Virus record (IMG/VR): IMGVR_UViG_3300030739_000001
Direction: 5' to 3' (one strand)
Length of the DNA stretch: 62,875 bases
Origin: a virus
Shown: positions 1-62,875 of the stretch, one piece after another
Numbering within the stretch: position 1 is the stretch's first letter
How the letters are laid out: each line of letters opens with the position of its first letter
Made by a program: the position numbers and the translations under genes
The notes under the pieces: generated by a model
Seen by the model: only the letters and a program-made list of their open reading frames with translations
Database searches by the model: none
Told to the model about the DNA's origin: nothing

Positions 1-127
1 ACGGTGAGCGTGCCGCTGAAGGTGGCGTTGCCGTTGATCGTGAGCGCGCCCGCCGTCGTCACCGACATGGCGGTGGACGACATTGAGCCGTCTGCGTTGA
101 ACTCCCAGTAGCCTCCCGTGTTGACGT
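1..127. repeat. Terminal direct repeat, left copy; identical to 62749-62875
   Basis: Read directly: acggtgagcgtgccgctgaagg...cctcccgtgttgacgt occurs at both ends. The length of 127 matches a common assembler k-mer. The repeat lies inside a coding frame. Confidence 0.9.
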
Positions 128-3100
128 TGCCGAGAAGCAGCCCCTGCGGCCCGAGATAGAAGCCGCCGCCCGTCGTCGGCCACGACCACCCCGTGAAGTT
201 GCCGCCTCGGATGTCCGCCCCGAAGATGTCGCCCGCCGTGATCGTGCCCAGGTTCGCGCTGATCGCGCTGAGCGAGCCGACCTTGAGCGCCGAGATGTAC
301 GGCAACCCCCACACGGTGTTGCCCGTCGTCGGACTGTAGATGCCGTTGGTCTGGTAGACCGTCTGCCCGGCCGCATAGCCCGGCACGGTGGTGCTCCACG
401 TCTCGCCCATGCCCCAGGTGTTCGCCGCGGGCAGGCTGTTGCCGCTCACGGTATCGGGGTTCGGCGAGCCGGCCGGCGTGCTGGACGATCCCACCACGGT
501 GTAGGCGATGACCGACTGCGCGCCGGTCGCGCCCGCTGCACCTGCTGGCGAGAATGCGAACGCCGCGCTCGAGCCGATCTCAAAGAAGCTGGAGTTCAAG
601 TAGAACGTCTGCCCGGCCGTCGTGCTGCCCGACGCCACGCTGGTGTAGAACACGACACCGTTCTTCGTGTAGCGCACGTGCGTGTTGTCGTAGACCACGC
701 TGAGCACGTCACCGACGACGTACGAGCCGAAGCTGGCGATCAGCGTGCCGGCTTCATAGACCTGCACCGTTCCCGCGGCAAAGTAGGCCGCGTAGGTGAC
801 AGCGGCGAAGCCGGCGCCCCCCGTGTTGGTGGGACTCAGGCCGCCCATGACGTGGGTCGCGACGCTCGTGGCGGTCATGCTCATGACCGCGCCCCCCGCG
901 TACGCCTGCGTGCTCAGGGCGTTGGTATCCCACGCGGTGCCCGAGCCGCCCGTCTTCGTCGCCGTGCCCCCCGTGATCGACATCACGCCGCCGGTCACGA
1001 GGGTGAAGGCGCCCGCACCGCCAGGGCCTGTTGCTCCCGTCGCGCCTGTTGCACCATTCGCGCCTGCGGCGCCGCGCGCCGTGATGCTGGCGCTCGTCCA
1101 GTTGAACGCGGTGGTGCTGTTGGCTGCCGAGTCGGTGATGGCGACGGCCGCGGCCCACAGGGTGAAGCCCGGGGACGGCGAGGTGCCGGGCGTGACCGTC
1201 CAGCCGCCCGGCGCCGAACCGAATGACGAAGTGAGCCAGGTATAGGTTGCGGAGCCGGCGGGGCCTGTCGGGATCGTGATGGCCCACGCGTAGACCGTGG
1301 CCTGCGCGGACTGCACGCCGGTCGCACCGGTCGCACCGGTCGAACCCGTGGCACCTGCTGCGCCTGTCGGGCCCGCGGCGCCCGTGCTGCCAGTTGCGCC
1401 GACTGCGCCCGCCTTGGACTTGCTGGCGGTGAAGGTCTTCGCGACCGTCGGGAATCCGGCCTTCGTGCACGTGAGCGTCAGCGTGCCCGTGTCGTTGGCT
1501 GGGGCCAGCGCGGTGATGGTGTACGTGGGCTGCGAGCCGCCCGAGGTCAGGCCGGTCGACGTGCTCGGCGTGACGGCCCAGTTAGCAGTGTCGTCCACGC
1601 CGTTGATGAGGATGCTGAGCGTCGTGGTCGCGGCGGCGAAGCTTGTGACGTTGCCCGCCGCGTCAGACGGCAGCGCGATCGTGGAGAGCGTCAGCGAGGC
1701 GTTGACGCCGTTAGCCAGCGCGTTGGGCGCGGCGACGACAGCCGTGTAGCTGGCCGTGGGCACGCCCGAGAAGTTGTAGTGCCGGATCTGGAACTCGTAG
1801 TTGCCGGCGACCGTCGTGCTCCAGGAAAACGTGTTCGCGGCACCCGCGAAAAGCTGCACCATGCCCGTGCCGCCCCACGTGTTGCCCGTCGTGCCGACCG
1901 GGCCGACCTGGATGACCGTCTGTTTGTAGTCGGCGTCGGTGTTCGGCGTCCACGAGAAGACGACCTGGCCGTTGACGATCGGGTATGCGACGCCCGAGAC
2001 GGCGGTGGGCAACGCGGACTGGCCCTGCACCACCACGGAGACGTTGGGCGACCACGCGCTGGCAGTCACGGTGTTGCGCCCGCGCGCCTTCAGCGTGTAG
2101 GTGTGGCCGTCCTGCACCGGAGCGAGGAACACGGCCTGCGAGTCGCCCGAGAGGGTGACCGTGCTCCAGTTGCCGGTGGTGCTGGCCGCGTCGATGTACG
2201 ACACGTCGATGAACCCGGCGTTGATGACACTTTGATCGGTCACCGTGATCGGGACGTAGATCCGGCTGACGATGGTGCCGTCCGCTTGCTTGAGCAGCTG
2301 CGCGGTGCCGGTCAGCGGCGTGCCGAGCACGGGCACGCCGACGTTCCACGGGGACGGCAGCGTCGTCTTGGGTGCGTAGGCCAGCAGCGTGTAGCTGGAG
2401 TCCATCGCCCAAATGCTGGCGCTGATGTACTTCAGCGAGAGCAGCACGAGGCCCTCGGGGGTGAACGACGTGTCGGTGACCTCGAATGTCTGCGCGACGA
2501 AGCCGAAGCGCGGCAGCGTCACCGTCACCACGTCGAACACCTCGAGCGGGAAGGCGCGCAGGTTGCACGCGAGCTTGATGGACATGCCGGCGCGGTTATA
2601 GCGGATCGCGCAGGCGGCGAGGTACTGCGCCCGGCCCGAGTTCGTCACCGCGTTGTAGGTGACATCGAGATCGAGCTCGCGGCCGTCAGCCGTGACCAGC
2701 GCCGCGGCGGTCTGCTTCGGGTAGAGCACCGCGCGGAAGTCGTTCGTCTCGTCGCAGAACGTGCCCTGGGCCGCGTTGAACAGGCTCTGCCGCGGCGGCA
2801 GGGGCGTGACGCTCGAGCTGCTCTCGCCGGTCAGCCACGAGTCGTCGATGGCGGCCACGGGTGCCGAGTACGCGCCCGCCTTGACGCGCAGCATGTTGCC
2901 GTTGATGACCCACCGGCCGCCCATCGCGTTGCACAGGTCGGTCAGCACGTCCTGCGGCTTCATGTCCTTCGTTGCGACATACCCCGCCTGGTACAGCGGC
3001 TGGGCGTAGGTGAAGATGCCGACGTTGAAGTTTTGCGACGGGTCGCAGACGTTGGCCGCCGCCATGAGCGCGGTGTCGTCGCACGTCGTGGCGGGCTGGT

Positions 3101-4316
3101 TCGCGCCGAGCGGGTGCGTCCAGTAGCCGCGCGCGAGGATGGCTGGGTTGGCGGACCACACCGTCTCGGCGATGCGCGGGTCGAACAGCTTCGCGCCGCG
3201 CACGACGGCCGAGACGTTGGGCACGCCCGAGGGGAAGCTGCCCGGGTCGTAGTCGAACTCGCAGATGAGGTAGCAGATGCCCGTGCCGATGTGGTTGGTC
3301 GTCCACATGCCGGGCAGGTTGGCGATCATCGTCGCGTCGGCCGTCTGCCCCGCTGCGCCGAGGTACTGGCGCACGCGCGCGCGGCTGTAGATGACGTTCG
3401 TCTGGTAGGTGACCTGCACCTTGCCGCCCGTCGTCGCGCCGCTCCAGCTCACGGACGTAGCGTAGCCGTCGGAGCCCGTCGCCGCGGTGAACGGCAGCGC
3501 GGTCTGCACGCCGTTGAGGGTGTGCACCACCACGATGCTGGTCGCGTTGACCTGGCCGCCCGAGTACCCGCCGGTCGTTTCGTGCGTGACGTAGTTGACC
3601 GCCGTGGTGGTCGGGATCGGGAAGGTGTAGCTTCCGGTCGAGCCACTCGCCGTGACGCTGTATGTCTGGTCCCAAAGCTGGTTGGGCGTGTACTGGCAGT
3701 AGTTCACCTGGTACGTGACGGTCACGTCGGCCACGCCGGTCGCGCGCGCGCCGCTCAGCGTGAAATGCAGGCCGTCCCCGCTGGTGCCCACGGTTAGCGT
3801 GATGGTCGCGTCGGGATACTGCGCGGTGGCGGTGACCGTGTTGCCGCGGGCCTGCTGCGCGAGGAACACGCTCAGCGTGGTCGAGTTGCTGACCGAGAAG
3901 TGCTCGGTGTTGACGTTGCCGACCACGTTGCCGTTGCCGTCGATGATGACCGGCGTGTCGTTGAAATACACCTTCTCGATCGCGTCGCACTCGTGCGCGG
4001 CCAGCACGACCACGATGGCCAGGGTCGTCTGGTTGTTGCCGTACGACTGCATGAACGCGATGGGGCCCGACACGCGGGTGCGGCCGAGCACGAGCGCGCG
4101 TTGTCCCGACGCGGTGCGCTGCATGACATAGCGGTCGCGCAGCGAGGCGTTGTAGGCGTTGCGGGCGCGGACACCCGACTCGTACGACATATACGCCGAC
4201 GCCGCGATGGCCGCGACTTCGACCGCCGTTGCGTATGCCGCAACGGCTGCGCCGATCGCATACACGTCCTCGATCGCTTCCGCGACGAGGAACTCGGTTA
4301 CTCCACCATCAGGCAT
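1..4316 (-). CDS. Host-specificity / central tail fibre protein (lambda gpJ / GTA ORFg15-like). This is the 5' 4316 nt of a 4800-nt ORF that wraps the circular junction and ends at 62265 (1599 aa).
   Basis: The minus frame with codon ends = 2 mod 3 has no stop from 4316 to base 1, so it is absent from the ORF track. The ATG at 4316-4314 overlaps the upstream stop (ATGCCTGA). Hand translation gives MPDGGVTEFLVAEAIEDVY..RTRVSGPIAFMQSYGNN..AIRYNRAGMSIKLACNLRAFPLEVFDVVTVTLPRFGF..NTWGMGETWS..GYWEFNADGSMSSTAMSVTT, which is in frame with ORF 62265..62831. Confidence 0.85.
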   Translation of the reverse strand, partial: MPDGGVTEFLVAEAIEDVYAIGAAVAAYATAVEVAAIAASAYMSYESGVRARNAYNASLRDRYVMQRTASGQRALVLGRTRVSGPIAFMQSYGNNQTTLAIVVVLAAHECDAIEKVYFNDTPVIIDGNGNVVGNVNTEHFSVSNSTTLSVFLAQQARGNTVTATAQYPDATITLTVGTSGDGLHFTLSGARATGVADVTVTYQVNYCQYTPNQLWDQTYSVTASGSTGSYTFPIPTTTAVNYVTHETTGGYSGGQVNATSIVVVHTLNGVQTALPFTAATGSDGYATSVSWSGATTGGKVQVTYQTNVIYSRARVRQYLGAAGQTADATMIANLPGMWTTNHIGTGICYLICEFDYDPGSFPSGVPNVSAVVRGAKLFDPRIAETVWSANPAILARGYWTHPLGANQPATTCDDTALMAAANVCDPSQNFNVGIFTYAQPLYQAGYVATKDMKPQDVLTDLCNAMGGRWVINGNMLRVKAGAYSAPVAAIDDSWLTGESSSSVTPLPPRQSLFNAAQGTFCDETNDFRAVLYPKQTAAALVTADGRELDLDVTYNAVTNSGRAQYLAACAIRYNRAGMSIKLACNLRAFPLEVFDVVTVTLPRFGFVAQTFEVTDTSFTPEGLVLLSLKYISASIWAMDSSYTLLAYAPKTTLPSPWNVGVPVLGTPLTGTAQLLKQADGTIVSRIYVPITVTDQSVINAGFIDVSYIDAASTTGNWSTVTLSGDSQAVFLAPVQDGHTYTLKARGRNTVTASAWSPNVSVVVQGQSALPTAVSGVAYPIVNGQVVFSWTPNTDADYKQTVIQVGPVGTTGNTWGGTGMVQLFAGAANTFSWSTTVAGNYEFQIRHYNFSGVPTASYTAVVAAPNALANGVNASLTLSTIALPSDAAGNVTSFAAATTTLSILINGVDDTANWAVTPSTSTGLTSGGSQPTYTITALAPANDTGTLTLTCTKAGFPTVAKTFTASKSKAGAVGATGSTGAAGPTGAAGATGSTGATGATGVQSAQATVYAWAITIPTGPAGSATYTWLTSSFGSAPGGWTVTPGTSPSPGFTLWAAAVAITDSAANSTTAFNWTSASITARGAAGANGATGATGATGPGGAGAFTLVTGGVMSITGGTATKTGGSGTAWDTNALSTQAYAGGAVMSMTATSVATHVMGGLSPTNTGGAGFAAVTYAAYFAAGTVQVYEAGTLIASFGSYVVGDVLSVVYDNTHVRYTKNGVVFYTSVASGSTTAGQTFYLNSSFFEIGSSAAFAFSPAGAAGATGAQSVIAYTVVGSSSTPAGSPNPDTVSGNSLPAANTWGMGETWSTTVPGYAAGQTVYQTNGIYSPTTGNTVWGLPYISALKVGSLSAISANLGTITAGDIFGADIRGGNFTGWSWPTTGGGFYLGPQGLLLGNVNTGGYWEFNADGSMSSTAMSVTTAGALTINGNATFSGTLT
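1008..1080 (-). repeat. Collagen-like Gly-X-Y tract B inside the gpJ-like gene
   Basis: Minus-frame translation ..[25 protein letters not shown].. The plus-strand shadow reads PVAPVAP. Confidence 0.7.
1318..1413 (-). repeat. Collagen-like Gly-X-Y tract A inside the gpJ-like gene
   Basis: Minus-frame translation [33 protein letters not shown]. Confidence 0.75.
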
Positions 4317-4716
4317 GACCCGTCCTCCAGCAAGTGATCGCCGCATCGAGCGGAGCGTTGAGCAGGCCCTGCGAGGTGATGACCAGCCACGACGGGCCGG
4401 CGCAGAGCGCGAGCACCGGCTTGCGGTTGCTGCGCACGAGGCCGATGTCGCCGAAGCGCGCCGTCAGCGGCGGCGCGGCCGGCCCGACCATGGCGCCGAT
4501 GCCGCGCAGGCCGCCGAGGCGGCGCACGATGCGGGCCGCGCCCGCCGCGTCGGAGTAGGTGCCGCGCACGTCCGCGCCGAGATCCACCCCGGTCTGAGCC
4601 TCCACGCAGGCCGAGGCCCACATGCAGCAGTCCAGCTTTCCCCACTCGAACGTGAGCTTGCGCACCTCGGTGATGAGATGGGTCAGGCGGTCTTCCCAAT
4701 CGGCGAGCTTCGGCAT
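4309..4716 (-). CDS. Tail-tip protein at the gpK / GTA g14 position, with an NlpC/P60-like DCC motif
   Basis: Track ORF 4309..4746 starts at a TTG. The first ATG is at 4716 (MPKLADWEDRLTHL..KLDCCMWASACVEAQTG). Its stop overlaps the gpJ-like start. Confidence 0.6.
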   Translation of the reverse strand: MPKLADWEDRLTHLITEVRKLTFEWGKLDCCMWASACVEAQTGVDLGADVRGTYSDAAGAARIVRRLGGLRGIGAMVGPAAPPLTARFGDIGLVRSNRKPVLALCAGPSWLVITSQGLLNAPLDAAITCWRTGHA

Positions 4717-4724
4717 AGCGTGCG

Positions 4725-4754
4725 AGTGTACGTTGCTGACATGCAACGAAGCAA
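4725..4754 (-). promoter_or_regulatory. TTCGTT-box promoter-like element (TTGCTT-N18-TACACT) just after the HNH stop; near-leaderless for the 4716 ATG
   Basis: The minus strand reads tagTTGCTTCGTTGCATGTCAGCAACGTACACT. Fourteen nt are identical to the copy at 61650-61663. Confidence 0.45.
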
Positions 4755-5348
4755 CTAAGGCATGTCGGGCCAGTGACGGTTTCCTTTGCTGCGATTCGTC
4801 AGGCGCGGCACCACCTTCAAGTTCGCCGGAACGTGCAGGCCGCAGACGAGCGGGCTATCCAGCGGAACGGTGTGGTCGACCTCGTGCGGCTGCCCGGTCA
4901 GTTCGGTGCGCAACGCGGCGGACAGGTACTCCCGTTCGATCGCCTCGAGGTCGGCCCACGGCGGCGTGGCCCTGAACATGATGGCGCGGCGCTTGGCGGC
5001 GTAGTGGGCGCCTAGATGCCGGTGCGCGGCAGCCCACGCGCGCTTTTGGGCGAGACGGGCCTCGCGGTTCCGGTAGTGCATTTCCCGGTTTCGCGCAAGG
5101 ATTTCTTCACGTTTGAGTTCGTAGCGTGCGCGCGTCGCGCGGGCTTTGTTCGCCCTCGTTTCGGGCTTCGCGTTCTTCCGCCACGCTTCGCGCTTTTCCG
5201 GGTTGGCTGCCTGGTACTCGCGCTGGTACTCGCGCACCCTCTCCGCGTTGGCTTTCTGGTAGGCGCAAGCCCGCGCCACGATCTGTTCGCGATTTGCGAG
5301 GTAGTACGCTCGACTTTTGGCTTTCTTTTCTTCCGGGGTCGATGGCAT
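4755..5348 (-). CDS. HNH homing-type endonuclease (paralog A1) inserted between tail-tip genes
   Basis: 197 aa. The N-terminus has basic R/Y/N/E repeats. The C-terminus reads HEVDHTVPLDSPLVCGLHVPANLKVVPRLTNRSKGNRHWPDMP. Confidence 0.8.
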   Translation of the reverse strand: MPSTPEEKKAKSRAYYLANREQIVARACAYQKANAERVREYQREYQAANPEKREAWRKNAKPETRANKARATRARYELKREEILARNREMHYRNREARLAQKRAWAAAHRHLGAHYAAKRRAIMFRATPPWADLEAIEREYLSAALRTELTGQPHEVDHTVPLDSPLVCGLHVPANLKVVPRLTNRSKGNRHWPDMP

Positions 5349-5378
5349 TCGGGGGTTCCTTGGAGAGAGAATTCCCGA

Positions 5379-5407
5379 TCCTATCGACTTCGTGGCAACG
5401 AAGCAAA
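5379..5407 (-). promoter_or_regulatory. TTCGTT-box promoter-like element (TTTGCT-N17-ATAGGA) upstream of HNH A1
   Basis: The minus strand reads tttgCTTCGTTGCCACGAAGtcgATAGGA. It aligns with the copies at 58901-58929 and 61636-61664. Confidence 0.5.
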
Positions 5408-5423
5408 TAAACAGTTAAGCGGC

Positions 5424-5990
5424 TTATTTCCGAAAGTAGGCTGCACTTGGCCAGACAATTTGCTGGTCGAACTGCTGGCTCGTGTACTGGAAGAACAGAT
5501 CTCCCGGATGCAGCGCCTGCTGGTCGGCGTCGGCGTAGTAGAGCGGCGCCGGCCGGTTCAGGTCGATGCCTACGTGCTCTGCGGTCACCGTGATGGTCGA
5601 ATTGTTCGGCGTGTCGTCCACGGTTAGCGTGTCGAGCTGGCCGGCCCAAATCGGCACCACGTCTGTGACGGCGTAGGTCGTCGGGTCGAGGAGGGCCAGG
5701 CTGATCGTCACCGGGGTACCCTGCACCGTGCCCGAGAGCACCAGCGCCAGGTTGGAGGTGGGCACGCCGGACAGCTCGAACTGCAGCTGCTTGATCTCGG
5801 CGGCCGTCGTCTCCACCGCGCTGATCTTGCCGAGGCCGGCGACCCCCGAGTAGGTGACGCCGCCGGCTACGAGGGCGATGTTCGAGGTGCACAGGTTCAG
5901 CGGCGTGGCGAACGCCATGCTCACGAGCACCGCCATCGGCACCATGCCGCCCGCGATGTTCGTTTGGCCGGCAGTGGAAAGCGTTTTCAT
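5424..5990 (-). CDS. Minor tail protein at the gpL / GTA g13 position (DUF2163-like)
   Basis: The true start is MKTLSTAGQTNIAGG at 5990, in a TAATG overlap with the upstream stop. The track ORF 5424..6578 carries an Arg-rich false N-terminal extension. Confidence 0.65.
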   Translation of the reverse strand: MKTLSTAGQTNIAGGMVPMAVLVSMAFATPLNLCTSNIALVAGGVTYSGVAGLGKISAVETTAAEIKQLQFELSGVPTSNLALVLSGTVQGTPVTISLALLDPTTYAVTDVVPIWAGQLDTLTVDDTPNNSTITVTAEHVGIDLNRPAPLYYADADQQALHPGDLFFQYTSQQFDQQIVWPSAAYFRK

Positions 5991-6592
5991 TAGAAGGACT
6001 CCCGCAGGCTGATGGACGGCGCCGTGTACTCGCCGCCAGGGAGCCACGTCAACGCAGGGTTCGCGCTCGTCAGAAGGAACGGCGCGGTGGGCGTCGTGAC
6101 CGTGACGACTGTGCCGGCCGCGATGCCGCCGGCCGCGCGCACGCGGGGCGCCACCTCGACGCTGATGTGGCCGCTGCCGTCTGCCACCCCCGAGGTCAGC
6201 GCGCGGAACAGCTGCGCGCCGCACCCGAGCATGTCGCCCACGGCGATGGTGGCGCCGACGGTGGTGGTGATCGCCAGGGTGTTGGTGAGCTGCGCCGCAA
6301 GGGTCGTGAGGACGGGCGCGCCGCTCATCGTCCCGGCGTTCTTCGTCACGCGCAGGTTGGACAGGATGATGCGATTCGCCGCGCCCTTGAGCCGGTCGAA
6401 GAACGCCTCGATCGCGCTGCCCGCCACGACGCCGCGGCCCGGCGTGAAATCCATCTCCGCCACCCAGCAGTCCCCCATCATGTCGATGGCTTGGGTCTGG
6501 TTGCTGTACGGGGACGAGAACGTCTTGCCGAGCGGCTGCACGCGCATCACGAAGCGCGAGATGGGGAAGTTGGGCCAAGAGTAGTCAGCCAT
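5990..6592 (-). CDS. Minor / distal tail protein at the gpM / GTA g12 position
   Basis: 200 aa, MADYSWPNFPISRFVMRVQPLGKTF.., immediately after the tape measure gene. Confidence 0.6.
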   Translation of the reverse strand: MADYSWPNFPISRFVMRVQPLGKTFSSPYSNQTQAIDMMGDCWVAEMDFTPGRGVVAGSAIEAFFDRLKGAANRIILSNLRVTKNAGTMSGAPVLTTLAAQLTNTLAITTTVGATIAVGDMLGCGAQLFRALTSGVADGSGHISVEVAPRVRAAGGIAAGTVVTVTTPTAPFLLTSANPALTWLPGGEYTAPSISLRESF

Positions 6593-6595
6593 GAT

Positions 6596-9337
6596 TTAGC
6601 CTCGCAGTTTTCCGGTGCTGGACAGGCGCTGCACTTGCGTGAGCGTCTGCCTGTTCGATTCCGCAAGGGCCTGCGCGACTTCAGCGCGCGAAACGCCCTG
6701 CCCCACGTTGATAATTTGCCCTTGGCCGATATGAAAAGTGTCGCCGCCCCCGCCGCCGAGAGCGTCGTTCGGCGTGATGCTGCCGCTGCCGGAAGCGTGG
6801 AACAGCTCCGGGCCGCGCTCACCCACGAGGTACGTGCCGCCCGAGTTGATGTTGCCGCCGGTCGCGCGCGCACCGGAGATCGCGGACGCGAACAGGTTGA
6901 CGCTGCCGGCGTCGGCCTCGGGCGACGCGCTGCCGCCGCTGCCGCCGCTGCCCAGCAGGCCCAGCAGGCCGCCCCACAGGCCGCTCGTGGGGCCCGCCAT
7001 CTTGGCGACCAGCATGCGCGTCTCGGCCGAGAGGAACTCGTCGGCCATGGTCTTCCACAGGTCTTTGAAGGAAATCTTGCCCTTCTCGCGCAGCCGGTCG
7101 ATGGCGTTGGAGATGGTGTCCAGCGAGCTCGTGGTCAGCTTGGCCGCGATTGCGCCTTGATTGCTGGCGTCCTCGGCCCACTTCGTGCCTGCGTTGCCCG
7201 CGCCAGTCTGCGCGCTGCGGGAGTCTGCATACTGCGCGCGGCGCGCCTCGGTGGCTCCCTTGATGGCATCCTGCATGCGGATCCAGATTGCCGTCTCCAT
7301 CTCGGGATACTTGAGCAGCTCCTCCTCCGCGGCCTTCTGGATCTTCGCGGCGTCTGCGGCCTGGAGGCGTTGCAGCGTGCTCTCGTGCAGCGCGTCGTTC
7401 TCGCGGTTGATCGCGTCCACCTCAGCCTTGACGCTCTCGTTGCGCTTCGCCGCGTCGGTGGAGTAGGACCTGTACCGAGCGTTGTCGTAGTTCTCGCCGG
7501 CCTGGGCGGCCTTGATCGCGGCCTGTTCCTTCAAGGCCGCCGTCGTCTGCTTGCTGAGCGAGAGCTGCGAAGCCTCGAGCGCCTGGTCGATGTAGGCATC
7601 CCGCGCGCTCTTTTCCCGCGCCTTGGACAGCTCGACGTAGGCCGCGACCTCCGCGGTGACATCCTTGAGCCGCAGGGCCGCCTTATTCGCGGTGTCGGCC
7701 GCGTCGTCCGCCGTGGCGGCTGCCGTGAGCGTGGCGCCCTGCTTCGTGTTGCCCTGCCCGTACAGCTTGTCGGCCGGATCAGCGAAGCGCGCCTGCAGCA
7801 CCGCGACGCGCTCGGTGACAGCGTGGGTGTTCGTCGTGTAGCTCAGCGTGAGCGCGTCGAGCTTGGTCTTCTCGTCGGTGAGCTGCTTGAGGGTCGAGTC
7901 GTAGGCGCTGATCTCCTTGTTGCCCGAGCGGTCGCCGTGCAGCTTCTCGACGCCCTTGACCGCGGCGCCGTAGTCGGCATCCGAGACGGTGCCGCCGTTG
8001 CCGATCACCTTGTCGCGCGCGGCGGCGAGCTTCTCGAGATCTTCGCGCAGCGTCGATGCAGCCTTGCCCCGCTCCTTCATCTGGTTGATGAAATCGACCG
8101 ACGCCGTGGCCTCCTTGCGGGCCTGCTCCTCCTTGGACTGGCCCATCGCCTTCGCGTTTTTGTCGCCCTCGGCCGCGGCCAGCGCGTCGCGCATCGCCGT
8201 CAGCTGCTTGAGCTGCGCCTTGAGCGCGGGCTCCTCGTAGGCCATGGCCACGGGGTTGCCTTGGCCGCGCGCAATGGCTGCCTTGCCGTCGGCGATGCGC
8301 TTGAACAGGCCGTTGATCTTGGCGTCCAAGTCGTCCAGCTTCTGGCCGTCGCCCGGATCAAGGAACCGCTGCACCGCGGCGGCGGCATTGCCGAACATCG
8401 CCGTGAGCGATCCCAGGTACGTGGTCGTCGCCGGCAGCCGCTTGTTCATCGCGTCGAGGTAGATCGCGAGCGCGCCCTGCACATCGCCCATCTTCTGCGA
8501 GGCCACGATCGCCTGGTACTGCGCGGCGCTGACGGCGCCCCATGCGTTCTCGTGCTCCTTGGCGAACGACGCCACGTCCTTGCCGGCGCGCGACATCTCC
8601 TGCGCCACCTCGCCCACGCTTTTGCCGGACAGCTCGGCCACCTTGACGGCGAGCAGACCCATCTTCTCGATGCTCGCCGCGCCGACCGTGCCGCTGCTCG
8701 CGAGCTCCATCAGCGCGTCGTGCGCCTTCCCGATGCTGGTCGCCCCCGACTTGCTGATCGACTCGGACATGCGGTCGAAGCTGCCCACGGTCATACCTGC
8801 GGCGTTGCCGGTCAGCGTCACGGCATGCGCCAGCTTGGTCATCTCCATCTCGCGCGCCACAACGGCCGCGCCGAGGGCGGCCACGGCTCCGATGGCAATG
8901 CCGATCGGGCCGGCGAGCGCGCTCAGCACGGACGCCGCCGTCTTCGAGTGCTCGGCGAGCACCACGAACGAGCCGCCCATGCGCTTGAAGTTGCCAGAGA
9001 TACCCTCGTGGAACATGACCATCAGCTCGCGCGTGGTGGCCGCGTTGGCCGAGCCGAACGCCTTCGTGGCCTTGGCCGCACTGTCCATCGCGCGCTCGGC
9101 CTCGGCGGCGGCCTTGGGCAGTGCGCCGGCCGCCTGCATGGCGATCTTGTTCTGCTCCTCGATGGCCTTCGTCTGCCGGTTGATTGCGGCCACCTGGCGC
9201 GCGCGGCTGGCGGCGTCCAGCTCGGTGGCCCGCACCATGCGCTGCGCGGTGGCTTCCGAGGTCTTGCCCAGGGCCTGGATGCTGCCGTCGGCACTGGACG
9301 TGTCGGCGGTGAATTTGATGTCGACTGACTCTGCCAT
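6596..9337 (-). CDS. Tail tape measure protein
   Basis: 913 aa. It is Ala/Lys/Glu-rich and helical, has a Gly-rich C-terminus, lies between the chaperones and the tail-tip genes, and has a GAGG RBS. Confidence 0.85.
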   Translation of the reverse strand: MAESVDIKFTADTSSADGSIQALGKTSEATAQRMVRATELDAASRARQVAAINRQTKAIEEQNKIAMQAAGALPKAAAEAERAMDSAAKATKAFGSANAATTRELMVMFHEGISGNFKRMGGSFVVLAEHSKTAASVLSALAGPIGIAIGAVAALGAAVVAREMEMTKLAHAVTLTGNAAGMTVGSFDRMSESISKSGATSIGKAHDALMELASSGTVGAASIEKMGLLAVKVAELSGKSVGEVAQEMSRAGKDVASFAKEHENAWGAVSAAQYQAIVASQKMGDVQGALAIYLDAMNKRLPATTTYLGSLTAMFGNAAAAVQRFLDPGDGQKLDDLDAKINGLFKRIADGKAAIARGQGNPVAMAYEEPALKAQLKQLTAMRDALAAAEGDKNAKAMGQSKEEQARKEATASVDFINQMKERGKAASTLREDLEKLAAARDKVIGNGGTVSDADYGAAVKGVEKLHGDRSGNKEISAYDSTLKQLTDEKTKLDALTLSYTTNTHAVTERVAVLQARFADPADKLYGQGNTKQGATLTAAATADDAADTANKAALRLKDVTAEVAAYVELSKAREKSARDAYIDQALEASQLSLSKQTTAALKEQAAIKAAQAGENYDNARYRSYSTDAAKRNESVKAEVDAINRENDALHESTLQRLQAADAAKIQKAAEEELLKYPEMETAIWIRMQDAIKGATEARRAQYADSRSAQTGAGNAGTKWAEDASNQGAIAAKLTTSSLDTISNAIDRLREKGKISFKDLWKTMADEFLSAETRMLVAKMAGPTSGLWGGLLGLLGSGGSGGSASPEADAGSVNLFASAISGARATGGNINSGGTYLVGERGPELFHASGSGSITPNDALGGGGGDTFHIGQGQIINVGQGVSRAEVAQALAESNRQTLTQVQRLSSTGKLRG

Positions 9338-9344
9338 GATTGCC

Positions 9345-9941
9345 TCAACGAACGGTCATATAACGGGCGGTACGCACGGCTTCGCCGAGGTTGCGATCCA
9401 CGTAGGTCTGCATGTATTGGCCGAACGACCCCTTCATCGAGTCCAGCGCCGGCCGCATGAACGGCGTTCCCGGCACCCAGTGCGCCATCACCGACAGCGT
9501 GGACTGGTACGCCTTGCGCGCGTCGTCGCGGCGGCCGGTGCGGTGCAGGAGCACCGCGCTCGGCGTGCGCGTCCAGTGCCCGTACTCCTCGAATGCCGCG
9601 TACCACGCGCCTGTCGCGTTGGTGGCCTTGCCCTGGTTGCGCTTGTGGGCCCACTTGCCCGAGCCCATGCGCACGCCGACCTTCCACACCTCCCAGGGGC
9701 CGAAGCACGCCTCGGGGATCCGCATGCGGTAGATCGACGCCTTCAGGTTGCCGGCGGGGGCCTGCCCGGTCTTCTCGGGACCGGCGAGCTCGGGCGCGAG
9801 CGCAATGGCTCGATCGCGCAGCTCGGTCATGACGGCGTTGGCCGCGCCGCGCACGAGCCGCTCGCGCAGAATCGCCGGCAGGCCCAGGAGTTCGCTGGTG
9901 AACTTGGACATCTCGCTCACGTCGATGCGCAGCGTGTCCAT
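9345..9941 (-). CDS. HK97 gp10-family tail-component protein
   Basis: Start MDTLRIDVSEM at 9941 in an ATGA overlap. The motifs APAGNLKASIY and GTPFMRPALD are present. The track ORF 9345..10256 is over-extended. Confidence 0.65.
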   Translation of the reverse strand: MDTLRIDVSEMSKFTSELLGLPAILRERLVRGAANAVMTELRDRAIALAPELAGPEKTGQAPAGNLKASIYRMRIPEACFGPWEVWKVGVRMGSGKWAHKRNQGKATNATGAWYAAFEEYGHWTRTPSAVLLHRTGRRDDARKAYQSTLSVMAHWVPGTPFMRPALDSMKGSFGQYMQTYVDRNLGEAVRTARYMTVR

Positions 9942-10635
9942 CAGCCAACCCCGAAGATGGTGCGCTTGATGAGTGCGGACTGAGCTTCCGCGTCGTCCAG
10001 CAGGATGGGTTCGTTGCTGGCCTTGGCCTTGCCGAACTCGCGGGCGAGCGCAGGGAAGAAGTCTTCCGGGCCGAGCGCCTGCGAGTCCTTGCCCCGGTGC
10101 ACGTTGGCGACGGTGGCGCAGACCTGGCCGAAGGCGTGCAACTGCGGCAGCGCCCCCATCGGCTCGAGTCGGTCGAACGCCATCATTTCCACGATTTCCT
10201 CCGACGTGACAGAAGCAAGCAGTTCCCGCGCGGTGCGTCCGGTTTGCTGCGCCCAACGCAGGATGAACCTGCGTTCCGGCCGCGCGATCAGTTTCCCGTG
10301 GCTGCCTCGATGGCGCCGGCCTTCATCGCATTGAGCGTTTCGATCGCATCGACCACGCGTTCCAGGGCCTTGTCGTTCTTGGTGCCGAGGATCTGCACGT
10401 CATCGAGCGTGAACGCCAGCGAGCCGTCCTCCTGCACGACGCTGACCGCGACGAGCTTGAGGTTGTATCCCTCGCCGCTGGGCTTGCCCGCGGCGTCGAG
10501 CAGCGACCGGCCGAATGCCTCGCGCTGCGTGCCAGTGAGCGAGCGGATGCGGACTTCGCCACCCCACTCCGGGACGGGAACGTCCACGGTTTTGAGGTCG
10601 TCGGCAGTGAGGATGGCAGCGCGGGAGAGCAGCAT
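9941..10635 (-). CDS. Tail assembly chaperone GT fusion, made by a -1 programmed frameshift at 10297-10291
   Basis: The -1 frame is open from before the G stop through to 9941. After the slip it reads GKLIARPERRFILRWAQQTGRTARELLASVTSEEIVEMMAFDRLEP.. Confidence 0.7.
10288..10635 (-). CDS. Tail assembly chaperone G
   Basis: Likely start MLLSRAAILTADDLK at 10635. The track start at 10701 lies inside the TTCGTT box. The ORF ends ..EAATGN, right after the slippery heptamer. Confidence 0.7.
   Translation of the reverse strand: MLLSRAAILTADDLKTVDVPVPEWGGEVRIRSLTGTQREAFGRSLLDAAGKPSGEGYNLKLVAVSVVQEDGSLAFTLDDVQILGTKNDKALERVVDAIETLNAMKAGAIEAATGN
10291..10297 (-). promoter_or_regulatory. Slippery heptamer G GGA AAC for the G/GT -1 frameshift
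   Basis: The minus strand reads acG GGA AAC TGA in correct X XXY YYZ phasing, immediately before the G stop. Lambda uses G GGA AAG at the equivalent site. Confidence 0.7.
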
Positions 10636-10689
10636 GGTTGTTCCTGTGATGAATGAAGAATGCGACGGGCCCTTTTCAGAGCACGTCGC

Positions 10690-10718
10690 ATTGTCTGACA
10701 TTTAACGAATTAGCACCA
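10690..10718 (-). promoter_or_regulatory. TTCGTT-box copy (CTAATTCGTTAAATGTCAG) between the tail tube and chaperone genes
   Basis: Nineteen nt are identical to the copy at 20505-20523. A possible promoter reading is TGGTGC-N17-GACAAT. Confidence 0.4.
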
Positions 10719-11372
10719 CGTGACCGGGCCGCTGATCCGCACGTCGAGCTGGCGCTTCACGACCTGGTCGACGCCGCCCTGCATGGAGAACTTGCGCACG
10801 AAGCCCTGGAACGAGGCGGTGTCGCCATTCGGCAGCGAGAGGATGAAGTTCGTGAGCGCACCCGCCACGTACTGCTGCTGCACGCGCGCCTGGCCCGGAT
10901 CCTGCAGGTTGTGGTCGACCTCGATCTGAAGCTGGCCGAAGTCCACCAGGCCGAGACGGATCTCCTTGGCCAGCGAGGCCATGTTGGTCACGTCGATTTC
11001 CGACGCCTGACCGTCCAGGCCGTTGAAGGTGCGGAAGTTGGCGACCGTCAGGTACGTGGTGCCCTGGATGGAGCCGGTGGCCGCGGTGAAGACCAGGCCG
11101 AACGTGTTCACCTGGATGGTGAAAGACGTGGAGCTCACGAGGCTGATGGCGTAGGTGTTGCCGTTGAGGGTCGCGGCGCCCGTGCCGGCGAAGGCCGACA
11201 GCGCAACGCTCGCGCCGTCTGCGAGGCCGTGGGGCGCCGTGGTCGTGATGAGCGTGGTGGTGCCCGCGGCCGAGGTGGTCGGCGTGACCGACGAGGCGGT
11301 GGACGCGGCCGGCGCGGTGGCCGAGGCGATGCCGAAGGTCGAGCCCTGGGCGGAGATGGCGGAGGAAGTCAT
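10710..11372 (-). CDS. Major tail (tube) protein
   Basis: 220 aa, Ser/Thr/Ala-rich, positioned between the DUF3168-like gene and the chaperones. Confidence 0.7.
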   Translation of the reverse strand: MTSSAISAQGSTFGIASATAPAASTASSVTPTTSAAGTTTLITTTAPHGLADGASVALSAFAGTGAATLNGNTYAISLVSSTSFTIQVNTFGLVFTAATGSIQGTTYLTVANFRTFNGLDGQASEIDVTNMASLAKEIRLGLVDFGQLQIEVDHNLQDPGQARVQQQYVAGALTNFILSLPNGDTASFQGFVRKFSMQGGVDQVVKRQLDVRISGPVTWC

Positions 11373-11384
11373 GAGCAGGGCTCC

Positions 11385-11750
11385 TTATGGATTGGTGGAC
11401 CAAACAGAAAAGTCGATGGAACGCTTGAAGGCCCGGACTTGGTCCTCGTACGCGTCGCGCGTGGTGAGCTGGGTGCTCGTGAAAGGCCCCGCCGCCATCG
11501 CCGCGATGACGATGGCGGCGGCGGCTTCAAGGTTCTGCACCGTGTCGCTGTAGAGGTCCACTTGGACACGGGTGTTCTGGAGCGCGGAGGCGCCGGCAAG
11601 CGTGTTGTTCGTGGGCGAGCTCGGCTTCATCCACACGATGTAGGGGAACGCGATGTTCTCGTTCAGCTCGAACGAGTTGATGCCGTACGTCGCGCCACCG
11701 GCCACGGTGGGCGCGAGCGTCGCCTGGATCGTTTCGTGGAGGGTTGACAC
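11385..11750 (-). CDS. Tail completion / terminator protein (DUF3168-like)
   Basis: 121 aa, GTG start. Reads ..FPYIVWMKPSSPTNNTL..RVQVDLYS.. Confidence 0.6.
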   Translation of the reverse strand: MSTLHETIQATLAPTVAGGATYGINSFELNENIAFPYIVWMKPSSPTNNTLAGASALQNTRVQVDLYSDTVQNLEAAAAIVIAAMAAGPFTSTQLTTRDAYEDQVRAFKRSIDFSVWSTNP

Positions 11751-11751
11751 A

Positions 11752-12096
11752 TCAGCCTCGCGTCAGACCCTGCTGGCACATCAGCGTCAGCTTGCGATGC
11801 CGCGCGTAGTCGTCCACCACGCTCAGGATGTTGTAGACCGCGCCCTGGTACGTGAGCCGCATCGCCGCTGTGATGCTAGGCCGATAGCGGACGACGACGG
11901 TAATCATCGTTTCATCGAGCTGCGCGCCGGCCGCGACCAGCTCCGAGCCCGACATGGGCTCGACGGACGCGCGGGCGGTCAGGAGGGTCGTCCACGTCTC
12001 TGACTGCTGCCCGAACGTGTCGACGGCCATGCTGCGCTGCTGGATCGTGACGACGCGATTGAGCGAGCCGGCCTGGAGGGGGGTGGAGTAGGTCAT
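11752..12096 (-). CDS. Head-tail adaptor / head closure protein (SPP1 gp16-like)
   Basis: Start MTYSTPLQAGSLNRVVTIQQRS at 12096 in an ATGA overlap. The motif RLTYQGAVYNILSVVD is present. Confidence 0.65.
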   Translation of the reverse strand: MTYSTPLQAGSLNRVVTIQQRSMAVDTFGQQSETWTTLLTARASVEPMSGSELVAAGAQLDETMITVVVRYRPSITAAMRLTYQGAVYNILSVVDDYARHRKLTLMCQQGLTRG

Positions 12097-12749
12097 GCCA
12101 GGCTCACCACCCACGGGTCGAGCAGACGATCCACGTAGGGGAGCGCTTCGACCTTGCCGCGCGGCATCACCGCGACTTCTTCGCGGTTCTGGTACAGCGT
12201 GGCGACGCGCATCTTGATCCAGTTGCAGATCGCCGCGGGCACGTCGGTCGCGTCAGGGCCGAAGCCCGCCGTGAAGTTGATCTTGACGGCCCCGATTTGC
12301 GGGATGGTGATCGGCCAGAAGTAGCCGAACGCCGGGCCGAGCCGGCCCACGTTGCCGTCGAGGTCGATGGCGAACTTCTGCTCGCCGACCACGGTGGCCG
12401 TCTGCCCGGGAGTGCCGGGCGCCGTGATGGTCTGAGCGGTGCCGGTCATGTCGATGTAGACGATGCTGTCTACCGACACGATCGGCGCCTTCTCGATCAA
12501 CACGGTACTGAAGAAGGGCCCGACTCCCGACGATGCCTCATCGCCGAAGGAGTCGAGCGTCATCCGCCATTGCTGCTGGATGAAACTGCGGTTGCAGTAG
12601 GATTCCGCGTACTCGCGCGCGCCCTGGATCAACAGCGTGATGAGGCCGTCGTCGGCCGTCAGGTCGGTGTCAATGTTGAGGGCGCTCTTGCAATCCGCCA
12701 GCGAGACGGGCTCGCTGGTCGGTTGCACGGTGCGGAAGTACGCGGCCAC
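12093..12749 (-). CDS. Head-tail connector (gp6-like DNA-packaging protein)
   Basis: 218 aa, GTG start with an AAGGA RBS. Reads ..VSLADCKSALNIDTDLTADDGLITLLIQGAREYAESYCNRSF. Confidence 0.6.
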   Translation of the reverse strand: MAAYFRTVQPTSEPVSLADCKSALNIDTDLTADDGLITLLIQGAREYAESYCNRSFIQQQWRMTLDSFGDEASSGVGPFFSTVLIEKAPIVSVDSIVYIDMTGTAQTITAPGTPGQTATVVGEQKFAIDLDGNVGRLGPAFGYFWPITIPQIGAVKINFTAGFGPDATDVPAAICNWIKMRVATLYQNREEVAVMPRGKVEALPYVDRLLDPWVVSLA

Positions 12750-12758
12750 GGTCGATCC

Positions 12759-13214
12759 TTAGATGACCTGAACCACGCCGGCCTGGTTGAAGGCGCTGGC
12801 GGGGCCGTAGCGCGCCACGAGGCCGAACAGCGTGGCCTGCGTGAGCACGGCGTTGACGCCCACGGTGACCGTCACGGCGACGTAGCCGTAGCCGTTGTTC
12901 GAGTCCAGCCAGTCGTTCAGCATGTCGAGCGTGACCTGCTGGTTGCTCAGGCTGACGGCGGTGCTCGTCACGGCTGCGCCCGTGATGGCGTTGACGACCG
13001 GCTTGGCGCCCGTGCCGGTGTTGGTCGTGGCCTGCGAGAACGCCACGACGACGGTGCCCGCGGCGCCGATCGAGCCGACATCGAGAACGGCGGCGAAACG
13101 CTGGAAGTCGGCGGCCGACACCCACGTGGTGGTTGCGGCGCCGACGGCTTGCGACGACGGATCGAGGGTGGCCGCGATTGCGACGACCTCGGAGAGCTTG
13201 AAATTCGAGTTCAT
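12759..13214 (-). CDS. Hypothetical structural protein downstream of the capsid gene
   Basis: 151 aa, non-Arg-rich composition, GGAG RBS. Confidence 0.6.
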   Translation of the reverse strand: MNSNFKLSEVVAIAATLDPSSQAVGAATTTWVSAADFQRFAAVLDVGSIGAAGTVVVAFSQATTNTGTGAKPVVNAITGAAVTSTAVSLSNQQVTLDMLNDWLDSNNGYGYVAVTVTVGVNAVLTQATLFGLVARYGPASAFNQAGVVQVI

Positions 13215-13246
13215 GAGGACTCCAGAAGATGAAGATGTGCGTCGAG

Positions 13247-13266
13247 ACGGGGCCCGAAGGCCCCGT
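13247..13266 (-). terminator. GC hairpin (8-bp stem, TTCG loop) after the capsid gene; attenuator or stabiliser, no U-run
   Basis: The minus strand reads ACGGGGCC-ttcg-GGCCCCGT. Confidence 0.4.
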
Positions 13267-13271
13267 GCCGA

Positions 13272-14627
13272 TTACGGGCGAGCCGCCAGCGTGACGAAGT
13301 ACGAGCGGGTCTGCGAACCCTTGCCGGCGGGGGCCGGGATCGGGGCCTGCGTGATCGGCTGGCCGTCCATGCGGAAGATGAAGCGGAAGGCCGTGGCGTT
13401 CGCGTCGAAGTACAGGTGCATCGACGTGGCCGTCTCGACACCGGCAGCCTTGGTGATCGTGCGGTAGCCCTTGAGCGACAGCAGCGAGATGTCCGACTGC
13501 TGACCGATCGTGTTGGCGTGCTCCGACAGGATCAGCGGGCGGCCGTTCAGCGTGCCGTCGAAACCAGCGTGGATGCCGGTGCCCGGCGGCAGGAAGATCG
13601 GGATCTGGCCGACCGTCATGCCCTCGAGCTGCGCCAGGATGTCGGGGTTGCCGACCCACACGGCGTTCTTCAGCTCGCCGGTCTTCAGGCGCGAGCGCAT
13701 GCCGGAAATGTTGGCCTGCGTCAGCGTGCCGGTGGCCTGCGCGTTCGTCTTCGGCTGGATGATCAGCGCGCCCGCATTGGCGTTCATGCAACCCAGGGGC
13801 TGCTGGCCGCCGGGGCCGAACAGGATGGCCTCGTTGGTCTTCCACTGGATGCGGTCGGCAGCCAGGCCGGTCAGGTAGCCGCCGAGCGCCGGGGCGTCTT
13901 CCAGCAGCTCGTTGGTCACCGGGATCAGGACCATCAGTTCCTTCAGGCGCAGCAGGTCGATGCCGAGCGACGGCTTCGTGGTGGCGGCGGCCGAGCCTTC
14001 ACCCTTCCAATACGCTTGCGCACCGGTCGGATCCCACGGGGCCTTTTCGTCCTTGGGGAAGGCCATCGAGTTCGAGCTGACCTCGGTGTTCTCGGTCAGC
14101 GGCAGCAGCGAGCCCTCGGTCTGCACCGAGATGCGCCAGATTTCCGACGAGAACTCCGGGGGGATGGCGAAGCCGCCGTCCGCACCGCTCGACTCGTTCA
14201 TCGTGGTGCCGGGGGCGGACGCCTGGAAAGCCAGGCGCGGGTCGACGCGGCCACCACTGTGGGCGCTGCGGACGGACTGAAAGAAGTCGCCCTTGGTCTT
14301 GAAACCGCGGCGGGGGTCGGCCAGCACGTTCTCGGTGACCGTGATGTTGGCGTTGGCCGGGATCGTGACGGCGGCGTTGGGCGCGTTGGTGGCGCCAGCG
14401 CCGTTCATCGGGCTCGGACGAACCAGGCCGGCTTCCATCGCCTCCAGTTCGGTTTGACGATCGATGTTGCGAGACGCGGCGGCGGCCTCGGCCTTGGCCG
14501 CGGCGTACTGCGCCTCTTCTTCCGGCGTGTAGTCGGTCTTGGCGCCCACGAGGGTCGCGGCGAGAGCCTTCATCTTGTCGATGGCGGCTGCCTTTTGCGC
14601 TTGGAGTGCGCGGATTTGTGCGGACAT
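13272..14627 (-). CDS. Major capsid protein, HK97 family
   Basis: Start MSAQIRALQAQKAAAIDKMK at 14627 with an AGGAG RBS. An N-terminal delta-like coiled coil is followed by an HK97-type body. Confidence 0.85.
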   Translation of the reverse strand: MSAQIRALQAQKAAAIDKMKALAATLVGAKTDYTPEEEAQYAAAKAEAAAASRNIDRQTELEAMEAGLVRPSPMNGAGATNAPNAAVTIPANANITVTENVLADPRRGFKTKGDFFQSVRSAHSGGRVDPRLAFQASAPGTTMNESSGADGGFAIPPEFSSEIWRISVQTEGSLLPLTENTEVSSNSMAFPKDEKAPWDPTGAQAYWKGEGSAAATTKPSLGIDLLRLKELMVLIPVTNELLEDAPALGGYLTGLAADRIQWKTNEAILFGPGGQQPLGCMNANAGALIIQPKTNAQATGTLTQANISGMRSRLKTGELKNAVWVGNPDILAQLEGMTVGQIPIFLPPGTGIHAGFDGTLNGRPLILSEHANTIGQQSDISLLSLKGYRTITKAAGVETATSMHLYFDANATAFRFIFRMDGQPITQAPIPAPAGKGSQTRSYFVTLAARP

Positions 14628-14648
14628 AGCTGTGTAACTCCTGTGAGG

Positions 14649-14660
14649 TTTAACGAAGGA
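14649..14660 (-). promoter_or_regulatory. TTCGTT-box copy (cCTTCGTTAAAc) inside the capsid 5' leader
   Basis: Read on the minus strand, about 20 nt upstream of the capsid RBS. Confidence 0.35.
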
Positions 14661-14778
14661 TGCACTGCGACCCTTTGGGGTCAGCCTCAAGGGAGCCGTA
14701 GGGCTCCCTCGGGGACCGGGCCGTGCGCAGCCCAAAAACCTTTGCAGTAGGGTTTACCCCTATTGCTATTGCAGGCCG

Positions 14779-14807
14779 ACTCTAGTTCGTTTTATGTGTC
14801 AAGTCAA
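14779..14807 (-). promoter_or_regulatory. Late promoter-like element TTGACT-N17-TAGAGT upstream of the capsid gene
   Basis: The minus strand reads gaaTTGACTtgacacataaaacgaacTAGAGTcggc. The -35 overlaps the protease stop codon. Confidence 0.6.
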
Positions 14808-15704
14808 TTCTGCGATGTCGATCTCGGCGCGAGAGCGGGCCGCGGTGGCCTTCTTGCCCTTCTTCTGCATGCCGGCCACGACCTGGTCGAACGTCGCGAC
14901 GCCATCGACCATGCCGGCCTTGAGCGCGGCCGGCGCGTCCAGCACGCGGCCTTGACCCATGCCGTTGCGCACGTCGTCGACCGAGACGTTGCGGCCCTGC
15001 GCGACCGCCTTGACGAACGTGGTGTAGAAGCTGTCCACGCTTTGCTGCAGGTTGGCCTCGGCCTCCTCGGACAGCGGCTCGAACGGGTTGCCCTCCGTCT
15101 TGAACTTGCCCGCGCTGATGAACTTCGTGACGACGCCCTCGGCCTCCATGGCCTTGCTCACGTCCTGGTGGATCATGTAGACGCCGATCGAGCCGACCTG
15201 GCCGGACGGCGCGACGTAGAACTCGCTCGCCGCGGTGCCGAGCCAGTAGGCCGCGCTCGCCGCGGTGTAGCCGGCGTAGGCGACGACCGGCTTGCCCGAC
15301 GCTCGGATCTCGTCGGCGAGCTCCATCACGCCGTGGACGTTCCCACCCGGAGAGTCGATGAAAAGCAGGATCTGGCCCACGCTGTCGTCGGCGTTGGCGG
15401 CCTTGAGCTGCTGCGAGATGTCCTGGCAAGAGGTGCCGCCGTCGCACATGCCGATGTCCGACGCGTAGGGGGCGATGGCACCCTTGACCGAGATGACTTG
15501 GATCGAGCCGCCGCCGACCTTGGGCGGCTGGCGCGGGCCGGCGCGCAGCGGGCCGCGCGAGTCCAGCTCGTCGTCTTCCATGGCAACGGTCTTGCCGTCC
15601 TTGACCATGTAGGCACGCACGAGCACGTCGCCGAACGACTTGATGTACTTGGGATCCATCGCCCACGGGGTGGCGAGGCACGAGGCCAGGAAATGCTTGC
15701 TCAT
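14799..15704 (-). CDS. Head maturation protease, S49 (SppA/ClpP-like) family
   Basis: 301 aa. Reads ..ILLFIDSPGGNVHG..AYAGYTAASAAYWLG..GSIGV.. Confidence 0.8.
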   Translation of the reverse strand: MSKHFLASCLATPWAMDPKYIKSFGDVLVRAYMVKDGKTVAMEDDELDSRGPLRAGPRQPPKVGGGSIQVISVKGAIAPYASDIGMCDGGTSCQDISQQLKAANADDSVGQILLFIDSPGGNVHGVMELADEIRASGKPVVAYAGYTAASAAYWLGTAASEFYVAPSGQVGSIGVYMIHQDVSKAMEAEGVVTKFISAGKFKTEGNPFEPLSEEAEANLQQSVDSFYTTFVKAVAQGRNVSVDDVRNGMGQGRVLDAPAALKAGMVDGVATFDQVVAGMQKKGKKATAARSRAEIDIAELT

Positions 15705-15949
15705 TCGGAAATCTCCACGAGGTGGTAGCGGGTGGTCTTGGTGGTGTGGGCGTCACGCGCGTACTCGCGGGCGGTCGAATCGAGGCTTGTCACGTCTGCC
15801 TCGGCGAGGAACACGTGGCGCTCGATGGCCACGACGGGTGCCTTGTCGACTTCCAGGCGCAGCGTCATGGACACGACGCCACCCGTGGGCAGGTCGATGA
15901 CCTTCTTGAGCGCCTCGTAGACGGCATGGGGGGTGGTGGTGTGGCTCAT
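15701..15949 (-). CDS. Hypothetical protein (82 aa)
   Basis: Start MSHTTTPHAVYEALKK at 15949, with ATGA overlaps at both ends. Confidence 0.55.
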   Translation of the reverse strand: MSHTTTPHAVYEALKKVIDLPTGGVVSMTLRLEVDKAPVVAIERHVFLAEADVTSLDSTAREYARDAHTTKTTRYHLVEISE

Positions 15950-16158
15950 GTCAGTTCTCCTTGCGGCGGGATGAGGCCCACCTTCGCGGCGGCCTGGACG
16001 ACGAGCCGAAACCACGCGTCCTGCGTCAGTTGGATGGCCGAGCCGCACTGCGCGCCGCGCGTGCGCACGATGACCTCCACGCCCCCGTCGCGCTCGTTGA
16101 CGGACAGGTATGCGGGGTTCGAGCCCGACGGCTCTGTGTGGGCGACGATGTTGGTCAT
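15946..16158 (-). CDS. Hypothetical protein (70 aa)
   Basis: MTNIVAHTEPSGSNPAYLSVNERDGG.., in an ATGA overlap with the portal stop. Confidence 0.55.
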   Translation of the reverse strand: MTNIVAHTEPSGSNPAYLSVNERDGGVEVIVRTRGAQCGSAIQLTQDAWFRLVVQAAAKVGLIPPQGELT

Positions 16159-17753
16159 TCGATGGCCTCCGCCAAGTGCAGCAGCGAGGTCAGCACCAGC
16201 GCCTCGTCCACGGTGGTGTTCCCCGCCAGCCAGGCTGCAGCGGCGGCCTCGTCGATGGCGAGGGCGTCGGCCAGCAGATCGGCGCTCGGCGGCTTGCCGG
16301 CGGCAACGCGGCGCGCCATGCGCTGCGCGTTGCCGGTGATGAGGGCGACCATGCGCTGGAGCGTGTCCTCCGCCTGCAGGGCTGCGGCGGCGCGCAACGC
16401 GGCGGCCTCAGCTTCCATCGCGCGTTCCATCACGACCGCGCCCTTGGCCGGCTTGGGCTTGGACGCCGGTTTGGCCGGCTTCCCGGGTGCCTTGCCCGGC
16501 GACGCAGGGGCGGCCGCGGGATCATCCGGCTCCGGTTCCGCTGCGTCGCCGGCAGGCTCAGCGTCCTCGCCAACATCGTCGGCGGGGATCATGTTCATGG
16601 GCACGAGCGGGTCGTCGAGGTCGGCGCCCAGCTTGTCGAGGCCCTCCATCTCGCGAGCCTCGTTGCGGGTCAGCCAGCCCCACTGAATGCCGTTCATGTA
16701 GTAGGCGGAGCGCGCTGCGGAATCGCCGCGCATCATCCGCTTCATGTCGAACTCGACCTCGAGGCGAGTGTCCACGCCGAGCAGCTGGAACTCGATGCTG
16801 GACTCCCAGCACTCAGCCCACGGCAACATCGTGTCGGTCCAGAACTCCATCGACTGGTGCTCGATGTTGTTGTTCGTGGAGCGCGAGAGGTCGCCGATCT
16901 TGTGCGGCGGCACGCGGAAGATGCGCGCGATGTCGCTGATCTTCGCGGCGCGGGCTTCCACGAACTGCGAGTCGGCGTTGCTCACCGACAGCTCGTGGAA
17001 CTTCATGCCCTTCTCGAGCACGGCCACCTTGCCGCGGTTGACGCCGCCCTGCATCTTCTGCCACGACTCGCGGAAGTCCTGCTTGCCCTGCGTGCCGTTG
17101 AACGACCCCGGCACTTCGATCCAGCCGCCGCCAGGCTTGGCGTCGTTCTGGTAGAAGCGGTTCGAGTACGCCTGCATCTCCAGACCCTCGGAGATGGCGG
17201 TGCGACAGGCTTCGATCGGCGAGATGCCGAGGATGCCGTCGTTGGACAGGCCGCGCAGATGCCAGATTTCGCCGCGCGTGTAGTAAATCGTGTCGCCCTT
17301 GTCGGTGCGGTACTTGTAGCGATAGTTGCCGTTGTCCAGCATGTCGATCGACATGCGGTCGGGGTGCAACGGGAGCAGCTCGGTGATCTGGCCGCGGCCG
17401 TCGGCGGCGATCTGGCAGAAGGCATTGCCGCGCAGCGCGAGGTGCCCCATCAGCATGAGGCGCCACTCGAACGCCGACTGGAACTTGTTCGGCTGCTTCG
17501 TGAACAGGCGCACGGCCCAGTGGTCGGCCTGCTTCTTGCGGGAAGTGCCCGCCGCGTTCGGCTTGTAGAGCGTGAACGGCATGCACGCGAACGACTCCGC
17601 GAGCACCTTGACGCACGCGTAGACCGCCGTCAGCGACATGGCCTGGTTGGGCGTCGCGAGCGAGCCCCCGGGCGAGTCAGAGAACCAGAAACCACCCCAC
17701 ACGGAGCGGTCCATCGGGCTCACCGACGACGCTTTGGGCTTGAACAGGAACAT
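16155..17753 (-). CDS. Portal protein, HK97 family
   Basis: Start MFLFKPKASSVSPMDRSVWGG at 17753. The body is portal-like. The C-terminal tail is acidic and Pro/Ala-rich. Confidence 0.85.
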   Translation of the reverse strand: MFLFKPKASSVSPMDRSVWGGFWFSDSPGGSLATPNQAMSLTAVYACVKVLAESFACMPFTLYKPNAAGTSRKKQADHWAVRLFTKQPNKFQSAFEWRLMLMGHLALRGNAFCQIAADGRGQITELLPLHPDRMSIDMLDNGNYRYKYRTDKGDTIYYTRGEIWHLRGLSNDGILGISPIEACRTAISEGLEMQAYSNRFYQNDAKPGGGWIEVPGSFNGTQGKQDFRESWQKMQGGVNRGKVAVLEKGMKFHELSVSNADSQFVEARAAKISDIARIFRVPPHKIGDLSRSTNNNIEHQSMEFWTDTMLPWAECWESSIEFQLLGVDTRLEVEFDMKRMMRGDSAARSAYYMNGIQWGWLTRNEAREMEGLDKLGADLDDPLVPMNMIPADDVGEDAEPAGDAAEPEPDDPAAAPASPGKAPGKPAKPASKPKPAKGAVVMERAMEAEAAALRAAAALQAEDTLQRMVALITGNAQRMARRVAAGKPPSADLLADALAIDEAAAAAWLAGNTTVDEALVLTSLLHLAEAIE

Positions 17754-17917
17754 CAGTCGCTCCGAATGCGCGTGAGGCGCGCCGCGGCGAACGTGCCGAC
17801 GATGAGCGCAACGCCGAGGACGATGGAGGCCACCGGCCACGAGAACTGCAGGCCCACGCCGCCGAAGACCAGGGCGAGCCCGACGGCGACAGAAGCGTTG
17901 AAAACTCGGGAGTCCAT
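17753..17917 (-). CDS. Small two-TM membrane protein (54 aa), below the track size cut-off
   Basis: Hand translation MDSRVFNASVAVGLALVFGGVGLQFSWPVASIVLGVALIVGTFAAARLTRIRSD. Its stop overlaps the portal ATG (TGATG). Confidence 0.5.
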   Translation of the reverse strand: MDSRVFNASVAVGLALVFGGVGLQFSWPVASIVLGVALIVGTFAAARLTRIRSD

Positions 17918-17968
17918 GTGGGTGCGGCGGCGTTTGGTTGAGGGAAAACCCCTATTGCTTGCCGTCGC

Positions 17969-17997
17969 ACTCTAGTGATATTTAACGTACAAGTCAA
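17969..17997 (-). promoter_or_regulatory. Late promoter-like element TTGACT-N17-TAGAGT
   Basis: The minus strand reads gtTTGACTtgtacgttaaatatcacTAGAGTgcg. The TerL stop codon lies inside the -35. Confidence 0.6.
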
Positions 17998-19673
17998 ACG
18001 ACGAGCAACTCGTAGTCGTCGCCGATGTTCATGGAGGCCGGCGCGAGGCTCATGAGGCTCACCGCGTTGAACGTGGCGCACAGCGGGTCGATCTTGGCGG
18101 TGCCGCTGGCCTGCTTGGTGACCACGACTGCGTTGCCGCGGGGCTCGACCTTCGCATTGCCCGTGCACCACGTCATCAGCGGCTGGCCGCCGTGGCGGAG
18201 CTTGCCCTCGGCGACGTGCCGCTCGGTCGTCTTGATGGCGCCGGTCAGCTTCCAGCCCTGCGAGATGCCGACGATGCGCTCGATCGGGATGCCGACCTCC
18301 TCGAGGGCCTCCACGATGGCGGAGATGCCGGCCGGGTCGACGCCGATCTTGTCCAGCACGCCCTTGGCCTCGCACTGCTCCACGATCTCCACGACCTGCT
18401 CCACGTCCTGGCCGATGCGCTCCACGAGGGTCAGGTCGCCGTCCTCCGCGAACTGCTGCAGGCGGGCCGCCTCGGCCTGCTGGCGCTCCAGCACGATGGG
18501 GTGGGCCCATGCGTGCGTCCACAGCAGCCACTCGCCGGTCGCGCCGTCGCGCCCGAGCACCGCCAGGCCCAGCAAGTCGTCCAGGCCGCCGCCGTCGATG
18601 CCGATCGTGACCACCTCCGACCGGCGCAGGATCTCCTCGAGCGAGACGAGCGTGGGATCGATGGCGGCAAGCCAGAACTCGGCGCCCGGCCATCGATCGG
18701 CGCGCAGGTTCATGCCGATCTCGACGTTCAGGTGCTTGGCCAGGAACCCGCGCAGCGAGTGCTCACCGGCCGCGATGGCCTTGCCGAGCTCGCGCACGAG
18801 GTAGGCGTTGTCGACGCTTGCACCGAGATTCGGGTTCGTCACATAGAAGTTCTCGACCAGCCGCTCCTGCTTGGCTTGGATCATCTCGGGCGGGAACTCG
18901 TAGAGGATCGGCAGCATCTGCGGGTCCACGATCTCGCCGTCGCGCACCTGGCGCGCGTAGTCCAGCTTCTGCTTGAACACGCCGGCCGGCGGCGCGTCGG
19001 ACTGCGTGGTCAGGTAGATGACGAATCCCTCGGGGCGGCTGGCCAGGCCGCCGGTCGCCTCGCGCAGCATGTTCTCGGCGTCCGCGCGCTTGCCGAACAG
19101 CCACAGCTCGTCCACGAGGACGCCCGTGGCCTTCTTGCCGCCCACCGTGTCGTTCTCGGCCGCGATCACCTTGAGCGTGGCGCCCGTGTGGATGTTGGTG
19201 ATGGTGCGGATGTTGTCCTGCACCTTGTACGTCTTCATCAGCTCCGCGTCCGCGCGCACCATGGCCGCGGCCGGCCCGAACGAGTTGTTGGCGATCTCGA
19301 CCGTGGGCGACAGGATCAGGTACTCGGCCTCGTCACGCCAGTTGAGGATCAGCGCGGTGAGCATGATGCCGGCCGCGTAGCTGGACTTGCCGTTCTTCTT
19401 AGAGATCAGCAGGAGGTACTCGGTGATGAGCCGGCGGCCGGCGTCGGCGTCGTAGCTGCCGAAAATGGCGCTCACGAAGTCCAGCGTCCACTGGCGTGCG
19501 ATGGCGCCGAGCGTCGGCGCGCCACCTACGTCGACCGCGCGCAGGCCGGTGAAGATGTCCAGGGCGGCCTGCGCTTCGGAAGGGAACAGCGGGGGGAACG
19601 AGATCAGCGACCGCTGCTCGACGACGCGCTCTTTCCAGTCGAGGAGCGAGGTCGTCCAGATCGGCGGCGTCAT
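17994..19673 (-). CDS. terL: Terminase large subunit
   Basis: Start MTPPIWTTSLLDWKERV at 19673 in an ATGA overlap. Reads ..LLLISKKNGKSSYAAG..VLVDELW.. Confidence 0.85.
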   Translation of the reverse strand: MTPPIWTTSLLDWKERVVEQRSLISFPPLFPSEAQAALDIFTGLRAVDVGGAPTLGAIARQWTLDFVSAIFGSYDADAGRRLITEYLLLISKKNGKSSYAAGIMLTALILNWRDEAEYLILSPTVEIANNSFGPAAAMVRADAELMKTYKVQDNIRTITNIHTGATLKVIAAENDTVGGKKATGVLVDELWLFGKRADAENMLREATGGLASRPEGFVIYLTTQSDAPPAGVFKQKLDYARQVRDGEIVDPQMLPILYEFPPEMIQAKQERLVENFYVTNPNLGASVDNAYLVRELGKAIAAGEHSLRGFLAKHLNVEIGMNLRADRWPGAEFWLAAIDPTLVSLEEILRRSEVVTIGIDGGGLDDLLGLAVLGRDGATGEWLLWTHAWAHPIVLERQQAEAARLQQFAEDGDLTLVERIGQDVEQVVEIVEQCEAKGVLDKIGVDPAGISAIVEALEEVGIPIERIVGISQGWKLTGAIKTTERHVAEGKLRHGGQPLMTWCTGNAKVEPRGNAVVVTKQASGTAKIDPLCATFNAVSLMSLAPASMNIGDDYELLVV

Positions 19674-19996
19674 GCGCCGCCGGCCGCGCGCCGCGCCGCC
19701 TCGATCGCCGTCTTGGCCCTGTGGCACGGTTTGCACAGGCTCTGCAGGTTGTGGTCCGCGTCAGTGCCACCCTCCCACACCGGGGTCCTGTGATCGCAGT
19801 CCGTGGCCAGCACGAAGCGGCCCGCGGCCGTGCAGAGCACGCACATGCCGCAGTCGCGCGTCATGATGCGGTGCTTGATCTGGCGCCACTTGTGGCCCGT
19901 GACCGTGCGCTCGTGCCCGTGGGCGCCGCCGGCCGCGGCGAGGCGCGACGGCGGCGCCGCACCGACGCGCGGCTTGAGGCATGTGAGGCGGCTCAT
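19670..19996 (-). CDS. HNH endonuclease, terminase-associated
   Basis: 108 aa. Reads CVLC..DCDHRTPVWEGGTDADHNLQSLCKPCHRAKT. Confidence 0.8.
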   Translation of the reverse strand: MSRLTCLKPRVGAAPPSRLAAAGGAHGHERTVTGHKWRQIKHRIMTRDCGMCVLCTAAGRFVLATDCDHRTPVWEGGTDADHNLQSLCKPCHRAKTAIEAARRAAGGA

Positions 19997-20472
19997 GTCT
20001 TGCCGACCACGGAGAGCGGGGCGCGGCCGGGTGCGTACTTGTTGCCTGGCTTCACCGCATCCGCCGCGTCGAGCAGCCTCTGCTCCTTGACGCCGACTTT
20101 CTTGGCGGCCTCGCCGGGCTTGACATCCACGTAGCCGATGGCGACCTGCGCGGCGCGGTCGCGGCGCTCGGCCGACACGCGGGGGTCGCGCATCAAGGTC
20201 AAGAAGTAGTCCTTGGGCCCGATGTCGGCCGGCATCTCGGGCGTGTAGGCCGCGGGCGCCTGCTTGGGCAAGATCTGCTCGCCGGCCGGCGCCGACTTCG
20301 GCAGGATCGCGTCACCCACGGGTTGTTGGCCGCCGGGCAGCGACTGGCCCAGCGCGGCAGCGCGCGCGGCGCGCTCTGCGTTGCTCGGACGGCCGCGTTT
20401 GCGCGGCGGCTCCGTCGTCTCCACCAGTTTCTTCTTCCGCCCCGACCCTGGGCGGGCTCCGCCGTTCATCAT
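19993..20472 (-). CDS. terS: Putative terminase small subunit
   Basis: Start MMNGGARPGSGRKKKLVE at 20472. It has a basic N-terminus and sits directly upstream of the HNH and TerL genes. Confidence 0.5.
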   Translation of the reverse strand: MMNGGARPGSGRKKKLVETTEPPRKRGRPSNAERAARAAALGQSLPGGQQPVGDAILPKSAPAGEQILPKQAPAAYTPEMPADIGPKDYFLTLMRDPRVSAERRDRAAQVAIGYVDVKPGEAAKKVGVKEQRLLDAADAVKPGNKYAPGRAPLSVVGKT

Positions 20473-20500
20473 GACTTTTTCGCTCCGTAAATTGGGGTAA

Positions 20501-20529
20501 ATACTGACATTTAACGAATTAGATGTCAA
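20501..20529 (-). promoter_or_regulatory. TTCGTT-box promoter-like element TTGACA-N17-CAGTAT upstream of terS
   Basis: The minus strand reads gaaTTGACAtctaattcgttaaatgtCAGTATttacc. Confidence 0.5.
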
Positions 20530-20758
20530 TTCAGCGCGGAAACAACGCTTTTTCAGTTTGATCGATTTTTGGTGTGCAACAGCGGACAAGCGCGAAATCC
20601 GGGTCAAAAGCCGTGAGGATTCGGTGCGCCCCGGGGTCTGTGTGCCTGCAGAGGCGTCGTATCGTGCGTTTGCCGCGTTTCGCGTGATTAGGCTAGGTAC
20701 GTAGCCAAACGACTGCGACGCAGCCACGCTGCTCCTATCGCGTCGGTCGCAATTCCGC

Positions 20759-20792
20759 ACGGCAAATTGCGGCAAATCCGGCAATTTGCCGC
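20759..20792. promoter_or_regulatory. Cluster of three overlapping GGCAA-N-TTGCC operator-like palindromes
   Basis: Reads cacGGCAAATTGCGGCAAATCCGGCAATTTGCCgcacgg. Confidence 0.5.
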
Positions 20793-20797
20793 ACGGC

Positions 20798-20890
20798 GCG
20801 CACCTGGCGCGCAGGCTGCACGACCTGGCGCGCGTGCGATCTGGTGTCTAGTGGCGTGCGAGCTGGCGCGCTCTATCTGTGGCGCGCGCT
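20798..20890. repeat. Five copies of TGGCG(C/T)GC in about 90 bp; candidate terminase (cosB-like) or regulator sites
   Basis: The copies read acCTGGCGCGCa, acCTGGCGCGCg, agTGGCGTGCg, agCTGGCGCGCt and tgTGGCGCGCg. Confidence 0.4.
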
Positions 20891-20928
20891 GCATGCGGTG
20901 CAGACAGCACGACCTAGGGTTTGCCCTA

Positions 20929-20974
20929 GTTCAATCTAGTTCGTTGCAACGTACATTCCATTCATCGCAACGAA
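20929..20974 (+). promoter_or_regulatory. TTCGTTGC / GCAACGAA inverted repeat with a TACATT -10-like hexamer upstream of the plus-strand small-gene island
   Basis: Reads ctagTTCGTTGCAACGTACATTccattcatcGCAACGAAcc. Confidence 0.4.
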
Positions 20975-20992
20975 CCGACCAAGGCAGGCAAC

Positions 20993-21154
20993 ATGACCCG
21001 CAGATTGCAGAAACTGATCCGTGAATCGTTCGCACCGTATTGCGTGATCGACTCCTACGGCACGGAGATCTATACGTGGACCAAGTCGGACGCATTCGAT
21101 TGGCTCAATTACTGCGCTGCTGACGCGGTCGTGCTGCATCGGGGTTTCCAGTGA
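20993..21154 (+). CDS. Hypothetical small protein (53 aa), not in the track
   Basis: Hand translation MTRRLQKLIRESFAPYCVIDSYGTEIYTWTKSDAFDWLNYCAADAVVLHRGFQ. Confidence 0.45.
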   Translation: MTRRLQKLIRESFAPYCVIDSYGTEIYTWTKSDAFDWLNYCAADAVVLHRGFQ

Positions 21155-21276
21155 TCCTCACATTCACGGATCAGGTAGAGGCGTTCCAGTGTTATGCCTC
21201 TCTGCTGCGCGCCCAGCGCGTGGTTCACCTCGTCACGCATTCGGACGCGACGTATAGCGTTCACTGCGCCGACTAA
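21151..21276 (+). CDS. Hypothetical small protein (41 aa), not in the track
   Basis: GTG start in a GTGA overlap. Reads ILTFTDQVEAFQCYASLLRAQRVVHLVTHSDATYSVHCAD. Confidence 0.35.
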   Translation: MILTFTDQVEAFQCYASLLRAQRVVHLVTHSDATYSVHCAD

Positions 21277-21291
21277 TTCGTTAAATATCAC
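21273..21291 (+). promoter_or_regulatory. TTCGTT-box copy (CTAATTCGTTAAATATCAC) abutting the ATG at 21293
   Basis: Fifteen nt are identical to the box at 43830-43844, but no -10 follows it. Confidence 0.35.
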
Positions 21292-21292
21292 C

Positions 21293-21463
21293 ATGGCAAC
21301 GATGAAATCCCTCGCAATCCAAATGCAAGAGAAACGCGCAACCTGCGTTGTCCTCGTGCCGTTTGGCAAAACCCGATTCTTTAAATATCGCGTGCAAGCA
21401 ATTGCATATCACGCCATCCAGCGCGCTGCAGGTAAGCCCGCATCTATCTTCCCGGGAGTTTGA
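21293..21463 (+). CDS. Hypothetical small protein (56 aa)
   Basis: MATMKSLAIQMQEKRATCVVLVPFGKTRFF.., an internal start of track ORF 21194..21463. Confidence 0.45.
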   Translation: MATMKSLAIQMQEKRATCVVLVPFGKTRFFKYRVQAIAYHAIQRAAGKPASIFPGV

Positions 21464-21467
21464 AATC

Positions 21468-22055
21468 ATGGCAAACGACAAGTCTTATAACGGTTGGTCC
21501 AATTACGAAACGTGGTGCGCCAGTCTGTGGCTTACCGGAAATGACGCGTCCGTCGCGGGCATGGTTTCGGAAATGGCGCGCGAGCACCTGCAGGATGCAA
21601 TCGACCGGGAAAATTCCAACGATGACGCGGTTTCCACGCTTGCCGATGCGCTGAGCGAGTACGTCGACGAAAACGCGCCGGAAATGAGCGCCTCGCTCTA
21701 CGCCGACATGCTGCGCGCCGCGCTGTCTGAGGTCGACTGGCGCGAGATCGCGCAAAGCGAATTGAGCGAGATCCGCGTTTACTGCGCAGGCTGGAATATG
21801 CCGGGTTACATGCCGGACAGCCAGCCGGCGCAGTTTCTGGACGCGGACGATGCGCGCAGTTACCTCGCCGATCAAATGCGCGAGGATATGGATGATTTGG
21901 ACAATGACGAATCGGACGACGACTCGCAGCGCGATCCCGTGGCGACCGAATTGCGCGAACAGGCCGATTTGCTGGACGCGTCCAGCGCAGAGGACTCCGC
22001 AGCGGAGTACGGTCGCACCATCGGAAAAACGCATTATTTCCTGACGCTGGCCTAA
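21468..22055 (+). CDS. Strongly acidic protein with an N-terminal W-x-N-x-ETW..LW..ND motif; candidate DNA-mimic or anti-restriction protein
   Basis: MANDKSYNGWSNYETWCASLWLTGND.., with a C-terminal acidic run DMDDLDNDESDDDSQRD. Confidence 0.6.
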   Translation: MANDKSYNGWSNYETWCASLWLTGNDASVAGMVSEMAREHLQDAIDRENSNDDAVSTLADALSEYVDENAPEMSASLYADMLRAALSEVDWREIAQSELSEIRVYCAGWNMPGYMPDSQPAQFLDADDARSYLADQMREDMDDLDNDESDDDSQRDPVATELREQADLLDASSAEDSAAEYGRTIGKTHYFLTLA

Positions 22056-22144
22056 CCCATGCGCCACGCCTACACCATTCTTTCCATCGCGCGCCGTCAC
22101 CCGGTGTTGTTCGCGCGCATGAATCACCAACGGAGTAACTGAGC

Positions 22145-22777
22145 ATGCAAACGACTATCCCGTTTCAGGGTTTCTACAATTCCATCCATGATGGCGAATT
22201 GGACAACTGCCTAGAACAGGCATTCTCTGACGACTTCGGCGAGGCGAATACCGCGCTACTCAATCGCGCGTTTGACGCGGTCCAGTGGTCAGTGGTGCAC
22301 GCGGAATACGCGGCCAAATACGCGGCTGGGTTCGCAGAGCTGGCGGGTTTGAAAACCCTGAAGTTTGCCGAGCTGGTTAGCCCACGTGAATATAATTTCA
22401 CGACGGATCGCATTTTCTGCGAAGTCGATATTGTCGACGTACGCGCCGCGCTGGCGCGACTGCCTGCCGATGCGCTCGCCGACAAAGCCGCAGAGCGTTT
22501 CACGTCGCGCAGTGGGTTCATGTCTTACTATTCCCCCGATGTCGAATCATGGGGCGCGCTGGAAACGTGGGACTGCAACCAAGTCGGCACGATTCTGGAA
22601 TGTCTCGCCGATACGCTGGCGCACGATAACAACCAGTGGGACCAATGGGACGAGTATTCCCTGTGCGAGGACTTCAGCGGCAACGGGAATATCGATAACT
22701 GGCTGTTCGCCGCGCCCGCGATGGGACGACTGGGCAAAGTGAGCTACTACCTGCGCCAGCGCGCGGAAAGGGGTTGA
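22145..22777 (+). CDS. Hypothetical protein (210 aa) with a second ETW motif
   Basis: GGAG RBS. Reads MQTTIPFQGFYNSIHDGELDN..REYNFTTDRIF..WGALETWDCNQ. Confidence 0.65.
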   Translation: MQTTIPFQGFYNSIHDGELDNCLEQAFSDDFGEANTALLNRAFDAVQWSVVHAEYAAKYAAGFAELAGLKTLKFAELVSPREYNFTTDRIFCEVDIVDVRAALARLPADALADKAAERFTSRSGFMSYYSPDVESWGALETWDCNQVGTILECLADTLAHDNNQWDQWDEYSLCEDFSGNGNIDNWLFAAPAMGRLGKVSYYLRQRAERG

Positions 22778-22781
22778 CCCC

Positions 22782-22892
22782 ATGCGCCGCGCGCTCGCTA
22801 TCCCCCTCGCAGTCGTCGCACTGCCGTTCGTGCTGCTGTGGCTGCTGTGGGTGGCATTCACGTTCACGCTGCACGCACTGACGCAAGATTGA
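22782..22892 (+). CDS. Possible small membrane peptide (36 aa)
   Basis: Hand translation MRRALAIPLAVVALPFVLLWLLWVAFTFTLHALTQD. Confidence 0.3.
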   Translation: MRRALAIPLAVVALPFVLLWLLWVAFTFTLHALTQD

Positions 22893-22952
22893 CGGTTTCA
22901 GAGACTGCGCCACGCGCTGGCGCAGCACTGTGCAACCCGATAGGACGACCTC

Positions 22953-23180
22953 ATGACTTACCTTGGAACGGCCGGCATGCGCTCGCGCGACCTGGCGACC
23001 ATCCGCAACGGACTGCATGAACGCGGCCCGTGGCTCGAGATCAGCGCGGGCGGCCCGCTCGACGCACCGGACGTGATGCCGGCCGGCGCGATGAACTCGA
23101 CCGAATCGCGGCGCGGTCCGTGGCACCTGAACAACGGCGCGGGGCAAGCGACTCCGTCACAGTCTGAGTGCGCGCGATGA
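22953..23180 (+). CDS. Hypothetical protein (75 aa)
   Basis: Track ORF with an AGGA about 9 nt upstream. Confidence 0.4.
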   Translation: MTYLGTAGMRSRDLATIRNGLHERGPWLEISAGGPLDAPDVMPAGAMNSTESRRGPWHLNNGAGQATPSQSECAR

Positions 23181-23383
23181 GAAAGGCCGACTATCAGGCG
23201 CTGGCGCACGTCATCGCGCGCACTCGTGGCGGCGCGCTGCAAGGCGCGCAGGCAACCAACGATGACGCGCACCAGGCCGCATGCCTGACGCGCGCGCAGG
23301 CCGCAGAGGACATCGCGCGGGACTTCGCGCGCGTCGCAAGCATCGAAAAGACTTCGTTTCTGCACGCCTGCGGCATAGACTAG
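23177..23383 (+). CDS. Hypothetical protein (68 aa)
   Basis: Start MRKADYQALAHVIAR in an ATGA overlap. Confidence 0.45.
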   Translation: MRKADYQALAHVIARTRGGALQGAQATNDDAHQAACLTRAQAAEDIARDFARVASIEKTSFLHACGID

Positions 23384-23437
23384 CCGCGCCATCCAATCCG
23401 AACGGTCCACCGGGACCGCATAAACCGAAACGCCTAG

Positions 23438-23477
23438 GGGCCCGCACTGTTCACGCAGTGCGGGCCCTTTTTGCTTT
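23438..23477 (+). terminator. Rho-independent terminator
   Basis: GGGCCCGCACTG-ttcacg-CAGTGCGGGCCC followed by TTTTTGCTTT; perfect 12-bp stem. Confidence 0.8.
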
Positions 23478-23487
23478 GGAGCACGAG

Positions 23488-23772
23488 ATGGGCAAGAGAT
23501 TTCCGCACGATCCAGCGAGCGCGCAGCACGCGCCGAACGGTGCAACGCACTTCACCAGCTACAGCGGCGCGCGCGGCGCGCTGATCCAAGCCTGCCCCGT
23601 TGTCGCCCACGGAAAACCGCTGACGGTCTACGCCACGGACCGCGATGGCGGGGCGTGCACCCGGATCCGCGGGGCGTACGTGGCCGGGCGGGTCGAATGG
23701 GGTGCAGCGGGGCCAGCGTTCATACCTCGCGCCGGGGCGGAACAGGCCCAAAACGAGGCGATCGGCACCTAG
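23488..23772 (+). CDS. Hypothetical protein (94 aa)
   Basis: MGKRFPHDPASAQHAPNGATHF.., an internal start of track ORF 23281..23772. Confidence 0.45.
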   Translation: MGKRFPHDPASAQHAPNGATHFTSYSGARGALIQACPVVAHGKPLTVYATDRDGGACTRIRGAYVAGRVEWGAAGPAFIPRAGAEQAQNEAIGT

Positions 23773-23960
23773 GCAAGGGGTCGGTAGCCCGGCGCGATCC
23801 GCGGCGCGCAGGCGATCCATGCCTAGGCAGTCACATCAAACGCACGGATCGGCCTGGCGCAGAGGGGTGTCCGGGCGCCACAGGGGTCGGCATTCGCAAG
23901 GGGGTGCTTAGGATTTTTCCTGGAGGCAAACGATAGGCACTAGAAATTCCAAGGGGCCCG

Positions 23961-23989
23961 TTGACTTCGTTGCATCGAACAGCGATCAT
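23961..23989 (+). promoter_or_regulatory. Orphan TTCGTT-box promoter-like element TTGACT-N17-GATCAT, pointing into ORF-free DNA
   Basis: gTTGACTTCGTTgcatcgaacagcGATCATc has the same architecture as 58901-58929. Confidence 0.45.
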
Positions 23990-24113
23990 CGGGGCCTTCC
24001 CGCTTGTGGCGCTCGTCGCAAGCAACGCAGGTTGACCACGCGGTCAGCTTCGCAGGCCAAGCCGGCGCAATGCCAGCAAACGAATCGGCCGCTACCTACC
24101 CTGATCGAACGTT

Positions 24114-24268
24114 TACTCCACTACTCCACTCCACTCCACGTTTTTCGGAGTTTTCCCGGGACAGCCGTCGGCAATTGCCGCACACACCACAAAGCCCTGG
24201 GATCCCTCTACAGCCCTTCTCTCTCCTCCTCTCTCTATATATATAGAGTAGAGTGGAGTAGTGGAGTA
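24114..24268. repeat. Origin-like element: 18-bp perfect inverted repeats of TACTCCAC iterons flanking a polypyrimidine tract and a 16-bp TA palindrome
   Basis: TACTCCACTACTCCACTC at 24114-24131 pairs with GAGTGGAGTAGTGGAGTA at 24251-24268. An all-pyrimidine tract spans 24214-24236. CTCTATATATATAGAG is at 24233-24248. Confidence 0.55.
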
Positions 24269-24325
24269 GAGAGGGAGTTAAGCCTTGCAAATCAAGGACT
24301 TACAAATTGCCGCAAATTGTGAATC

Positions 24326-24347
24326 TACTCCACTCGGCACTCCACTC
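24326..24347 (+). repeat. Two further direct ACTCCACTCG iteron copies
   Basis: Reads tACTCCACTCGgcACTCCACTCGct. Confidence 0.5.
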
Positions 24348-24423
24348 GCTCCGCGTGGTCGTCGGCAAATTGCGGAGGGTCACGGCAAATTGCCACCCCT
24401 CTAGAAAGTTTGAGCCGGGCGTG

Positions 24424-24444
24424 AAAAAGCCGCTCGTAAGCGGC
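24424..24444 (-). terminator. Rho-independent terminator after the primase-helicase gene
   Basis: The minus strand reads GCCGCT-tacg-AGCGGC followed by TTTTTCAC. Confidence 0.6.
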
Positions 24445-24492
24445 AATTTGGAGATCGGAGCGGCTGGACTGGAGTACGACCGGGGTGTTTCG

Positions 24493-26886
24493 CTAGACCT
24501 GGCACCCCGCGTACGCCTTCGCGATCTCCGCAGGCGTGGTCATCAGCGCGTTGGCCGAGCCCGGCTTCACGTACAGGATCGGCCGCCCGCCATCCGGCAC
24601 GGCGACGGCGTTGTGCGTGCGGCCATGCTCCAGCGCCGGGTGCGGCACCCAGCCGATGGTCTTCATCATCTGCTTGCGGCGGATCGGCGACATGAACCTG
24701 CCGTGCCCGCTGTCCTCGAGCAGACCCTTCAGGTAGGTGCTGCTGACCCAGTCGCCGCGGAAGCCCATCTTGCCCTCCTCCACGGCCTCGAGCACGAGCT
24801 GCTCCACGATGCCTCGCCCGTTGTCCACGGCGTCTTGATAGCTGGACGATCTCGGCGCGCGTTGGGCGCCACGGGTCGGGTCGAAGCGCTCGGGGATCTC
24901 GTAGTGGGCGAGGTAGTAGGCGCAGATGGCCTTCCCGTCTTCCCGGTCGAGCCACTCGTAGAGGCGGCGCATGTAGGCGGACACGTCGGGCCCGAACGCC
25001 AGGTTGAGGCTGGCCTCGTCCTGCTGCGCGCAGAACAGCATCCCATAGCGGCGATCGTTGAGCGTTTTGCGGATGCCGTCCTTGTGGTTCGTGTTGATGA
25101 TGAAGTTGCCGCAGATGTTGGCGCTGTATTGGTCGACGCCCTTGCCCTCGATCTCCAGGCCGCGACCGCCGGTCACCATCGGCTTCATCTCCTCGAGCAC
25201 CGCCTCGCCGCTCTGCCCTGGCGTGTAGATGTCCTCGACGCAATAGAGCACCTTGTTCACCATCCACGCGTTGAACTGCTTGCCCAGCTTCGAGGCCCGC
25301 GGCCAGTGGGTGTATTCGTCGCCCACGGCGTAGGCGGTGACGGTCGAGAAGAACGTCTTGCCGTTGCCCTCGACGCCTTGCAGCACGGGGCACCAGGGGA
25401 ATTTGCGGCCGGGGTATTGGACACAGGCGGCCAGGTAGGACAGCAGGATCGTGGCGTCGTCGCCGTTGGGCAGCACGCGCTTGAGGTGGTCGAGGAACGG
25501 CGTGGCGTCACCGTCGACCATGCGCACGTTGGGCGGCATGTAGACGTTGACCGCGCGGCGCCGGCCTTCCATCACGATGTGCCCGAACGGGAACTCGGGG
25601 CGGAACGTCGTGGTGTCGGCGCGCGGGAACTCCACGTCTTGGTTCTCGGTGAACGCCTCCCACGCGCTGTTGGTGGTCTTGGCCTTGGCGCCACCCAGCA
25701 GGAACGCATAGCCGCCGAACAGCGTACGGAACTGATCCGGCCGCAGCATCTGGCCGTTGGCGATCAGCACCTTGTGCAGGTCGGTCACGTAGACGCACCC
25801 TTGGAACAGGCGGATCTGGTCCTCCCGCGAGACGAACGTCCGCCCCGCATTGGCCTTGGCCTCAGGCTTGTAGCTACCCGGCACCGGCCCACCAGGTGCG
25901 GCCGCGCTCTCGGCAGGCGCGGCCGCACCATGCAATCCAAGCGCGGCCGCGCGGTCTACCGCAGCGCTCGGCTTGGCCTTGTAGCAGCCCGAGCCGGCGG
26001 TGCCGCGCGCCACGGTGCCCTTGATGTAGTCGTCGCGGTCCCACTTCTCGCGCGCCAAGCCCGACGTGTGGGCGACACGCACCATCTGCGCGGCGTTGTG
26101 GCCGGTGGCCCACGCGAGGTCGGAGAACAGCGCCAGGTCGGCGCTGCTGCGGTCGAACACGTCCGTCGTGCTCGGGTAGTAGCGCGCCATCGTGTCGGGG
26201 TCGCCCTCCATCAGCTCCTGAAAGGTGGCCTTGCTGCCGAAGATGCGGCCGGTGGACTTGATGTTGGAGCACAGGCGGACCACCTCCTCGTCGGACAGCG
26301 CCGGCCCGACCCAGTCGGGGTGCCGGTAGTCCTCGTCCCACGACACGTCGCCGCTGCCTGCAGCGACCGGGAAGTAGCGCGCCAGCACCGCGGCGATGCC
26401 GAGGCAGGGCTGCTCCATCGAGCCGAACCAGTAGGTGCCGGTCACGATGTGTCTCTTGTCGCTGTACGCCTCGATGTGAAGCGGCGTGTTCTTCATGCTG
26501 TGCGGCGGCACGATGCCCCAGCACCAGCCGTGCACGCCGTTGCCGCTGACGGACACCTCCCACAGCACGTTGTCGCCGAGCTGCGCCATGATGTCTTGCA
26601 GCGTCTGGTTGGGCTTGCGGTCGGCCTCGAAGCAGTTGTCGAAGTCGAAGCAGATCACCGCGGTTTGCGAGCCGGGGATCGTGTGCAGCACGAAGCTGTG
26701 GTGCGCTTGGCCGCAGGCGATGGCCTCGGCGCGCGTCATCCAGTTGGCCGGGTCCACCGCAGACACGTGGTGGCCTGCGCGGTTGACCGTCACCTTCTTG
26801 AGCTTGCCCGGATGCTCCGGGTCAGGCGTCACCGCGGTGGGCGTCCACTGCGGGTAGCGTTCGAGGAATGCGTAGGGGTTGGTCAT
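24493..26886 (-). CDS. Bifunctional AEP primase-polymerase / SF3 (D5/P4-type) helicase
   Basis: 797 aa. Contains the DFD motif (VICFDFDNCF), SGNGVHGW and the Walker A GVEGNGKTFF. Confidence 0.8.
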   Translation of the reverse strand: MTNPYAFLERYPQWTPTAVTPDPEHPGKLKKVTVNRAGHHVSAVDPANWMTRAEAIACGQAHHSFVLHTIPGSQTAVICFDFDNCFEADRKPNQTLQDIMAQLGDNVLWEVSVSGNGVHGWCWGIVPPHSMKNTPLHIEAYSDKRHIVTGTYWFGSMEQPCLGIAAVLARYFPVAAGSGDVSWDEDYRHPDWVGPALSDEEVVRLCSNIKSTGRIFGSKATFQELMEGDPDTMARYYPSTTDVFDRSSADLALFSDLAWATGHNAAQMVRVAHTSGLAREKWDRDDYIKGTVARGTAGSGCYKAKPSAAVDRAAALGLHGAAAPAESAAAPGGPVPGSYKPEAKANAGRTFVSREDQIRLFQGCVYVTDLHKVLIANGQMLRPDQFRTLFGGYAFLLGGAKAKTTNSAWEAFTENQDVEFPRADTTTFRPEFPFGHIVMEGRRRAVNVYMPPNVRMVDGDATPFLDHLKRVLPNGDDATILLSYLAACVQYPGRKFPWCPVLQGVEGNGKTFFSTVTAYAVGDEYTHWPRASKLGKQFNAWMVNKVLYCVEDIYTPGQSGEAVLEEMKPMVTGGRGLEIEGKGVDQYSANICGNFIINTNHKDGIRKTLNDRRYGMLFCAQQDEASLNLAFGPDVSAYMRRLYEWLDREDGKAICAYYLAHYEIPERFDPTRGAQRAPRSSSYQDAVDNGRGIVEQLVLEAVEEGKMGFRGDWVSSTYLKGLLEDSGHGRFMSPIRRKQMMKTIGWVPHPALEHGRTHNAVAVPDGGRPILYVKPGSANALMTTPAEIAKAYAGCQV

Positions 26887-27590
26887 GGCATGTCGGGCCA
26901 GAAGCGATTGCTCTTGGCCAGGTTCATCTTTGCGGGGATCGGTTGCAGGTTGGCCTCACAGTGCAGACCACACACGAGGGGGCTCTGCAGCGGAACGCGG
27001 TGATCGACGTGCCAGGGCTCACCCGTGGCGTCCGTCAGCATCTCCGCGAGGAGGTAGGTGCGCGCGATGGCGTCGGGATCGGCCCATGACGGCACAGCGT
27101 TGAGCTTCGCAGCGTCGTATTTGCGACCCCATGCGCGGCAGAGGTGGCGGTTCTGCGCGCGGTAGGCCCGCATCGTCGCGGCGGCGCGCTCGGGGTTCTC
27201 GACATACCACGCGCGCGCCCGCTCCTGAGCGGCAATGCGCTTCGCTTCATCTTGAGCACGCAGGGCGGCCTCCAACGGGCCGAGGTAGATCAGGGCGACC
27301 AGGTGCCAGAAGCAGGTCGCGCGCACCACGCGACGGGCGGCCATGCGGGCGGCGCAAGCCGCAGCGAACTTGTCCTCTTGCATGCCGGATTCGCGCACCT
27401 CGTGGTAGCGCGCGTTCATCCGCTCGTGCTTGCTGGCCTTGGCCGCGGGATCCATCTCAGCCCACCGCCTGGCGCTACGCGAGGCGGCACACGCCTTGCA
27501 ATCGCACGCATGGCCTCGTTTCGCTGTCGGGTTCGGCTTGAACTCCGACAGAGGTTTGGTGTCGCCGCAGGTTCGGCACGTGTATTTCAT
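26883..27590 (-). CDS. HNH homing-type endonuclease (paralog A2)
   Basis: The likely ATG is at 27590 (MKYTCRTCGDTKPL); the track GTG at 27617 lies inside the TTCGTT box. The C-terminus HVDHRVPLQSPLVCGLHCEANLQPIPAKMNLAKSNRFWPDMP matches 4755..5348. Confidence 0.75.
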   Translation of the reverse strand: MKYTCRTCGDTKPLSEFKPNPTAKRGHACDCKACAASRSARRWAEMDPAAKASKHERMNARYHEVRESGMQEDKFAAACAARMAARRVVRATCFWHLVALIYLGPLEAALRAQDEAKRIAAQERARAWYVENPERAAATMRAYRAQNRHLCRAWGRKYDAAKLNAVPSWADPDAIARTYLLAEMLTDATGEPWHVDHRVPLQSPLVCGLHCEANLQPIPAKMNLAKSNRFWPDMP

Positions 27591-27617
27591 ATGGTTCGTT
27601 TTAACGAAGTGCTTCAC
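27591..27617 (-). promoter_or_regulatory. TTCGTT-box copy (CACTTCGTTAAAACGAACC) directly upstream of HNH A2
   Basis: Read on the minus strand. It is palindromic: TTCGTTaaAACGAA. Confidence 0.4.
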
Positions 27618-28292
27618 TCAAGCAGCAGCGATAGATTGGGCCCACGCCAGCGCGAGCGGGTACGGCACCGCGTCGGCCAGGCCGTGCTGGAGCTGCACGC
27701 AGGGGAACTTCAACTTGGATGCGGGCGGGTAGCCCTGCAGGCGTGCGCCGCGCTTCGGCCCGTAGATTCGAGCAGCCACGACGGGGTAGGCCATCAGGTC
27801 GTCCACGCTGCCCTTGAAGACGGGCTGCGGCGGCGTGATGTTGGGCGAGTGGGTGAACCAGCGCGCACGGGATTGATGCGGCTGGTAGAAGTGCATGGCG
27901 TTGCAGCGCGTGTGGACGGCGCCGGGGATCGCAATCGGCACCACGTTCTCGAACATGAACCAGTCGTAGGTGGCTGCGGCGAGCACGTCCAGCACCAGCG
28001 GCGTCAGGTCGGGGAACTTGGGCTTGCGCATCGCGCGCAGTTTGCTGTGGGCTTGGCAGGACGGGCCGCCGATGATGCCTTGGAAGTGGTGCCCCCGCAC
28101 GACATCGGGGAGGTTGGCCAGATCCCGCACGAGGTGGACATCCAGTTCGGCCGGGTGCGCGGGGTGACAAAGCGCGCCATACATGGCGCGCTTTTCAGCG
28201 TCGATCTCGCAGCCAGGGATGATGTCGAACCCGGCGTCCATGAACGCCTTGTCCAACAGGCCCATGCCCGTGCAGATACTGAGGACGCGCAT
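27618..28292 (-). CDS. DNA (cytosine-5) methyltransferase, short orphan form
   Basis: MRVLSICTGMGLLD is motif I, GGPSCQAHS is motif IV (PCQ), and FENV is motif VI. The start is in a TAATG overlap. Confidence 0.8.
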   Translation of the reverse strand: MRVLSICTGMGLLDKAFMDAGFDIIPGCEIDAEKRAMYGALCHPAHPAELDVHLVRDLANLPDVVRGHHFQGIIGGPSCQAHSKLRAMRKPKFPDLTPLVLDVLAAATYDWFMFENVVPIAIPGAVHTRCNAMHFYQPHQSRARWFTHSPNITPPQPVFKGSVDDLMAYPVVAARIYGPKRGARLQGYPPASKLKFPCVQLQHGLADAVPYPLALAWAQSIAAA

Positions 28293-28597
28293 TACCGCTG
28301 CGCGAGCCACGCCGCGGCGCGCTGCTTGAGGTCAGTGCTGGCCTTGGCAGCCACCTTGTCGTTGCGGGCGAGGCCCTGCGCGATCACGGCGAGCGACTGG
28401 CGCTTGACGGCGCGGCGCATCACGTTGCGGCGCAGTTCGGCGGTGTGGCCGAGGCGGAACGTGACGAGGCAGAACGAGACGCCGGCAGCCGTGGCGATGC
28501 CGTCACGGGTGAGATTGTCGAAGCCGATTTCCTCGGCCAGGTCGACCGCAACGTCGAGCAGATGCTCGGTGCGGGCTTCGGCGGTCATCTTGGTCAC
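28292..28597 (-). CDS. Small HTH regulator (101 aa) resembling a TetR-family N-terminal domain
   Basis: Reads TEHLLDVAVDLAEEIGFDNLTRDGIATAAGVSFCLVTFRLG. A terminator lies just upstream. Confidence 0.55.
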   Translation of the reverse strand: MTKMTAEARTEHLLDVAVDLAEEIGFDNLTRDGIATAAGVSFCLVTFRLGHTAELRRNVMRRAVKRQSLAVIAQGLARNDKVAAKASTDLKQRAAAWLAQR

Positions 28598-28604
28598 GGG
28601 TTGG

Positions 28605-28633
28605 TTATCCTGTTCGTTAAATATGCGTAGTGT
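28605..28633 (+). promoter_or_regulatory. TTCGTT-box with TAGTGT -10, oriented divergently from the regulator gene
   Basis: Reads ttatcctgTTCGTTAAATATgcgTAGTGT, which aligns with 43822-43850. Confidence 0.45.
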
Positions 28634-28654
28634 AGGCCAGCAACGCGCGGAAGT

Positions 28655-28678
28655 AAAAAGGCCCGCACGCGGCGGGCC
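28655..28678 (-). terminator. Rho-independent terminator
   Basis: The minus strand reads GGCCCGC-cgcgt-GCGGGCC followed by TTTTTACTT. Confidence 0.65.
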
Positions 28679-28682
28679 TGGA

Positions 28683-28946
28683 TCAGAGTGGTGCTGCTCG
28701 TCGGGCCCGCGTCATCGCGCCGGCCTCGCGCCACGTGATCTCCACCGCGCCGTGCGCGACGGCCAGCGCGCGCTTGGACAGGGCGATGTCGAAGTGGCTC
28801 TTGGACGTGCCCGGGTGCTGGTGCCACTTGCGCTGCACGCCGATCTTGTCGGCCATCGCCAGCAGCTCCTCGTCGGAGTCGGCCAGCATGTGGCACATCA
28901 CCATCCGCCCGAAGTTGGCGCGCATGTCATCGACGTAGACCGTCAT
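28683..28946 (-). CDS. DUF4031-like protein
   Basis: Start MTVYVDDMRANFGRMVMCHMLADSDEELLAMADKIGVQRKW in an ATGA overlap. Confidence 0.6.
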   Translation of the reverse strand: MTVYVDDMRANFGRMVMCHMLADSDEELLAMADKIGVQRKWHQHPGTSKSHFDIALSKRALAVAHGAVEITWREAGAMTRARRAAPL

Positions 28947-29269
28947 GCCCTCCTCCCCAGCCGGCGCCACCACGGCCGCGCGTTGAACGCGTCGATCCGG
29001 TCGCGCAGCGCGTTCGTCTGCTGCTCCTGCCAGTAGCGCTCGTCCTGCAGCTTGCGCCGCTCCGCATCGAACAGGATGTCGGCGATGCGCTGCACCTCGT
29101 CGTCCACGGCGAAGAAGCTGTCGTTGCCGGCGCGGTCGCGGTACTGGCGGATGTCGAGCACGCGGTACGCGAGCGTCAACGCCGCGGCGTCCGCGACCAC
29201 GATCTGGTACTGGCCCGGCCGCACGTTGATGTCGCTCTTGGTGAGCGTGTAGAGCGTGGCGCGGCTCAT
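28943..29269 (-). CDS. Hypothetical protein (108 aa)
   Basis: MSRATLYTLTKSDINVRPGQ.., with ATGA overlaps at both ends. Confidence 0.55.
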   Translation of the reverse strand: MSRATLYTLTKSDINVRPGQYQIVVADAAALTLAYRVLDIRQYRDRAGNDSFFAVDDEVQRIADILFDAERRKLQDERYWQEQQTNALRDRIDAFNARPWWRRLGRRA

Positions 29270-29547
29270 CGCTGGCCCCGATCGAGACGGGCCTGCAGCT
29301 CGGCGCACAACCACTCGAGGACGCTCACCGCCACCGGGCCGCTATCGCCGAAGACCTCCATGCCCGCATTGCGCAGGTCGGCCACGTCGATGCCGGCCGG
29401 CGGATGGGTGGCGTCGTAGCCGCGCGCGAACGCGGCGTCGAACACGCGGCGGCAGGTCACCGAGTCCAGCGCGGGGCGGTGGTCGAAGTACGGCTCCGCG
29501 GCGGCCCAGGTTGCGGCCTCGCGGAGCGCGATGTGGCGTTCGGTCAT
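29266..29547 (-). CDS. Hypothetical protein (93 aa)
   Basis: Track ORF with ATGA overlaps. Confidence 0.55.
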   Translation of the reverse strand: MTERHIALREAATWAAAEPYFDHRPALDSVTCRRVFDAAFARGYDATHPPAGIDVADLRNAGMEVFGDSGPVAVSVLEWLCAELQARLDRGQR

Positions 29548-30065
29548 GTCCTGGCTTTCTCGACCATCTCCGCCACCAGGGCGTCGAAGTCGTTGCGGGT
29601 GACGATGTCGCGTTCGGCCGAGACGTAGTCACCCGCGTGGATGAGGCCGGCCCTGACGCGGAGACGCGCGCCGGGGGGCAGGAGAGCGGGCGCGGGGCTG
29701 TTCCACTCGGCCCACAGTTCGGCCGTGGCCGGGCTCAGCGGCACCCATCGGCACGCCGCGTCGCACCACGCGTTGGCGATGTCGTGGCCTTGCGCTCCCG
29801 CCCACGTGAGGAACGCCGAGAAACTGGCATCCTTCACGCGCGGCGGCGGCGGGGCCTTGATCGGCTTGCGGATGCGCTTGATCGGAAGGCGGTACTCGCA
29901 CTCGTCGTCCTTGCGCAGATCCACCAAGTACGACAGCCGCCGCTCGCTCTTGACGAACTTCTCGATCTTGTAGCCGGCGTGCCAGCGGCCCGGCGAGTCC
30001 TGCCAGTCCACGATCTCGCCGACGGTGAACTGCACGCCGTCGCTGCGGCTCATGGTTTCGTTCAT
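29544..30065 (-). CDS. Hypothetical protein (173 aa)
   Basis: Track ORF with normal composition. Confidence 0.6.
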   Translation of the reverse strand: MNETMSRSDGVQFTVGEIVDWQDSPGRWHAGYKIEKFVKSERRLSYLVDLRKDDECEYRLPIKRIRKPIKAPPPPRVKDASFSAFLTWAGAQGHDIANAWCDAACRWVPLSPATAELWAEWNSPAPALLPPGARLRVRAGLIHAGDYVSAERDIVTRNDFDALVAEMVEKART

Positions 30066-30068
30066 GCT

Positions 30069-30440
30069 TCAGTCCTTGTAGAGCGGCGTGACCGTCCAAT
30101 CGTCACGCGCGTGGGGTTGGTGGAACGAGAGCTTGCGGGTCATGAGCCGGTGCGACAGCGCGTTGGGCTCGGTCAGCCACGCGATGGGCCTGCGCGCGGG
30201 CGTAGGCTCGCCCCGGCCGGTGAACGGCGCCACGCCGGCCGTCACGACGTAGTTCTCCCCCGGCGTCACGAGGTCGCCCGACGCATACCGCGCCCGCCCG
30301 AGCGCCGCGATGGTGGAGAACGAGCCCTTGCACCGCGAGCTGTCCGGCTGCGGCATGAGGCACGGCTGACCGACCGTGTGCTGGTCGAAGGTGGCGCGGA
30401 GGCAGAGCGTGCAGCGCGCGAGGACGGTGGTGTTCAGCAC
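30069..30440 (-). CDS. Hypothetical Cys-rich protein (about 123 aa)
   Basis: GTG start at 30440 (VLNTTVLARCTLCLRATFDQ..). The start assignment is uncertain. Confidence 0.4.
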   Translation of the reverse strand: MLNTTVLARCTLCLRATFDQHTVGQPCLMPQPDSSRCKGSFSTIAALGRARYASGDLVTPGENYVVTAGVAPFTGRGEPTPARRPIAWLTEPNALSHRLMTRKLSFHQPHARDDWTVTPLYKD

Positions 30441-31123
30441 GGCAGCGCCCTCCAGTGCGTCGGTTCCATGCCCCAATCGCTGAGGCCGTCGTTGGCGTGG
30501 TCGATCCAGCGGCCCGGCCGGTATTCGCGGTCGCGGCGCGCGGTGGTGTAGACGAACGGCGTGGTCGTGTAGCCGCTCGGGCACTTGACCAGCACGAACT
30601 GCTTGTTCGGCGGCATGCGCTCCTCCACGCTGATCCAGACCAGGGCCTGCTCCAGCTCGACGATCCGCTCGCGCTGCGCGGCCAGCACGCCGAGGCGGTC
30701 GCGCCAACCCGGGATGAACTCGTCCAGCTCACCCGTGTGGAACCCGCCGCGGCACCAACCCTCGATCAGCGCCGGTTGCGGGCTCCACTTCTTGCTGTAC
30801 GCCGCGTAGGCTTCAAGGTGCATCTCCCACGGGATGCCCGCGGCGTAGCCTTGGACCGGCGCCGTCTTGCGGAGCTGGGTCTTGGCCTGCGCCACCACGT
30901 CGCACAGCGCGGGCGTCTTCGCTGCGCCCTCCTCGCCGTTCATGGCCACGTCCAGCTCGCGCGCCATGCGCTGCACGTCCTCGGCCGCAACCCAGCTGCC
31001 AGTGGCGGGCTCGCCGCGGTGCAGCGCGTCCAGCTCGACCCGCATGTTCAGCATCTCGGCGCGCATCGTCTCGATGGCGTTCGTGGCGTCTTGCGCCAGT
31101 TCGTTGGTGGTGTCGGGGCTCAT
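30434..31123 (-). CDS. Protein with a C-terminal DUF551-like domain
   Basis: Reads ..WISVEERMPPNKQFVLVKC..THWRALPC. Confidence 0.6.
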   Translation of the reverse strand: MSPDTTNELAQDATNAIETMRAEMLNMRVELDALHRGEPATGSWVAAEDVQRMARELDVAMNGEEGAAKTPALCDVVAQAKTQLRKTAPVQGYAAGIPWEMHLEAYAAYSKKWSPQPALIEGWCRGGFHTGELDEFIPGWRDRLGVLAAQRERIVELEQALVWISVEERMPPNKQFVLVKCPSGYTTTPFVYTTARRDREYRPGRWIDHANDGLSDWGMEPTHWRALPC

Positions 31124-31497
31124 TTTGCAGACTCGTCAGTGCTGTAGAACGCGTCGATTCGGCGCTGCAGATCCCGGTTCGCCGCGCGCTGGCGACGGAT
31201 CGTGGCGTTCATGTCGTGGAAGTGCTGCCAATGCTGCGCGCTGAGACGCGCCGGGCTGATTCGCGCGGAGTCATCCTTGCCCGCGGTCTTGACCGCCTGC
31301 ACGCCGTTGGTCGCCACGTCCGCCGGCCGCCAGACGTGCCCGCAGCCGGCGCAGAGGTGCGAGCGGTGCGGTGGGTTGTCCCACGGTGCGAACTCGGGCG
31401 CCGTGCACATCTCGTGATGCTGGCTCACCTCCGGCGCGTCGATGTGCTGCAGGCCGCAGGCGGGACAGTGCAGCACCATGTCGATGACGCCGCTCAT
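31120..31497 (-). CDS. Zinc-ribbon protein (125 aa)
   Basis: MSGVIDMVLHCPACGLQH..HLCAGCGHVW, in an ATGA overlap. Confidence 0.55.
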   Translation of the reverse strand: MSGVIDMVLHCPACGLQHIDAPEVSQHHEMCTAPEFAPWDNPPHRSHLCAGCGHVWRPADVATNGVQAVKTAGKDDSARISPARLSAQHWQHFHDMNATIRRQRAANRDLQRRIDAFYSTDESAK

Positions 31498-32177
31498 CGC
31501 ACGCCCCCAACCCGCGCCAGCGCCTCGGACGCCAGCTTGAGATCCGCAGCCATCACCGCGACCTCGGCGCGCACCGCGCTCATGTCCACGTTGATGGTCA
31601 TGTTGATCTCGGAGGGCTTGGGCTTGATCTCGGCGATACGCTGCAGCAGCTCCGTCACCCACCCGAACGGCACAGCCGCGCCGACATGCGCGTAGCGAGC
31701 CATGGCCGATCCGATCTCGACGGCGCGGTCGTGCGGCGAGCCCGGCGGATCCATCTCCTCGTAGACGAACTTCGGGCGCAAGCCGAGCGGGGGCGGCGGA
31801 TCGAACGGATCGAACGCCCCGTGCTTGCGCAGCAGACCGGCGAGGCGATCCTTGATGGAGGAGATGGTGCTCCAGCTATGCACGTAGGGCCACGCGTCCT
31901 GCAGCCCAAGGTGCAGCTCCACGCGCTCCGCGGCGAGCTTCTCGATAGCGCGGTCGCGCGCGGCGATCTCGTTGGACTGGTGGGCGAGCGTCGAGAGCAG
32001 GGCGTCGTGCTTGCCCTGCAGCTCACCGATGTACTTTTGCGTCTCGGCCGCGCTCGCTTTGAGCCCCGCGGCCACCTCGCGGATGGCCGCGCCTTGCGTC
32101 AGCGAACCCCAAAAGTTGATCGCTTCGTCGGCGATGCGGTTCAGCCGGACGATCAGGCCGTCGTAAGGTGTGCTCAT
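31494..32177 (-). CDS. Hypothetical coiled-coil protein (227 aa)
   Basis: MSTPYDGLIVRLNRIADEAINFWG.., in an ATGA overlap. Confidence 0.55.
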   Translation of the reverse strand: MSTPYDGLIVRLNRIADEAINFWGSLTQGAAIREVAAGLKASAAETQKYIGELQGKHDALLSTLAHQSNEIAARDRAIEKLAAERVELHLGLQDAWPYVHSWSTISSIKDRLAGLLRKHGAFDPFDPPPPLGLRPKFVYEEMDPPGSPHDRAVEIGSAMARYAHVGAAVPFGWVTELLQRIAEIKPKPSEINMTINVDMSAVRAEVAVMAADLKLASEALARVGGVR

Positions 32178-32446
32178 GCTGCCACCACGTGGGTCGTGCC
32201 GTCGATGTGGTACTCCACGCGCTCGCCGGCCGCGGTGACCGGCACGCGGCGGTGCGTCGTCTCGTCGAAGTAGGCCATCGCGCGCGTCTCGGTCACGCCG
32301 TTGACGATCACGACGACGCGGCCCTTGGGGTCGCGCGCCAGGCGCTCGACGGCGTCCTGCAGGATGCGCTGCATACCGCCCTGGGCGATCTGCCGCGGTG
32401 CGCCGTCGTGGCGTCGGTAGGCGTGAGCCTTGCGGATCTCGCTCAT
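32174..32446 (-). CDS. Hypothetical protein (90 aa)
   Basis: MSEIRKAHAYRRHDGAPRQIAQG.., in an ATGA overlap. Confidence 0.5.
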   Translation of the reverse strand: MSEIRKAHAYRRHDGAPRQIAQGGMQRILQDAVERLARDPKGRVVVIVNGVTETRAMAYFDETTHRRVPVTAAGERVEYHIDGTTHVVAA

Positions 32447-32937
32447 TGCGCACCGCCCATCTTGAACGGCGAGACGATCACGCGCGGTTCGATGTAGACC
32501 GGCCGCGTGGTCTTGCTCGCGGCGTCGGCGCACATCACCCACGTGCCTTCGGCGCTGGACGGCGAGAACAGGCCGTTGGGGTCGGCCTGCGGCAGGATGG
32601 CATAGCCTGCCTGGAAGCTCGCGGCGATCTTGGATGGGTTGGTGAACTGCGTGGCCGCCGGGATGCCGTAGCCGATGGAGTCGCACAGGAAAATCAGCTT
32701 GCCGGTGTTCTCCGCCACGATGTACGTGTAGGTCACCACGCCGGTCTGGTCGCGCAGCTCGATGATGTCCTTCAGCAACTTGCGCTCGCGGAAGTTCTTG
32801 ATGGCGGGCATGCCGACTTGGCTGGTGCCCTCGGCCAAGATGGCCTCTTGCTGCGCGGCTTGCACCGTGTCGGACGACTCGGCGCCCCCGCACGCGGCGA
32901 GGAGGGACAGGAGGATGAGGATGAGGAAGGTTTTCAT
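32443..32937 (-). CDS. Lipoprotein (164 aa)
   Basis: MKTFLILILLSLLAACGG carries a lipobox; ATGA overlap. Confidence 0.65.
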   Translation of the reverse strand: MKTFLILILLSLLAACGGAESSDTVQAAQQEAILAEGTSQVGMPAIKNFRERKLLKDIIELRDQTGVVTYTYIVAENTGKLIFLCDSIGYGIPAATQFTNPSKIAASFQAGYAILPQADPNGLFSPSSAEGTWVMCADAASKTTRPVYIEPRVIVSPFKMGGAQ

Positions 32938-33248
32938 TGCAGGGTGTCGATGAAGGTGGAAAGGTCGGAGGGGAGTGCGTCGCGCGGGAAGCCCGCAACG
33001 CGGTGGCGGATCAGGTCGGCGATGGCAGCCTTGTGCGCGTCGTCGGCCTGCACGTAGGCGAACTGCATGCCTCGCAGCTCCTGCGCCATGCCGTCGCGGT
33101 ACGCCTTGGACTGCTCGAACGTCGTGCGGCGGATGGCCTCCTGGCGCGGCGCGAAGTACGCCTGCATGGCGAGACCGTTGCCAGCAAACAGCCACATCAG
33201 GGCGACGAGCAGGAGCAGCCCGAAGATCCAGCAGAGGGTGTCTTTCAT
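32934..33248 (-). CDS. Membrane-anchored protein (104 aa)
   Basis: MKDTLCWIFGLLLLVALMWLFAG.., in an ATGA overlap. Confidence 0.55.
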   Translation of the reverse strand: MKDTLCWIFGLLLLVALMWLFAGNGLAMQAYFAPRQEAIRRTTFEQSKAYRDGMAQELRGMQFAYVQADDAHKAAIADLIRHRVAGFPRDALPSDLSTFIDTLQ

Positions 33249-33676
33249 TGCCGCACCCCGACGTTGTGCGCCATCGCCTCGGGGTGGAACGACGCCACGA
33301 AGCACGGGTAGTAGTCGTCCTCGTTTTCGGTGCCGACCTCCAGCACGACCTTGCCCGTCACGGCATCGACCAGTTCGAGCACGTCGTCGGTCTGATGGCC
33401 CCAGCCTTCCCCGCTCTCGGTGCGGTGCCGCGCGATGACCTGCAGCGGCGGGAACACGTTGGTCATCTCGCCCGAGCCGAGGAGCAAGTGCTCCATGGAC
33501 GAGCGGTAGCCGTCGCTCGGGTCTTCCACGGCGATGTAGACGATGCCGTCGAGGCGGAAGCGGCAGTGCTGCGCGTTCTCGAAATACCCACCGTAGGTCG
33601 GGACGCGTTCGGTAGAGAAGTCCACCGCATCGAGCACGTGCGGCCCAACGAGGGATCGCAGAGTGGGGTTTGTCAT
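33245..33676 (-). CDS. Hypothetical protein (143 aa)
   Basis: Track ORF with normal composition. Confidence 0.6.
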   Translation of the reverse strand: MTNPTLRSLVGPHVLDAVDFSTERVPTYGGYFENAQHCRFRLDGIVYIAVEDPSDGYRSSMEHLLLGSGEMTNVFPPLQVIARHRTESGEGWGHQTDDVLELVDAVTGKVVLEVGTENEDDYYPCFVASFHPEAMAHNVGVRQ

Positions 33677-33963
33677 GCAGCCCTCGACGCGACGTAGCCC
33701 ACCAGGCGCGCGGCCGGCGAGAGCGTGACGGTGCTGTAGTCGTCCGGCTTCTTCTTGTGCTCGCGCGGCGGCGCGGTCGGCAGCATGTCGAGCATCGCGT
33801 GCAGGTCTTCCACGACGCCGCGAGCCGCCTCGGCGTTGTCGGAGGCGTACTTGCGCCGACTCTCGGTATCGGCGAGATCCTTCGTCAGCTTCGCGTTGGC
33901 GGTCTGCAGCGCGGTGATCTCGTTCTGCGCCTCGAGGAGCAGCAGGGACAGGGGTTTCTTCAT
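33673..33963 (-). CDS. Hypothetical coiled-coil protein (96 aa)
   Basis: MKKPLSLLLLEAQNEITALQTANAKL.., in an ATGA overlap. Confidence 0.5.
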   Translation of the reverse strand: MKKPLSLLLLEAQNEITALQTANAKLTKDLADTESRRKYASDNAEAARGVVEDLHAMLDMLPTAPPREHKKKPDDYSTVTLSPAARLVGYVASRAA

Positions 33964-34061
33964 TTGACGTTTCTCCAGGTACCCGCGCGGGTGCGGGGAT
34001 TGATGAACCATTGCTGGCGGCCGTCAGGCCAGTACCAGCGGAAGGTGGGGGTGGGTATCAA
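33960..34061 (-). CDS. Possible micro-ORF (33 aa, Trp-rich)
   Basis: The TTG start sits in a TTGA overlap and the stop in an ATGA overlap. Reads IPTPTFRWYWPDGRQQWFINPRTRAGTWRNVK. Confidence 0.3.
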   Translation of the reverse strand: MIPTPTFRWYWPDGRQQWFINPRTRAGTWRNVK

Positions 34062-34408
34062 GCGTGGTTCTCCATCACCGCGCGGGCGTGCAGCGCGAGG
34101 CGCCGCTTGTCGGGGTAGTGCATCCATCCCGTCTCCACGGAGTTGGACGGCTGCAGCAGCGCGCGGCGGATCGACTCGGCCGACGAACCGATGAGGCGCG
34201 CGTAGGCGGAGAACGCCAGGTCGGGGCCGAACAGGAACGACAGGGCCTCGCGCGCGTGCGGCTTGCACACGACCTGGCGGTGGCGCTCCTCGGCGGTGAG
34301 CGGCTGGCTGGCGTCCCGGATGGCGTAGGCGATGATGGCCACGAGGAACTGAGCGCACGCCTTGTCTTGCGGGCTTGCGCCGGCGCGGGTCGAGGTGAAG
34401 TCGATCAT
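34058..34408 (-). CDS. Hypothetical protein (116 aa)
   Basis: MIDFTSTRAGASPQDKACAQFLVAIIAYAIRD.., in an ATGA overlap. Confidence 0.5.
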   Translation of the reverse strand: MIDFTSTRAGASPQDKACAQFLVAIIAYAIRDASQPLTAEERHRQVVCKPHAREALSFLFGPDLAFSAYARLIGSSAESIRRALLQPSNSVETGWMHYPDKRRLALHARAVMENHA

Positions 34409-34851
34409 GCCGCGGCTCCCATCGGCGCGCGCGGGGGCGGCATCAGCATGAAGCGGCCGTTGTCCGTCCACGGCTTGATGGAGTCGAGCGTGTCGGTCAT
34501 CTCGGCGAGCGTCACGACCTCGAGCTGCGCGTCGTGCAGCGCCAGGCCCGCCCAAATCGCGCCCTGCTCCTGCTCGGTCGCGGTGGGCGGCAGGCGGTCG
34601 GAGATGTGCAGCATCGCCGTGTACCAGGGGCCCAGGATGTTGAGGTGCTCCCGGCCGTGGCCCACGCCGGTTGCCAGCGCGCGGGTGACGTTGTAGGCGA
34701 CCGCCAGGTTGATGGTGTCGGCCACGGTTGCCTTGCCGCGGCGCAGCGAGTCGAGCGAGGCATAAGCGGTGGACTGCACCACCATCGTCACGTTGCCAGC
34801 GGTGTCCTTGACCAGCGCGTCCGGGTCGATCTTGTAGGGGGTGCCGGTCAC
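34405..34851 (-). CDS. Hypothetical protein (148 aa)
   Basis: GTG start in a GTGA overlap. Reads VTGTPYKIDPDALVKDTAGN.. Confidence 0.5.
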   Translation of the reverse strand: MTGTPYKIDPDALVKDTAGNVTMVVQSTAYASLDSLRRGKATVADTINLAVAYNVTRALATGVGHGREHLNILGPWYTAMLHISDRLPPTATEQEQGAIWAGLALHDAQLEVVTLAEMTDTLDSIKPWTDNGRFMLMPPPRAPMGAAA

Positions 34852-35324
34852 AGCGTGCCCTCCGCAGCCGCAAAGCAGGCGTCGCCGCCGTACTTGCAGA
34901 TCAGCTCGACCCACTTCTGCTGCGCGGCCTCGCGGCCCACGCCCGTGTAGCGCCATCCGCTCTCCTTGACCTCGCGCGAGACGAACTGGCCGATGGTGTG
35001 GCCGACGTGCGCGGGCGTGATGAGCACCTTGCGCAGGCCGATCAGGTCGGCGGACTTGAGCCGCTTGTTCTGCGTGGGCGACTCGTTGGCCAGCCCGTAG
35101 CGCACCGGCACGCCGCGGTCGTCCGGCAGCACGCCCACGTTGTTGCGGAACAGCAGGATGTCGAGGCGCGCGGCCTCGAGACGCACGCGCTGCTGCACGG
35201 CGTTCTCGCTCATGCCGGCGCTGGCCTCGAACTCCATCGTGTCGTGATGGAACACGTTGATCTTGAGGTCGTGCAGCGCGGCGTGACTCACGCCGTGGCA
35301 GATGGCCCACTGTTCAAGCTGCAA
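34848..35324 (-). CDS. VRR-NUC domain nuclease
   Basis: 158 aa, TTG start. The PD-(D/E)xK pattern is ..SADLIGL..FVSREVKESG. Confidence 0.65.
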   Translation of the reverse strand: MQLEQWAICHGVSHAALHDLKINVFHHDTMEFEASAGMSENAVQQRVRLEAARLDILLFRNNVGVLPDDRGVPVRYGLANESPTQNKRLKSADLIGLRKVLITPAHVGHTIGQFVSREVKESGWRYTGVGREAAQQKWVELICKYGGDACFAAAEGTL

Positions 35325-36198
35325 GGGGGCCTCCGAGCGCTTCGACCAGGGCGGGGATCAGCTCGCCGAGTTCGCCGGTCGCGACGGCCACGTCGGCGTC
35401 GAAGCCGCTTTCCTTGCCGTCCAGCGCGATGTCCAGCATCTTGATCTTCTTGAGCGCGAACTGCTCGGTCAGCACGAACGACACGCGGCTGTCCCACGTC
35501 AGCGCCAGCGAGACGGGGAGCTTGCCCTGCTTGATGTGCTCGGCAACCTCATCGATCTCCAGCGTGTGGTGGGCGTAGCGCACGGCGGCCTTCTCGCTGT
35601 CGGGCTGCTTCAGCTCGCACTCGCGGTCGACGGTGAAGTCGCGCGGCGCCTCCTGCGTGGATAGCCAGTGCGCCATCGCGGTGGCGGGCGAGAGCTGCGT
35701 CTGCACGATGTCGAGGCGGATGTCGCCGGCCAGGATCTCGGTCAGCAGCGAGACGATCCGGTCGGCTTGCTTAGCGCTGGCCGTGCCGACGACCACGAGG
35801 CGCGCGTCGCGATCGATCCAGACGAGCGTGCTGCCGCGCTTGGGGAACGCGCGCGGCAGCAGCTCGTGCACGACCTCCTCCTTCAGCTCCTTGGCGCGCT
35901 TGCCCTTGGGGCGGCGGCCGGTTTCCTGCTCGATCGCGTCGAGGCGTTTCTCGAGCTGCGTCTGCACGGTGCCGGCGGGCACGGTCTTCGTCTCGGTGCA
36001 CAGCTTGAGGATCCACTGCATGCCGACGCTCTCGGCCAGCGGGCCGTTCTTCTCGCCGCGGGGCTCGACCCAGCCGGACGATTCTTGCTGCGAGGCGCCA
36101 CATTCAACGAAGCGCGCGCCGTCGAGGCGCTCGGCCAGTTCATCGAGCGGCGGGCACAGCCACTGGGCGATGCGGTAGAGGGTGATCTGTTTGAACAA
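35314..36198 (-). CDS. rdgC: Recombination-associated protein RdgC
   Basis: 294 aa, TTG start. Reads MFKQITLYRI..FVECGASQQESSGWVEP.. Confidence 0.7.
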   Translation of the reverse strand: MFKQITLYRIAQWLCPPLDELAERLDGARFVECGASQQESSGWVEPRGEKNGPLAESVGMQWILKLCTETKTVPAGTVQTQLEKRLDAIEQETGRRPKGKRAKELKEEVVHELLPRAFPKRGSTLVWIDRDARLVVVGTASAKQADRIVSLLTEILAGDIRLDIVQTQLSPATAMAHWLSTQEAPRDFTVDRECELKQPDSEKAAVRYAHHTLEIDEVAEHIKQGKLPVSLALTWDSRVSFVLTEQFALKKIKMLDIALDGKESGFDADVAVATGELGELIPALVEALGGPLAA

Positions 36199-36225
36199 GG
36201 AGGTGCTCCGGTTGGGATGTCGCAG

Positions 36226-36254
36226 AATTTACTTCGTTATAACGAAGTCGTCAA
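36226..36254 (-). promoter_or_regulatory. Promoter-like element TTGACG-N17-TAAATT with a perfect 18-bp palindromic box
   Basis: The minus strand reads gTTGACGACTTCGTTATAACGAAGTAAATTctg. It overlaps the last codons of gene 36237..36569. Confidence 0.6.
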
Positions 36255-36569
36255 CAAAAAACTAATGCGGTGTGCGAGGCGTTGGATCTTCGCGCCGAGG
36301 CCGAGGCGGATGCCGAACGAGCGCAACACGGAGATGGCCGTGTAGCAGCAGCCGCCCCAGAAATTGCTCCCCGCGGTCATGTGGCCGCCCGGCGACATGA
36401 GGGGGATGAGGAACGGGTTGGCTGAGTAGTTGAGGCCGAACCCGATGCACGTGTTCACCCACGCCTCGATGATGGCGGCGATGGGGTCTGCGCCGCTGCG
36501 CACCGCCCACCACGTGCACGCGACGGTCAGGGCGATGCTGGCAAGCCCGAGGGCCTCCAGCGTGCTCAT
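36237..36569 (-). CDS. Multi-pass membrane protein (110 aa)
   Basis: MSTLEALGLASIALTVACTWWAV.., in an ATGA overlap. Confidence 0.55.
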   Translation of the reverse strand: MSTLEALGLASIALTVACTWWAVRSGADPIAAIIEAWVNTCIGFGLNYSANPFLIPLMSPGGHMTAGSNFWGGCCYTAISVLRSFGIRLGLGAKIQRLAHRISFLLTTSL

Positions 36570-37534
36570 GCCGCCTCCAGCCACTGCGTCGGCAGGTCGT
36601 TGCCCTCGGCGTACGTCTCGATGAACGTGAGCAGCATGACGATGTTGCAGAAGACGTGGCCGACGTGCAGCTCGCCGCTCTCCGCATCGCGCTCCTCGCC
36701 GGCCAGAATGCCGAACACGATGTGGCGCGCGGCGCAGGCCAGGGCCACGGACCACTGCATGCCCTTGGACCAGTTCCACGCGGCGTACTTCTTCTTGCCG
36801 TACTCGAACACCTTGGCGCAGCTCTGCCAGTTCTCGAGCCCGAGGATCCGCAGCGCGGCGTAGAGGTGCGCCTTGTCGTGCGTCTGCTGGAACGCGCCCA
36901 GGGCGCCCAGGGCCTCGCTGGCGCGGCGGTGTTCCGGCTTCTGCGCTTTCTCCCTGATGAACGAGTCGGCCAGCAGGCGCAGCGGGATCAGCGCCAGGTC
37001 GGCCTTGCCCGCGTTGAAGCGCGCGCCGCTGCCCTTGGCAGAGCTGTTGATGTCGCCGATGCCGCAAGCCGCGGGGAGCGGAGTTGCCCGCACGTGGGGC
37101 TCGTTGGCAGCAGCCGCCGGCACGATGTCGCCACCCACCTTGTAGGCCACGATGTCGCCGCCCTTGCCGTCATGGCTCCAGCGTTTGACCGTGCCACCGC
37201 GCTGCGGATCGCTGACCGCACCGGCCCGGATCTTGAAGCGCAGCACCATGTCGGGCGCCACGGGGCAGTCGTCCTGCAGGCCGCCCCACGAGAGGAACCC
37301 GCTGCCGTCGATCGTCACCTTCTCCAGCCACACGATCGCGCGGTTGTTGTAGGTGACGGCCTTGACGCCGTCCGCGTTGGGGATGCGATCGGTCATGTGC
37401 AGGTCGGCCACGGACAGCGGCGCCGTCCAGTGCTGGCCCGTCCAGTAGCGGACATAGCCGGCGGCGCGCGCGGCCGACGCGATGTAGAGGCCCGGCTCGG
37501 CGGGTGGGGAGGTCTTCCAGTTGTCAGTTGTCAT
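36566..37534 (-). CDS. Fusion protein: unknown N-terminal domain plus a C-terminal DUF5664-type (dATP/dGTP diphosphohydrolase N-terminal-like) domain
   Basis: Start MTTDNWKTSPPAEPGLY at 37534 in an ATGA overlap. The C-terminus reads GKADLALIPLRLL..FEYGKKKYAAWNWSKGMQWS..ESGELHVGHVFCNIVMLL. Confidence 0.55.
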   Translation of the reverse strand: MTTDNWKTSPPAEPGLYIASAARAAGYVRYWTGQHWTAPLSVADLHMTDRIPNADGVKAVTYNNRAIVWLEKVTIDGSGFLSWGGLQDDCPVAPDMVLRFKIRAGAVSDPQRGGTVKRWSHDGKGGDIVAYKVGGDIVPAAAANEPHVRATPLPAACGIGDINSSAKGSGARFNAGKADLALIPLRLLADSFIREKAQKPEHRRASEALGALGAFQQTHDKAHLYAALRILGLENWQSCAKVFEYGKKKYAAWNWSKGMQWSVALACAARHIVFGILAGEERDAESGELHVGHVFCNIVMLLTFIETYAEGNDLPTQWLEAA

Positions 37535-39246
37535 GCTGCTTGTGCGATCACGTTGGAGTGGGAGAGATCCGCTTCGATGCGGGCTTGGAGTGCGGCGGCT
37601 TCGGCCACGCTCAGGGATTGCGCCGAGAGGTAGTCGATGCCGTAGACGAGGTAAAAGAGCTTTTGCGCTTGACGCGCGTTGCGGCCCTGGTGGGCCTGCC
37701 ACCCCATCCAGATGGCCATTTCGGAGCGGAGCCCCTTCTGGCCTTCTTGGCGGAGGCGGTGGTTCTTTGCGATGGACATGCCGACGATGCCGCTCGAGCC
37801 GAACGGGAGGTGCACGGCGCCGTCCACCTTTTCCTTCTCGCCGCGCAGCTCGGCGAGGATCTCGGGGCTCAGGAGCACGAGGTCGCCGTCCACGAACTTG
37901 GGGCCGCTGCGGTTTGTGACTTCGGGCTCCGCCTTGCAGTACGGGCACACGACGTGGAACCGCTCGTATGGCTTCTCGCACGAGGCGCACGCGCGCAGCG
38001 GGATCGCATCGGGATCGACGCCCTTGGCCGCGGCGCCCGTGCCGTCCAGCGTCCACTCGCGCGGGGCGTCAGGCAGCCCGTGGCGCACGATGTTACCCAC
38101 GTGGTCGATGATGATCGCGACCGGCTTGCGGCTTGCGGCGATCAGTTCCAGGCGGCGTTGCGGCGGGAAGAACTCCCACATCGGGATGAGCGCGGCGTCG
38201 AGCATCAGGCGGAGCGCGCGGCCGAACTGCTGAGCGAACTTGCTGAACGACTCGGTGGCGGAGAGGAACTGCACGCACTCGATGGCCGGCAGGTCGAAGC
38301 CTTCGCTCACCAGGTCGACGGTGACCAGCACGAGGATCTCGCGGGCCTTGAAGCGGCGCAGCGTGTGGGCGCGCACGCCCGAGTCCATGTTGCCCACGAG
38401 AATCTCGGCGGGCACGCCGGCAGCGCGGAAAGCCGCAGCCGTGGCGGTCGCCGCGGCCACGTCGGTGTCGAACACCACGTTGAGCTTGCCGGACGCCAGC
38501 TTGAGGTAGTGCTTGACCGCGTCGCCCGTGATGTGCGACTCGTTGCGTGCCTTCTTGGCCTCCGCCACGTTGAGCTCGCCGCTGGCGCCGATGCGGATGG
38601 CTGCGCGGTTGAAGTCGGACTGCGCGCAATACGGCTGGTAGTCGGTGAGGTAGCCGTTGTCGATGAGCCACCGCATGCCGGGGCCCTCGATCATCTGGTT
38701 GAACACGCCGTCGGCTTCCGCGCCGAGGCCCAGGCCGTCAGCCCGGCACGGCGTGGCAGTCAGGCCGAGCCCAGTGCAGTCGGGGTGGAAGCGCGACAGC
38801 ACCTTGCCGAACGCGTTGGCCCTGACGAAGTGATGCGCCTCGTCGGACAGCCAGCGCCTCCAACGCTTCCACACCGGGTCGCTGTCGGGCAGGCGGCTCA
38901 GGGTCTGCACGGAGCACACCGAGTAGGGGCTATTGGCGTCGTAGAAGCTGCGGCCGAACTCGTCCATGTGCTGCCGGATGATCTCGGGGGCGAGGGTCTT
39001 GGCGCCCACCACGCTGTGGCGCACGCCCTCGCGGCCCAGCGCCAAGCTCATCTGGCCAACGAGTTCGTTACGGTGCGCGAGGCAGGCGGTCGGAACGTCG
39101 CCGCGCTCGACCAGGGACGCACCCGTGTACGACTTGCCCGCGCCCGTTGCGATGACGATGAGATTGAACTTGTGCCCGGATTGCCACGCGTGCTCGGTGC
39201 GGTGAATCAGATCGGTCTGGTAGGCGCGAGCCTTGTGAATTGCCAT
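37531..39246 (-). CDS. SF2 DEAH-box DNA helicase with a C-terminal zinc ribbon
   Basis: Start MAIHKARAYQTDLIH at 39246. Contains Walker A ATGAGKS, DEAH (SDEAHH) and CASCEKPYERFHVVCPYC. Confidence 0.8.
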   Translation of the reverse strand: MAIHKARAYQTDLIHRTEHAWQSGHKFNLIVIATGAGKSYTGASLVERGDVPTACLAHRNELVGQMSLALGREGVRHSVVGAKTLAPEIIRQHMDEFGRSFYDANSPYSVCSVQTLSRLPDSDPVWKRWRRWLSDEAHHFVRANAFGKVLSRFHPDCTGLGLTATPCRADGLGLGAEADGVFNQMIEGPGMRWLIDNGYLTDYQPYCAQSDFNRAAIRIGASGELNVAEAKKARNESHITGDAVKHYLKLASGKLNVVFDTDVAAATATAAAFRAAGVPAEILVGNMDSGVRAHTLRRFKAREILVLVTVDLVSEGFDLPAIECVQFLSATESFSKFAQQFGRALRLMLDAALIPMWEFFPPQRRLELIAASRKPVAIIIDHVGNIVRHGLPDAPREWTLDGTGAAAKGVDPDAIPLRACASCEKPYERFHVVCPYCKAEPEVTNRSGPKFVDGDLVLLSPEILAELRGEKEKVDGAVHLPFGSSGIVGMSIAKNHRLRQEGQKGLRSEMAIWMGWQAHQGRNARQAQKLFYLVYGIDYLSAQSLSVAEAAALQARIEADLSHSNVIAQAA

Positions 39247-39267
39247 GTCTTTGTAAGTTCGATGTCG

Positions 39268-39296
39268 TTGACGACTTCGTTTATTGTGAGTAAAGT
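39268..39296 (+). promoter_or_regulatory. Promoter-like element TTGACG-N17-TAAAGT
   Basis: Reads gTTGACGACTTCGTTTATTGTGAGTAAAGTgag, in the divergent gap between the helicase gene and the plus-strand genes. Confidence 0.6.
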
Positions 39297-39334
39297 GAGT
39301 CCTGCTGTCAACCACACCACCAAACCATTTGAAC

Positions 39335-40189
39335 ATGACCACCATCCAACTGACCTACAACTTTGGCACGGAACACGAGCTTTTGGAGCACCTCAAACGG
39401 CTCGCCGGTCCTGTGAAAACGTGCGACAAACGCACGGAATCGGTGAATAGCGAAGCCGGATCCGTGTCCGGCAAAACGGTGATCTCCCACGCGGACCTGC
39501 CGAGCACGGGCCAAGATGTTTTGCTGAGGACCAACGAGGTCGCCGCCTGTAACCAGAACCTGCCGGCGACCGCCCCGGTGGCCATCCCTTTCGGCCTCTC
39601 GACGGCGGAGATATTCACCCCTGCCCCCTCTATTGCGGCTGTCGGGCAAGCACCGACTGCCCCCGCGGCGCCTTCTTCCACCCTCGCCGCGCCGCCCGCT
39701 CCGCCGGCCCCTGCAGCGCCGACCGGCTCCGCGGCGGTTGCCCCGCCGGCACCTGCGCCCCCGCCGCCCCCTGTCGCAGGCGCGGAGGTTGACAAGCACG
39801 GCTTGCCCTGGGACGCGCGCATCCACGCCAGTAGCAAGGTGAAGGTCGCCGACGGCGCGTGGCGCGTGCGCAAGAACCTAGACGGTGCGACCAAGGCCGC
39901 CGTGGAGGCCGAGCTGCGCCAGCTCATGGCGCTCAACACGGCCGCCGCGCCGCAGGCCCCGAGCGCGCCGACTGCCCCCGGCATCGTGCCGCCTGCCCCT
40001 CCGGTCGAGGCGAACCCGCTGGGTGCGCTGATGTTCCGCCTCGGGCCGCACTTCGCCTCGGGCAAGCTGACCTACGCGCAGTGCGACGAGGTGGTCAAGA
40101 GGCACGGCGTGCAGAACCTGACGCAGCTCGTGCTGACGCCGAACCTCGTGCCGCAAGTCGAGGCTGACCTCATGGCGCTGGTGGCCTGA
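39335..40189 (+). CDS. Hypothetical Pro/Ala-rich protein with a GLPWDARIHASSK motif
   Basis: The track ORF starts at TTG 39329; the first ATG is at 39335. Confidence 0.6.
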   Translation: MTTIQLTYNFGTEHELLEHLKRLAGPVKTCDKRTESVNSEAGSVSGKTVISHADLPSTGQDVLLRTNEVAACNQNLPATAPVAIPFGLSTAEIFTPAPSIAAVGQAPTAPAAPSSTLAAPPAPPAPAAPTGSAAVAPPAPAPPPPPVAGAEVDKHGLPWDARIHASSKVKVADGAWRVRKNLDGATKAAVEAELRQLMALNTAAAPQAPSAPTAPGIVPPAPPVEANPLGALMFRLGPHFASGKLTYAQCDEVVKRHGVQNLTQLVLTPNLVPQVEADLMALVA

Positions 40190-40190
40190 G

Positions 40191-41342
40191 ATGGTCGACG
40201 CCGCCCACGCCCGGGTCAGCCCCTCCAGCCTGCACCGCATCCGCATCTGCCCGGCCTCGCTCGTCATGCAGGAGGCGTTCCCGCACCTCCCCTGGGAGGA
40301 CGACGAGTCCAGCGCCGAGGGCACCTGCGCCCACTGGGTGCTGGCCCAGGCGCTCACGTCAGTTGTCCAGCTCGCCGACATGGAGGGCGAGCTCGATCCG
40401 GCCGGCACGCCCGTCACCGACGAGATGCTGGACGGCGTGGAGCTCGCGGTCGACGCCGTGGACGAGCTGCTGGCCAAGCACGGCGCCACGCGCGCGGATC
40501 TCGTGGTGGAGCAACCCGTGGCCATCACGCGGATCCACGCGTCGTGCTGGGGGACGCCCGACATCCGTTTCTGGTCGCCGCGCACCGGCACGCTGGTCGT
40601 GATCGACTTCAAGTTCGGCTTCCGCTACGTCGAGGAGTTCGAGAACGACCAGCTCGTGGCCTACACGGTCGGCGAGATGGACACGCAGGGTGTGATCGAC
40701 ACCATGACGCCGTGCTCCAACGTCATCATCCAGCCGCGCGCCTACGGCAAGTCGCCCGTGCGCGAGTGGAACTTCATGGGCTCCGACGTGCGCGCCTTCG
40801 TCAACATCATGACGAGCGCCGTCGAGGCCGCACTGATGCCCAACCCGGTCGCGGTGGCCACGCCGGACGGCTGCCGCAACTGCCGCGCGCGCAACGGCTG
40901 CCCCACCAACCAGATCGCGGGGCAGATCGCCATGTCGTACAGCAGCCATCCGCAGCCGCTGGACCTGCCGCCCGTGGCGCTGAGCACCGAGCTGCGGTTC
41001 GCGGAGCACCAGCTCGGTCTGCTGCAGTCCCGCGTGACAGGGCTCGAGGCGCAGGCCAAGTACCTCATTGAGCAAGGCCAGCGCCTGCCGCACCACGTGC
41101 TCAAGGCCGGCAGCGGTCGCACGGTGTGGCTCATGCCGGACGACCAGGTCGTGGCGATGGGCCCGGCCCTGGGGCTCAACCTGGCGAAGAAGGCCAAGCC
41201 CATCACCGTCAAGCAGGCGATCGAGGCGGGGCTCAACACCGCCCTGCTGCCCGCTCTCTCAACCACCCGCCCCGGCGCAATGAAGCTGGCGGCAGACGAC
41301 GGGTCCACGGCTCGTCGCGTTTTCGGAGGATCCGCCACATGA
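40191..41342 (+). CDS. DUF2800-like PD-(D/E)xK (Cas4/RecB-like) nuclease
   Basis: Reads AHARVSPSSLHRIRICPAS..VIDFKFG.., with a C-terminal Cys cluster CRNCRARNGC. Confidence 0.6.
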   Translation: MVDAAHARVSPSSLHRIRICPASLVMQEAFPHLPWEDDESSAEGTCAHWVLAQALTSVVQLADMEGELDPAGTPVTDEMLDGVELAVDAVDELLAKHGATRADLVVEQPVAITRIHASCWGTPDIRFWSPRTGTLVVIDFKFGFRYVEEFENDQLVAYTVGEMDTQGVIDTMTPCSNVIIQPRAYGKSPVREWNFMGSDVRAFVNIMTSAVEAALMPNPVAVATPDGCRNCRARNGCPTNQIAGQIAMSYSSHPQPLDLPPVALSTELRFAEHQLGLLQSRVTGLEAQAKYLIEQGQRLPHHVLKAGSGRTVWLMPDDQVVAMGPALGLNLAKKAKPITVKQAIEAGLNTALLPALSTTRPGAMKLAADDGSTARRVFGGSAT

Positions 41343-41515
41343 CCCGCGTCAAGCGTCAAGTGCATCAGGAACCGTGGATGGTGGCGCTGGACAAGGCGGC
41401 GCACGAGGCTTTCCTCCGCTCGCTGCGCCGGCACGTCTTGGTCGACTGCCACCAGGCCGCGCAGCTCGCCGCCGAGTGCCGCGTCCCGGCCAGCATCGTG
41501 CGGGGCGTGCAATGA
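41339..41515 (+). CDS. Hypothetical protein (58 aa)
   Basis: MTRVKRQVHQEPWMVALDKAAHE.., in an ATGA overlap. Confidence 0.45.
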   Translation: MTRVKRQVHQEPWMVALDKAAHEAFLRSLRRHVLVDCHQAAQLAAECRVPASIVRGVQ

Positions 41516-41724
41516 CCCGGCTCGACGCGCTGTGGGGCATCCGCTTCATGCCAGCGCCGCACATGGTCGAGACGGTCGAAGCCCGCGTGCCGGGCGGCTA
41601 CATGAACCGCTGGCTCATCCGCGCCAAGGTGACGCGGCCGATGCGCAGCTTCTACCACATCGGGAACACCGTCCACGCGCACCCCGAGGTGCTCGAACAA
41701 CTCAAGAAGGAACTTACGAAGTGA
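41512..41724 (+). CDS. Hypothetical protein (70 aa)
   Basis: MTRLDALWGIRFMPAPHMVE.., in an ATGA overlap. Confidence 0.45.
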   Translation: MTRLDALWGIRFMPAPHMVETVEARVPGGYMNRWLIRAKVTRPMRSFYHIGNTVHAHPEVLEQLKKELTK

Positions 41725-42032
41725 ACAAACCAATCGAGAAGGGCTGCCTCGCCGACGTGATCCGCGGCGCCCTGGGCGACGACAGCCCGAACAAGGGCCT
41801 CGTGGTCGAGGTGCTGGCCTACGTCGGCGACGACCCGACGTTCGGCCGCATCTGGCGCTGCAAAGGCGAGTACGTCGAGAGCTACGCGGCGGTGACCGGC
41901 GCCACGGTGCGCACGCCGCCGCGCGGCGACGGAACGATGGACTTCGCGCAGGACTGGCTCCGCCGCCGGCCCGACACCCCGCAGGCCCCCGAGGCCACCA
42001 CGATCGACGCACCGGACGAGGTGACCGCATGA
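41721..42032 (+). CDS. Hypothetical protein (103 aa)
   Basis: GTG start in a GTGA overlap. Reads VNKPIEKGCLADVIRGALGDD.. Confidence 0.45.
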   Translation: MNKPIEKGCLADVIRGALGDDSPNKGLVVEVLAYVGDDPTFGRIWRCKGEYVESYAAVTGATVRTPPRGDGTMDFAQDWLRRRPDTPQAPEATTIDAPDEVTA

Positions 42033-42436
42033 CCCCCGACCGCCTGAAAGAACTGAATCGCCTGGCGCGCAACGTCGAGTCGCTGGAGCAGGTGCTCAGC
42101 GCGCATCGCGACCGCAACAACTCCTTCGCGGAGGACCACGTCTCGCCGGACACGGTGAAGCGCGCCCGCAAGATCCTCGAGGACGATCTGGAGAAACAGA
42201 TCGTCGCGGCCAAGGCAGCGTTCGCTGCGGCCGACGCGCTGCCGGTCGCGAAGCACGACCATCCGAGCGCGCAATGCATCAAGCGGCTGCGCGACATCGC
42301 CGACATGATCGAGAGCAACCAGGCGTACATCTCCACCTTTTCCCTCTCAGGCATGAGCCACCACGCCACCGAGATCGAGATGCGCGTCGGCTGGCACGAG
42401 ATCGACAAAAGCGCACCGCTGTGGAGGACGCGATGA
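42029..42436 (+). CDS. Hypothetical protein (135 aa)
   Basis: Track ORF, ATGA overlap. Confidence 0.55.
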   Translation: MTPDRLKELNRLARNVESLEQVLSAHRDRNNSFAEDHVSPDTVKRARKILEDDLEKQIVAAKAAFAAADALPVAKHDHPSAQCIKRLRDIADMIESNQAYISTFSLSGMSHHATEIEMRVGWHEIDKSAPLWRTR

Positions 42437-42660
42437 GCCGCAAGAAGAAGTTCGTGCTGGACCCGTCCACGGCGCGGGTCATCGCCATCATCCGCAACGC
42501 GCTCGACGCCGTGGAGTCGGGCCGCGCCAAGATGCTCGCCGGCTCGTGCGACATCGAGCCGCGCTACACCAAGCTGTCCGTGACGAAGCTGTCCGACCCG
42601 TTCCCCGGGCCCGACGCGATGCGGGTCAAGGCAACCATCCACGTGGACGGCCCGCTGTGA
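42433..42660 (+). CDS. Hypothetical protein (75 aa)
   Basis: MSRKKKFVLDPSTARVIAII.., in an ATGA overlap. Confidence 0.45.
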   Translation: MSRKKKFVLDPSTARVIAIIRNALDAVESGRAKMLAGSCDIEPRYTKLSVTKLSDPFPGPDAMRVKATIHVDGPL

Positions 42661-42893
42661 GCAACGCTCGAGAACAACTTTGGATCGGCGTCGCCATCGC
42701 AGTGGCGCGCTCGGAGGGCGCGAAGGACGCCGCGGCGCCGGCCCGCTGGGCTGACCGCGCGCTGGAGGCGTTCGACAAGCAATTCAAGCCGCCGGCCCCG
42801 CCCGCGTGCGCGGACTGCGGCGCGGTGGGCGGCTCGCTCGCCTCGTGGGGCGGCGATTCGCGTTGGCACTGCCTCCCGAGATGCGCCAAATGA
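42657..42893 (+). CDS. Hypothetical protein (78 aa)
   Basis: GTG start in a GTGA overlap. Reads VSNAREQLWIGVAIAVARSEG.. Confidence 0.4.
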   Translation: MSNAREQLWIGVAIAVARSEGAKDAAAPARWADRALEAFDKQFKPPAPPACADCGAVGGSLASWGGDSRWHCLPRCAK

Positions 42894-43825
42894 ACACTGT
42901 TTTGTTTGGAGATTGCCGCCAGTCGCTGCGCACCTTCGCGGCGTTCGGCGTGAAGGCCCAGGTCTGCGTCACCAGCCCGCCATACTTCGGCCTGCGCTCC
43001 TACGGGGACGGCGCCGACGAGATGGGCAAGGAGGAGACGCCCGAGGAGTTCGTGCAGAACCTCGTGGAAGTGTTCCGCCTGGTGCGCGACGTGCTGGCCG
43101 ACGACGGCGTGGTGTTCCTGAACATGGGAGACAGCTACGCTTCGCGCGGCGGCCAGGGCCCGCAGACCAACGCAGGCGCGATGCGCGGGTCGGGCGAGCA
43201 AGTCACGAAGTCGAACCGCTTCCACGGGGGTGAGTACAAGGTCAAGGATCTGATCGGCGTCCCCTGGATGCTGGCCTTCGCCCTGCGCGCCGACGGCTGG
43301 TATCTGCGCCAAGAGATCATATGGGCCAAGGCGGAGAGCGGCGACGCGCGCGAGGGGCGCTGCATGCCTGAGTCGGTGCGCGACCGCTTCACCAAGGCGC
43401 ACGAGCAGATTTTCCTACTGTCCAAGGCGCCCACGTACTACTTCGACGTTGACGCCGTGAAGGAGCCCGCGCAGGATTGGGGCAAGGCCCGCGATCGCAC
43501 CAACATGCGCGGCGGCACCGACGACCCCAAGCTCAAGCACGGCGGCCTATCCAAGGTGAACCACCCGATGGGCAACCGCCGCAGCGTGTGGCGCGTCAAC
43601 CCGGGCGGCTTCAAGGGCGCGCACTTCGCAGTGTTCCCCGCGGCGCTAGTCGAGCCGTGCGTGCTCTCGGGCTCGCGGCCTGGCGACATCGTGCTGGATC
43701 CCTTCATGGGCTCGGGCACCGTTGCCGGCGTGGCGCTGAAGCACGGCCGCCAGTACATCGGCTGCGAGTTGTACGAGTCGTATCGGGAATTGCAAGGCCA
43801 ACGGATCGCTCAAATCACAACTTGA
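42890..43825 (+). CDS. DNA methyltransferase, beta-class N4-C / N6-A (SPPY)
   Basis: Start MNTVLFGDCRQSL in an ATGA overlap. Motif IV is VTSPPYFG and motif I is DPFMGSGT. Confidence 0.8.
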   Translation: MNTVLFGDCRQSLRTFAAFGVKAQVCVTSPPYFGLRSYGDGADEMGKEETPEEFVQNLVEVFRLVRDVLADDGVVFLNMGDSYASRGGQGPQTNAGAMRGSGEQVTKSNRFHGGEYKVKDLIGVPWMLAFALRADGWYLRQEIIWAKAESGDAREGRCMPESVRDRFTKAHEQIFLLSKAPTYYFDVDAVKEPAQDWGKARDRTNMRGGTDDPKLKHGGLSKVNHPMGNRRSVWRVNPGGFKGAHFAVFPAALVEPCVLSGSRPGDIVLDPFMGSGTVAGVALKHGRQYIGCELYESYRELQGQRIAQITT

Positions 43826-43850
43826 CGACTTCGTTAAATATCACTAGAGT
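43822..43850 (+). promoter_or_regulatory. Promoter-like element TTGACG-N17-TAGAGT; the clearest copy
   Basis: Reads cTTGACGACTTCGTTAAATATCACTAGAGTtcg. The MTase stop TGA lies inside the -35. Confidence 0.65.
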
Positions 43851-43885
43851 TCGTCTGTCCTAACCACAACCAACCGCAAAGCACT

Positions 43886-44743
43886 ATGAGCGCAAAGCAA
43901 ATTCTCTTCCCGCCCGGCCGTTACGTCGGCGGTTCCGTGTACGAGTCCAAGGCCGTCACGGATGACAACGACAAGCCGAAGTTCAAGGACGACGGCAAGC
44001 CGATGATCGAGTGGTCGTTCGCGGTCGCCATCCCCAAGGTCGGCGCCGACTGGAAGCAGACCCCGTGGGGCCAGCAGGTCGTGCTCGCGGCCACGGAAGG
44101 CTACCCGAACGGCGAGTACAACGCCGCCCGCTTCGCGTGGAAGATCACCGACGGCGACAGCACCGCGCCGAACAGCCGCGGCAACAAGCCGTGCGACCAA
44201 GAAGGCTTCCGCGGCTGCTGGGTGATCTGGTTCTCCAGCCGTGCGCAGGCCCCGCGCCTGACCGACAAGTTCGGCACGCAGGAGGGCAACCTGCTGTACG
44301 GTGACGGCGTGCAGCGCATCAAGCCGGGCCACGTGATCCAGGTGTTCGCGCTGGTCAAGGACAACGCGCCGGCCAAGTCCCCGGGCGTCTACATGAACTA
44401 TGACGTGGTCGCCCACACGGACGACACCACCCCGGTGATCGAACTGCGCTCCCTGACCGACACCAGCAAGGTCGGCTTCGGCGGTGGCGGTGCTCCCGCG
44501 GCCAACACGGCACCCGCCAACTACGGCACGACGGCTCCGGGCGCTCCCGCGCAAACGGTCGTCACGCCGCAGCCGGGCATGCTCGCCGCTCCGGGCGCGC
44601 CGATGGCTCCCTCCGCGCCGCTCGCTCCCGTGGCCCCGGTCGGCCCCGTCATGCTGCCGGCCGCCAACGGCGTCAGCTACGCGGCCTACAAGGCCAACGG
44701 CTGGACCGACGAGCAGCTCCGCCAGCACCAGCTGATGGCCTGA
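43886..44743 (+). CDS. Putative ssDNA-binding protein (DUF2815-like)
   Basis: 285 aa with a Pro/Ala-rich C-terminal tail, sitting beside the DUF2800/PolA module. Confidence 0.45.
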   Translation: MSAKQILFPPGRYVGGSVYESKAVTDDNDKPKFKDDGKPMIEWSFAVAIPKVGADWKQTPWGQQVVLAATEGYPNGEYNAARFAWKITDGDSTAPNSRGNKPCDQEGFRGCWVIWFSSRAQAPRLTDKFGTQEGNLLYGDGVQRIKPGHVIQVFALVKDNAPAKSPGVYMNYDVVAHTDDTTPVIELRSLTDTSKVGFGGGGAPAANTAPANYGTTAPGAPAQTVVTPQPGMLAAPGAPMAPSAPLAPVAPVGPVMLPAANGVSYAAYKANGWTDEQLRQHQLMA

Positions 44744-44772
44744 TCGCCCGAGGCCGCCACGCTGGGGCCTCT

Positions 44773-44787
44773 CACTTCGTTTAAAGG
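44773..44787 (+). promoter_or_regulatory. Partial TTCGTT box (CACTTCGTTTAAAGG)
   Basis: Read directly. It overlaps the AGGA RBS of the micro-ORF. Confidence 0.25.
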
Positions 44788-44794
44788 AACCGTC

Positions 44795-44884
44795 TTGATC
44801 GTCCTCGACATCATCGCCCTGGTCCTCGTGGGCGCCGTCTTCTACGCCGGGTACTGCCCCGGCCGCTGGGTTCACACCCGATGA
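44795..44884 (+). CDS. Possible hydrophobic micro-ORF (29 aa)
   Basis: TTG start with an AAAGGAA RBS. Reads IVLDIIALVLVGAVFYAGYCPGRWVHTR. The stop is in an ATGA overlap. Confidence 0.35.
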   Translation: MIVLDIIALVLVGAVFYAGYCPGRWVHTR

Positions 44885-45201
44885 CCCTCGCCACCATCGA
44901 GATCGGTCAGAAGGCCCTCGTCACGACCGACGGGTGGTTCTTCGCCCCCGACGGTCGCCAGTACCGCGCCGTCTTCGGCACGGTCAAGGCGGTGCGCACC
45001 GCGGAGGAATCGCTCGGCGTGCGGCCCAACGGCCGCAGCACGAACTGGTATCTGCAGATCGGCGCGCTCACCCTCGCCGGCTGCCAGGTGCACTACGTCT
45101 TGCGCTGCGACGAGTGCTCCACCGCTTCGCACATCCCGGACTTCACGACCGCACCGTTTGTCAAGTTCGACCGACCGACCAGCATCTTCCACACGGACTA
45201 G
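44881..45201 (+). CDS. Hypothetical protein (106 aa)
   Basis: Track ORF with normal composition. Confidence 0.6.
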   Translation: MTLATIEIGQKALVTTDGWFFAPDGRQYRAVFGTVKAVRTAEESLGVRPNGRSTNWYLQIGALTLAGCQVHYVLRCDECSTASHIPDFTTAPFVKFDRPTSIFHTD

Positions 45202-45206
45202 GACAC

Positions 45207-45434
45207 ATGCTCAACGACGCACACAAAGCCGTGGACGACCTGGCTGCAATCTGCCGCCAGGCCATCGCCCGCGATACCCCGCTCGACCCGATCGCGGACG
45301 AGGCAACGCGCATCAGCGCCGCAGACCTCACCGCGTTCGAGGTGGCGAACATGCTGGCCGCCGCGGCGGTGTGCGGCATCGACGTGGGCGCCGCGATGCG
45401 CCGTCTGCTTATCTCCGAAGGAGTCACCGAATGA
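45207..45434 (+). CDS. Hypothetical protein (75 aa)
   Basis: MLNDAHKAVDDLAAICRQAIARD.. Confidence 0.45.
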   Translation: MLNDAHKAVDDLAAICRQAIARDTPLDPIADEATRISAADLTAFEVANMLAAAAVCGIDVGAAMRRLLISEGVTE

Positions 45435-45673
45435 AGCCCCGCCACCTGAAGTTCGCAGTGCTCCTGTCCGTCTGCCTGCTGCCCGCGCTCCTCGTGGCGA
45501 TCGTGGCGAGCTTGGTGGTCGCGGCGGCCGGCGCGGCGGGAATCGCCTTGTACCTCGTCATCGACGCGCTCATCGAGACGCTGCTGTTCCCCTACCGGGT
45601 GTGGCAGTGCGAGCGCGCGCCGCAGGGCCTGTCCTGGCCCGAGCACATCGTCCACGAAGACCTCAACGACTGA
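45431..45673 (+). CDS. Membrane protein (80 aa)
   Basis: MKPRHLKFAVLLSVCLLPALLVAIVASLVV.., in an ATGA overlap. Confidence 0.5.
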   Translation: MKPRHLKFAVLLSVCLLPALLVAIVASLVVAAAGAAGIALYLVIDALIETLLFPYRVWQCERAPQGLSWPEHIVHEDLND

Positions 45674-45682
45674 CGCCAAACC

Positions 45683-46528
45683 ATGCAACTTGAAACTCTG
45701 ACCAAGCTCGCCGAGTCCCACTCGATGGGCAACAAGCGCGCCACCGAGCTGCTGGCCGCCGCGGGCGTGCAGCCCTCCGCCGAGGTGTCGTTCGGCAAGG
45801 GCACCATGCGGCTGTACGAAGCGGAGCCCGCGCGCGCCGCGCTGGTCGCCGCCGTGAAGGCCGAGGGCGAAGCGGCTGCCGCTGCCGCCCTGGCCGCGCT
45901 GCCTCCGGTGACGCAGGCCCCCACGGTTCTCGGCATCGAGTACGTCATGGAGGCCGTCGCCGCGGCGCACGCCGAGAACCGCCGCCTGCACACCGCCGCG
46001 GTCGGCGACCATGAGCGCATCGAGACGGCGACCACGAAGCTGGCCGACCAGAACGTCCTGCTGCTGCGCGCGATCGAGAGCATCAAGACCACGTTCCTCG
46101 GCAAGCTGGACGCGCTGCAGGAATCCTTCGACGCGCGCATCGACTCGCTGGCCGACCCGCTCTCGCGCATCACGAGATCGACCGCGCCGCTGGGCCTCGT
46201 GCCAGGTCGAGATCCCACGCCTGCGCCCAAGACCCGCGTGGGCATCATCGGCTTGTTCCCCGCGCAGTCGACCACGATTGAGAAGGAGTTCGCCGACGTG
46301 TTCGACCTGGTGCTGATCCCCGGCGCCGAGAGCACGCCGGGCGGCTTGGTGTCGAAGCTCTCCAGCTGCCACAGCGTGTTCGTCATGCAGGTCGGCCAGT
46401 CCAAGGCCGGCGAGCGTCTGCTGAAGGAGGCAGGTGTCCGCGCCACGCGCATCACCGGCAGCATCTCCTCGCTGCGCAACGAGCTGACCAACCTGTTCGT
46501 GTCGATCAGCGACAAGAAGGCGGCTTGA
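45683..46528 (+). CDS. Hypothetical protein (281 aa) with a C-terminal DUF2325-like segment
   Basis: Reads ..RVGIIGLFPAQSTTIEKEF..VFVMQVGQSKAGERLLKEAGVRATRITGSISSL. Confidence 0.55.
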   Translation: MQLETLTKLAESHSMGNKRATELLAAAGVQPSAEVSFGKGTMRLYEAEPARAALVAAVKAEGEAAAAAALAALPPVTQAPTVLGIEYVMEAVAAAHAENRRLHTAAVGDHERIETATTKLADQNVLLLRAIESIKTTFLGKLDALQESFDARIDSLADPLSRITRSTAPLGLVPGRDPTPAPKTRVGIIGLFPAQSTTIEKEFADVFDLVLIPGAESTPGGLVSKLSSCHSVFVMQVGQSKAGERLLKEAGVRATRITGSISSLRNELTNLFVSISDKKAA

Positions 46529-46529
46529 G

Positions 46530-47423
46530 ATGAGCGCGGGCGCCACGATGGAGTATCGCTACGGCAACAAGAACAACTGGCGCCGCCGCGTGTGGAACGC
46601 CGTGCGTGAGGTGACGGACAACCCGCGGGACTCGCTGGTGTTGTTCCTCGCAGGGCGCGAGGCTGCAGACGTAGCCGTCGCTGCCGCCAAGGGGTTCCGC
46701 CCGGTGAACATGATCGCGGTCGAGCGGGACCCGGAGACACTGCGTCATCTGCGTGCCAACGGGCAGCTGACCATCGACGGCGATCTCACCGGAGCGATGG
46801 CCGCGTGGCCTAACACCCGGCCCGTTTCGGTCGTCATCGCCGACTTCTGCTGCGGTTTGTCCCCTGTGCTCGCCTTCGAGCTAGTCACCGCGTGGATGAC
46901 CCAGCCGTTTTACCGCGCAACCATGGTCGTCAACTTTCTGAGGGGCCGGGACGCTGCGAGCAATGAAATCCGGCAGGGCTGCATCGAGTGGCTGTCCGAT
47001 CTTCGGCGCCGCCTGGATGAACTGGAGGACGACATGCTCGACCTCCACGACGGGGGCGCGCCGATTCCGCTGCACTACTGCCGCGCGCTCACAGAGAGTG
47101 ATCCGAAGTCCCGTGCGCTGCATTTCTTTCTCATGACCGCAGGCCTCTACTTCGGCGAGCGCGACCCGAGCCTCTTTCAGATCGAGGCGATGTTCGCAAT
47201 GCAACGCCCCTCGATTTTTAGCTATCGGTCCACCGCCGGCAACCAAGTGTTCGACACCGTGGTCATAGCCGCCCCCGGTCGGAATTTGGACTCCGCAGGC
47301 ATCAGCGGTGAACTGGCCGACGCAATCCACGCGGCGTCCATCAAAACGCGCCCGGCCCGAGGAGGCGTGAAACAGAGCATCTCCGCCATTCTCGCGCACC
47401 ACACCCGTCGCACCCAATGCTGA
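46530..47423 (+). CDS. Rossmann / SAM-MTase-like protein of unknown specificity
   Basis: Reads ..SLVLFLAGREAADVAVAAAKGF..NMIAVERDPET..VVIADFCCG.. Confidence 0.45.
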   Translation: MSAGATMEYRYGNKNNWRRRVWNAVREVTDNPRDSLVLFLAGREAADVAVAAAKGFRPVNMIAVERDPETLRHLRANGQLTIDGDLTGAMAAWPNTRPVSVVIADFCCGLSPVLAFELVTAWMTQPFYRATMVVNFLRGRDAASNEIRQGCIEWLSDLRRRLDELEDDMLDLHDGGAPIPLHYCRALTESDPKSRALHFFLMTAGLYFGERDPSLFQIEAMFAMQRPSIFSYRSTAGNQVFDTVVIAAPGRNLDSAGISGELADAIHAASIKTRPARGGVKQSISAILAHHTRRTQC

Positions 47424-50400
47424 CCGCCCCGCCCCCTCCCCTCCGCACCATCATCGCCGGCAGCCGCGACATCACTGACCTGGCGCACGTGCGCGCCGCG
47501 ATGGCGTCGTGTCCCTGGTTCCCGTCGGTCGTGGTGAGCGGCGCCGCGCGCGGCGTGGACAAGCTCGGCGAGCGGTGGGCGGCGGAGCGCGGCATCCCGG
47601 TCGAGAGCCACCCGGCCGACTGGGACAAGCACGGCAAGCACGCGGGGCACCTGCGCAACGCCGAGATGGCGCGCGCCTCCGACGGCCTCGTGGCGGTGTG
47701 GGACGGCCGCAGCCCCGGCACGCGCGACATGATCGACTCGGCACGCTCGATGGGCCTCCGCGTCCACGTCGTGCAGGTCGTGGTGCCGTACCCCGCCGCT
47801 CCACCCGCCCCGCGGGCGGTGCCGACGATCGACGCGCGGGACATCCCCGGGCTGCAGGCACCACTCCAGCCGATCTGCAAGCGTGCGCGCGAGGGCAACG
47901 GCATCGTGCCGCTGGACTGCCTGTTCGGGTGCGCCCACGGCTGCGGCAAGCCGGCGTTCGGGATCTCGCCCGCTGCCCCGCCGGCGCCGGTGCCGGTGCA
48001 CAAGCTGCCGCGCGGCACGGTGCTGCGCGTGGGGCCGTCCTACGCCACGGTGAACGCCGAGTGCGACATGGAAGCGTTCTCCGAGGCCGGCTGGACGTGG
48101 GACGGCGAGCAGCGCAAGTGGCTCAAGCCCGAGGGCGCGTCGAAGCAGAAGAAGGGCCTGGAGATCGTCGGGGTGGATCTCTACGCGCGCCACCCGAGCG
48201 CGGCGATCCTGATGATGGCCTACGACCTGAAGGACGGCCTCGGCTGGCGCGTGTGGCTCGAAGGGCAGCCGTTCCCCGCCGACCTGGCCGCGCACATCGC
48301 CGCCGGCAGGATCCTCGAAGCGCACAACTCCGGGTTCGAGCAGCGCATGTGGCTTCACGTCGGGGTCAAGAAGTACGGCTGGCCAGCGATGCCCGACCAC
48401 CTGTGGCGCTGCAGCGCGGCGAAGGCGCGGGCCTACGCCTACCCCGGCAAGCTGGACGAGGTGGGCGCCGTGATGAAGCTCGACATCCAGAAGGATGAAG
48501 CGGGCAAGGCGCTCATCGACAAGTTCACCATGCCGCGCAACCCGACGGCGCGCGATCCGCGCACGCGCGTGCTGCTCCAGTGGTCGGCCGACGTGGCCGC
48601 GGCGCGCGCTGCCTACGACAAGCTCGGGATCCCGCACGGCTACCACGTGGAGGACATCGCGCAGCCCAAGGCGCCGCGCGCCAAGAAGGACCAGACGGTC
48701 GAGATGATCGTGCCGGGCCTGTGGCGCGTCACCACGGCCGGCGCTCTCACCGCTGAGACGGTGGCCAAGGACTACGCCGACACACTGGCGTTCGTGCGCT
48801 ACTGCGTGCGCGACATCGAGTCCGAGGCGGAGGTGTCCGGTCGCTGCCCGGATCTGGAAGGGGACGAGCTGGAGTGGTGGCAGTTCGGCCAGGAGAGCAA
48901 CGCGCACGGTATGCACGTCGACCGCGTCGGGCTGGACAACTGCGCGGAGATCGTGCGGCAGTGCCTCGCGCGCTACGACGCCGAGCTCGTGCAGATCACG
49001 GGCGGCCTCAAGTCCAGCCAGGTCAAGAAGATCACCGAGTGGCTCGCCGCGCGCGGCCTCCACATGGCGTCGCTGGACGAGGAGCACGTCACCGAGGCGC
49101 TGGAGCGCACCGACCTGACGCCCGAGTGCCGCCGCGTGCTGGAGATCCGCGCCGCGGCCGGCAGCGCCTCGGTCAAGAAGGTGTTCGCGATCGAGAACAC
49201 TCTGAGCCCCGACAACCGGCTCCGCGACCTCTACATCATCAACGGGGCGCGCACGGGGCGCGATACCGGCGTCGGCGCGCAGCCCGCCAACCTGCCGAGC
49301 TACGGCCCCGCGCCGCACAAGTGCGCGTGCGGGACGTTCTTCGCCGGCCGCTTCTCCTGCCCGACGTGCAACACGCCGCTCGCCCCTGGCGCGAAGCCGG
49401 GCGAGTGGAGCCTGGCGTGCGCGGAGCAGGCGCTCGAGCTGTTCAAGAAACGCAGCTTGGCCGAGGTGGAGCGGGTGTGGGGCGTGGGCAATGCGCTGCA
49501 CGCCGTCGCCGGCTGCCTGCGCGGCCTGTTCTGCGCGGCGCCGGGGCACGACCTGATCTCGTCCGACTACAACTCCATCGAGGCTGTGGCCATGGCGATG
49601 GTGTCGGGCGAGAAGTGGCGCATCGACACGTTCAACGGCCACGGCAAGATTTACGAAGCGTCGGCCGCGGCGATGTTCAAGATCCCGTTCGAGGACTTCA
49701 TGTACCACCGGGGGTACACCCCGGAGCAGCTCAAGCAGCCCGAGTGGTGGAAGCAGGATCCGGCGATCCCCGGCAAGACGCACCACCCGCTGCGCAAGAC
49801 TGGCAAGATTGCCGAGCTGGCGTTCGGCTTCCAGGGCGGCCTCGGTTCGGCCAATGCGTTCGGCATGCCGGGCAACGACGCGGAGAAGACGCAGAACGTG
49901 CGCGACTGGCGCAACGTGAGTCCGAGCATCGAATGGCTGTGGGGTGGGCAGACGCAGGGCAAGGCCAACGCCATCCGCGGCCACGGCAGCAAGTGGGACA
50001 AGACGCCGTTCCTGTTCGGCGTGGAAGGCGCGTTCCTCAACGCCATCCGCCACGAGGGTGTCGAGTTCAAAATCAACCGGCTCGACAATACCTATACCGG
50101 GTTCTCCTATACCCGCCACGGCGACGTGATTTGGGCGCTGCTGCCGAGCGGTCGATATCTCAAGTACCACGCGGCGCGCGAGGGCGCCGGCAAGTGGGAA
50201 GGCCAAGCCGGCATGTCCTACGAGGGCAAGAACACTAATCCGAAGAACGGGCCGGTGGGCTGGATCCGCATGGATACCTGGGGCGGTCGCCTCGTTGAGA
50301 ATCTGATCCAGGCAATTTGCCGAGACATCTTAAAAGAAGCTGTCTTGCGCTTGCGAAAAGCCGGCTACACCACCGTTATGCGCACTTATGACGAAGTCGT

Positions 50401-50533
50401 CTGCGAGATACTCAAGGGGTTTGGCAGCCACGAGGAGTTCGAGCGGATCGTGGAGATTCGCCCCTGGTGGGCGCCTGATTGGCCGATCCGGGCGCCGGAC
50501 TCCTGGCGGGGGCTGCGCTACCGCAAAGCGTGA
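47417..50533 (+). CDS. Family A DNA polymerase (3'-5' exo plus pol) fused to an N-terminal DUF2493 / SLOG domain
   Basis: One continuous 1038-aa ORF. The N-terminus reads IIAGSRDITD..VVSGAARGVDKLGERWAAERG..ADWDKHGKHAGHLRNAEM. The exonuclease motif is AECDMEAFS. The PolA body follows. Confidence 0.8.
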   Translation: MLTAPPPPLRTIIAGSRDITDLAHVRAAMASCPWFPSVVVSGAARGVDKLGERWAAERGIPVESHPADWDKHGKHAGHLRNAEMARASDGLVAVWDGRSPGTRDMIDSARSMGLRVHVVQVVVPYPAAPPAPRAVPTIDARDIPGLQAPLQPICKRAREGNGIVPLDCLFGCAHGCGKPAFGISPAAPPAPVPVHKLPRGTVLRVGPSYATVNAECDMEAFSEAGWTWDGEQRKWLKPEGASKQKKGLEIVGVDLYARHPSAAILMMAYDLKDGLGWRVWLEGQPFPADLAAHIAAGRILEAHNSGFEQRMWLHVGVKKYGWPAMPDHLWRCSAAKARAYAYPGKLDEVGAVMKLDIQKDEAGKALIDKFTMPRNPTARDPRTRVLLQWSADVAAARAAYDKLGIPHGYHVEDIAQPKAPRAKKDQTVEMIVPGLWRVTTAGALTAETVAKDYADTLAFVRYCVRDIESEAEVSGRCPDLEGDELEWWQFGQESNAHGMHVDRVGLDNCAEIVRQCLARYDAELVQITGGLKSSQVKKITEWLAARGLHMASLDEEHVTEALERTDLTPECRRVLEIRAAAGSASVKKVFAIENTLSPDNRLRDLYIINGARTGRDTGVGAQPANLPSYGPAPHKCACGTFFAGRFSCPTCNTPLAPGAKPGEWSLACAEQALELFKKRSLAEVERVWGVGNALHAVAGCLRGLFCAAPGHDLISSDYNSIEAVAMAMVSGEKWRIDTFNGHGKIYEASAAAMFKIPFEDFMYHRGYTPEQLKQPEWWKQDPAIPGKTHHPLRKTGKIAELAFGFQGGLGSANAFGMPGNDAEKTQNVRDWRNVSPSIEWLWGGQTQGKANAIRGHGSKWDKTPFLFGVEGAFLNAIRHEGVEFKINRLDNTYTGFSYTRHGDVIWALLPSGRYLKYHAAREGAGKWEGQAGMSYEGKNTNPKNGPVGWIRMDTWGGRLVENLIQAICRDILKEAVLRLRKAGYTTVMRTYDEVVCEILKGFGSHEEFERIVEIRPWWAPDWPIRAPDSWRGLRYRKA

Positions 50534-50571
50534 CATTTGTAGGACAAGGCCGCATCCCACCTGTTTGGGGG

Positions 50572-50600
50572 GTGACGAGTTCGTTAATTGTCTTTAGAGT
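50572..50600 (+). promoter_or_regulatory. Promoter-like element GTGACG-N17-TAGAGT
   Basis: Reads gGTGACGAGTTCGTTAATTGTCTTTAGAGTtac. Confidence 0.55.
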
Positions 50601-50634
50601 TACCTCTGTCCGCTAAAGAACAGAGGGTAAACAC

Positions 50635-51072
50635 ATGACGAACGCCGCGCAAATGTACGAACCGCCGCTCCTACGCTTTATGAGGGCGCTCGATCCTGAC
50701 GAGAAAGAGGCGTTCGCCGAGGCGGTCGGTACGTCGCTGCAGTACCTACACCAGATGGTTGGCCAGCCCGCGCCCAACCCGAACCTCAGGCTGGCGCTCG
50801 CCATCGTGGAGGAGAGCCAACGCATCTACCGCAAACGCGGTATTGACCCGCTCACCCTCTCCGACCTGCTCGTGGGTCGTATCAAGGCGCAGAACATGAA
50901 GGACCACACGACGGGTGAGTCCTTCGCCCTCCTGCCCTCTGGCGAACTGGCGAGACGCCGCCTCGACATGACGGGCCGCATCGTGCTCATCAACGCCGCC
51001 GGGGAGGTGATCGCCGAGGAGGACTCGTACCCCAGCCCCGCGATGGCCAAGAAGATTCCCCCCTTGGATTGA
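50635..51072 (+). CDS. HTH DNA-binding regulator (Cro/CII/YdaS-like)
   Basis: Reads ..FAEAVGTSLQYLHQMVGQPAPNPNLRLALAIVEESQ. Confidence 0.6.
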   Translation: MTNAAQMYEPPLLRFMRALDPDEKEAFAEAVGTSLQYLHQMVGQPAPNPNLRLALAIVEESQRIYRKRGIDPLTLSDLLVGRIKAQNMKDHTTGESFALLPSGELARRRLDMTGRIVLINAAGEVIAEEDSYPSPAMAKKIPPLD

Positions 51073-51491
51073 CGATAATGACCGCCGCTCAACTCGCATT
51101 AGAAGGCATCCACGTGGGTCGCAATTTGCTGCAGGAATACGCTGACCTCACACGTCAACTGATGGAGGTCACGCGGAAGCGCACCGAGGTGGGCAAACTG
51201 CTCGAACGCGAGCAGACCGACGCGCGCCTCGCGGCCAAGCGTGCAGAGGACAAGCGCATCGCGGAGGCCATCATCTCGGTGGCCGAGACAGGCAGTTGGG
51301 ACGCGGCCGTGCAGGCGCTCGGCATGCCTGATTGGCGGCTCGACATGCTCTTTCACAACGTGCTGCGCCACATCCGTCGCAGGTACCCCGCACACGCCGA
51401 CGTGATCCCCACGAAGGTCAGCCCGCGCACGATGGAGACGTGGAACGAGTGGGGGCCGTTCGTGCGCAAATATCTCAAGACTCTCCGTTGA
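51069..51491 (+). CDS. Hypothetical protein (140 aa)
   Basis: TTG start in a TTGA overlap; an alternative ATG is at 51078. Confidence 0.5.
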   Translation: MTIMTAAQLALEGIHVGRNLLQEYADLTRQLMEVTRKRTEVGKLLEREQTDARLAAKRAEDKRIAEAIISVAETGSWDAAVQALGMPDWRLDMLFHNVLRHIRRRYPAHADVIPTKVSPRTMETWNEWGPFVRKYLKTLR

Positions 51492-51516
51492 CGACTTCGT
51501 TATAACGAAGCAGAAT
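51488..51516 (+). promoter_or_regulatory. Promoter-like element TTGACG-N17-CAGAAT with a palindromic box; the ATG lies 7 nt downstream, so the mRNA would be leaderless
   Basis: Reads gTTGACGACTTCGTTATAACGAAGCAGAATgcggccATG. Confidence 0.5.
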
Positions 51517-51522
51517 GCGGCC

Positions 51523-51795
51523 ATGTCTTCCACAATCCTCTCCACTGCTGCCGTCGCGCAGCTCCTCGACTGCGAGCCGTCCACGGTGCAGATCAAGGCG
51601 AACGCGGGCCAACTGCCCGGCGTCAAGATCGGCAAGTCCTGGGTGTTCCCCGAGGACGCCCTCGTGGAGCGCCTCAACGAGATGGCGCGCGAGAACCTGA
51701 TCCGGCGCACCCCCGCCAAGCCGGTCGCCGTCGCGGGAGCCGTGCCGCTGCCGGCGCGCTCGCGCCGCAACGCGCTGCCGGCGTGCCTCGCATGA
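51523..51795 (+). CDS. Excisionase / AlpA-type HTH protein
   Basis: Reads LSTAAVAQLLDCEPSTVQIKANAGQLPGVKIGKSWVFPEDAL. It lies close to the integrase gene. Confidence 0.6.
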   Translation: MSSTILSTAAVAQLLDCEPSTVQIKANAGQLPGVKIGKSWVFPEDALVERLNEMARENLIRRTPAKPVAVAGAVPLPARSRRNALPACLA

Positions 51796-52211
51796 CCGTC
51801 ATCCAACGCGATACCGCAGGGCTGACCGGCGACCAACTCGACGCGGCCGTGGCGCATGTCCTCGGCGTGCCGACCTTTCACCCGCCGCGCACGATGTCCG
51901 AGCGGCACACCATCGGGTTCCGCGGCCAGCCGTTCCGCCCGTCCTCCGACTGGGCCGACGGAGGCCCGATCATCGAGCGCGAGAAGATCGCGGTCTACCA
52001 CGATGGCGACTGCGGCTGGAAGTCATCCCGCGCCTGGATCGCCGGCTACAGGCTCTGCATTGATGAGGGGTTCCGCGGGTCGGAACTCACCGGGGGTGAC
52101 GAGCCTTCGATCGATCTGGACCACGCGGTCTGCGGCCCCACGCCGCTCGTCGCCGCGATGCGCGCGTTCGTGATGGCCAAGTTCGGCCGCACGGTGGAGA
52201 TTCCCGCATGA
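51792..52211 (+). CDS. DUF2591-like protein
   Basis: MTVIQRDTAGLTGDQLDAAVAHVLG..PSSDWADGGPIIEREKI, in an ATGA overlap. Confidence 0.55.
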   Translation: MTVIQRDTAGLTGDQLDAAVAHVLGVPTFHPPRTMSERHTIGFRGQPFRPSSDWADGGPIIEREKIAVYHDGDCGWKSSRAWIAGYRLCIDEGFRGSELTGGDEPSIDLDHAVCGPTPLVAAMRAFVMAKFGRTVEIPA

Positions 52212-52519
52212 TCCAAATCAGCGGCATCGACCCGCCCGACCGTGAGTGCGCCCTGGTCTTCACGGGAGGTGAGTGGTCGGTCGGCATGGAGGTCGAGACG
52301 ACGGGGCGCCGCGTGTGGCGCGTGACCGAGGTGCGGCTCCTACCCAATAACCACGCTGCCGTCCGCATGGTGGAGCGGACGGTGAACGATCTCCGCTGGG
52401 TGCCGATCCCCCTGCACTTGCTCCAGCCCCGGAAGACAGCCGCGAACCAGCCCAAGCTGGACGCCGCGGCGCGGGCCGAACACCTGCGGTCGCTGCGCAA
52501 GCGCCGCGGAGGCTACTGA
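52208..52519 (+). CDS. Hypothetical protein (103 aa)
   Basis: Track ORF, ATGA overlap. Confidence 0.5.
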   Translation: MIQISGIDPPDRECALVFTGGEWSVGMEVETTGRRVWRVTEVRLLPNNHAAVRMVERTVNDLRWVPIPLHLLQPRKTAANQPKLDAAARAEHLRSLRKRRGGY

Positions 52520-52521
52520 CC

Positions 52522-52740
52522 ATGTGGAGCGACAGCGTCATGGAGGAGCACCTCAACTTGGACGGGCACCTTCGGCACACACGCGTGTCGGCCCGGTTCG
52601 CCCCGGACGGCCGCGTGGCCGAGATGCACCGCGTGGTTGAGTGGGAGATGTCGGATGCTCACTGGGTCGAGCACGCTGCGCCGTGGAGCCACCGACTGCA
52701 TGAAGCCACCGCGTGGGCGCGGCAGGCCGGGGTGCTCTAG
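52522..52740 (+). CDS. Hypothetical protein (72 aa)
   Basis: Track ORF. It is convergent with int, and the two stops share CTAG. Confidence 0.45.
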   Translation: MWSDSVMEEHLNLDGHLRHTRVSARFAPDGRVAEMHRVVEWEMSDAHWVEHAAPWSHRLHEATAWARQAGVL

Positions 52741-53906
52741 TCCGGCAGCCGCGCCGCGAGATCCTCGCCACGCAGCGAGGCGTAGCGCAGCGCCAGGTTG
52801 GTATTTGTCCAGCCCATCACGCGGCAGATGGCGATGTCGTCGTAGACCCACATGCCGCGCGGATCGCGCAGCTCGAACCACCGGCAGGTCGCCTCGTGGC
52901 GCAGGTCGTGCTCGGTGAAGTCGGGCAGGCCGGCGAAGTCGAACAGCACCGCGAACCGCCGCGACAGCCGCGCCGTGGTCTGCTTCAGCGTCAGGTCATC
53001 GTTCTCGCCGTTCCACAGCGTGGGGAACAGCAGGCCGCCCCGCTCAATCGCCGGTCGCAGCCGATCCACCAGCACGCGCTTCATCGGCACGGTGCGCGGC
53101 TTGATGACGCCGCGGTGCCCCTTCGTGCCATCCACGTGGATGACCCGCTTGTCGAGATCGACTTGGCCAGCCCGCAGCCGGTACGCCTCGCGCAGCCGCA
53201 GGCCGGTGTCCACGATTAGGTCGAACAGCATCGTGAACTCGGGGTCGACCGCCAGCGCGCGCTCGCGCCCCTCCCGCTTCTCGCCGGCCAGCGCGCGCCG
53301 CACCCGTGCCTCGCCGTCCGCGTCGAGCCGGTGGTCGCGCTGCCGATCGCGCTTCACCTCGAGGCCCTGCGCCGCCAGCACCTCCGCCTCGGGCTTGGTG
53401 TACAGGCTGTAGCCGTCGGGTAGCAGGTCGAACGGATTGGCCGGCACGCGCTCGCCGGCCGCCGTGGCACGGTTGAGGTGCCACTGCAGCACGCGCGACA
53501 GGACGCCCACGCGTTTGCGGATGCTGGACGGTGCGAGGTGGTGCTCGGGCTTGCGGAGGCCGGCGATGTAGCCCTCGGCCCAGGGGAACGTGATCCCGGA
53601 GATGCGCACCAGCGCCACCTCGCCGCGCACCACGCGCAGCAGGTCGGCGTCGGACGACGTGATGGGGGCGAGTTGCTCGTACTCGCTGATGACCTGGGTC
53701 AGCAACGGGTCGGTGCGCCGGCCTGGCGCCTCGGGCACCAAGAGCTCGGACGGCACCACGCCGCGCGCGAGCAGCGCCATCAACTTGTCGCCGTAGCCGC
53801 GCGCGTCGGCGTCGGACTCGGCGGTGTAGAAGAACGGCTTCTCCAGCAGGGCGTGCGTGACGCGCAGCTGGAACTTCGCGCCACGGCGCTGTACGTTGAT
53901 CCCCAT
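52737..53906 (-). CDS. int: Tyrosine integrase
   Basis: 389 aa. Contains ..GLRLREAYRL.., HDLRHEATC and ..LALRYASLRGEDL. It is adjacent to the tRNA fragment. Confidence 0.85.
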   Translation of the reverse strand: MGINVQRRGAKFQLRVTHALLEKPFFYTAESDADARGYGDKLMALLARGVVPSELLVPEAPGRRTDPLLTQVISEYEQLAPITSSDADLLRVVRGEVALVRISGITFPWAEGYIAGLRKPEHHLAPSSIRKRVGVLSRVLQWHLNRATAAGERVPANPFDLLPDGYSLYTKPEAEVLAAQGLEVKRDRQRDHRLDADGEARVRRALAGEKREGRERALAVDPEFTMLFDLIVDTGLRLREAYRLRAGQVDLDKRVIHVDGTKGHRGVIKPRTVPMKRVLVDRLRPAIERGGLLFPTLWNGENDDLTLKQTTARLSRRFAVLFDFAGLPDFTEHDLRHEATCRWFELRDPRGMWVYDDIAICRVMGWTNTNLALRYASLRGEDLAARLPD

Positions 53907-53993
53907 GGGCGCAGTCTAACCCGAGTAGACGCACTTATCGATCCGCTGCGTGGTAGCAACGCTACTAGATCACGGTAGCAGCCACGCGGTTTA

Positions 53994-54009
53994 CTTCGAC
54001 GTAACGAAG
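53994..54009 (-). promoter_or_regulatory. TTCGTT-box-like palindrome (CTTCGacgtaaCGAAG) upstream of int
   Basis: The minus strand reads tttgCTTCGTTACGTCGAAGtaaa. Confidence 0.3.
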
Positions 54010-54010
54010 C

Positions 54011-54040
54011 AAATGAAAACGCCCCGTTTGTGCGGGGCGT
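54011..54040 (-). terminator. Rho-independent terminator following the tRNA 3' fragment
   Basis: The minus strand reads ACGCCCCG-cacaaa-CGGGGCGT followed by TTTTCATTT. Confidence 0.7.
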
Positions 54041-54144
54041 CTAAGTCGTTGATTTCATTAGCGTTTTTGGAGGCGCGACCCAGAGTCGAACTGGGCTAGA
54101 CGGATTTGCAATCCGACCGCCCTGTTATAAATCAACGACTTAGG
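54041..54144 (-). mobile_element. attP region: the 3' 48 nt of tRNA-Cys(GCA) at 54068-54115, flanked by 15-bp perfect inverted repeats that match the IHF consensus
   Basis: The minus strand reads CGGATTGCAAATCCGTCTAGCCCAGTTCGACTCTGGGTCGCGCCTCCA, which is anticodon stem-loop, T-arm and acceptor 3' with CCA. No matching 5' half is present. The inverted repeats are CTAAGTCGTTGATTT at 54041-55 and AAATCAACGACTTAG at 54130-44. Confidence 0.7.
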
Positions 54145-54160
54145 GGCGTGCTACCGAACG

Positions 54161-54538
54161 CTACGGGGCGAACCGGACGAGGCAATCGGAGAAGGCCCGG
54201 CGCTCGCCGCTCGTGTCGATGAACTTGGCGAGGTGCGACTCGAGCAGGCTGGCGGCGCCCGAGTCCAGAACGTCCACGCTGACCAGCACCGTGTGCCCTG
54301 TGGACGCCTCGACGCGGTAGCCGTCGCTGCGCCGCGCCTGCGCGGAGGTGATGTTCGTGAGCATCCCGTGCGCTCGCTGGAACCCGTCGGCCACGCAGTC
54401 GGCGAACCGCGCCGCCACCTGCGGGGGCACCTGGCCGGACCGCGTGGCGTCGAACGCGCCCGGTGTTTCGCGGGTCGGTGGCGCGGCGCAGCCGGCGACG
54501 GCCAGGAGGATGGGTAGCGTGAGGACGGCGGTTTTCAT
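54161..54538 (-). CDS. Lipoprotein next to attP, at the position of a moron
   Basis: MKTAVLTLPILLAVAGCAAPP carries a lipobox. Confidence 0.65.
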   Translation of the reverse strand: MKTAVLTLPILLAVAGCAAPPTRETPGAFDATRSGQVPPQVAARFADCVADGFQRAHGMLTNITSAQARRSDGYRVEASTGHTVLVSVDVLDSGAASLLESHLAKFIDTSGERRAFSDCLVRFAP

Positions 54539-54548
54539 GCCGCAGAGT

Positions 54549-55109
54549 CTACGCCTCGCAGCGGCCGATCAGCGCGGCGAAATCGAGCGGGTTCTTGGCA
54601 CCTTTGCGCATATTGCACGTCGGGCACGAGATGACTAGGTTGCTGATCGCGTGGGTGCCGCCTCGTGCGAGCGGGAAATAGTGGTCGACGTGGTACGCGA
54701 CCGCGCACGGTTTGCGGCACCAATAGCAGACCTTCTCCTGCGCCCGCTCCCACGCGTGGATCGCTGCGGTGGAGTCCCCGCCCTCCTCGTGCTGCCGGCG
54801 CCGCGCCTTGTAGGACTTGGAGATCGAGCGCCTGGCGCTGCGATTGTTACAGGCCCACTCCGCGGCTGCCGCTTTGCGCGCCTCGACGTTTGCTTGATAC
54901 CGCGCTCGGCCCTGCTTGCTGATCTTCTCGACGTTGGCCTTGACGCGGCGCCGGTCGTACTCCTTCTTCGCGACCGACGAGGAGATCGCCTTCTCGCACG
55001 CGATACAGGTGCCGAAGCTGGCGCGGCGCAGGCCAGGGTGCCCCTTCGGGCAGGGCCGTCCGGTGTAGAACGGTTCGCCGTCTGCCAGCGCCTGCGCGCG
55101 AGACTTCAC
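54549..55109 (-). CDS. HNH endonuclease (type B)
   Basis: GTG start in a GTGA overlap (VKSRAQALADGEPFY). Contains HVDHYFPLARGGTHAISNLVISCPTCNMRKG. The track ORF is over-extended to 55484. Confidence 0.7.
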   Translation of the reverse strand: MKSRAQALADGEPFYTGRPCPKGHPGLRRASFGTCIACEKAISSSVAKKEYDRRRVKANVEKISKQGRARYQANVEARKAAAAEWACNNRSARRSISKSYKARRRQHEEGGDSTAAIHAWERAQEKVCYWCRKPCAVAYHVDHYFPLARGGTHAISNLVISCPTCNMRKGAKNPLDFAALIGRCEA

Positions 55110-56266
55110 AACATGCCCACGTCGCAGCGGTGGCGCTCGATCTCGCCGAACTTGCGATGGTGGACGATCAGCTGCATGTCGCGGCCGGCGCGGTAGCCCT
55201 GGCCCTGGTGCCATGCGTCCCGCGCGGCGAGCGTGCGGACATACTCGACGATCACGCCGGGGTATTCCTTCACATCCTTGTGGTGGACGTGGCCAACGTA
55301 CCAGTAGCGGTGCGTGGTCGCACCCCACTCCTTCGGCTTGTCGGCCGCCATCACGGCGCCCATGTCCTTGCCCTTGATCGTGTCGCCGTGGGTCGAGCCG
55401 ATGTTCACCGCGCCGAAGCGGTAGTACCAGCACACCGAGGGCGACAGGTCCACCTTGACTCGCGGGTCCTCGTGGAAGTAGCACGACAACATCAGGGACA
55501 GCGCATAGGATGAGTGCCCATCGTGGTTGCCCTTGTTGATGCGCACGATCACGGTGGAGTGCTTCTCCAGCATGCGGCGAATGCAGTGGATCATGGCGCG
55601 CAGGCCGACTTGCTGCACGAGTGGCCAGCGGCCGTCCACGTCGAGTTGGTGGCCCGACTGGGTCACGTTCTTCTGGTTGTCCGCGTGGAACATGTCCCCC
55701 AGGTTGAGCAGCAGCCCGGTCGAGCCTTCCGGGGCAGACGCCACGAGGCGATCAACCGCATCGCAGGTGAGCTTCTCCGCGAGCTTCAGGTCGAAGTCCG
55801 CGCCCGCGTCCTGCCACCACGCGTACATGCCGAAATGCGGGTCACCCCACGGGTAGACGCTCAGCAGGTCTTTTGCCTGGCCGGCGGGCGCCTTGGAGAT
55901 CGGCGCCAGGCCCTTGACGCCCTCGCTCAGCGTGGCCGCAAACGTCTGCAGCATCGCGGCCTGGCGCTCGGCGTCGGGCGACTGGCGCTCCCACGTGCGC
56001 TCGACCTTGCCGGCGTCATCGCGCTGGACCGTCACCTTGCCCATCAGGTAGCCGGGCGCCGTGCCGCTGTTGAAGTGGCCGGGCGCCTTGCCGCGACGCG
56101 CGGCGATCTCCGCCAGCGACTCGAGCGACTGGATGTTGCGCGAGATGCCGCTGTGGTGGATCCCGAGCTGGTCGGCCGCGGCGCGCGCGCTGCCGTGCTC
56201 CTTGACGGAGGCGAGCAGTTCGACCTGGCGTTCAGTGGCGAAAGGGATCAGGTGGTCGAGATTCAT
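55106..56266 (-). CDS. N-terminal HTH fused to a calcineurin-like metallophosphoesterase
   Basis: Start MNLDHLIPFATERQVELL at 56266 in an ATGA overlap. The metallophosphoesterase motifs GDPHFG, GDMFH, GNHD and GHVHH are present. Confidence 0.7.
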   Translation of the reverse strand: MNLDHLIPFATERQVELLASVKEHGSARAAADQLGIHHSGISRNIQSLESLAEIAARRGKAPGHFNSGTAPGYLMGKVTVQRDDAGKVERTWERQSPDAERQAAMLQTFAATLSEGVKGLAPISKAPAGQAKDLLSVYPWGDPHFGMYAWWQDAGADFDLKLAEKLTCDAVDRLVASAPEGSTGLLLNLGDMFHADNQKNVTQSGHQLDVDGRWPLVQQVGLRAMIHCIRRMLEKHSTVIVRINKGNHDGHSSYALSLMLSCYFHEDPRVKVDLSPSVCWYYRFGAVNIGSTHGDTIKGKDMGAVMAADKPKEWGATTHRYWYVGHVHHKDVKEYPGVIVEYVRTLAARDAWHQGQGYRAGRDMQLIVHHRKFGEIERHRCDVGML

Positions 56267-56682
56267 GTGATGCGCTTTCGCCAGTACAGGGCCCCGGACG
56301 CGGCCCAGGGCTTGGAGGGGGAGAACAGACGGAAGCCAGCGCGGGTCAAGCTGTTCCCGCTGGCCGGGTTGTCGAAGGTGTCGGTGATGAGCCAGCGCAT
56401 GCCGAGCGCGCGGGCCTTGCGCTCGCGCACCGTGATGAGCCGGCGCTGCAGGCCCTTGCCGCGGTGCGAGGCGACCACGCCTGCGCGGCACAGGTACGCG
56501 GCGTCAGCCCATTTCGAGCTGCGCGTCAGGCCGGCGAACGCCACGGGCTTGCAGCCGTCGTGGGCGAGCCACCACCAGCCGCCCCGCGTGGACATCGGCG
56601 TGTCCCCGGGCAACGTGGCGATCTGCAGCGCGCGGAGAATCGCCTCCTGCGCGCCGCCGTCGGTTGCCCGAATCGTGGTCAT
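56263..56682 (-). CDS. GNAT-family N-acetyltransferase
   Basis: MTTIRATDGG..VVASHRGKGLQRRLI.., in an ATGA overlap. Confidence 0.6.
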   Translation of the reverse strand: MTTIRATDGGAQEAILRALQIATLPGDTPMSTRGGWWWLAHDGCKPVAFAGLTRSSKWADAAYLCRAGVVASHRGKGLQRRLITVRERKARALGMRWLITDTFDNPASGNSLTRAGFRLFSPSKPWAASGALYWRKRIT

Positions 56683-57266
56683 GCAGCGACCAGCGCGGCG
56701 ACCACGCGGTCGATCATGTGGTCCTCGACGTTGGGGCACGGCAGCGTGGCGTGCCCGATGCGGTGCAGCGGCGCCGGGTGCTGCCAAGCATCGAGCAGGC
56801 GCGGCACCATCGGCACGATGTCCTCGCCGTTCTGCGTGAGGTAGAGCGTGACGCCGTGTGCGGCGAACAGGGCGGCCAGCGTGCCATCGCAGCTCGTGCG
56901 CGGCGGCTCGAACGCGTAGACCGCCTTGGGCGGCTTGCCGGCCTGACACAGCGCGGCGGCGTACAGGATGGCCAGCGCGGCGCCCTCGCTGTGGCCCAGC
57001 GTGACCACCACGTCGGTGCGCAGCATGAGCGGTGCGGAGATCATGTCGAAGGCGCACCAGAACCCGGAGTGCAGCTTGCCGAGGCCCGGAACGTAGGTCG
57101 TGCCTGCGTCCAGATCCGCGAGCCAGCACGCGAGGTTGTTGGTGCCCGGGAAGCCGATCACGCCCTGACCGAAGTCAACGGCGCGCGCGGCGGTGTCCTC
57201 GCTGCCGATGGTGGGCGGTGTGCTGTAGGCACGCGCGGCCAACCTGGCGTAGTCGGCCGGGGTCAT
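56679..57266 (-). CDS. Class-3-lipase-like alpha/beta hydrolase
   Basis: Starts MTPADYARLAARAY. Contains the nucleophile elbow GHSEGAA, then NGEDIVPMVP and EDH. No signal peptide is seen. Confidence 0.6.
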   Translation of the reverse strand: MTPADYARLAARAYSTPPTIGSEDTAARAVDFGQGVIGFPGTNNLACWLADLDAGTTYVPGLGKLHSGFWCAFDMISAPLMLRTDVVVTLGHSEGAALAILYAAALCQAGKPPKAVYAFEPPRTSCDGTLAALFAAHGVTLYLTQNGEDIVPMVPRLLDAWQHPAPLHRIGHATLPCPNVEDHMIDRVVAALVAA

Positions 57267-57676
57267 CAGACGCTCACGATGTACGGAATGCGCGCGACGC
57301 TGACCTTGACGGCACTGGCGACCGGCGCAGGCACGGGCACCTTGGTCTTGCGCGCGGCCAGTTGCTCCACGAGCGCGGCGATCTGACCCGTGGCCCCGGC
57401 GAACGCGGTGGCGGTGTTGGCCGCGAAGGTGCCGCTCGGATTGGCGCACACGGGGTCGATCACGAGGCGCGCGTCGGCGACCGTCACGCGCTCGGCCGGC
57501 GTGGCGAGGCCGGGCACGGCCAGCAGCACGTCGAGCTGCGGGCGCACGGTGGCGTCCACGAGGCACGCCTGCGTGATGGCCTGGACGCCGCCAGCGTCAG
57601 GCGCCACGGTGGTACAGGCCGCGGCGGGGATGGCGAGGATCGCGACGAGCGCGAAGCGGAAGATGGAACGGGTCAT
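57266..57676 (-). CDS. Lipoprotein; possible o-spanin-like lysis component
   Basis: MTRSIFRFALVAILAIPAAACTT carries a lipobox. AAGGAG RBS. Confidence 0.55.
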   Translation of the reverse strand: MTRSIFRFALVAILAIPAAACTTVAPDAGGVQAITQACLVDATVRPQLDVLLAVPGLATPAERVTVADARLVIDPVCANPSGTFAANTATAFAGATGQIAALVEQLAARKTKVPVPAPVASAVKVSVARIPYIVSV

Positions 57677-57686
57677 GGGATCTCCT

Positions 57687-57953
57687 TTAGGGGGTGAGGG
57701 TTGGGTCGAACGGGACAGTCACGGACGGCTGCGGCTTGGCAGGCGTGGCCGGAACGAGGGGCGGCGCGGGCGGCGGCGGCGCAGCGGCTGCAGGCATCTC
57801 GCGCAGCGCCAAGGCGACCACGCCCCCGACCACGGTGATGTGCAGCTTGAGGAAATCGCCGCGCTGCGACGGGTCGAGGTAGACCATGACGGCCCACCCG
57901 ATGTAGCCGACGATGCCGAGCGCGACGAGGACGAAGAATTTGGATCGGGTCAT
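57687..57953 (-). CDS. Two-TM membrane protein with a Pro-rich tail; holin or spanin candidate
   Basis: MTRSKFFVLVALGIVGYIGWAVMVY.., in an ATGA overlap with the endolysin stop. Confidence 0.5.
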   Translation of the reverse strand: MTRSKFFVLVALGIVGYIGWAVMVYLDPSQRGDFLKLHITVVGGVVALALREMPAAAAPPPPAPPLVPATPAKPQPSVTVPFDPTLTP

Positions 57954-58576
57954 GCGGGGGTGCTCCAGTTGAGATTCAGGCCGGCGTCGCTCAGCGCGGC
58001 GCGGCGTTGCGCTTGCAGCATCGCCTTGCCGTTGAACGCCAGCGTGATGCCGTCCCAGTCGTGCTTGTCGGCGAGCGCGTTGCAGCCGCGCGACTGGAAG
58101 AACCACGCGGCGGTGAGCGCGGCGTCCGGCGGCTGCGCCACGAGCTCGGGCTGCGCGGCGTAGGGGCGCAGCAGCGCGACGGCCGCCGTCATGTAGTCAG
58201 CGCGGCCCGTGAGCTGCGCGATGCCGCGGCCGATGAAGCGCCAGCCGTCGCCAGACGAGGCGTTGCCGTTGCCCATGCGGTTGGAGTAGACGGCTTGCGC
58301 GAGCCCCTCCGGGTTCTGCACGAGCAGCTTCGCGTCGGCAAGCGTGGCCACCTCGCGCGGGAAGATCGCCAGGATGCGGGCCGGGTCGTCGTAATACATG
58401 CTCTCGGTCAGATTGGCGAAGTCGTTGGACTCCACGCGGCACTGAGCGGTGAAGGCGGCGGCGCGGGCCGACGTGTTGATCTGGAACTTGGCGGCTGCGG
58501 CGTCGAGCAGCGGCGCCCACGTGGAGGCGCGGGCTTCGGTGAGGCCGAGGGCGACGAGGTTGGCTGCGGAGATCAT
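57950..58576 (-). CDS. Endolysin, glycoside hydrolase family 19-like
   Basis: Reads ..FTAQCRVESNDFANLTE..GRGIAQLTGRADY.. Confidence 0.7.
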   Translation of the reverse strand: MISAANLVALGLTEARASTWAPLLDAAAAKFQINTSARAAAFTAQCRVESNDFANLTESMYYDDPARILAIFPREVATLADAKLLVQNPEGLAQAVYSNRMGNGNASSGDGWRFIGRGIAQLTGRADYMTAAVALLRPYAAQPELVAQPPDAALTAAWFFQSRGCNALADKHDWDGITLAFNGKAMLQAQRRAALSDAGLNLNWSTPA

Positions 58577-58875
58577 CGGCCGCCCCGCTCGATGATTCGA
58601 TCCAGCTTGGCGTCCATGTTCTGCAACTGCTGGCGCAGGAGATCAAGGGCTGCCTTGTTCTGGTCGTCCTGGCGCTGGTCGCGCTCGGCCTGCGCCGCGC
58701 GGCCGTCGACGCGGGACTGCTCCAGCACGGTGAGCCGCGTGTCCTGCCGGCCCATGTACATCGTGAACGCGACGCACTGGATGATGATGGCGAAGATCAT
58801 CCCGATGGGCACCTTCTTGTCGAGGTGCCAGCCCGAGGGGCTCGCCTCGTCGTCACGGTGATTGTTGGGCGGCAC
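58573..58875 (-). CDS. Single-TM protein with a C-terminal coiled coil; holin or i-spanin-like
   Basis: GTG start with a GGAG RBS. Reads ..VPIGMIFAIIIQCVAFTMYM.. It is the first gene after the promoter at 58901-58929. Confidence 0.5.
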   Translation of the reverse strand: MPPNNHRDDEASPSGWHLDKKVPIGMIFAIIIQCVAFTMYMGRQDTRLTVLEQSRVDGRAAQAERDQRQDDQNKAALDLLRQQLQNMDAKLDRIIERGGR

Positions 58876-58900
58876 AGGGGCTCCTAGGGAATGGTGCAGA

Positions 58901-58929
58901 GTCTATCTGCTTCGTTTTAACGAAGTCAA
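58901..58929 (-). promoter_or_regulatory. Promoter-like element TTGACT-N17-ATAGAC with a palindromic box, upstream of the lysis operon
   Basis: The minus strand reads cTTGACTTCGTTAAAACGAAGCAGATAGACtct. Confidence 0.55.
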
Positions 58930-58934
58930 GCCGA

Positions 58935-60542
58935 CTAGCGCTTGAAGATCGTGAAACGCCGGGCGTTGATGACCCCTGGGCTGGCCCCTGCAGAGGAGAA
59001 CGCGCCATTCACAAAGACCTGCAGCTGCGTGAGGCTGGCATTGTTGATCTTCAGCCAACCCGTCACGAGGATTCGACCCGTCATCGAGTCAGGGAGCACC
59101 CCGGTCGCCTCGGTCGTCTCTCCCGCCGTAGCCTGGCCGTACGCGCCTGAGCTGTTGCTCTGCAGCGTCAGGCTCACCGCACCGAGCCCGGAGTTGTTGG
59201 CGTTCGACCAGTCAACCTCGGCCGCGAAGCAAATTTCGTCCCCTTGGACGAGTCCGAGGGAAGTCAAGGTGCCGTTCCAGATCGGCGCCACGCTCACGGA
59301 GTCGTTCGCAGCGGCGGGCTGAACGATCAACTGAACCTTGCAGCCCTTGCCGTCATTGGGGTCGAAGATGGAGCAGGTTGCGGTCGGACTGCCGACACCT
59401 CGCAGTCCTTCCCATCCAGGGGGCAGGCCGCCGCTCGAGGCGAGGCCGCCGCTCGAGGGCGGCAGGTAGTTCAATTGCCCGACGGAGCCTGCGCCCGTCG
59501 ATGCGGTGACTCCGGTGGCGAAGATGCCCCCGTTGGTCGTGACCCACGGTCCCTTGAGGAGGAACTTGGCGTGGCCGTTGACGCTGCCGGTGTCGGTGGC
59601 GCTGGTAGGCAGCAGCACGGGGGCCGTCACCCACGCGGACATCGCCGTCTGCACCGCGGTCGCCATGATGATCGCGCCCGCCGCCGTCGGGTGCAGGCCG
59701 TCCGAGATCACGTAGTGCGGGTAGGCACACAGGTTAACCGGGTCATACATCGGCGTGAACGTGTCCGCGTACACCGTCTTCGTCGGCGTCGAGGCACATC
59801 CAGCCTTGATGAGGGCGTTCAGCGTCTGAATGCCATTGGCGCCCGTGCCGTTCACGGTGGCGTAGGCGGACCCCGTGAACGCTGTGCCGACCGGCGTTAC
59901 CGCGCAGACGACCACCGGTACGCCCGCCGTGATGCATTGCTGGATCAGCGCGTTGATGCTGCTCCAGACTGTCGCCGCGGACACGCCACCGTTGTGGATG
60001 TCGTTGGTGCCCGTCATCAGGATCACCATGCTCGGGCTGCGGGACAGCGCATAAGCCAACTGCGCCGACATCGCGCTCGCGAGCTGCCCACCGTGACCGT
60101 AGTTGCCGCCGAACTCGATGCCGCCTTGGAACAGCGACTTCAGGTTCAAGAAGATGCCGCGCCCCGTGAAGCGGTCCCACAGCGTCATCGCGCCGAACGT
60201 GCCGGCCGTCGTCGTGCCCGCCGCCAATCCCGCCTCCGCGATGCTGATGCTGGAGGCGTTGTAGGTGTTCCGGCCGGCCAGTTCGTAGGCCGAGTTGTTG
60301 AGGTTGTTGAGGTAGACCTCGGGGTTGCCGTACGCCTGGTTGGAGACCGTCGCGGTGAGGTTTCCCGCGCCATCCGACGTGATCGTCGTGCCGCTGGCGA
60401 CTGCGGTCTGCACATTCCCATACGCGGTGATCGAGTCCCCGACCAGTGCGATGGTCGGGGCGACGAGCGGGGACGGCCAGGTCGGCGTCGCGGCGCCCAT
60501 GGCCGCCAAGCACGCAGCCAGCACATACTTGTTCGCGCCCAT
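58935..60542 (-). CDS. SGNH/GDSL hydrolase with an N-terminal hydrophobic leader and a C-terminal beta-rich domain
   Basis: The likely ATG is at 60542 in a TAATG overlap ([16 protein letters not shown]). The blocks LVGDSIT, GTNDI and DGLHPT are present. Confidence 0.7.
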   Translation of the reverse strand: MGANKYVLAACLAAMGAATPTWPSPLVAPTIALVGDSITAYGNVQTAVASGTTITSDGAGNLTATVSNQAYGNPEVYLNNLNNSAYELAGRNTYNASSISIAEAGLAAGTTTAGTFGAMTLWDRFTGRGIFLNLKSLFQGGIEFGGNYGHGGQLASAMSAQLAYALSRSPSMVILMTGTNDIHNGGVSAATVWSSINALIQQCITAGVPVVVCAVTPVGTAFTGSAYATVNGTGANGIQTLNALIKAGCASTPTKTVYADTFTPMYDPVNLCAYPHYVISDGLHPTAAGAIIMATAVQTAMSAWVTAPVLLPTSATDTGSVNGHAKFLLKGPWVTTNGGIFATGVTASTGAGSVGQLNYLPPSSGGLASSGGLPPGWEGLRGVGSPTATCSIFDPNDGKGCKVQLIVQPAAANDSVSVAPIWNGTLTSLGLVQGDEICFAAEVDWSNANNSGLGAVSLTLQSNSSGAYGQATAGETTEATGVLPDSMTGRILVTGWLKINNASLTQLQVFVNGAFSSAGASPGVINARRFTIFKR

Positions 60543-61609
60543 TACTTCGTCCCCCACAGTTCGTAGGAGAGGCCCGCACCGGTCGGGTCGACCTGCACCA
60601 GGGAGCAGCGGGCAGTACCCGTGGTGGCGCGCTCGTCAACGATCGAGGCGGATCCGGCCGTCGTGAACGCGCCGCTGATCGGCATGCCGAAGCCGATCTT
60701 GAGCCCGGTGTTGATCGTGAGTACGGGCGTGCCGGTGCAGATGAGCGGCTGGCCGTCCAGGGAGTTGGAGAGCGTCGTCGGGCCGCTGATGCCGATCGGC
60801 AACCCGCTGATCGTCCACTCGGCGCCATCGCAGGAGTAGACGGCGTAGGGGGCTGCGGAGCCGACGAGCGCGCGCTGGCCGGCGTTGGTCGACGGCGGAT
60901 AGGTGCTGTTCAGGTTCGCTGCGGTGACGGGGCCGAGGGCCGGGGCGCCGGCCGGGCCGGTGGCACCCGTGGCGCCAGTCGGGCCGGTGGCACCCGTGGC
61001 GCCAGTCGCGCCTGTGGCACCCGTGGGCCCTGCGACACCCTGCGCGCCTGTGGCACCCGTGGGGCCTGCGACGCCTTGCGGGCCGGTCGCGCCCGTGGGC
61101 CCTGCGGGGCCAGTTGGGCCTGCGACGCCTTGCGGGCCGGTCGCGCCCGTGGGGCCTGCGGGGCCAGTTGGGCCTGCGGGGCCGGTGCTCGTCGTCCACG
61201 AGGCGCCGTTGCTGGCGTAGGCCGTGTACGGGGTGCCCGAACCGACCAGCGCCTGGGCGCCCGGGTAGGCCGCCGCGGGATACGCCGCCTGCAGCAGCGC
61301 GGTGTTCGCGAAGATGCCGACGGTGACCACGTCCACGTCCCAGCTCGCGCCGTCGCTCACGTAGACCGCGTAGGGCACCGCGGTGCCGATCAGCGCGTGA
61401 TGGCCTGCGCTCGCCGCGGCCGGGAAAGCCGCCTGCAGCAGCGCGGTGTTCGCGAAGGTGCCGACGACCGGCGAACCTCCGCCACCGCCGAACGTGGTGA
61501 TGCCCGCGGGGGTCTGGATGCCCGTGGCCAGCCCGGTGGCGGAATCCCCCAGGACGTAGATGCGGCCCCCGAGTTCGGACCCGAAAGCCAGCAGTTCGGT
61601 GGTGCTCAT
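60542..61609 (-). CDS. Collagen-like tail fibre
   Basis: 355 aa with about 30 Gly-X-Y triplets ([19 protein letters not shown]..) and three [18 protein letters not shown] repeats. Confidence 0.75.
61062..61169 (-). repeat. Tandem 54-bp repeat (2 copies, 1 mismatch) within the collagen-like tract
   Basis: gggcctgcgacgccttgcgggccggtcgcgcccgtggg(c/g)cctgcggggccagtt occurs twice. Confidence 0.8.
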
Positions 61610-61635
61610 GTGTCAACCTCGATTAATTTAGCGCA

Positions 61636-61664
61636 GTCTATTCTGTTCGTTGCAACGAAGCAAC
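61636..61664 (-). promoter_or_regulatory. Promoter-like element GTTGCT-N17-ATAGAC upstream of the fibre gene
   Basis: The minus strand reads aGTTGCTTCGTTGCAACGAACAGAATAGACtgc. Confidence 0.5.
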
Positions 61665-61665
61665 T

Positions 61666-62268
61666 TCACCAACTGACGGCGCGCACTGCCGCCGTGGTCG
61701 TCGCGGCGCGCACTGCGTTCTTGAGGGTCTGCAGCTTGGCGAAAGCCGGCGCACCCTGCGCGATGAACGCGGCGGCCAGTCCTCCCACGTCGGCATAGGT
61801 GAACGGCACCTGCGTGTTGTCCGCGCTCAGCCAGTAGAAGCCCGGCGACGTTGCCTGCGCGGCCTGGAAGCCGAGCATGGCGCTCGTGAGGTTGGCGATG
61901 CTCCCGGCGTCGGCCTGGTACGTCTTGGCTACTCCCGCCGCCGTGGTGAACGGCACCGGCTGCGCGATAGCGGTCTGGTACGCCGCGGTCAGCGCGTCGA
62001 TCTGCTGCGCCTGCGCGTCGGCCAAGGTTCGGGCATCCTGCCACGCCATCTCGGTGTTGTCCCACGTGCAGTCGTAGGCGGGGCGCGCCGCCTTGGCTGC
62101 CGCCTGGGCCGCGGTGTACGGGGTCAAGGCACCCGACAGGACGTAGTGCGTGCCATTGGCCGCGTCCACGTCTTCCATCAGCGTGCCCATCCCGCGGGCG
62201 TCCGGGACGCTGCATTCGCCGCTGACGAAGATCTCGCCGCTGGCCGGGTCGTAGACGATGTACTTCAT
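61666..62268 (-). CDS. Tail fibre assembly / DUF4376-like protein
   Basis: 200 aa. Reads MKYIVYDPASGEIF..QQIDALTAAYQTAI.., in an ATGA overlap with the gpJ-like stop. Confidence 0.6.
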   Translation of the reverse strand: MKYIVYDPASGEIFVSGECSVPDARGMGTLMEDVDAANGTHYVLSGALTPYTAAQAAAKAARPAYDCTWDNTEMAWQDARTLADAQAQQIDALTAAYQTAIAQPVPFTTAAGVAKTYQADAGSIANLTSAMLGFQAAQATSPGFYWLSADNTQVPFTYADVGGLAAAFIAQGAPAFAKLQTLKNAVRAATTTAAVRAVSW

Positions 62269-62875
62269 GCGATGAACTCCCGAATTTTCATTTGGCCGCT
62301 GGTGGTCAGCGAGTTGCCGGTGACGCTCGTGGAGCCGCCGCTAGAGGTGAAATAGAGCGCCTCGACGCTCACCGAGAACGTGTGGGCCCCCGCGGACAGC
62401 GTGCCGCCCGGGATGAGCAACGTCAGGTCGAAGTTGTTTGACACCGACCAGTTGTAGGCCGAGCCGCCGATCTTCACGTTGCTGAGCGTGCCCACGATGA
62501 TCGGCGCCGGGTTGGTCGTGGAATTGAACAGGCTGACGCCATCCGCGTACAGGTTCAGGATGAAGTCGTATGCAACGTTGCTGCCGATGTTGAGGAACGC
62601 GTTGATGTTGCACACGAGCAGCAGGTCGCCGCCGCCGACGGTGTACGTGAAGCCTGTGATGGCCCCGCTATAGATCGACCCCGCGCTGCCGGTAATCGTC
62701 GTCGTCGAATTCAGGTTGGCGCTGACTGTGCCCTTGGTGGCGGTGCCCACGGTGAGCGTGCCGCTGAAGGTGGCGTTGCCGTTGATCGTGAGCGCGCCCG
62801 CCGTCGTCACCGACATGGCGGTGGACGACATTGAGCCGTCTGCGTTGAACTCCCAGTAGCCTCCCGTGTTGACGT
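62265..62875 (-). CDS. 3' end of the wrapped gpJ-like host-specificity gene; not an independent gene
   Basis: The frame stays open upstream of the track Met at 62831 (..GYWEFNADGSMSSTAMSVTT..). It continues at base 127 and below through the terminal overlap. Confidence 0.85.
   Translation of the reverse strand, partial: VNTGGYWEFNADGSMSSTAMSVTTAGALTINGNATFSGTLTVGTATKGTVSANLNSTTTITGSAGSIYSGAITGFTYTVGGGDLLLVCNINAFLNIGSNVAYDFILNLYADGVSLFNSTTNPAPIIVGTLSNVKIGGSAYNWSVSNNFDLTLLIPGGTLSAGAHTFSVSVEALYFTSSGGSTSVTGNSLTTSGQMKIREFIA
62749..62875. repeat. Terminal direct repeat, right copy of 1-127
   Basis: Identical by eye, base for base. Confidence 0.9.

Follow-up and report, generated by a model that had tools for sequence, protein, structure and literature searches.

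Among the regulons known from other phages are the dispersed C1 operators of P1 and the stoperators of L5. Stoperators are characterised by an asymmetric 13-mer bound by a monomeric two-domain repressor, which blocks elongation in an orientation-dependent manner at places outside promoters (PMC9283540). The window analysed here, a stretch of 62,875 nucleotides, is a metagenome-assembled temperate siphophage that has both an integrase and a tRNA-Cys attP; its ends share a 127-nt overlap and the genome is therefore a 62,748-bp circle. An initial annotation had noted an AT-rich TTCGTT box in its intergenic gaps, read it as the mark of a single-regulator regulon and likened it to the stoperators.

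We propose that the box, which lies in the spacers of the host sigma-70 promoters of about 18 transcription units, probably serves as operator for a dimeric DNA-binding protein encoded by the phage. A genome-wide operator regulon under a single regulator is the best reading, as the boxes lie in spacers before nearly all units, are palindromic, as would be expected for a dimeric regulator, and are conserved more strongly than the -10. The units concerned are those for replication, recombination, integrase, an excisionase-like protein, terminase, head, tail, tail fibre and lysis.

What recurs is a 14-bp palindrome, TTCGTT-NN-AACGAA, or one of its halves kept in the same register, including one site with the right half alone. 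Scanned as TTCGTTNNAACGAA with at most 2 mismatches, the palindrome occurs 11 times against 0.7 expected; five copies (sites I, K, P, R and S) are perfect and extend to 16–18 bp. At all 21 positions listed in the initial annotation a box is indeed present, no more than about 20 nt away, but the string TTCGTTAAAT occurs exactly only 5 times, and it is the palindrome or its half that unifies the copies. The string is enriched over background, with 12 matches to TTCGTTAAAT at no more than 1 mismatch against 0.40 expected, a number reached in 0 of 100 shuffles. Moreover, TTCGTT/AACGAA is the top intergenic 6-mer (27 copies against 3.2 expected from a Markov model built on the intergenic DNA itself; z 13.6), and the top 7- and 8-mers are extensions of it. 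The box is also, as stated, nearly always intergenic: of the 36 genome copies of the hexamer, 30 are in DNA between genes or no more than 20 nt from the end of a gene, which makes up 13% of the genome, and a box is present in 18 of the 25 gaps that measure 20 nt or more. A second segment, AAATATCAC or AAATGTCAG, is conserved among the half-site promoters, and the palindrome model leaves it unexplained.

A strict sigma-70 scan (1–60 kb) returned 10 promoter-like sites, 9 of which contain the box, located between a -35 (TTGACG/T) and a -10 (TAGAGT/TAGACT). The -35 hexamers and the spacing (17–18 bp) are near consensus; the -10 hexamers TAGAGT and TAGACT are not. The 14-mer takes one of two registers, either TTGACG-AC-box-N-[-10], or with TTGAC or TTGC abutting the box and the -10 five nt beyond, and these differ by 3–4 bp relative to the hexamers. 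The statement that the box fills such a spacer in most copies holds by no large majority: about 14 of the 22 sites have a clear -35/-10 pair. Each box lies at the 3' end of some upstream gene, terminators between units are few, and half-site copies are oriented mostly along the genes. Upstream genes were correctly said to end repeatedly in the -35, four stop codons lying inside or touching it (43823–43825, 51489–51491, 17996–17994 and 14801–14799). The sites are as follows.

4737–4750, minus strand: box A, left half TTCGTTGC with a degenerate right half; promoter TTGCTT-N18-TACACT (4754–4725) read by eye; the ATG of a 135-aa ORF (4716) is 8 nt past the -10, which probably leaves the transcript without a leader.
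5389–5402, minus strand: box B, TTCGTTGCCACGAA with 1 mismatch; promoter TTGCTT-N17-TAGGAT (5406–5378); downstream is the HNH endonuclease ORF 4755–5348, which has a similar box-promoter on each side.
10696–10709, minus strand: box C, left half TTCGTTAAATGTCA within CTAATTCGTTAAATGTCAG, beginning right behind the upstream ORF stop; it lacks a convincing -35/-10 and so may be an operator-only site.
14644–14657, minus strand: box D, left half TTCGTTAAACCTCA, without a -35, 16 nt 5' of the capsid ATG (14627) and overlapping the ribosome-binding region.
14779–14807, minus strand: promoter E, TTGACT-N17-TAGAGT, with a 150-nt leader to the capsid gene; the copy listed at 14779 is a box, but as a right half AACGAA (14786–14791; plus strand TTCGTT) in palindrome register.
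17969–17997, minus strand: promoter F, TTGACT-N17-TAGAGT, box TACGTTAAATATCA (17976–17989), terminase stop TGA within the -35, a 54-aa ORF and the portal gene downstream; the copy listed at 17969 reads TACGTT.
20501–20529, minus strand: site G, TTGACA 5 nt 5' of box TTCGTTAAATGTCA (20505–20518), weak -10 CAGTAT, 5' of the small terminase ORF 19993–20472.
20940–20953: box H, TTCGTTGCAACGTA, in a 1-kb non-coding region; on the minus strand TAGATT and hairpin TAGGGCAAACCCTA follow (20915–20928).
20961–20974: box H2, TTCATCGCAACGAA, in the same 1-kb region.
21277–21290, plus strand: box U, TTCGTTAAATATCA, without a -10; inverted relative to site G, of which it is a copy over 18 nt (94% complementary; 750 bp between the two).
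23961–23989, plus strand: site T, promoter-like TTGACT-N17-GATCAT, box TTCGTTGCATCGAA (23966–23979), in a 1.1-kb non-coding region with no clear downstream gene.
27595–27608: box I, perfect palindrome TTCGTTTTAACGAA with weak promoter hexamers, flanked by a C5-methylase ORF and the HNH ORF 26883–27455.
28613–28657: box J, TTCGTTAAATATGC (28613–26) adjoining TAGTGTA (28628–34), which on the minus strand reads as the -10 TACACT.
28679–28659, minus strand: terminator just 5' of the box J promoter.
36226–36254, minus strand: promoter K, TTGACG-N17-TAAATT, enclosing a perfect palindrome of 18 bp, ACTTCGTTATAACGAAGT (36231–36248), heading a long operon on that strand with RdgC first; the upstream ORF stop TAA (36237–36239) is the palindrome centre.
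39268–39296, plus strand: promoter L, TTGACG-N17-TAAAGT, box TTCGTTTATTGTGA (39276–89), to the DUF2800/replication operon.
39311–39283, minus strand: divergent partner of L, TTGACA-N17-CACAAT, to the helicase; the two overlap (39268–39311) and its start region covers the box of L.
43822–43850, plus strand: promoter M, TTGACG-N17-TAGAGT, box TTCGTTAAATATCA (43830–43), methylase stop TGA within the -35.
44776–44789, plus strand: site N, TTCGTTTAAAGGAA, right after a GC-rich hairpin and without a promoter.
50572–50600, plus strand: promoter O, GTGACG-N17-TAGAGT, left half-site TTCGTTAATTGTCT (50580–93), heading the candidate regulator ORF 50635–51072.
51488–51516, plus strand: promoter P, TTGACG-N17-CAGAAT, enclosing the perfect palindrome CTTCGTTATAACGAAG (51495–51510); the ATG of the HTH_17 ORF (51523) is 6 nt past the -10, so this transcript too is probably leaderless.
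52737–53906: integrase, with box Q upstream.
53995–54008, minus strand: box Q, TTCGTTACGTCGAA with 2 mismatches, terminator 54042–54017 before it and GTAAACCG after it.
54068–54114: attP, the 3' part of tRNA-Cys, adjoined by box Q.
58900–58929, minus strand: promoter R, TTGACT-N18-TAGACT, perfect palindrome CTTCGTTTTAACGAAG (58910–25), lysis-region operon downstream.
61635–61663, minus strand: promoter S, TTGCTT-N17-TAGACT, perfect palindrome TTCGTTGCAACGAA (61646–59), before the tail-fibre ORFs 60542–61609 and 58935–60542.

Box H2 and the divergent partner of L were missing from the initial list. Of the two copies that it regarded as misfits, the one at 21273 indeed has no -10, but the one at 28605 is explained by a minus-strand TTTACT-N17-TACACT (28657–28629), read by eye and below the threshold of the strict scan, which is likely to drive the TetR_N-like ORF; the box would then overlap the start region of this promoter. 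The copy at 44773 contains the box, but as site N it is doubtful and may be chance or a terminator tail.

When the box was sought in related phages, as the initial annotation suggested, nine related phage contigs from metagenomes had it between their genes, often as a whole TTGACGAC-TTCGTTNNAACG module. Eight loci (L004, L008, L025, L028, L029, L030, L031 and L032) are enriched, with 4–6 matches each against 0.1–0.6 expected, most of them intergenic and several as TTGACGAC-TTCGTTNNAACG. In comparison with L003, a 70%-identity relative, longer stretches of intergenic DNA are conserved only where a -35 and a box stand, as in GGGGGGTKACGAGTTCGTTA of promoter O and the 20 identical nt, TTGACGACTTCGTTATAACG, of promoter P, whereas the -10 and leader diverge. 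The order of terminator, box and GTAAACCG at box Q recurs in L028.

Three proteins were considered as candidates for binding the box.

50635–51072, plus strand: lead candidate, 145 aa, with a helix-turn-helix domain (about 80 aa) at the N-terminus and a beta-rich one at the C-terminus.
51523–51795, plus strand: second candidate, a 90-aa HTH_17 (excisionase-like) protein whose own promoter has a perfect box.
28292–28597, minus strand: third candidate, a 101-aa ORF with a TetR_N match of 21 bits against a Pfam cut-off of 24.

The likeliest binder is perhaps the 145-aa protein, a Cro/YdaS-like helix-turn-helix protein, which we name tentatively. Sequence searches of Pfam, PHROGs and the PDB gave no match to it; by fold it is best matched, if weakly, by the N-terminal domain of YdaS (Foldseek E 0.26, probability 0.89). 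About 120 clusters make up the family of its own N-terminal domain, and some members of the family carry the JGI name 'XRE family'. Already proposed as a regulator in the initial annotation, it is favoured by co-occurrence with the box, homologues (52–62% identity) being found in all box-positive phage loci except L004/L005, where an N-terminal remnant alone is left, although this is confounded by common ancestry as the box-positive loci all belong to one PolA-encoding phage lineage. The homologues adjoin the integrase, and the box precedes them in 8 loci. Two PolA relatives, L006 and L007, have neither the box nor a homologue; genomic island L027 (52% identity) and L024 (38%) have a homologue and no box. 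The TetR-like ORF, also proposed earlier, is disfavoured by its sub-cut-off score and by its sole homologue among the fetched loci, which lies in a box-free locus. Neither a RecA-cleavable CI-type repressor nor an antirepressor was recognised in the phage.

As the same inverted repeat or its half lies in almost all host-type promoters, one phage protein probably switches the whole genome. A dimer at about -31 to -14 would bar RNA polymerase from the promoter, and one protein could thus silence the entire genome in the lysogen and then release all of it at once. The perfect palindromes (I, K, P, R and S) would be held tightly and the half-sites in register (F, G, L, M and O, with the right half at E) weakly, giving a graded response, while the promoter-less boxes (C, D and U) could serve as roadblocks, auxiliary or looping sites. 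Weak binding at the half-sites, if it occurs, would leave it unexplained how the head and replication promoters are silenced in the lysogen.

It is unlikely that the box instead serves an activator or two regulators, in which case a protein between the -35 and -10 would activate, on the model of P1 Lpa-type late promoters or MerR-type spacer binders, or CI-like and Cro-like proteins would compete for the lysis–lysogeny choice. The palindrome is centred around -20 to -25, a position which we take to be similar to that in P1 late promoters, the -10 hexamers are non-consensus, the phage has three HTH candidates, and the distinct conserved right part of the half-site class might be the site of a second protein. 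However, with a good TTGAC -35 and 17-bp spacers most sites should fire unaided, so that an activator is not needed; spacers of 17–18 bp are also shorter than the 19–20 bp typical of MerR-type promoters. The two registers would be intolerable for phase-dependent activation and fit a steric repressor. We think it more doubtful that the box is a mere shared promoter consensus, read by RNA polymerase alone and spread as a cassette by duplication or recombination, comparable to the extended T4 early-promoter consensus and the mobile promoter-stem-loop cassettes of T4-type phages. Some copies are alike beyond the palindrome (CGTTAAATATCAC-TAGAGT at 17976 and 43830; CTAATTCGTTAAATRTCA at three sites), and the HNH gene 4755–5348 sits between two similar box-promoters, but copy-to-copy similarity is gone after about 20 nt. 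Nor would this account for the dyad symmetry, with its five perfect palindromes, for promoter-less boxes (C, D and U) and two registers, or for a box kept across phages whose PolA proteins are just 42–58% identical and whose -10 and flanking DNA have diverged.

Least probable to us is that, rather than being a phage-wide switch, the box binds a protein of the host, either a transcription factor or a nucleoid protein, or has a role in recombination or integration, with an excisionase-type protein acting on it at attP. It does adjoin the att region in both the window and L028, and L026 has one at the edge of the prophage, and the excisionase-like HTH_17 ORF has a perfect box in its own promoter. 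Proteins with such a dual role are known, P2 Cox and 186 Apl acting at att as well as at promoters. Against this, some 20 sites are in promoter spacers distant from att, most box-positive relatives lack HTH_17 homologues, and a search of 185,579 species genomes gave no relative of the module, only chance-level matches. A stoperator-like block, in which the bound protein, like the L5 repressor, mainly halts polymerase that reads through from upstream rather than blocking initiation, is very improbable, and could be an added function rather than a true alternative. The position of all boxes at upstream gene 3' ends, the few terminators, four or five boxes without a promoter of their own (10696, 14644, 21277 and 44776) and the alignment of half-sites mostly with genes would suit it; most boxes, however, are exactly between -35 and -10, a position that already accounts for repression at initiation, and a symmetric site contrasts with orientation-dependent stoperator action (PMC9283540).

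A single-regulator regulon therefore remains our preferred reading: spacer position, palindrome and conservation support what was first proposed, whereas the TetR candidate is disfavoured and the stoperator comparison fails on the defining features of stoperators (PMC9283540). As a phage-wide set of sites it resembles regulons known from other phages, the closest being the dispersed C1 operators of P1 and the stoperators of L5; both of these use asymmetric sites, whereas the box described here is a palindrome.

The hexamer TTCGTT/AACGAA is the most over-represented hexamer in the intergenic DNA of the window, with 27 occurrences against 3.2 expected (z 13.6) under a Markov model built from that intergenic DNA itself, and its extensions CTTCGTTA and TTCGTTAA head the lists of over-represented 7- and 8-mers. 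The AT-richness of the gaps does not account for the box. Genome-wide the core hexamer is present 36 times, with 30 of the 36 copies falling within the 13% of the genome at gene boundaries, and TTCGTTAAAT has 12 matches with at most one mismatch where 0.4 would be expected. The enrichment claimed in the initial annotation is thus upheld by these counts, and all 21 box positions listed there were recovered with minor corrections. In total there are 22 sites, dispersed through the genome, and of the 25 gaps that are 20 nt or longer, 18 contain a box.

The repeated element is TTCGTT-NN-AACGAA, a 14-bp inverted repeat that occurs 11 times with at most two mismatches (0.7 expected) and five times perfectly (27595, 36233, 51496, 58911 and 61646), with dyad symmetry that can reach 16-18 bp, as for ACTTCGTTATAACGAAGT at 36231-36248. 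The remaining copies are half-sites, either left only (beginning with TTCGTTAAAT, about nine sites) or right only (14786), and the register of the palindrome is always kept. Palindromic sites have no orientation, while nine half-sites run with the genes, one (14786) is reversed and one (28613) points against its neighbours. Promoters with a half-site share a further conserved segment, AAATATCAC or AAATGTCAG, whose sequence is not that of the missing half. The ATCAC segment was also considered as an extended -10 (TGn) element, a reading rejected because there is no TG at -15/-14.

A strict sigma-70 scan, demanding at least 9 of 12 hexamer matches and, in the -10, A as the second and T as the sixth base, returned 10 promoter-like sites in 1-60 kb, nine of which have the box in their spacer; about five further box-bearing promoters were accepted by eye only. 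These promoters combine a TTGACA-like -35 with a TATAAT-like -10 at a distance of 16-18 bp, and the box takes one of two main registers within them (letters denote individual boxes along the window). In the first, TTGACG-AC-[14-mer]-N-[-10], are sites K, L, M, O, P, E and F; in the second, the 14-mer abuts TTGAC or TTGC and the -10 lies five nt downstream (sites R, S, B, A and T). Genes upstream terminate within or against the -35, and at 36237 a stop codon forms the middle of the palindrome. Four or five boxes have no recognisable promoter, among them those at 10696, 14644, 21277 and 44776 (C, D, U and N). The copies at 21273 and 28605 had been singled out as misfits to a pure promoter model, and this stands for the former, which is the promoter-less box at 21277, but only in part for the latter. 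The box there (28613) does run against its neighbours, but the heptamer TAGTGTA can be read as a -10 on both strands and, paired with a minus-strand TTTACT located 17 nt upstream, forms a plausible promoter for the TetR_N-like ORF, read by eye and below the threshold of the strict scan, with the box over its start region.

Two local arrangements of these promoters may be described here. The 88 bp that separate the helicase from the DUF2800 operon contain a pair of overlapping near-consensus promoters, one on each strand (39268-39311); their -10 elements lie 2 nt apart, and they have one box in common. The region has the look of the main early switch, and the related metagenomic locus L031 has two boxes in the equivalent gap. 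Elsewhere, leaderless mRNAs are predicted for the HTH_17 ORF, whose ATG lies 6 nt past the -10 CAGAAT (51511-51525), and for a 135-aa ORF, whose ATG lies 8 nt past TACACT (4716-4730), neither start being preceded by a ribosome-binding site.

Sequence comparison showed that 127 nt are identical at 1-127 and 62749-62875, and this exact end repeat means that the assembly is circular, with a length of 62,748 bp. The end-cut ORFs 3-4316(-) and 62265-62873(-) fuse in frame to give a single giant tail protein (about 1,600 aa). Assemblies of the same genome come from at least seven samples, and its GC content is about 67%. Our own codon-bias gene call, together with domain searches, gives the following map:

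20.5 kb to 0 kb, wrapping the junction, minus strand: structural block with small and large terminase, portal, protease, capsid, tape measure and giant tail ORF
20.5-24.5 kb (4 kb): low-GC, poorly coding region
24.5-39.2 kb, minus strand: block with primase-polymerase/helicase, C5 methylase, RdgC and helicase
39.3-52.7 kb, plus strand: block with DUF2800 nuclease, N6/N4 methylase, SLOG-PolA fusion and small regulators
52.7-62.7 kb, minus strand: block with integrase, lysis genes and tail fibres

The box sites and four clear terminators divide this genome into about 18 units, and all functional modules are represented among them, head, tail, lysis and integrase included. The set of replication genes is unusual, and includes an NrS-1-type primase-polymerase with a DUF5906 helicase (24493-26886, -), an ORF with an N-terminal dATP/dGTP diphosphohydrolase (MazZ-like) domain (36566-37534, -) and a SLOG (YspA-like) domain fused to DNA polymerase A (47417-50533, +). 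There are also three free-standing HNH endonuclease ORFs, at 4755-5348(-), 26883-27455(-) and 54549-55109(-), the first two sharing a conserved C-terminal half. The first of them, in the tail operon, has similar box-promoters (A and B) on either side, as if a promoter copy had been inserted along with it.

A 47-nt tRNA-Cys 3' segment (54068-54114, -), the probable attP core, adjoins the integrase ORF (52737-53906), which matches the Phage_integrase domain, giving the pairing of tyrosine integrase and tRNA-derived attP. The related locus L003 (70% identity) is integrated beside intact tRNA-Cys and tRNA-Gly genes (L003 7270-7343), and from these two observations the phage is concluded to be temperate. 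Scanning the window for tRNAs and Rfam families gave no hits. A 32-kb megablast query against 50,697 phage records turned up no close relative and only two short matches of 73-74%, and the terminase shares no more than 59% identity with those of HK97-like siphophages; an identity as a Bcep22-like podophage was dropped.

Relatives were reached through homologues of PolA and of the protein encoded at 50635-51072, which led to metagenomic phage contigs. The search for the box in related phages proposed in the initial annotation was positive in eight of these loci, where the palindrome is enriched (observed against expected) in L004 (4, 0.15), L008 (4, 0.4), L025 (4, 0.3), L028 (6, 0.45), L029 (5, 0.25), L030 (4, 0.43), L031 (4, 0.63) and L032 (5, 0.13), and L003 adds one full and one half box at syntenic sites. 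By called genes, nearly all matches in relatives are intergenic. The whole module TTGACGAC-TTCGTTNNAACG recurs in L003, L030 and L031, and upstream of the two regulator genes (50635-51072 and HTH_17) the -35 and box are the only long blocks conserved between the window and L003; in front of the HTH_17 gene, 20 nt are identical while the -10 and leader differ. The 48 pooled sites, a count biased by site selection, give the consensus T-(T/a/g)-C-G-T-T-N-N-A-A-C-G-(A/t/c)-A. The box is absent from L006 and L007, PolA relatives at similar distance, and a repeat finder run on L004 and L006-L008 returned coding repeats only. Exact promoter-box strings had no matches in IMG/VR, and a PolA protein-based search for loci in IMG/VR and species genomes found nothing. 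Scanning 185,579 species genomes for TTGACGACTTCGTTNNAACG gave 15 single matches in unrelated taxa, no more than the roughly 17 expected by chance, and no isolate host. The box is real and conserved across one phage lineage, and on sequence it is predicted to be a functional element. Boxes also occur beside probable integration sites: a copy with the tail GTAAACCG follows the terminator beside the tRNA-Cys/integrase site in both the window and L028, and L026 has a box at the prophage edge.

Only four ORFs in the window resemble DNA-binding proteins:

28292-28597: TetR_N match, under the Pfam cut-off
50635-51072: without Pfam match; member of a family of about 120 clusters defined by the N-terminal 80 aa
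51523-51795: HTH_17, excisionase-like
55106-56266: LysR-type HTH fused to an exonuclease-like body

The family of 50635-51072 consists mostly of proteins of 82-92 aa, some of them labelled 'XRE family' by JGI. Searches of Pfam, PHROGs and PDB sequences gave no match for this ORF; AlphaFold models it (pLDDT 84) as an N-terminal domain of five helices followed by a beta-rich C-terminal domain, and the best Foldseek match in the PDB, the N-terminal domain of the Cro-like protein YdaS (8co2), is weak (probability 0.89, E 0.26). Among the fetched loci the family is found in every box-positive phage locus except L004 and L005, which keep a remnant of the N-terminus only, and is missing from the box-negative L006 and L007, a co-occurrence seen in loci that all belong to one phage lineage. 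It always adjoins the integrase or sits directly after PolA, with a box upstream in eight loci. No box was found in L027, a genomic island with a 52%-identity homologue, nor in L024, a contig with a 38%-identity homologue.

The other candidates follow the box less well. Among the fetched loci, L003 alone has a homologue of the HTH_17 ORF, and an alignment search for this ORF in IMG/VR found nothing. The TetR-like ORF, which the initial annotation had put forward as a binder, has its sole homologue in the box-negative L007 and a TetR_N score of 21 bits against a cut-off of 24, and at 101 aa falls short of the TetR family, whose members also have a C-terminal ligand/dimerisation domain and reach roughly 200 aa, and in which we do not place it. 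Its TetR matches in the PDB, the only PDB matches among the three candidate regulators (50635-51072, HTH_17 and TetR_N-like), are weak (E 0.017 or worse), and that candidate is probably wrong. No CI-type repressor, sigma factor or antirepressor was recognised by Pfam among about 40 small ORFs, and Pfam or PHROGs scans of about 50 ORFs recognised no L5 gp71-like protein.

Other repeats accompany the box in parts of the genome. The head and portal promoters have a second conserved element 10-35 nt past the -10, GCAATAGGGGTAAACCCT or GCAATAGGGGTTTTCCCT (14749-14766, - and 17941-17958, -), and the similar TAGGGCAAACCCTA follows the box at 20940 (20915-20928, -). Late transcripts would carry this element, a short GGGG/CCC hairpin, at their 5' end, and it may be a late-specific RNA or DNA signal. 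The low-GC segment at 20473-24492 (4 kb, GC 0.61-0.64) has a weak coding signal and a few plus-strand ORFs, one of them DUF7249. Terminators at 23436-23469(+) and 24444-24429(-) delimit it, and for its box-promoter (23961-23989) there is no obvious downstream gene. A palindromic repeat, GGCAAATTGCCG, with 8 copies (both strands counted) against 0.4 expected, is found at 20761-20791, 24364-24395 and 50310-50322 and clusters in two large non-coding regions flanking the low-GC segment, while 24.1-24.3 kb contains a 23-nt inverted repeat of CTCCACT-type units (24114-24136 and 24246-24268) and a TATATATA core; both sets of repeats may represent an origin, partition or packaging site. Finally, a box variant, CTAATTCGTTAAATRTCA, occurs three times (20505-20522, 21273-21290 and 10700-10713), and the first two make up an inverted repeat of 18 nt with 94% complementarity, enclosing 750 bp of non-coding DNA with boxes H and H2 and GGCAAATTGC repeats.

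The best-supported reading of the sequence is that a dimeric phage repressor, bound to the palindrome between -35 and -10, would gate the whole genome. A dyad-symmetric, operator-like site lies within the -35/-10 region, as steric occlusion would require, and a repressor dimer in the spacer would exclude RNA polymerase. An activator acting from the same site is disfavoured because the -35 hexamers and their spacing are near consensus, and because the operator occupies two registers 3-4 bp apart. A role of the palindrome as RNA, in a hairpin or terminator, was rejected because the loop would be 2 nt, no T-run follows and the palindrome precedes its own transcription start. For the repressor, full sites and half-sites could give a graded response, and the promoter-less boxes could be roadblocks or looping partners; we infer the mechanism, the grading and these last roles alike.

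A more far-reaching proposal, which we consider rather unlikely, is that one small Cro/YdaS-like protein (the 50635-51072 family, core about 82 aa) would be the sole immunity repressor throughout an uncultivated lineage of temperate siphophages that encode PolA and have Burkholderiales-like hosts. It would silence every unit, including head, tail, lysis and integrase, through the 14-bp palindrome in otherwise constitutive sigma-70 promoters, with lytic timing set by full- versus half-site affinity and no late activator or antiterminator cascade, and might also act at attP, where the box is conserved. If the dimeric-repressor reading itself holds, it would be a compact, 'flat' form of gene control in a Gram-negative-type phage, with about 18 host-type promoters under one operator, to be contrasted with the lambda-style cascade and with the asymmetric-site systems of P1 and L5. 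It would allow a test of whether temperate-phage late genes can run without a dedicated late activator, and would offer a defined promoter map for an uncultivated phage lineage, ready orthogonal repressible promoters graded from full sites to half-sites, and immunity groups of related prophages predictable from operator and recognition-helix sequences.

The closest analogy drawn in the initial annotation was with the stoperators of cluster A mycobacteriophages (L5 gp71 type), where more than 20 copies of a short motif in short intergenic spaces allow prophage-wide silencing by one repressor (PMC9283540). The 22 sites in 18 of 25 gaps agree with this in copy number and intergenic dispersal. However, stoperators are asymmetric 13-mers bound by a monomeric repressor with two DNA-binding domains (HTH and Stoperator domain), and are orientation-dependent elongation blocks mostly outside promoters (PMC9283540), whereas here the unit is a 14-bp inverted repeat and most sites lie between -35 and -10. 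The earlier interpretation was largely right in kind, although its closest analogy does not hold and its TetR-like candidate is probably mistaken. In P1, one repressor, C1, acts at about 22 operators genome-wide, many of them overlapping promoters of separate operons, and these are asymmetric 17-mers with the consensus ATTGCTCTAATAAATTT (PMC8546580). Dispersed operators, one regulator and promoter overlap are common to both, but here the site is a 14-bp palindrome of other sequence in the promoter spacer, late operons are included, and no C1 homologue was recognised in the window. In P1 the late genes require Lpa as their activator, and C1 does not gate them directly.

T1-like phages (T1, Stevie) have oriented 22-bp repeats in 16-20 copies, mostly intergenic and of unknown role (PMC4319613), but those are asymmetric, all oriented with transcription, not tied to -35/-10 hexamers and found in lytic phages. 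Two further systems share repeated palindromes with the present one. The conserved inverted repeats of the temperate phage phiC31, which has an actinomycete host, are palindromic repressor sites of about 17 bp at many intergenic loci; they are not known to lie systematically in promoter spacers, its early promoters are not sigma-70-like, and the repressor family is unrelated. On IncP-1 plasmids, KorA and KorB use the same palindromic operators in or near most promoters, so that few repressors control the whole backbone, but these are plasmid systems with ParB-type and other repressors and other operator sequences, and KorB acts at a distance. The box thus belongs to neither the stoperator nor the C1 operator family. 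The known principle here is that of dispersed operators with one regulator, and what is different is the symmetric site, its strict placement in the sigma-70 spacer, including that of late operons, and the candidate protein family.

Follow-up and report, generated by a model that had tools for sequence, protein, structure and literature searches.

A YAcAr/DUF2493 SLOG domain fused to the N-terminus of a phage family A DNA polymerase

Organisation of the fused polymerase gene

The window analysed here is a stretch of 62,875 nucleotides of virus DNA (IMG/VR record IMGVR_UViG_3300030739_000001), carried by a temperate phage (siphophage). Its replicative family A DNA polymerase, P0001, is encoded on the plus strand (47417..50533) by a single uninterrupted ORF of 1038 open codons, and the 1038-aa product consists of a SLOG domain, a linker, an exonuclease domain and a polymerase domain. 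The ATG at 47417 overlaps the TGA (47421-47423) of the upstream gene, which suggests that the two genes are translationally coupled. Neighbouring genes encode a gp2.5-like SSB and a PD-(D/E)XK exonuclease.

In the frame of P0001, GC3 is 0.9-1.0 across the SLOG and linker codons and over most of the polymerase; it drops to ~0.7-0.8 in the last ~120 codons, where the other two frames lie still lower, so that nothing points to a shift of frame. Gene calls on 11 independent contigs, taken from ENA, JGI and Logan assemblies, give exactly this 1038-aa protein, and one variant of equal length differs by one substitution. P0001 is therefore not a frameshift artefact, and the idea that errors of sequencing or assembly joined two genes, or that the start was called wrongly, is extremely improbable given also that a single frame keeps its high GC3 right across the SLOG/polymerase junction, that a homologous fusion is seen in more than 15 ORFs, three of them in cultured phages, and that the relative P0007 begins with the same MLTAPPPP.

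The SLOG domain spans residues 9-121 (47441..47779, plus strand), as judged from Pfam, PHROG, an alignment of 66 sequences, AF2 and fold matches. PF10686 (YAcAr, formerly DUF2493) matches residues 10-72 with an E value of 8.3e-14 and 51.6 bits, compared to a Pfam gathering cut-off of 28.2 bits, and phrog_289 covers residues 10-121 (E 3e-27). The AF2 model of residues 1-135 has a pLDDT of 91.9 and contains five beta-alpha units. All of its top 15 structural matches (15/15) are SLOG-superfamily proteins, the best being YpsA (2nx2; Z 12.0, rmsd 2.9 over 117 residues), with further matches to ShosA (Z 11.7), DprA (Z 11.1, 11.0 and 10.0) and TM1055 (Z 10.2). The SLOG domain of ThsA (Z 8.4) and the LOGs (Z about 8) match more weakly, and nucleoside 2-deoxyribosyltransferases are found among the lower matches (Z 6.8-6.9).

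The domain is followed by a Pro/Ala-rich linker (residues 122-195; 47780..48001, plus strand) that is predicted to be disordered, with 16 Pro in 75 residues and a pLDDT below 50 for residues 126-182 in the full-length AF2 model. Among fused relatives, linker length ranges from a few tens to more than 100 residues. Sequence comparison places a small Cys motif inside the linker of P0001 (residues 152-177; 47870..47947, plus strand), with the cysteines C154, C168, C172 and C176 and the pattern P-[IL]-C-x(2-3)-A-R-E-x-G-x(1-2)-[VI]-P-[LI]-[DE]-C-x-F-x-C. Among the linkers compared, this motif is common only to P0001, P0008 and P0179; it may bind a metal.

Behind the linker lie a 3'-5' exonuclease domain (about residues 196-480; 48002..48856, plus strand), identified by motifs, AF2 and Foldseek, and a family A polymerase domain (about residues 481-1038; 48857..50530, plus strand), identified by the same means and by phrog_17 (DNA polymerase; residues 253-1037, E 1.7e-63). 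The Pfam model PF00476 reaches 25.2 bits and stays below its cut-off of 34.3, because the polymerase clade is divergent. The full-length AF2 model (pLDDT 91) is matched by Foldseek with a probability of 1.00 to phage G20c Pol I, M. smegmatis Pol1, Klenow, Bst, Pol theta and DpoZ (E 1e-14 to 1e-11). When the catalytic residues are assigned to motifs by pattern, D717 of polymerase motif A, R793/K797 of motif B and D992-E993 of motif C are invariant among 65 clade members, as are Y462 and D466 of the ExoIII motif (Y462-x3-D466), while the ExoI motif D217-x-E219 is nearly invariant. By these criteria, the active sites of the polymerase and of the proofreading exonuclease are both intact in this divergent enzyme. 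The polymerase also has a zinc-ribbon-like CxC...CxxC insert (C634, C636, C648, C651; 49316..49369, plus strand), of which C648 and C651 are nearly invariant in the clade. The original prediction, made from the sequence alone, had described a complete DUF2493/SLOG module fused in frame to the N-terminus of a family A polymerase, with a Pro-rich linker, a Cys cluster and the 3'-5' exonuclease domain in between; this architecture is borne out in each part by the coding frame and the independent contigs, the profile searches, the predicted structures and the conserved motifs.

A cassette absent from the nearest relative

An 8-nt direct repeat, GCCCCGCC, lies at both boundaries of the SLOG-plus-linker segment. 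The left copy (47426..47433, plus strand) and the right copy (47975..47982, plus strand) are in frame with each other and bracket a cassette of 549 nt (183 codons). P0007, the nearest relative (75% identical), is devoid of exactly this 183-codon cassette and joins residues 1-8 straight to about residue 192.

Distribution of SLOG domains on phage polymerases

SLOG-PolA fusions are also found in Pseudoalteromonas phage PY6, two Vibrio phages and about 15 metagenomic relatives (fused ORFs in L007, L008, L009, L024, phage PY6 and Vibrio phage 367.14). In L006, L014, L016, L018 and L023, SLOG is a separate gene directly upstream of a polymerase of the same PolA clade, and in P0030 it is an internal insert within such a polymerase. 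N-terminal SLOG domains also occur on classical PolA (P0020, P0190) and on family B polymerases (P0178, P0180, P0188), and these classical PolA and PolB fusions sit in a syntenic DUF2800-SSB-polymerase module. In trees built from about 115 columns, in which most forks are weakly supported, the PolB-fused SLOGs cluster with the PolA-fused ones with moderate support. Further DNA-enzyme partners of the family are an RNase T-like exonuclease, MT-A70 and the HelB helicase of ICP1; other members are fused to NADAR and DUF4326 (P0020, P0021, P0202, P0205), and Macro-domain fusions have been described in the literature.

Only 2 of the 150 nearest polymerase representatives (50% clusters) carry SLOG. 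The flanking DNA scanned for two close relatives, P0011 and P0012, contains no SLOG, and none of the genes called near a third, P0029, has a Pfam match. Within IMG/VR, about 70 of 80 SLOG loci consist of an ORF of about 115-220 aa that has no polymerase of this clade in its vicinity, and the domain occurs in 1303 of 50,697 phage records, in keeping with the earlier remark that these modules usually stand alone. Judged by these comparisons, the fusion is neither unique nor required for polymerase function, and SLOG is shown to be an optional accessory that has repeatedly been joined to and lost from phage DNA polymerases. A functional tie to DNA synthesis is strongly supported by the same comparisons, because members of one subfamily lie beside polymerases of three lineages, are fused to them or sit within them. 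This pattern of upstream gene, N-terminal fusion and internal insert, with both PolA and PolB in syntenic modules, amounts to a "Rosetta stone" that ties YAcAr/DUF2493 to DNA synthesis.

Conserved features of the SLOG pocket

Invariant positions in the 66-sequence alignment are A14, G15, R17, G42, A44, G46, D48, W69, A76, G77, R80, N81, M84, W95, S99 and G101, with D96 nearly invariant, and the pocket residues are still invariant in the polymerase-fused forms. The stretch G46-V-D48, with its invariant G46 and D48, fits the GxD/E substrate-binding signature of the YpsA-like clade (PMC6459960). DprA proteins bind ssDNA through a first motif, G-S/T/A-R after the first core strand, and a second, F/L/Y-x-x-R-N/D (PMC3950713). 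The first is present as G15-S16-R17, of which G15 and R17 are invariant; in the region of the second, R80-N81 is invariant and the platform position is G77 instead of an aromatic residue or Leu. In a profile search, the G-S-R and SG.A.G.D stretches align with DprA of S. pneumoniae at an E value of 0.05, and the DprA family model PF02481 stays below threshold (11.1 bits against a cut-off of 29.6, E 0.23). The P-G-G-x-G-T-x-x-E motif of the LOG family (PF03641) is replaced by S99-P-G101-T102-R-D-M105, in which a nearly invariant Met (M105) stands where the motif has Glu. For a domain without this catalytic motif, nucleotide processing of the LOG type is unlikely. The original prediction had suggested nucleotide sensing or processing coupled to synthesis: the link to synthesis is strongly supported by the comparison across three polymerase lineages, whereas the mechanism is a putative one and processing of the LOG type finds little room.

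Possible roles of the fused domain

To our knowledge, no function has been experimentally established for YAcAr/DUF2493. The reading preferred here, tentatively and with less than even confidence, is that the SLOG domain would serve as a flexibly tethered, non-LOG accessory of the replisome that binds nucleotides or ssDNA. A small YpsA/DprA-like domain, probably not a LOG-type hydrolase, would be held at the polymerase N-terminus by a long, flexible Pro-rich tether and act in cis from there, not as a regulatory lobe docked rigidly on the enzyme. Its pocket, made up of the G-S-R loop, GxD and R80-N81, could bind a nucleotide moiety at the fork, with a base or phosphate of the single-stranded template, possibly a modified one, as the likeliest ligand by analogy with DprA and ShosA. 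Holding ssDNA in this way might recruit, retain or gate the polymerase, alongside the neighbouring gp2.5-like SSB and PD-(D/E)XK exonuclease. Against ssDNA as the ligand stand the Gly in place of the hydrophobic platform residue (F/L/Y) of DprA motif 2, the missing dimerisation and accessory parts of DprA, the sub-threshold Pfam score for DprA, and YpsA, not DprA, as best fold match. The YpsA clade is predicted to handle NAD or ADP-ribose derivatives (PMC6459960), and the NADAR, DUF4326 and Macro partners likewise argue for a small ligand of the ADP-ribose type.

A possible, if doubtful, alternative is that the pocket binds or degrades a host-immunity signal derived from NAD+ or ADP-ribose (e.g. 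cADPR isomers), the signal either switching the fused polymerase or being mopped up early in infection. Iyer, Burroughs, Anantharaman and Aravind put forward this reading for the SLOG fusions of phages in 2022 (PMC9503650, section 3.7.4). Besides the match to YpsA, the invariant GxD of its clade and the family members fused to NADAR and DUF4326, this role is consistent with the match to the SLOG domain of ThsA, a sensor of cADPR isomers. However, that match is weaker than those to DprA and ShosA, and the literature searched reports no ligand for any YAcAr protein. A sponge for a soluble signal would also have no obvious need to be joined repeatedly to DNA polymerases of three lineages, nor to a helicase, exonucleases and a DNA methylase.

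DarT-type defences block phage replication by ADP-ribosylating DNA. It is conceivable, although unlikely, that the polymerase-linked SLOG reads or erases ADP-ribosylated bases of the ssDNA template and is thereby a replisome-borne counter-measure against these defences. Recognition of ADP-ribosylated DNA would unite the DNA-enzyme partners of the family (PolA, PolB, helicase, exonuclease, methylase) with its NADAR, Macro and DUF4326 partners. Phage NADAR proteins strip ADP-ribose off phage DNA (PMC11825919), and escape from DarTG is stated in PMC11348598 to map to phage polymerases.

Improbable, too, is a nucleotide-processing enzyme that hydrolyses or transfers the base or sugar of free (d)NMP or (d)NTP and so cleans or reshapes the pool of precursors directly beside the polymerase. 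Those LOG-like SLOG domains that have been characterised by experiment are N-glycosidases, deoxyribosyltransferases appear among the weaker fold matches, and the conserved D48, D96 (nearly invariant), R17 and R80 could in principle catalyse such a reaction, but the LOG motif with its Glu is missing, the LOG and deoxyribosyltransferase matches rank under those to YpsA, ShosA and DprA, and the window gives no sign of a modified-base pathway adjoining the gene.

It would be similarly surprising if SLOG were a passenger with a job of its own outside DNA synthesis, fused merely as a neighbour in a compact operon: the module is readily lost, precisely so in P0007, and absent from most clade members, its long disordered linker suggests little structural integration, and five loci encode it as a separate gene next to the polymerase, but the two came to be paired through different junctions (at the N-terminus, either behind a Pro leader or lacking one, as an internal loop insert, or as an upstream gene) and with the unrelated folds of PolA and PolB, the PolB-fused SLOGs group with the PolA-fused ones with moderate support, and the pocket has stayed invariant in fused forms.

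Relation to known systems

Should the domain bind ssDNA, or DNA that is damaged, it would represent a polymerase accessory of a new kind; should it sense immune nucleotides instead, this would be the first replicase wired directly to host immune signalling. YAcAr/DUF2493 is among the commoner uncharacterised phage domains and is carried by about 2.6% of the phage genomes deposited. Its stand-alone members (PF10686; PHROG 289, "GTP-binding domain") are 40-57% identical to the SLOG domain of P0001 and have the same domain size of about 110 aa and the same invariant pocket residues, but are free proteins of about 115-220 aa and not covalently tethered to a replicase.

DprA and ShosA have in common with the SLOG domain the Rossmannoid fold (Z 10-11.7), together with the G-S-R loop and the R-N core of the helix motif, two elements that in these proteins bind a nucleotide of ssDNA. 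Both are larger dimers with extra domains and RecA binding, and the SLOG of P0001 is without the aromatic platform residue. YpsA of B. subtilis, the top structural match with a common GxD/E motif, is a cell-division regulator of cells with 12% identity to the domain and no polymerase link. The SLOG of ThsA (Thoeris), from the same superfamily, gives a precedent for a sensor pocket switching a fused enzyme, but it is a more distant match and belongs to a host defence protein, in which its fusion partner is a SIR2 NADase and no DNA enzyme.

Among phage proteins, ICP1 HelB (an SF1B, Dda-like helicase) likewise carries DUF2493 on a replication enzyme acting on ssDNA (bioRxiv 10.1101/671271), although the domain is C-terminal and its partner a helicase, in contrast to the N-terminal SLOG on the polymerase of P0001. 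Sporadic phage SLOG fusions to nucleic-acid enzymes and other domains (HTH, HNH, 3'-5' exonuclease, SF1 helicase, guanylate kinase) have been described with sensing as the proposed role (PMC9503650). P0001 resembles these; the text consulted names no family A or B replicative polymerase as a SLOG partner, and the series of adjacent, fused and inserted SLOG-polymerase pairs is absent from it.

SLOG-less natural twins of the same polymerase and three cultured fused phages make cheap, concrete experiments possible. These phages are vB_Psp_PY6 (gp25, XJP07732.1), labelled only "DNA polymerase", and Vibrio phages 367.14 and 97.13, whose records carry no annotation. Their proteins combine an N-terminal SLOG with the same divergent PolA clade and align to P0001 with a query coverage of 90-99% and 34-38% identity. 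Unlike P0001, PY6 gp25 lacks both the Cys motif and the Pro leader, and the linkers of all three are shorter.

An intact gene for a SLOG-polymerase fusion

SLOG domains are tied recurrently to DNA polymerases, whatever the form of the junction, and are easily lost from them. In the window, the SLOG-polymerase gene (47417-50533, + strand) forms one open frame of 1038 codons, which confirms the original prediction of an in-frame fusion in which SLOG, a cysteine-containing linker, a 3'-5' exonuclease and a family A polymerase follow one another. Third-position GC in the coding frame lies at 0.9-1.0 from the N-terminal domain through the linker and across most of the polymerase; in the final ~120 codons it drops to about 0.7-0.8, yet still exceeds both other frames. 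As it stays highest in the coding frame throughout, nothing in the composition suggests a frame change. Gene calls on 11 contigs, drawn from ENA, JGI and Logan assemblies, yield the exact 1038-aa protein; 8 of these contigs fall in the 50-200 kb class. There is also a variant of equal length that differs by one residue. An assembly artefact is a very unlikely explanation of this ORF, as the identical protein comes from independent assemblies and many fused homologues are known.

Fold and pocket of the SLOG domain

The N-terminal domain is a bona fide YAcAr member of the SLOG superfamily, a family that Burroughs et al. 2015 reportedly defined in its founding paper. PF10686 (YAcAr, formerly DUF2493) matches residues 10-72 well over its gathering score (E 8.3e-14), and PHROG 289 matches residues 10-121 (E 3e-27). 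The AF2 model of residues 1-135, built from a 66-sequence alignment, has a mean pLDDT of 91.9 and shows a Rossmannoid fold of five beta-alpha units. In an exhaustive structural comparison, the top match was YpsA (2nx2; Z 12.0, rmsd 2.9 over 117 residues), followed at lower rank by the DprA-like antitoxin ShosA (Z 11.7), three DprA structures (Z 10.0-11.1) and TM1055, with the SLOG domain of ThsA at Z 8.4 and LOG enzymes at about 8. All 15 top structural matches are SLOG proteins, so that the predicted SLOG similarity stands by both HMM and structure prediction. Searched by sequence against the PDB, the domain alone gave only spurious matches to designed WD40 repeat proteins.

Sixteen positions are invariant among 66 SLOG domains, fused and free. 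The substrate-binding signature of the YpsA clade, GxD/E (PMC6459960), is present as G46-V-D48. In H. pylori DprA, mutagenesis and a crystal complex have shown that G-S/T/A-R and F/L/Y-x-x-R-N/D hold a nucleotide of ssDNA (PMC3950713); the first motif is fully matched by G15-S16-R17, while the position of the second reads G77-H-L-R80-N81, with the Arg-Asn pair kept and the aromatic platform absent. A profile search aligns S. pneumoniae DprA at motif 1 and at the SG.A.G.D stretch behind it, a match that at E 0.05 is sub-threshold. The window SLOG lacks PGGxGTxxE, the catalytic motif of LOG enzymes, and a nearly invariant Met occupies its Glu position. As the GxD/E signature and the core of the DprA motifs are present and the LOG motif is missing, these residues point to a YpsA/DprA-like ligand-binding domain, not to a hydrolase of the LOG type. 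The domain falls outside both the LOG and the DprA families by their models and full motifs, and it may well work like the DprA core.

Linker, exonuclease and polymerase

The full-length model has a pLDDT of 91 and a pTM of 0.80. Residues 126-182 fall below a pLDDT of 50 and have no secondary structure, so that a flexible tether links the two folded parts. Within this stretch lies a cysteine motif (47870-47947, residues 152-177; P-[IL]-C-x(2-3)-ARE-x-G-x(1-2)-[VI]-P-[LI]-[DE]-C-x-F-x-C, then one more Cys) that may form a small metal-binding knuckle; its AF2 pLDDT is below 50. A motif search found it in the linkers of P0008 and P0179, two fusions of a different polymerase subclade; it is absent from the closer relatives P0003 and P0004.

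Over its C-terminal 840 residues, the protein matches phrog_17 (E 2e-63). Foldseek matched solved family A polymerases (phage G20c Pol I, M. smegmatis Pol1, Klenow, Bst, Pol theta and DpoZ) with a probability of 1.00 at just 10-14% identity, and a sequence search of the polymerase against the PDB gave no match at E 0.01. Polymerase motifs A (D717), B (R793/K797) and C (D992-E993) and exonuclease residues D217, E219, Y462 and D466 are invariant or nearly so in 65 clade members, and because of this conservation the enzyme should both polymerise and proofread. A DpoZ or modified-base polymerase was considered and rejected, as DpoZ is just one among numerous remote PolA fold matches and the surroundings of the gene showed nothing purZ-like. 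The polymerase domain also carries a zinc-ribbon-like CxC...CxxC insert (49316-49369, residues 634-651), the second Cys pair of which is nearly invariant clade-wide, an unusual trait for family A polymerases.

Different junctions between SLOG and polymerases

Fusions of SLOG to polymerases sit unremarked in public records. The architecture of the window protein recurs in Vibrio phages 367.14 and 97.13 and in Pseudoalteromonas phage vB_Psp_PY6 gp25 (904 aa), which is annotated simply as 'DNA polymerase'. Further fused forms were found in protein collections (P0003, P0004, P0008, P0009, P0010, P0179, P0184, P0185, P0200 and some fragments) and in IMG/VR (L007, L008, L009 and L024). The fusion is a minority state of the polymerase clade, with SLOG on 2 of the 150 nearest 50%-identity representatives. 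Large intein-like inserts occur in L009 and P0024.

Five IMG/VR contigs (L006, L014, L016, L018 and L023) each encode SLOG in an ORF of its own, immediately 5' of a polymerase from the same clade. In L014, L016, L018 and L023 (about 3900-7900 each), the polymerase is split into an exonuclease ORF of about 320-350 aa and a polymerase ORF of about 500-535 aa, with a gap of 140-900 nt. A same-clade polymerase known from a single 28.5-kb contig (P0030, L005:280-3141) contains a complete internal SLOG (residues 361-472), inserted between the positions that correspond to residues 565 and 567 of the window polymerase, a site that the model places in a loop between two helices. SLOG also precedes other polymerases. 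In P0020 and P0190, DUF4326 or DUF4031 is followed by SLOG and then by a different, classical PolA; the 1054 residues of P0190 combine DUF4031, SLOG, a 3'-5' exonuclease and classical PolA. In P0178, P0180 and P0188, a SLOG 61-67% identical to that of the window is fused to a family B polymerase (phrog_1252, E 1e-161 to 1e-164; PDB matches to S. solfataricus PolB1 and E. coli Pol II). P0178 (L089:7530-9896; SLOG 67% identical) lies in a module of DUF2800, SSB, polymerase, exonuclease, dUTPase and SNF2 helicase that is syntenic with the replication module of the window; the arrangement suggests that the polymerase was exchanged while the SLOG ahead of it was kept.

Shorter partners of SLOG include an RNase T-like exonuclease and MT-A70, and ICP1 HelB is a helicase bearing DUF2493 (bioRxiv 10.1101/671271). 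Phage SLOG fusions to nucleic-acid enzymes have been described in general terms, with HTH, HNH, 3'-5' exonuclease, SF1 helicase and guanylate kinase among the partners (PMC9503650). A polyvalent-type protein of 1280 aa (P0021) has a NADAR match (PF08719) and SLOG at residues 456-567.

In the SLOG tree, the domains fused N-terminally to PolA and those fused to PolB group together, though not strongly (SH-aLRT 89); the SLOGs encoded as adjacent genes make up their own clade with good support, and those inserted internally or fused to classical PolA fall in other parts of the tree. SLOG-linked rows are scattered over the polymerase tree, where well-supported FastTree branches force at least six changes. 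Under any count of gains and losses, several distinct junctions between SLOG and polymerase have arisen. This wider pattern of adjacent, fused and inserted SLOGs across polymerases is the most informative result, and such a series was not found in the literature examined, the founding YAcAr paper being outside its coverage. Nor were family A and B replicative polymerases found there as recurrent SLOG partners; Burroughs et al. 2015 or the supplements of PMC9503650 could list a SLOG-polymerase.

Loss of SLOG in close relatives

P0007, the closest polymerase relative (75% identical), shares the first eight residues MLTAPPPP and then jumps to a segment near window residue 192, so that a clean cassette of 183 codons comprising SLOG and linker distinguishes the two. 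An 8-nt direct repeat, GCCCCGCC, flanks the cassette at 47426 and 47975, exactly 549 nt apart and in frame; by itself it is not significant in so GC-rich a genome. A short Pro tract, then L-x-x-G, opens the sequence of many unfused clade members, and every fused form keeps this tract C-terminal to the linker. From these tracts and the SLOG tree, P0007 is read as having probably lost the cassette secondarily, by deletion from one Pro tract to the other. For close unfused relatives, six-frame scans (L086, L087 and L088) revealed no hidden upstream SLOG gene, the flanking DNA scanned for P0011 and P0012 held no SLOG, and none of the genes called around P0029 had a Pfam match. Since P0007 and other close relatives do without it, SLOG is an optional accessory outside the catalytic machine. 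A natural SLOG-less polymerase twin was likewise not found in the literature examined, outside whose coverage the founding YAcAr paper lies.

A possible role at the replication fork

The linkage to polymerases makes a common, uncharacterised domain a directly testable candidate for a replisome accessory. We tentatively favour a fork-gripping module, a reading that is plausible without being probable: the SLOG pocket would hold a nucleotide moiety at the replication fork, most likely of the ssDNA template and possibly a modified base, and this grip would recruit, retain or gate the tethered polymerase. It is favoured because the partners are almost all DNA enzymes, the core of the DprA motifs is kept and the nearest folds include DprA and ShosA. 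A complex prediction of residues 1-135 with residues 190-1038, supplied as alignments, scored 0.00 and weighs neither for nor against binding.

The main rival, a published idea for viral SLOG that seems possible but doubtful here, is that the domain senses or degrades immune signals derived from NAD+ or ADP-ribose; the YpsA-type GxD motif, the NADAR and DUF4326 fusion partners within the same SLOG family and the Macro fusions known from the literature are consistent with it. Phage NADAR proteins strip ADP-ribose from phage DNA and thereby defeat DarTG1 (PMC11825919), and DarTG escape maps to phage polymerases (PMC11348598). From these two reports a speculative unifying reading can be drawn, in which the SLOG ligand would be ADP-ribosylated DNA. 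A nucleotide-processing enzyme is improbable given the missing LOG motif, and a passenger with no functional connection to the polymerase is quite unlikely, as independent junctions arose repeatedly.

Genomic setting

The window resembles the genome of a temperate siphovirus (~63 kb, 67% GC). It encodes a large terminase, portal, protease, major head protein, tape measure and integrase, and the nearest matches to its terminase come from temperate phages of Pseudomonas and Burkholderia (59% identity). The replication module on the + strand comprises, in this order, a DUF2800/PD-(D/E)XK exonuclease, a DNA methylase, a gp2.5-like ssDNA-binding protein, two proteins that match no family and the polymerase, which carries the only SLOG domain of the window; a primase and an SNF2-like helicase are encoded elsewhere. 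Compared with phages by megablast, the module gave no match. The two genes directly 5' of the polymerase (45683-46528, 281 aa; 46530-47423, 297 aa; both +) encode proteins that match neither Pfam nor PHROG. The polymerase ATG overlaps the upstream stop within ATGCTGA, an arrangement typical of translational coupling, and the gene so coupled is that of the 297-aa protein.
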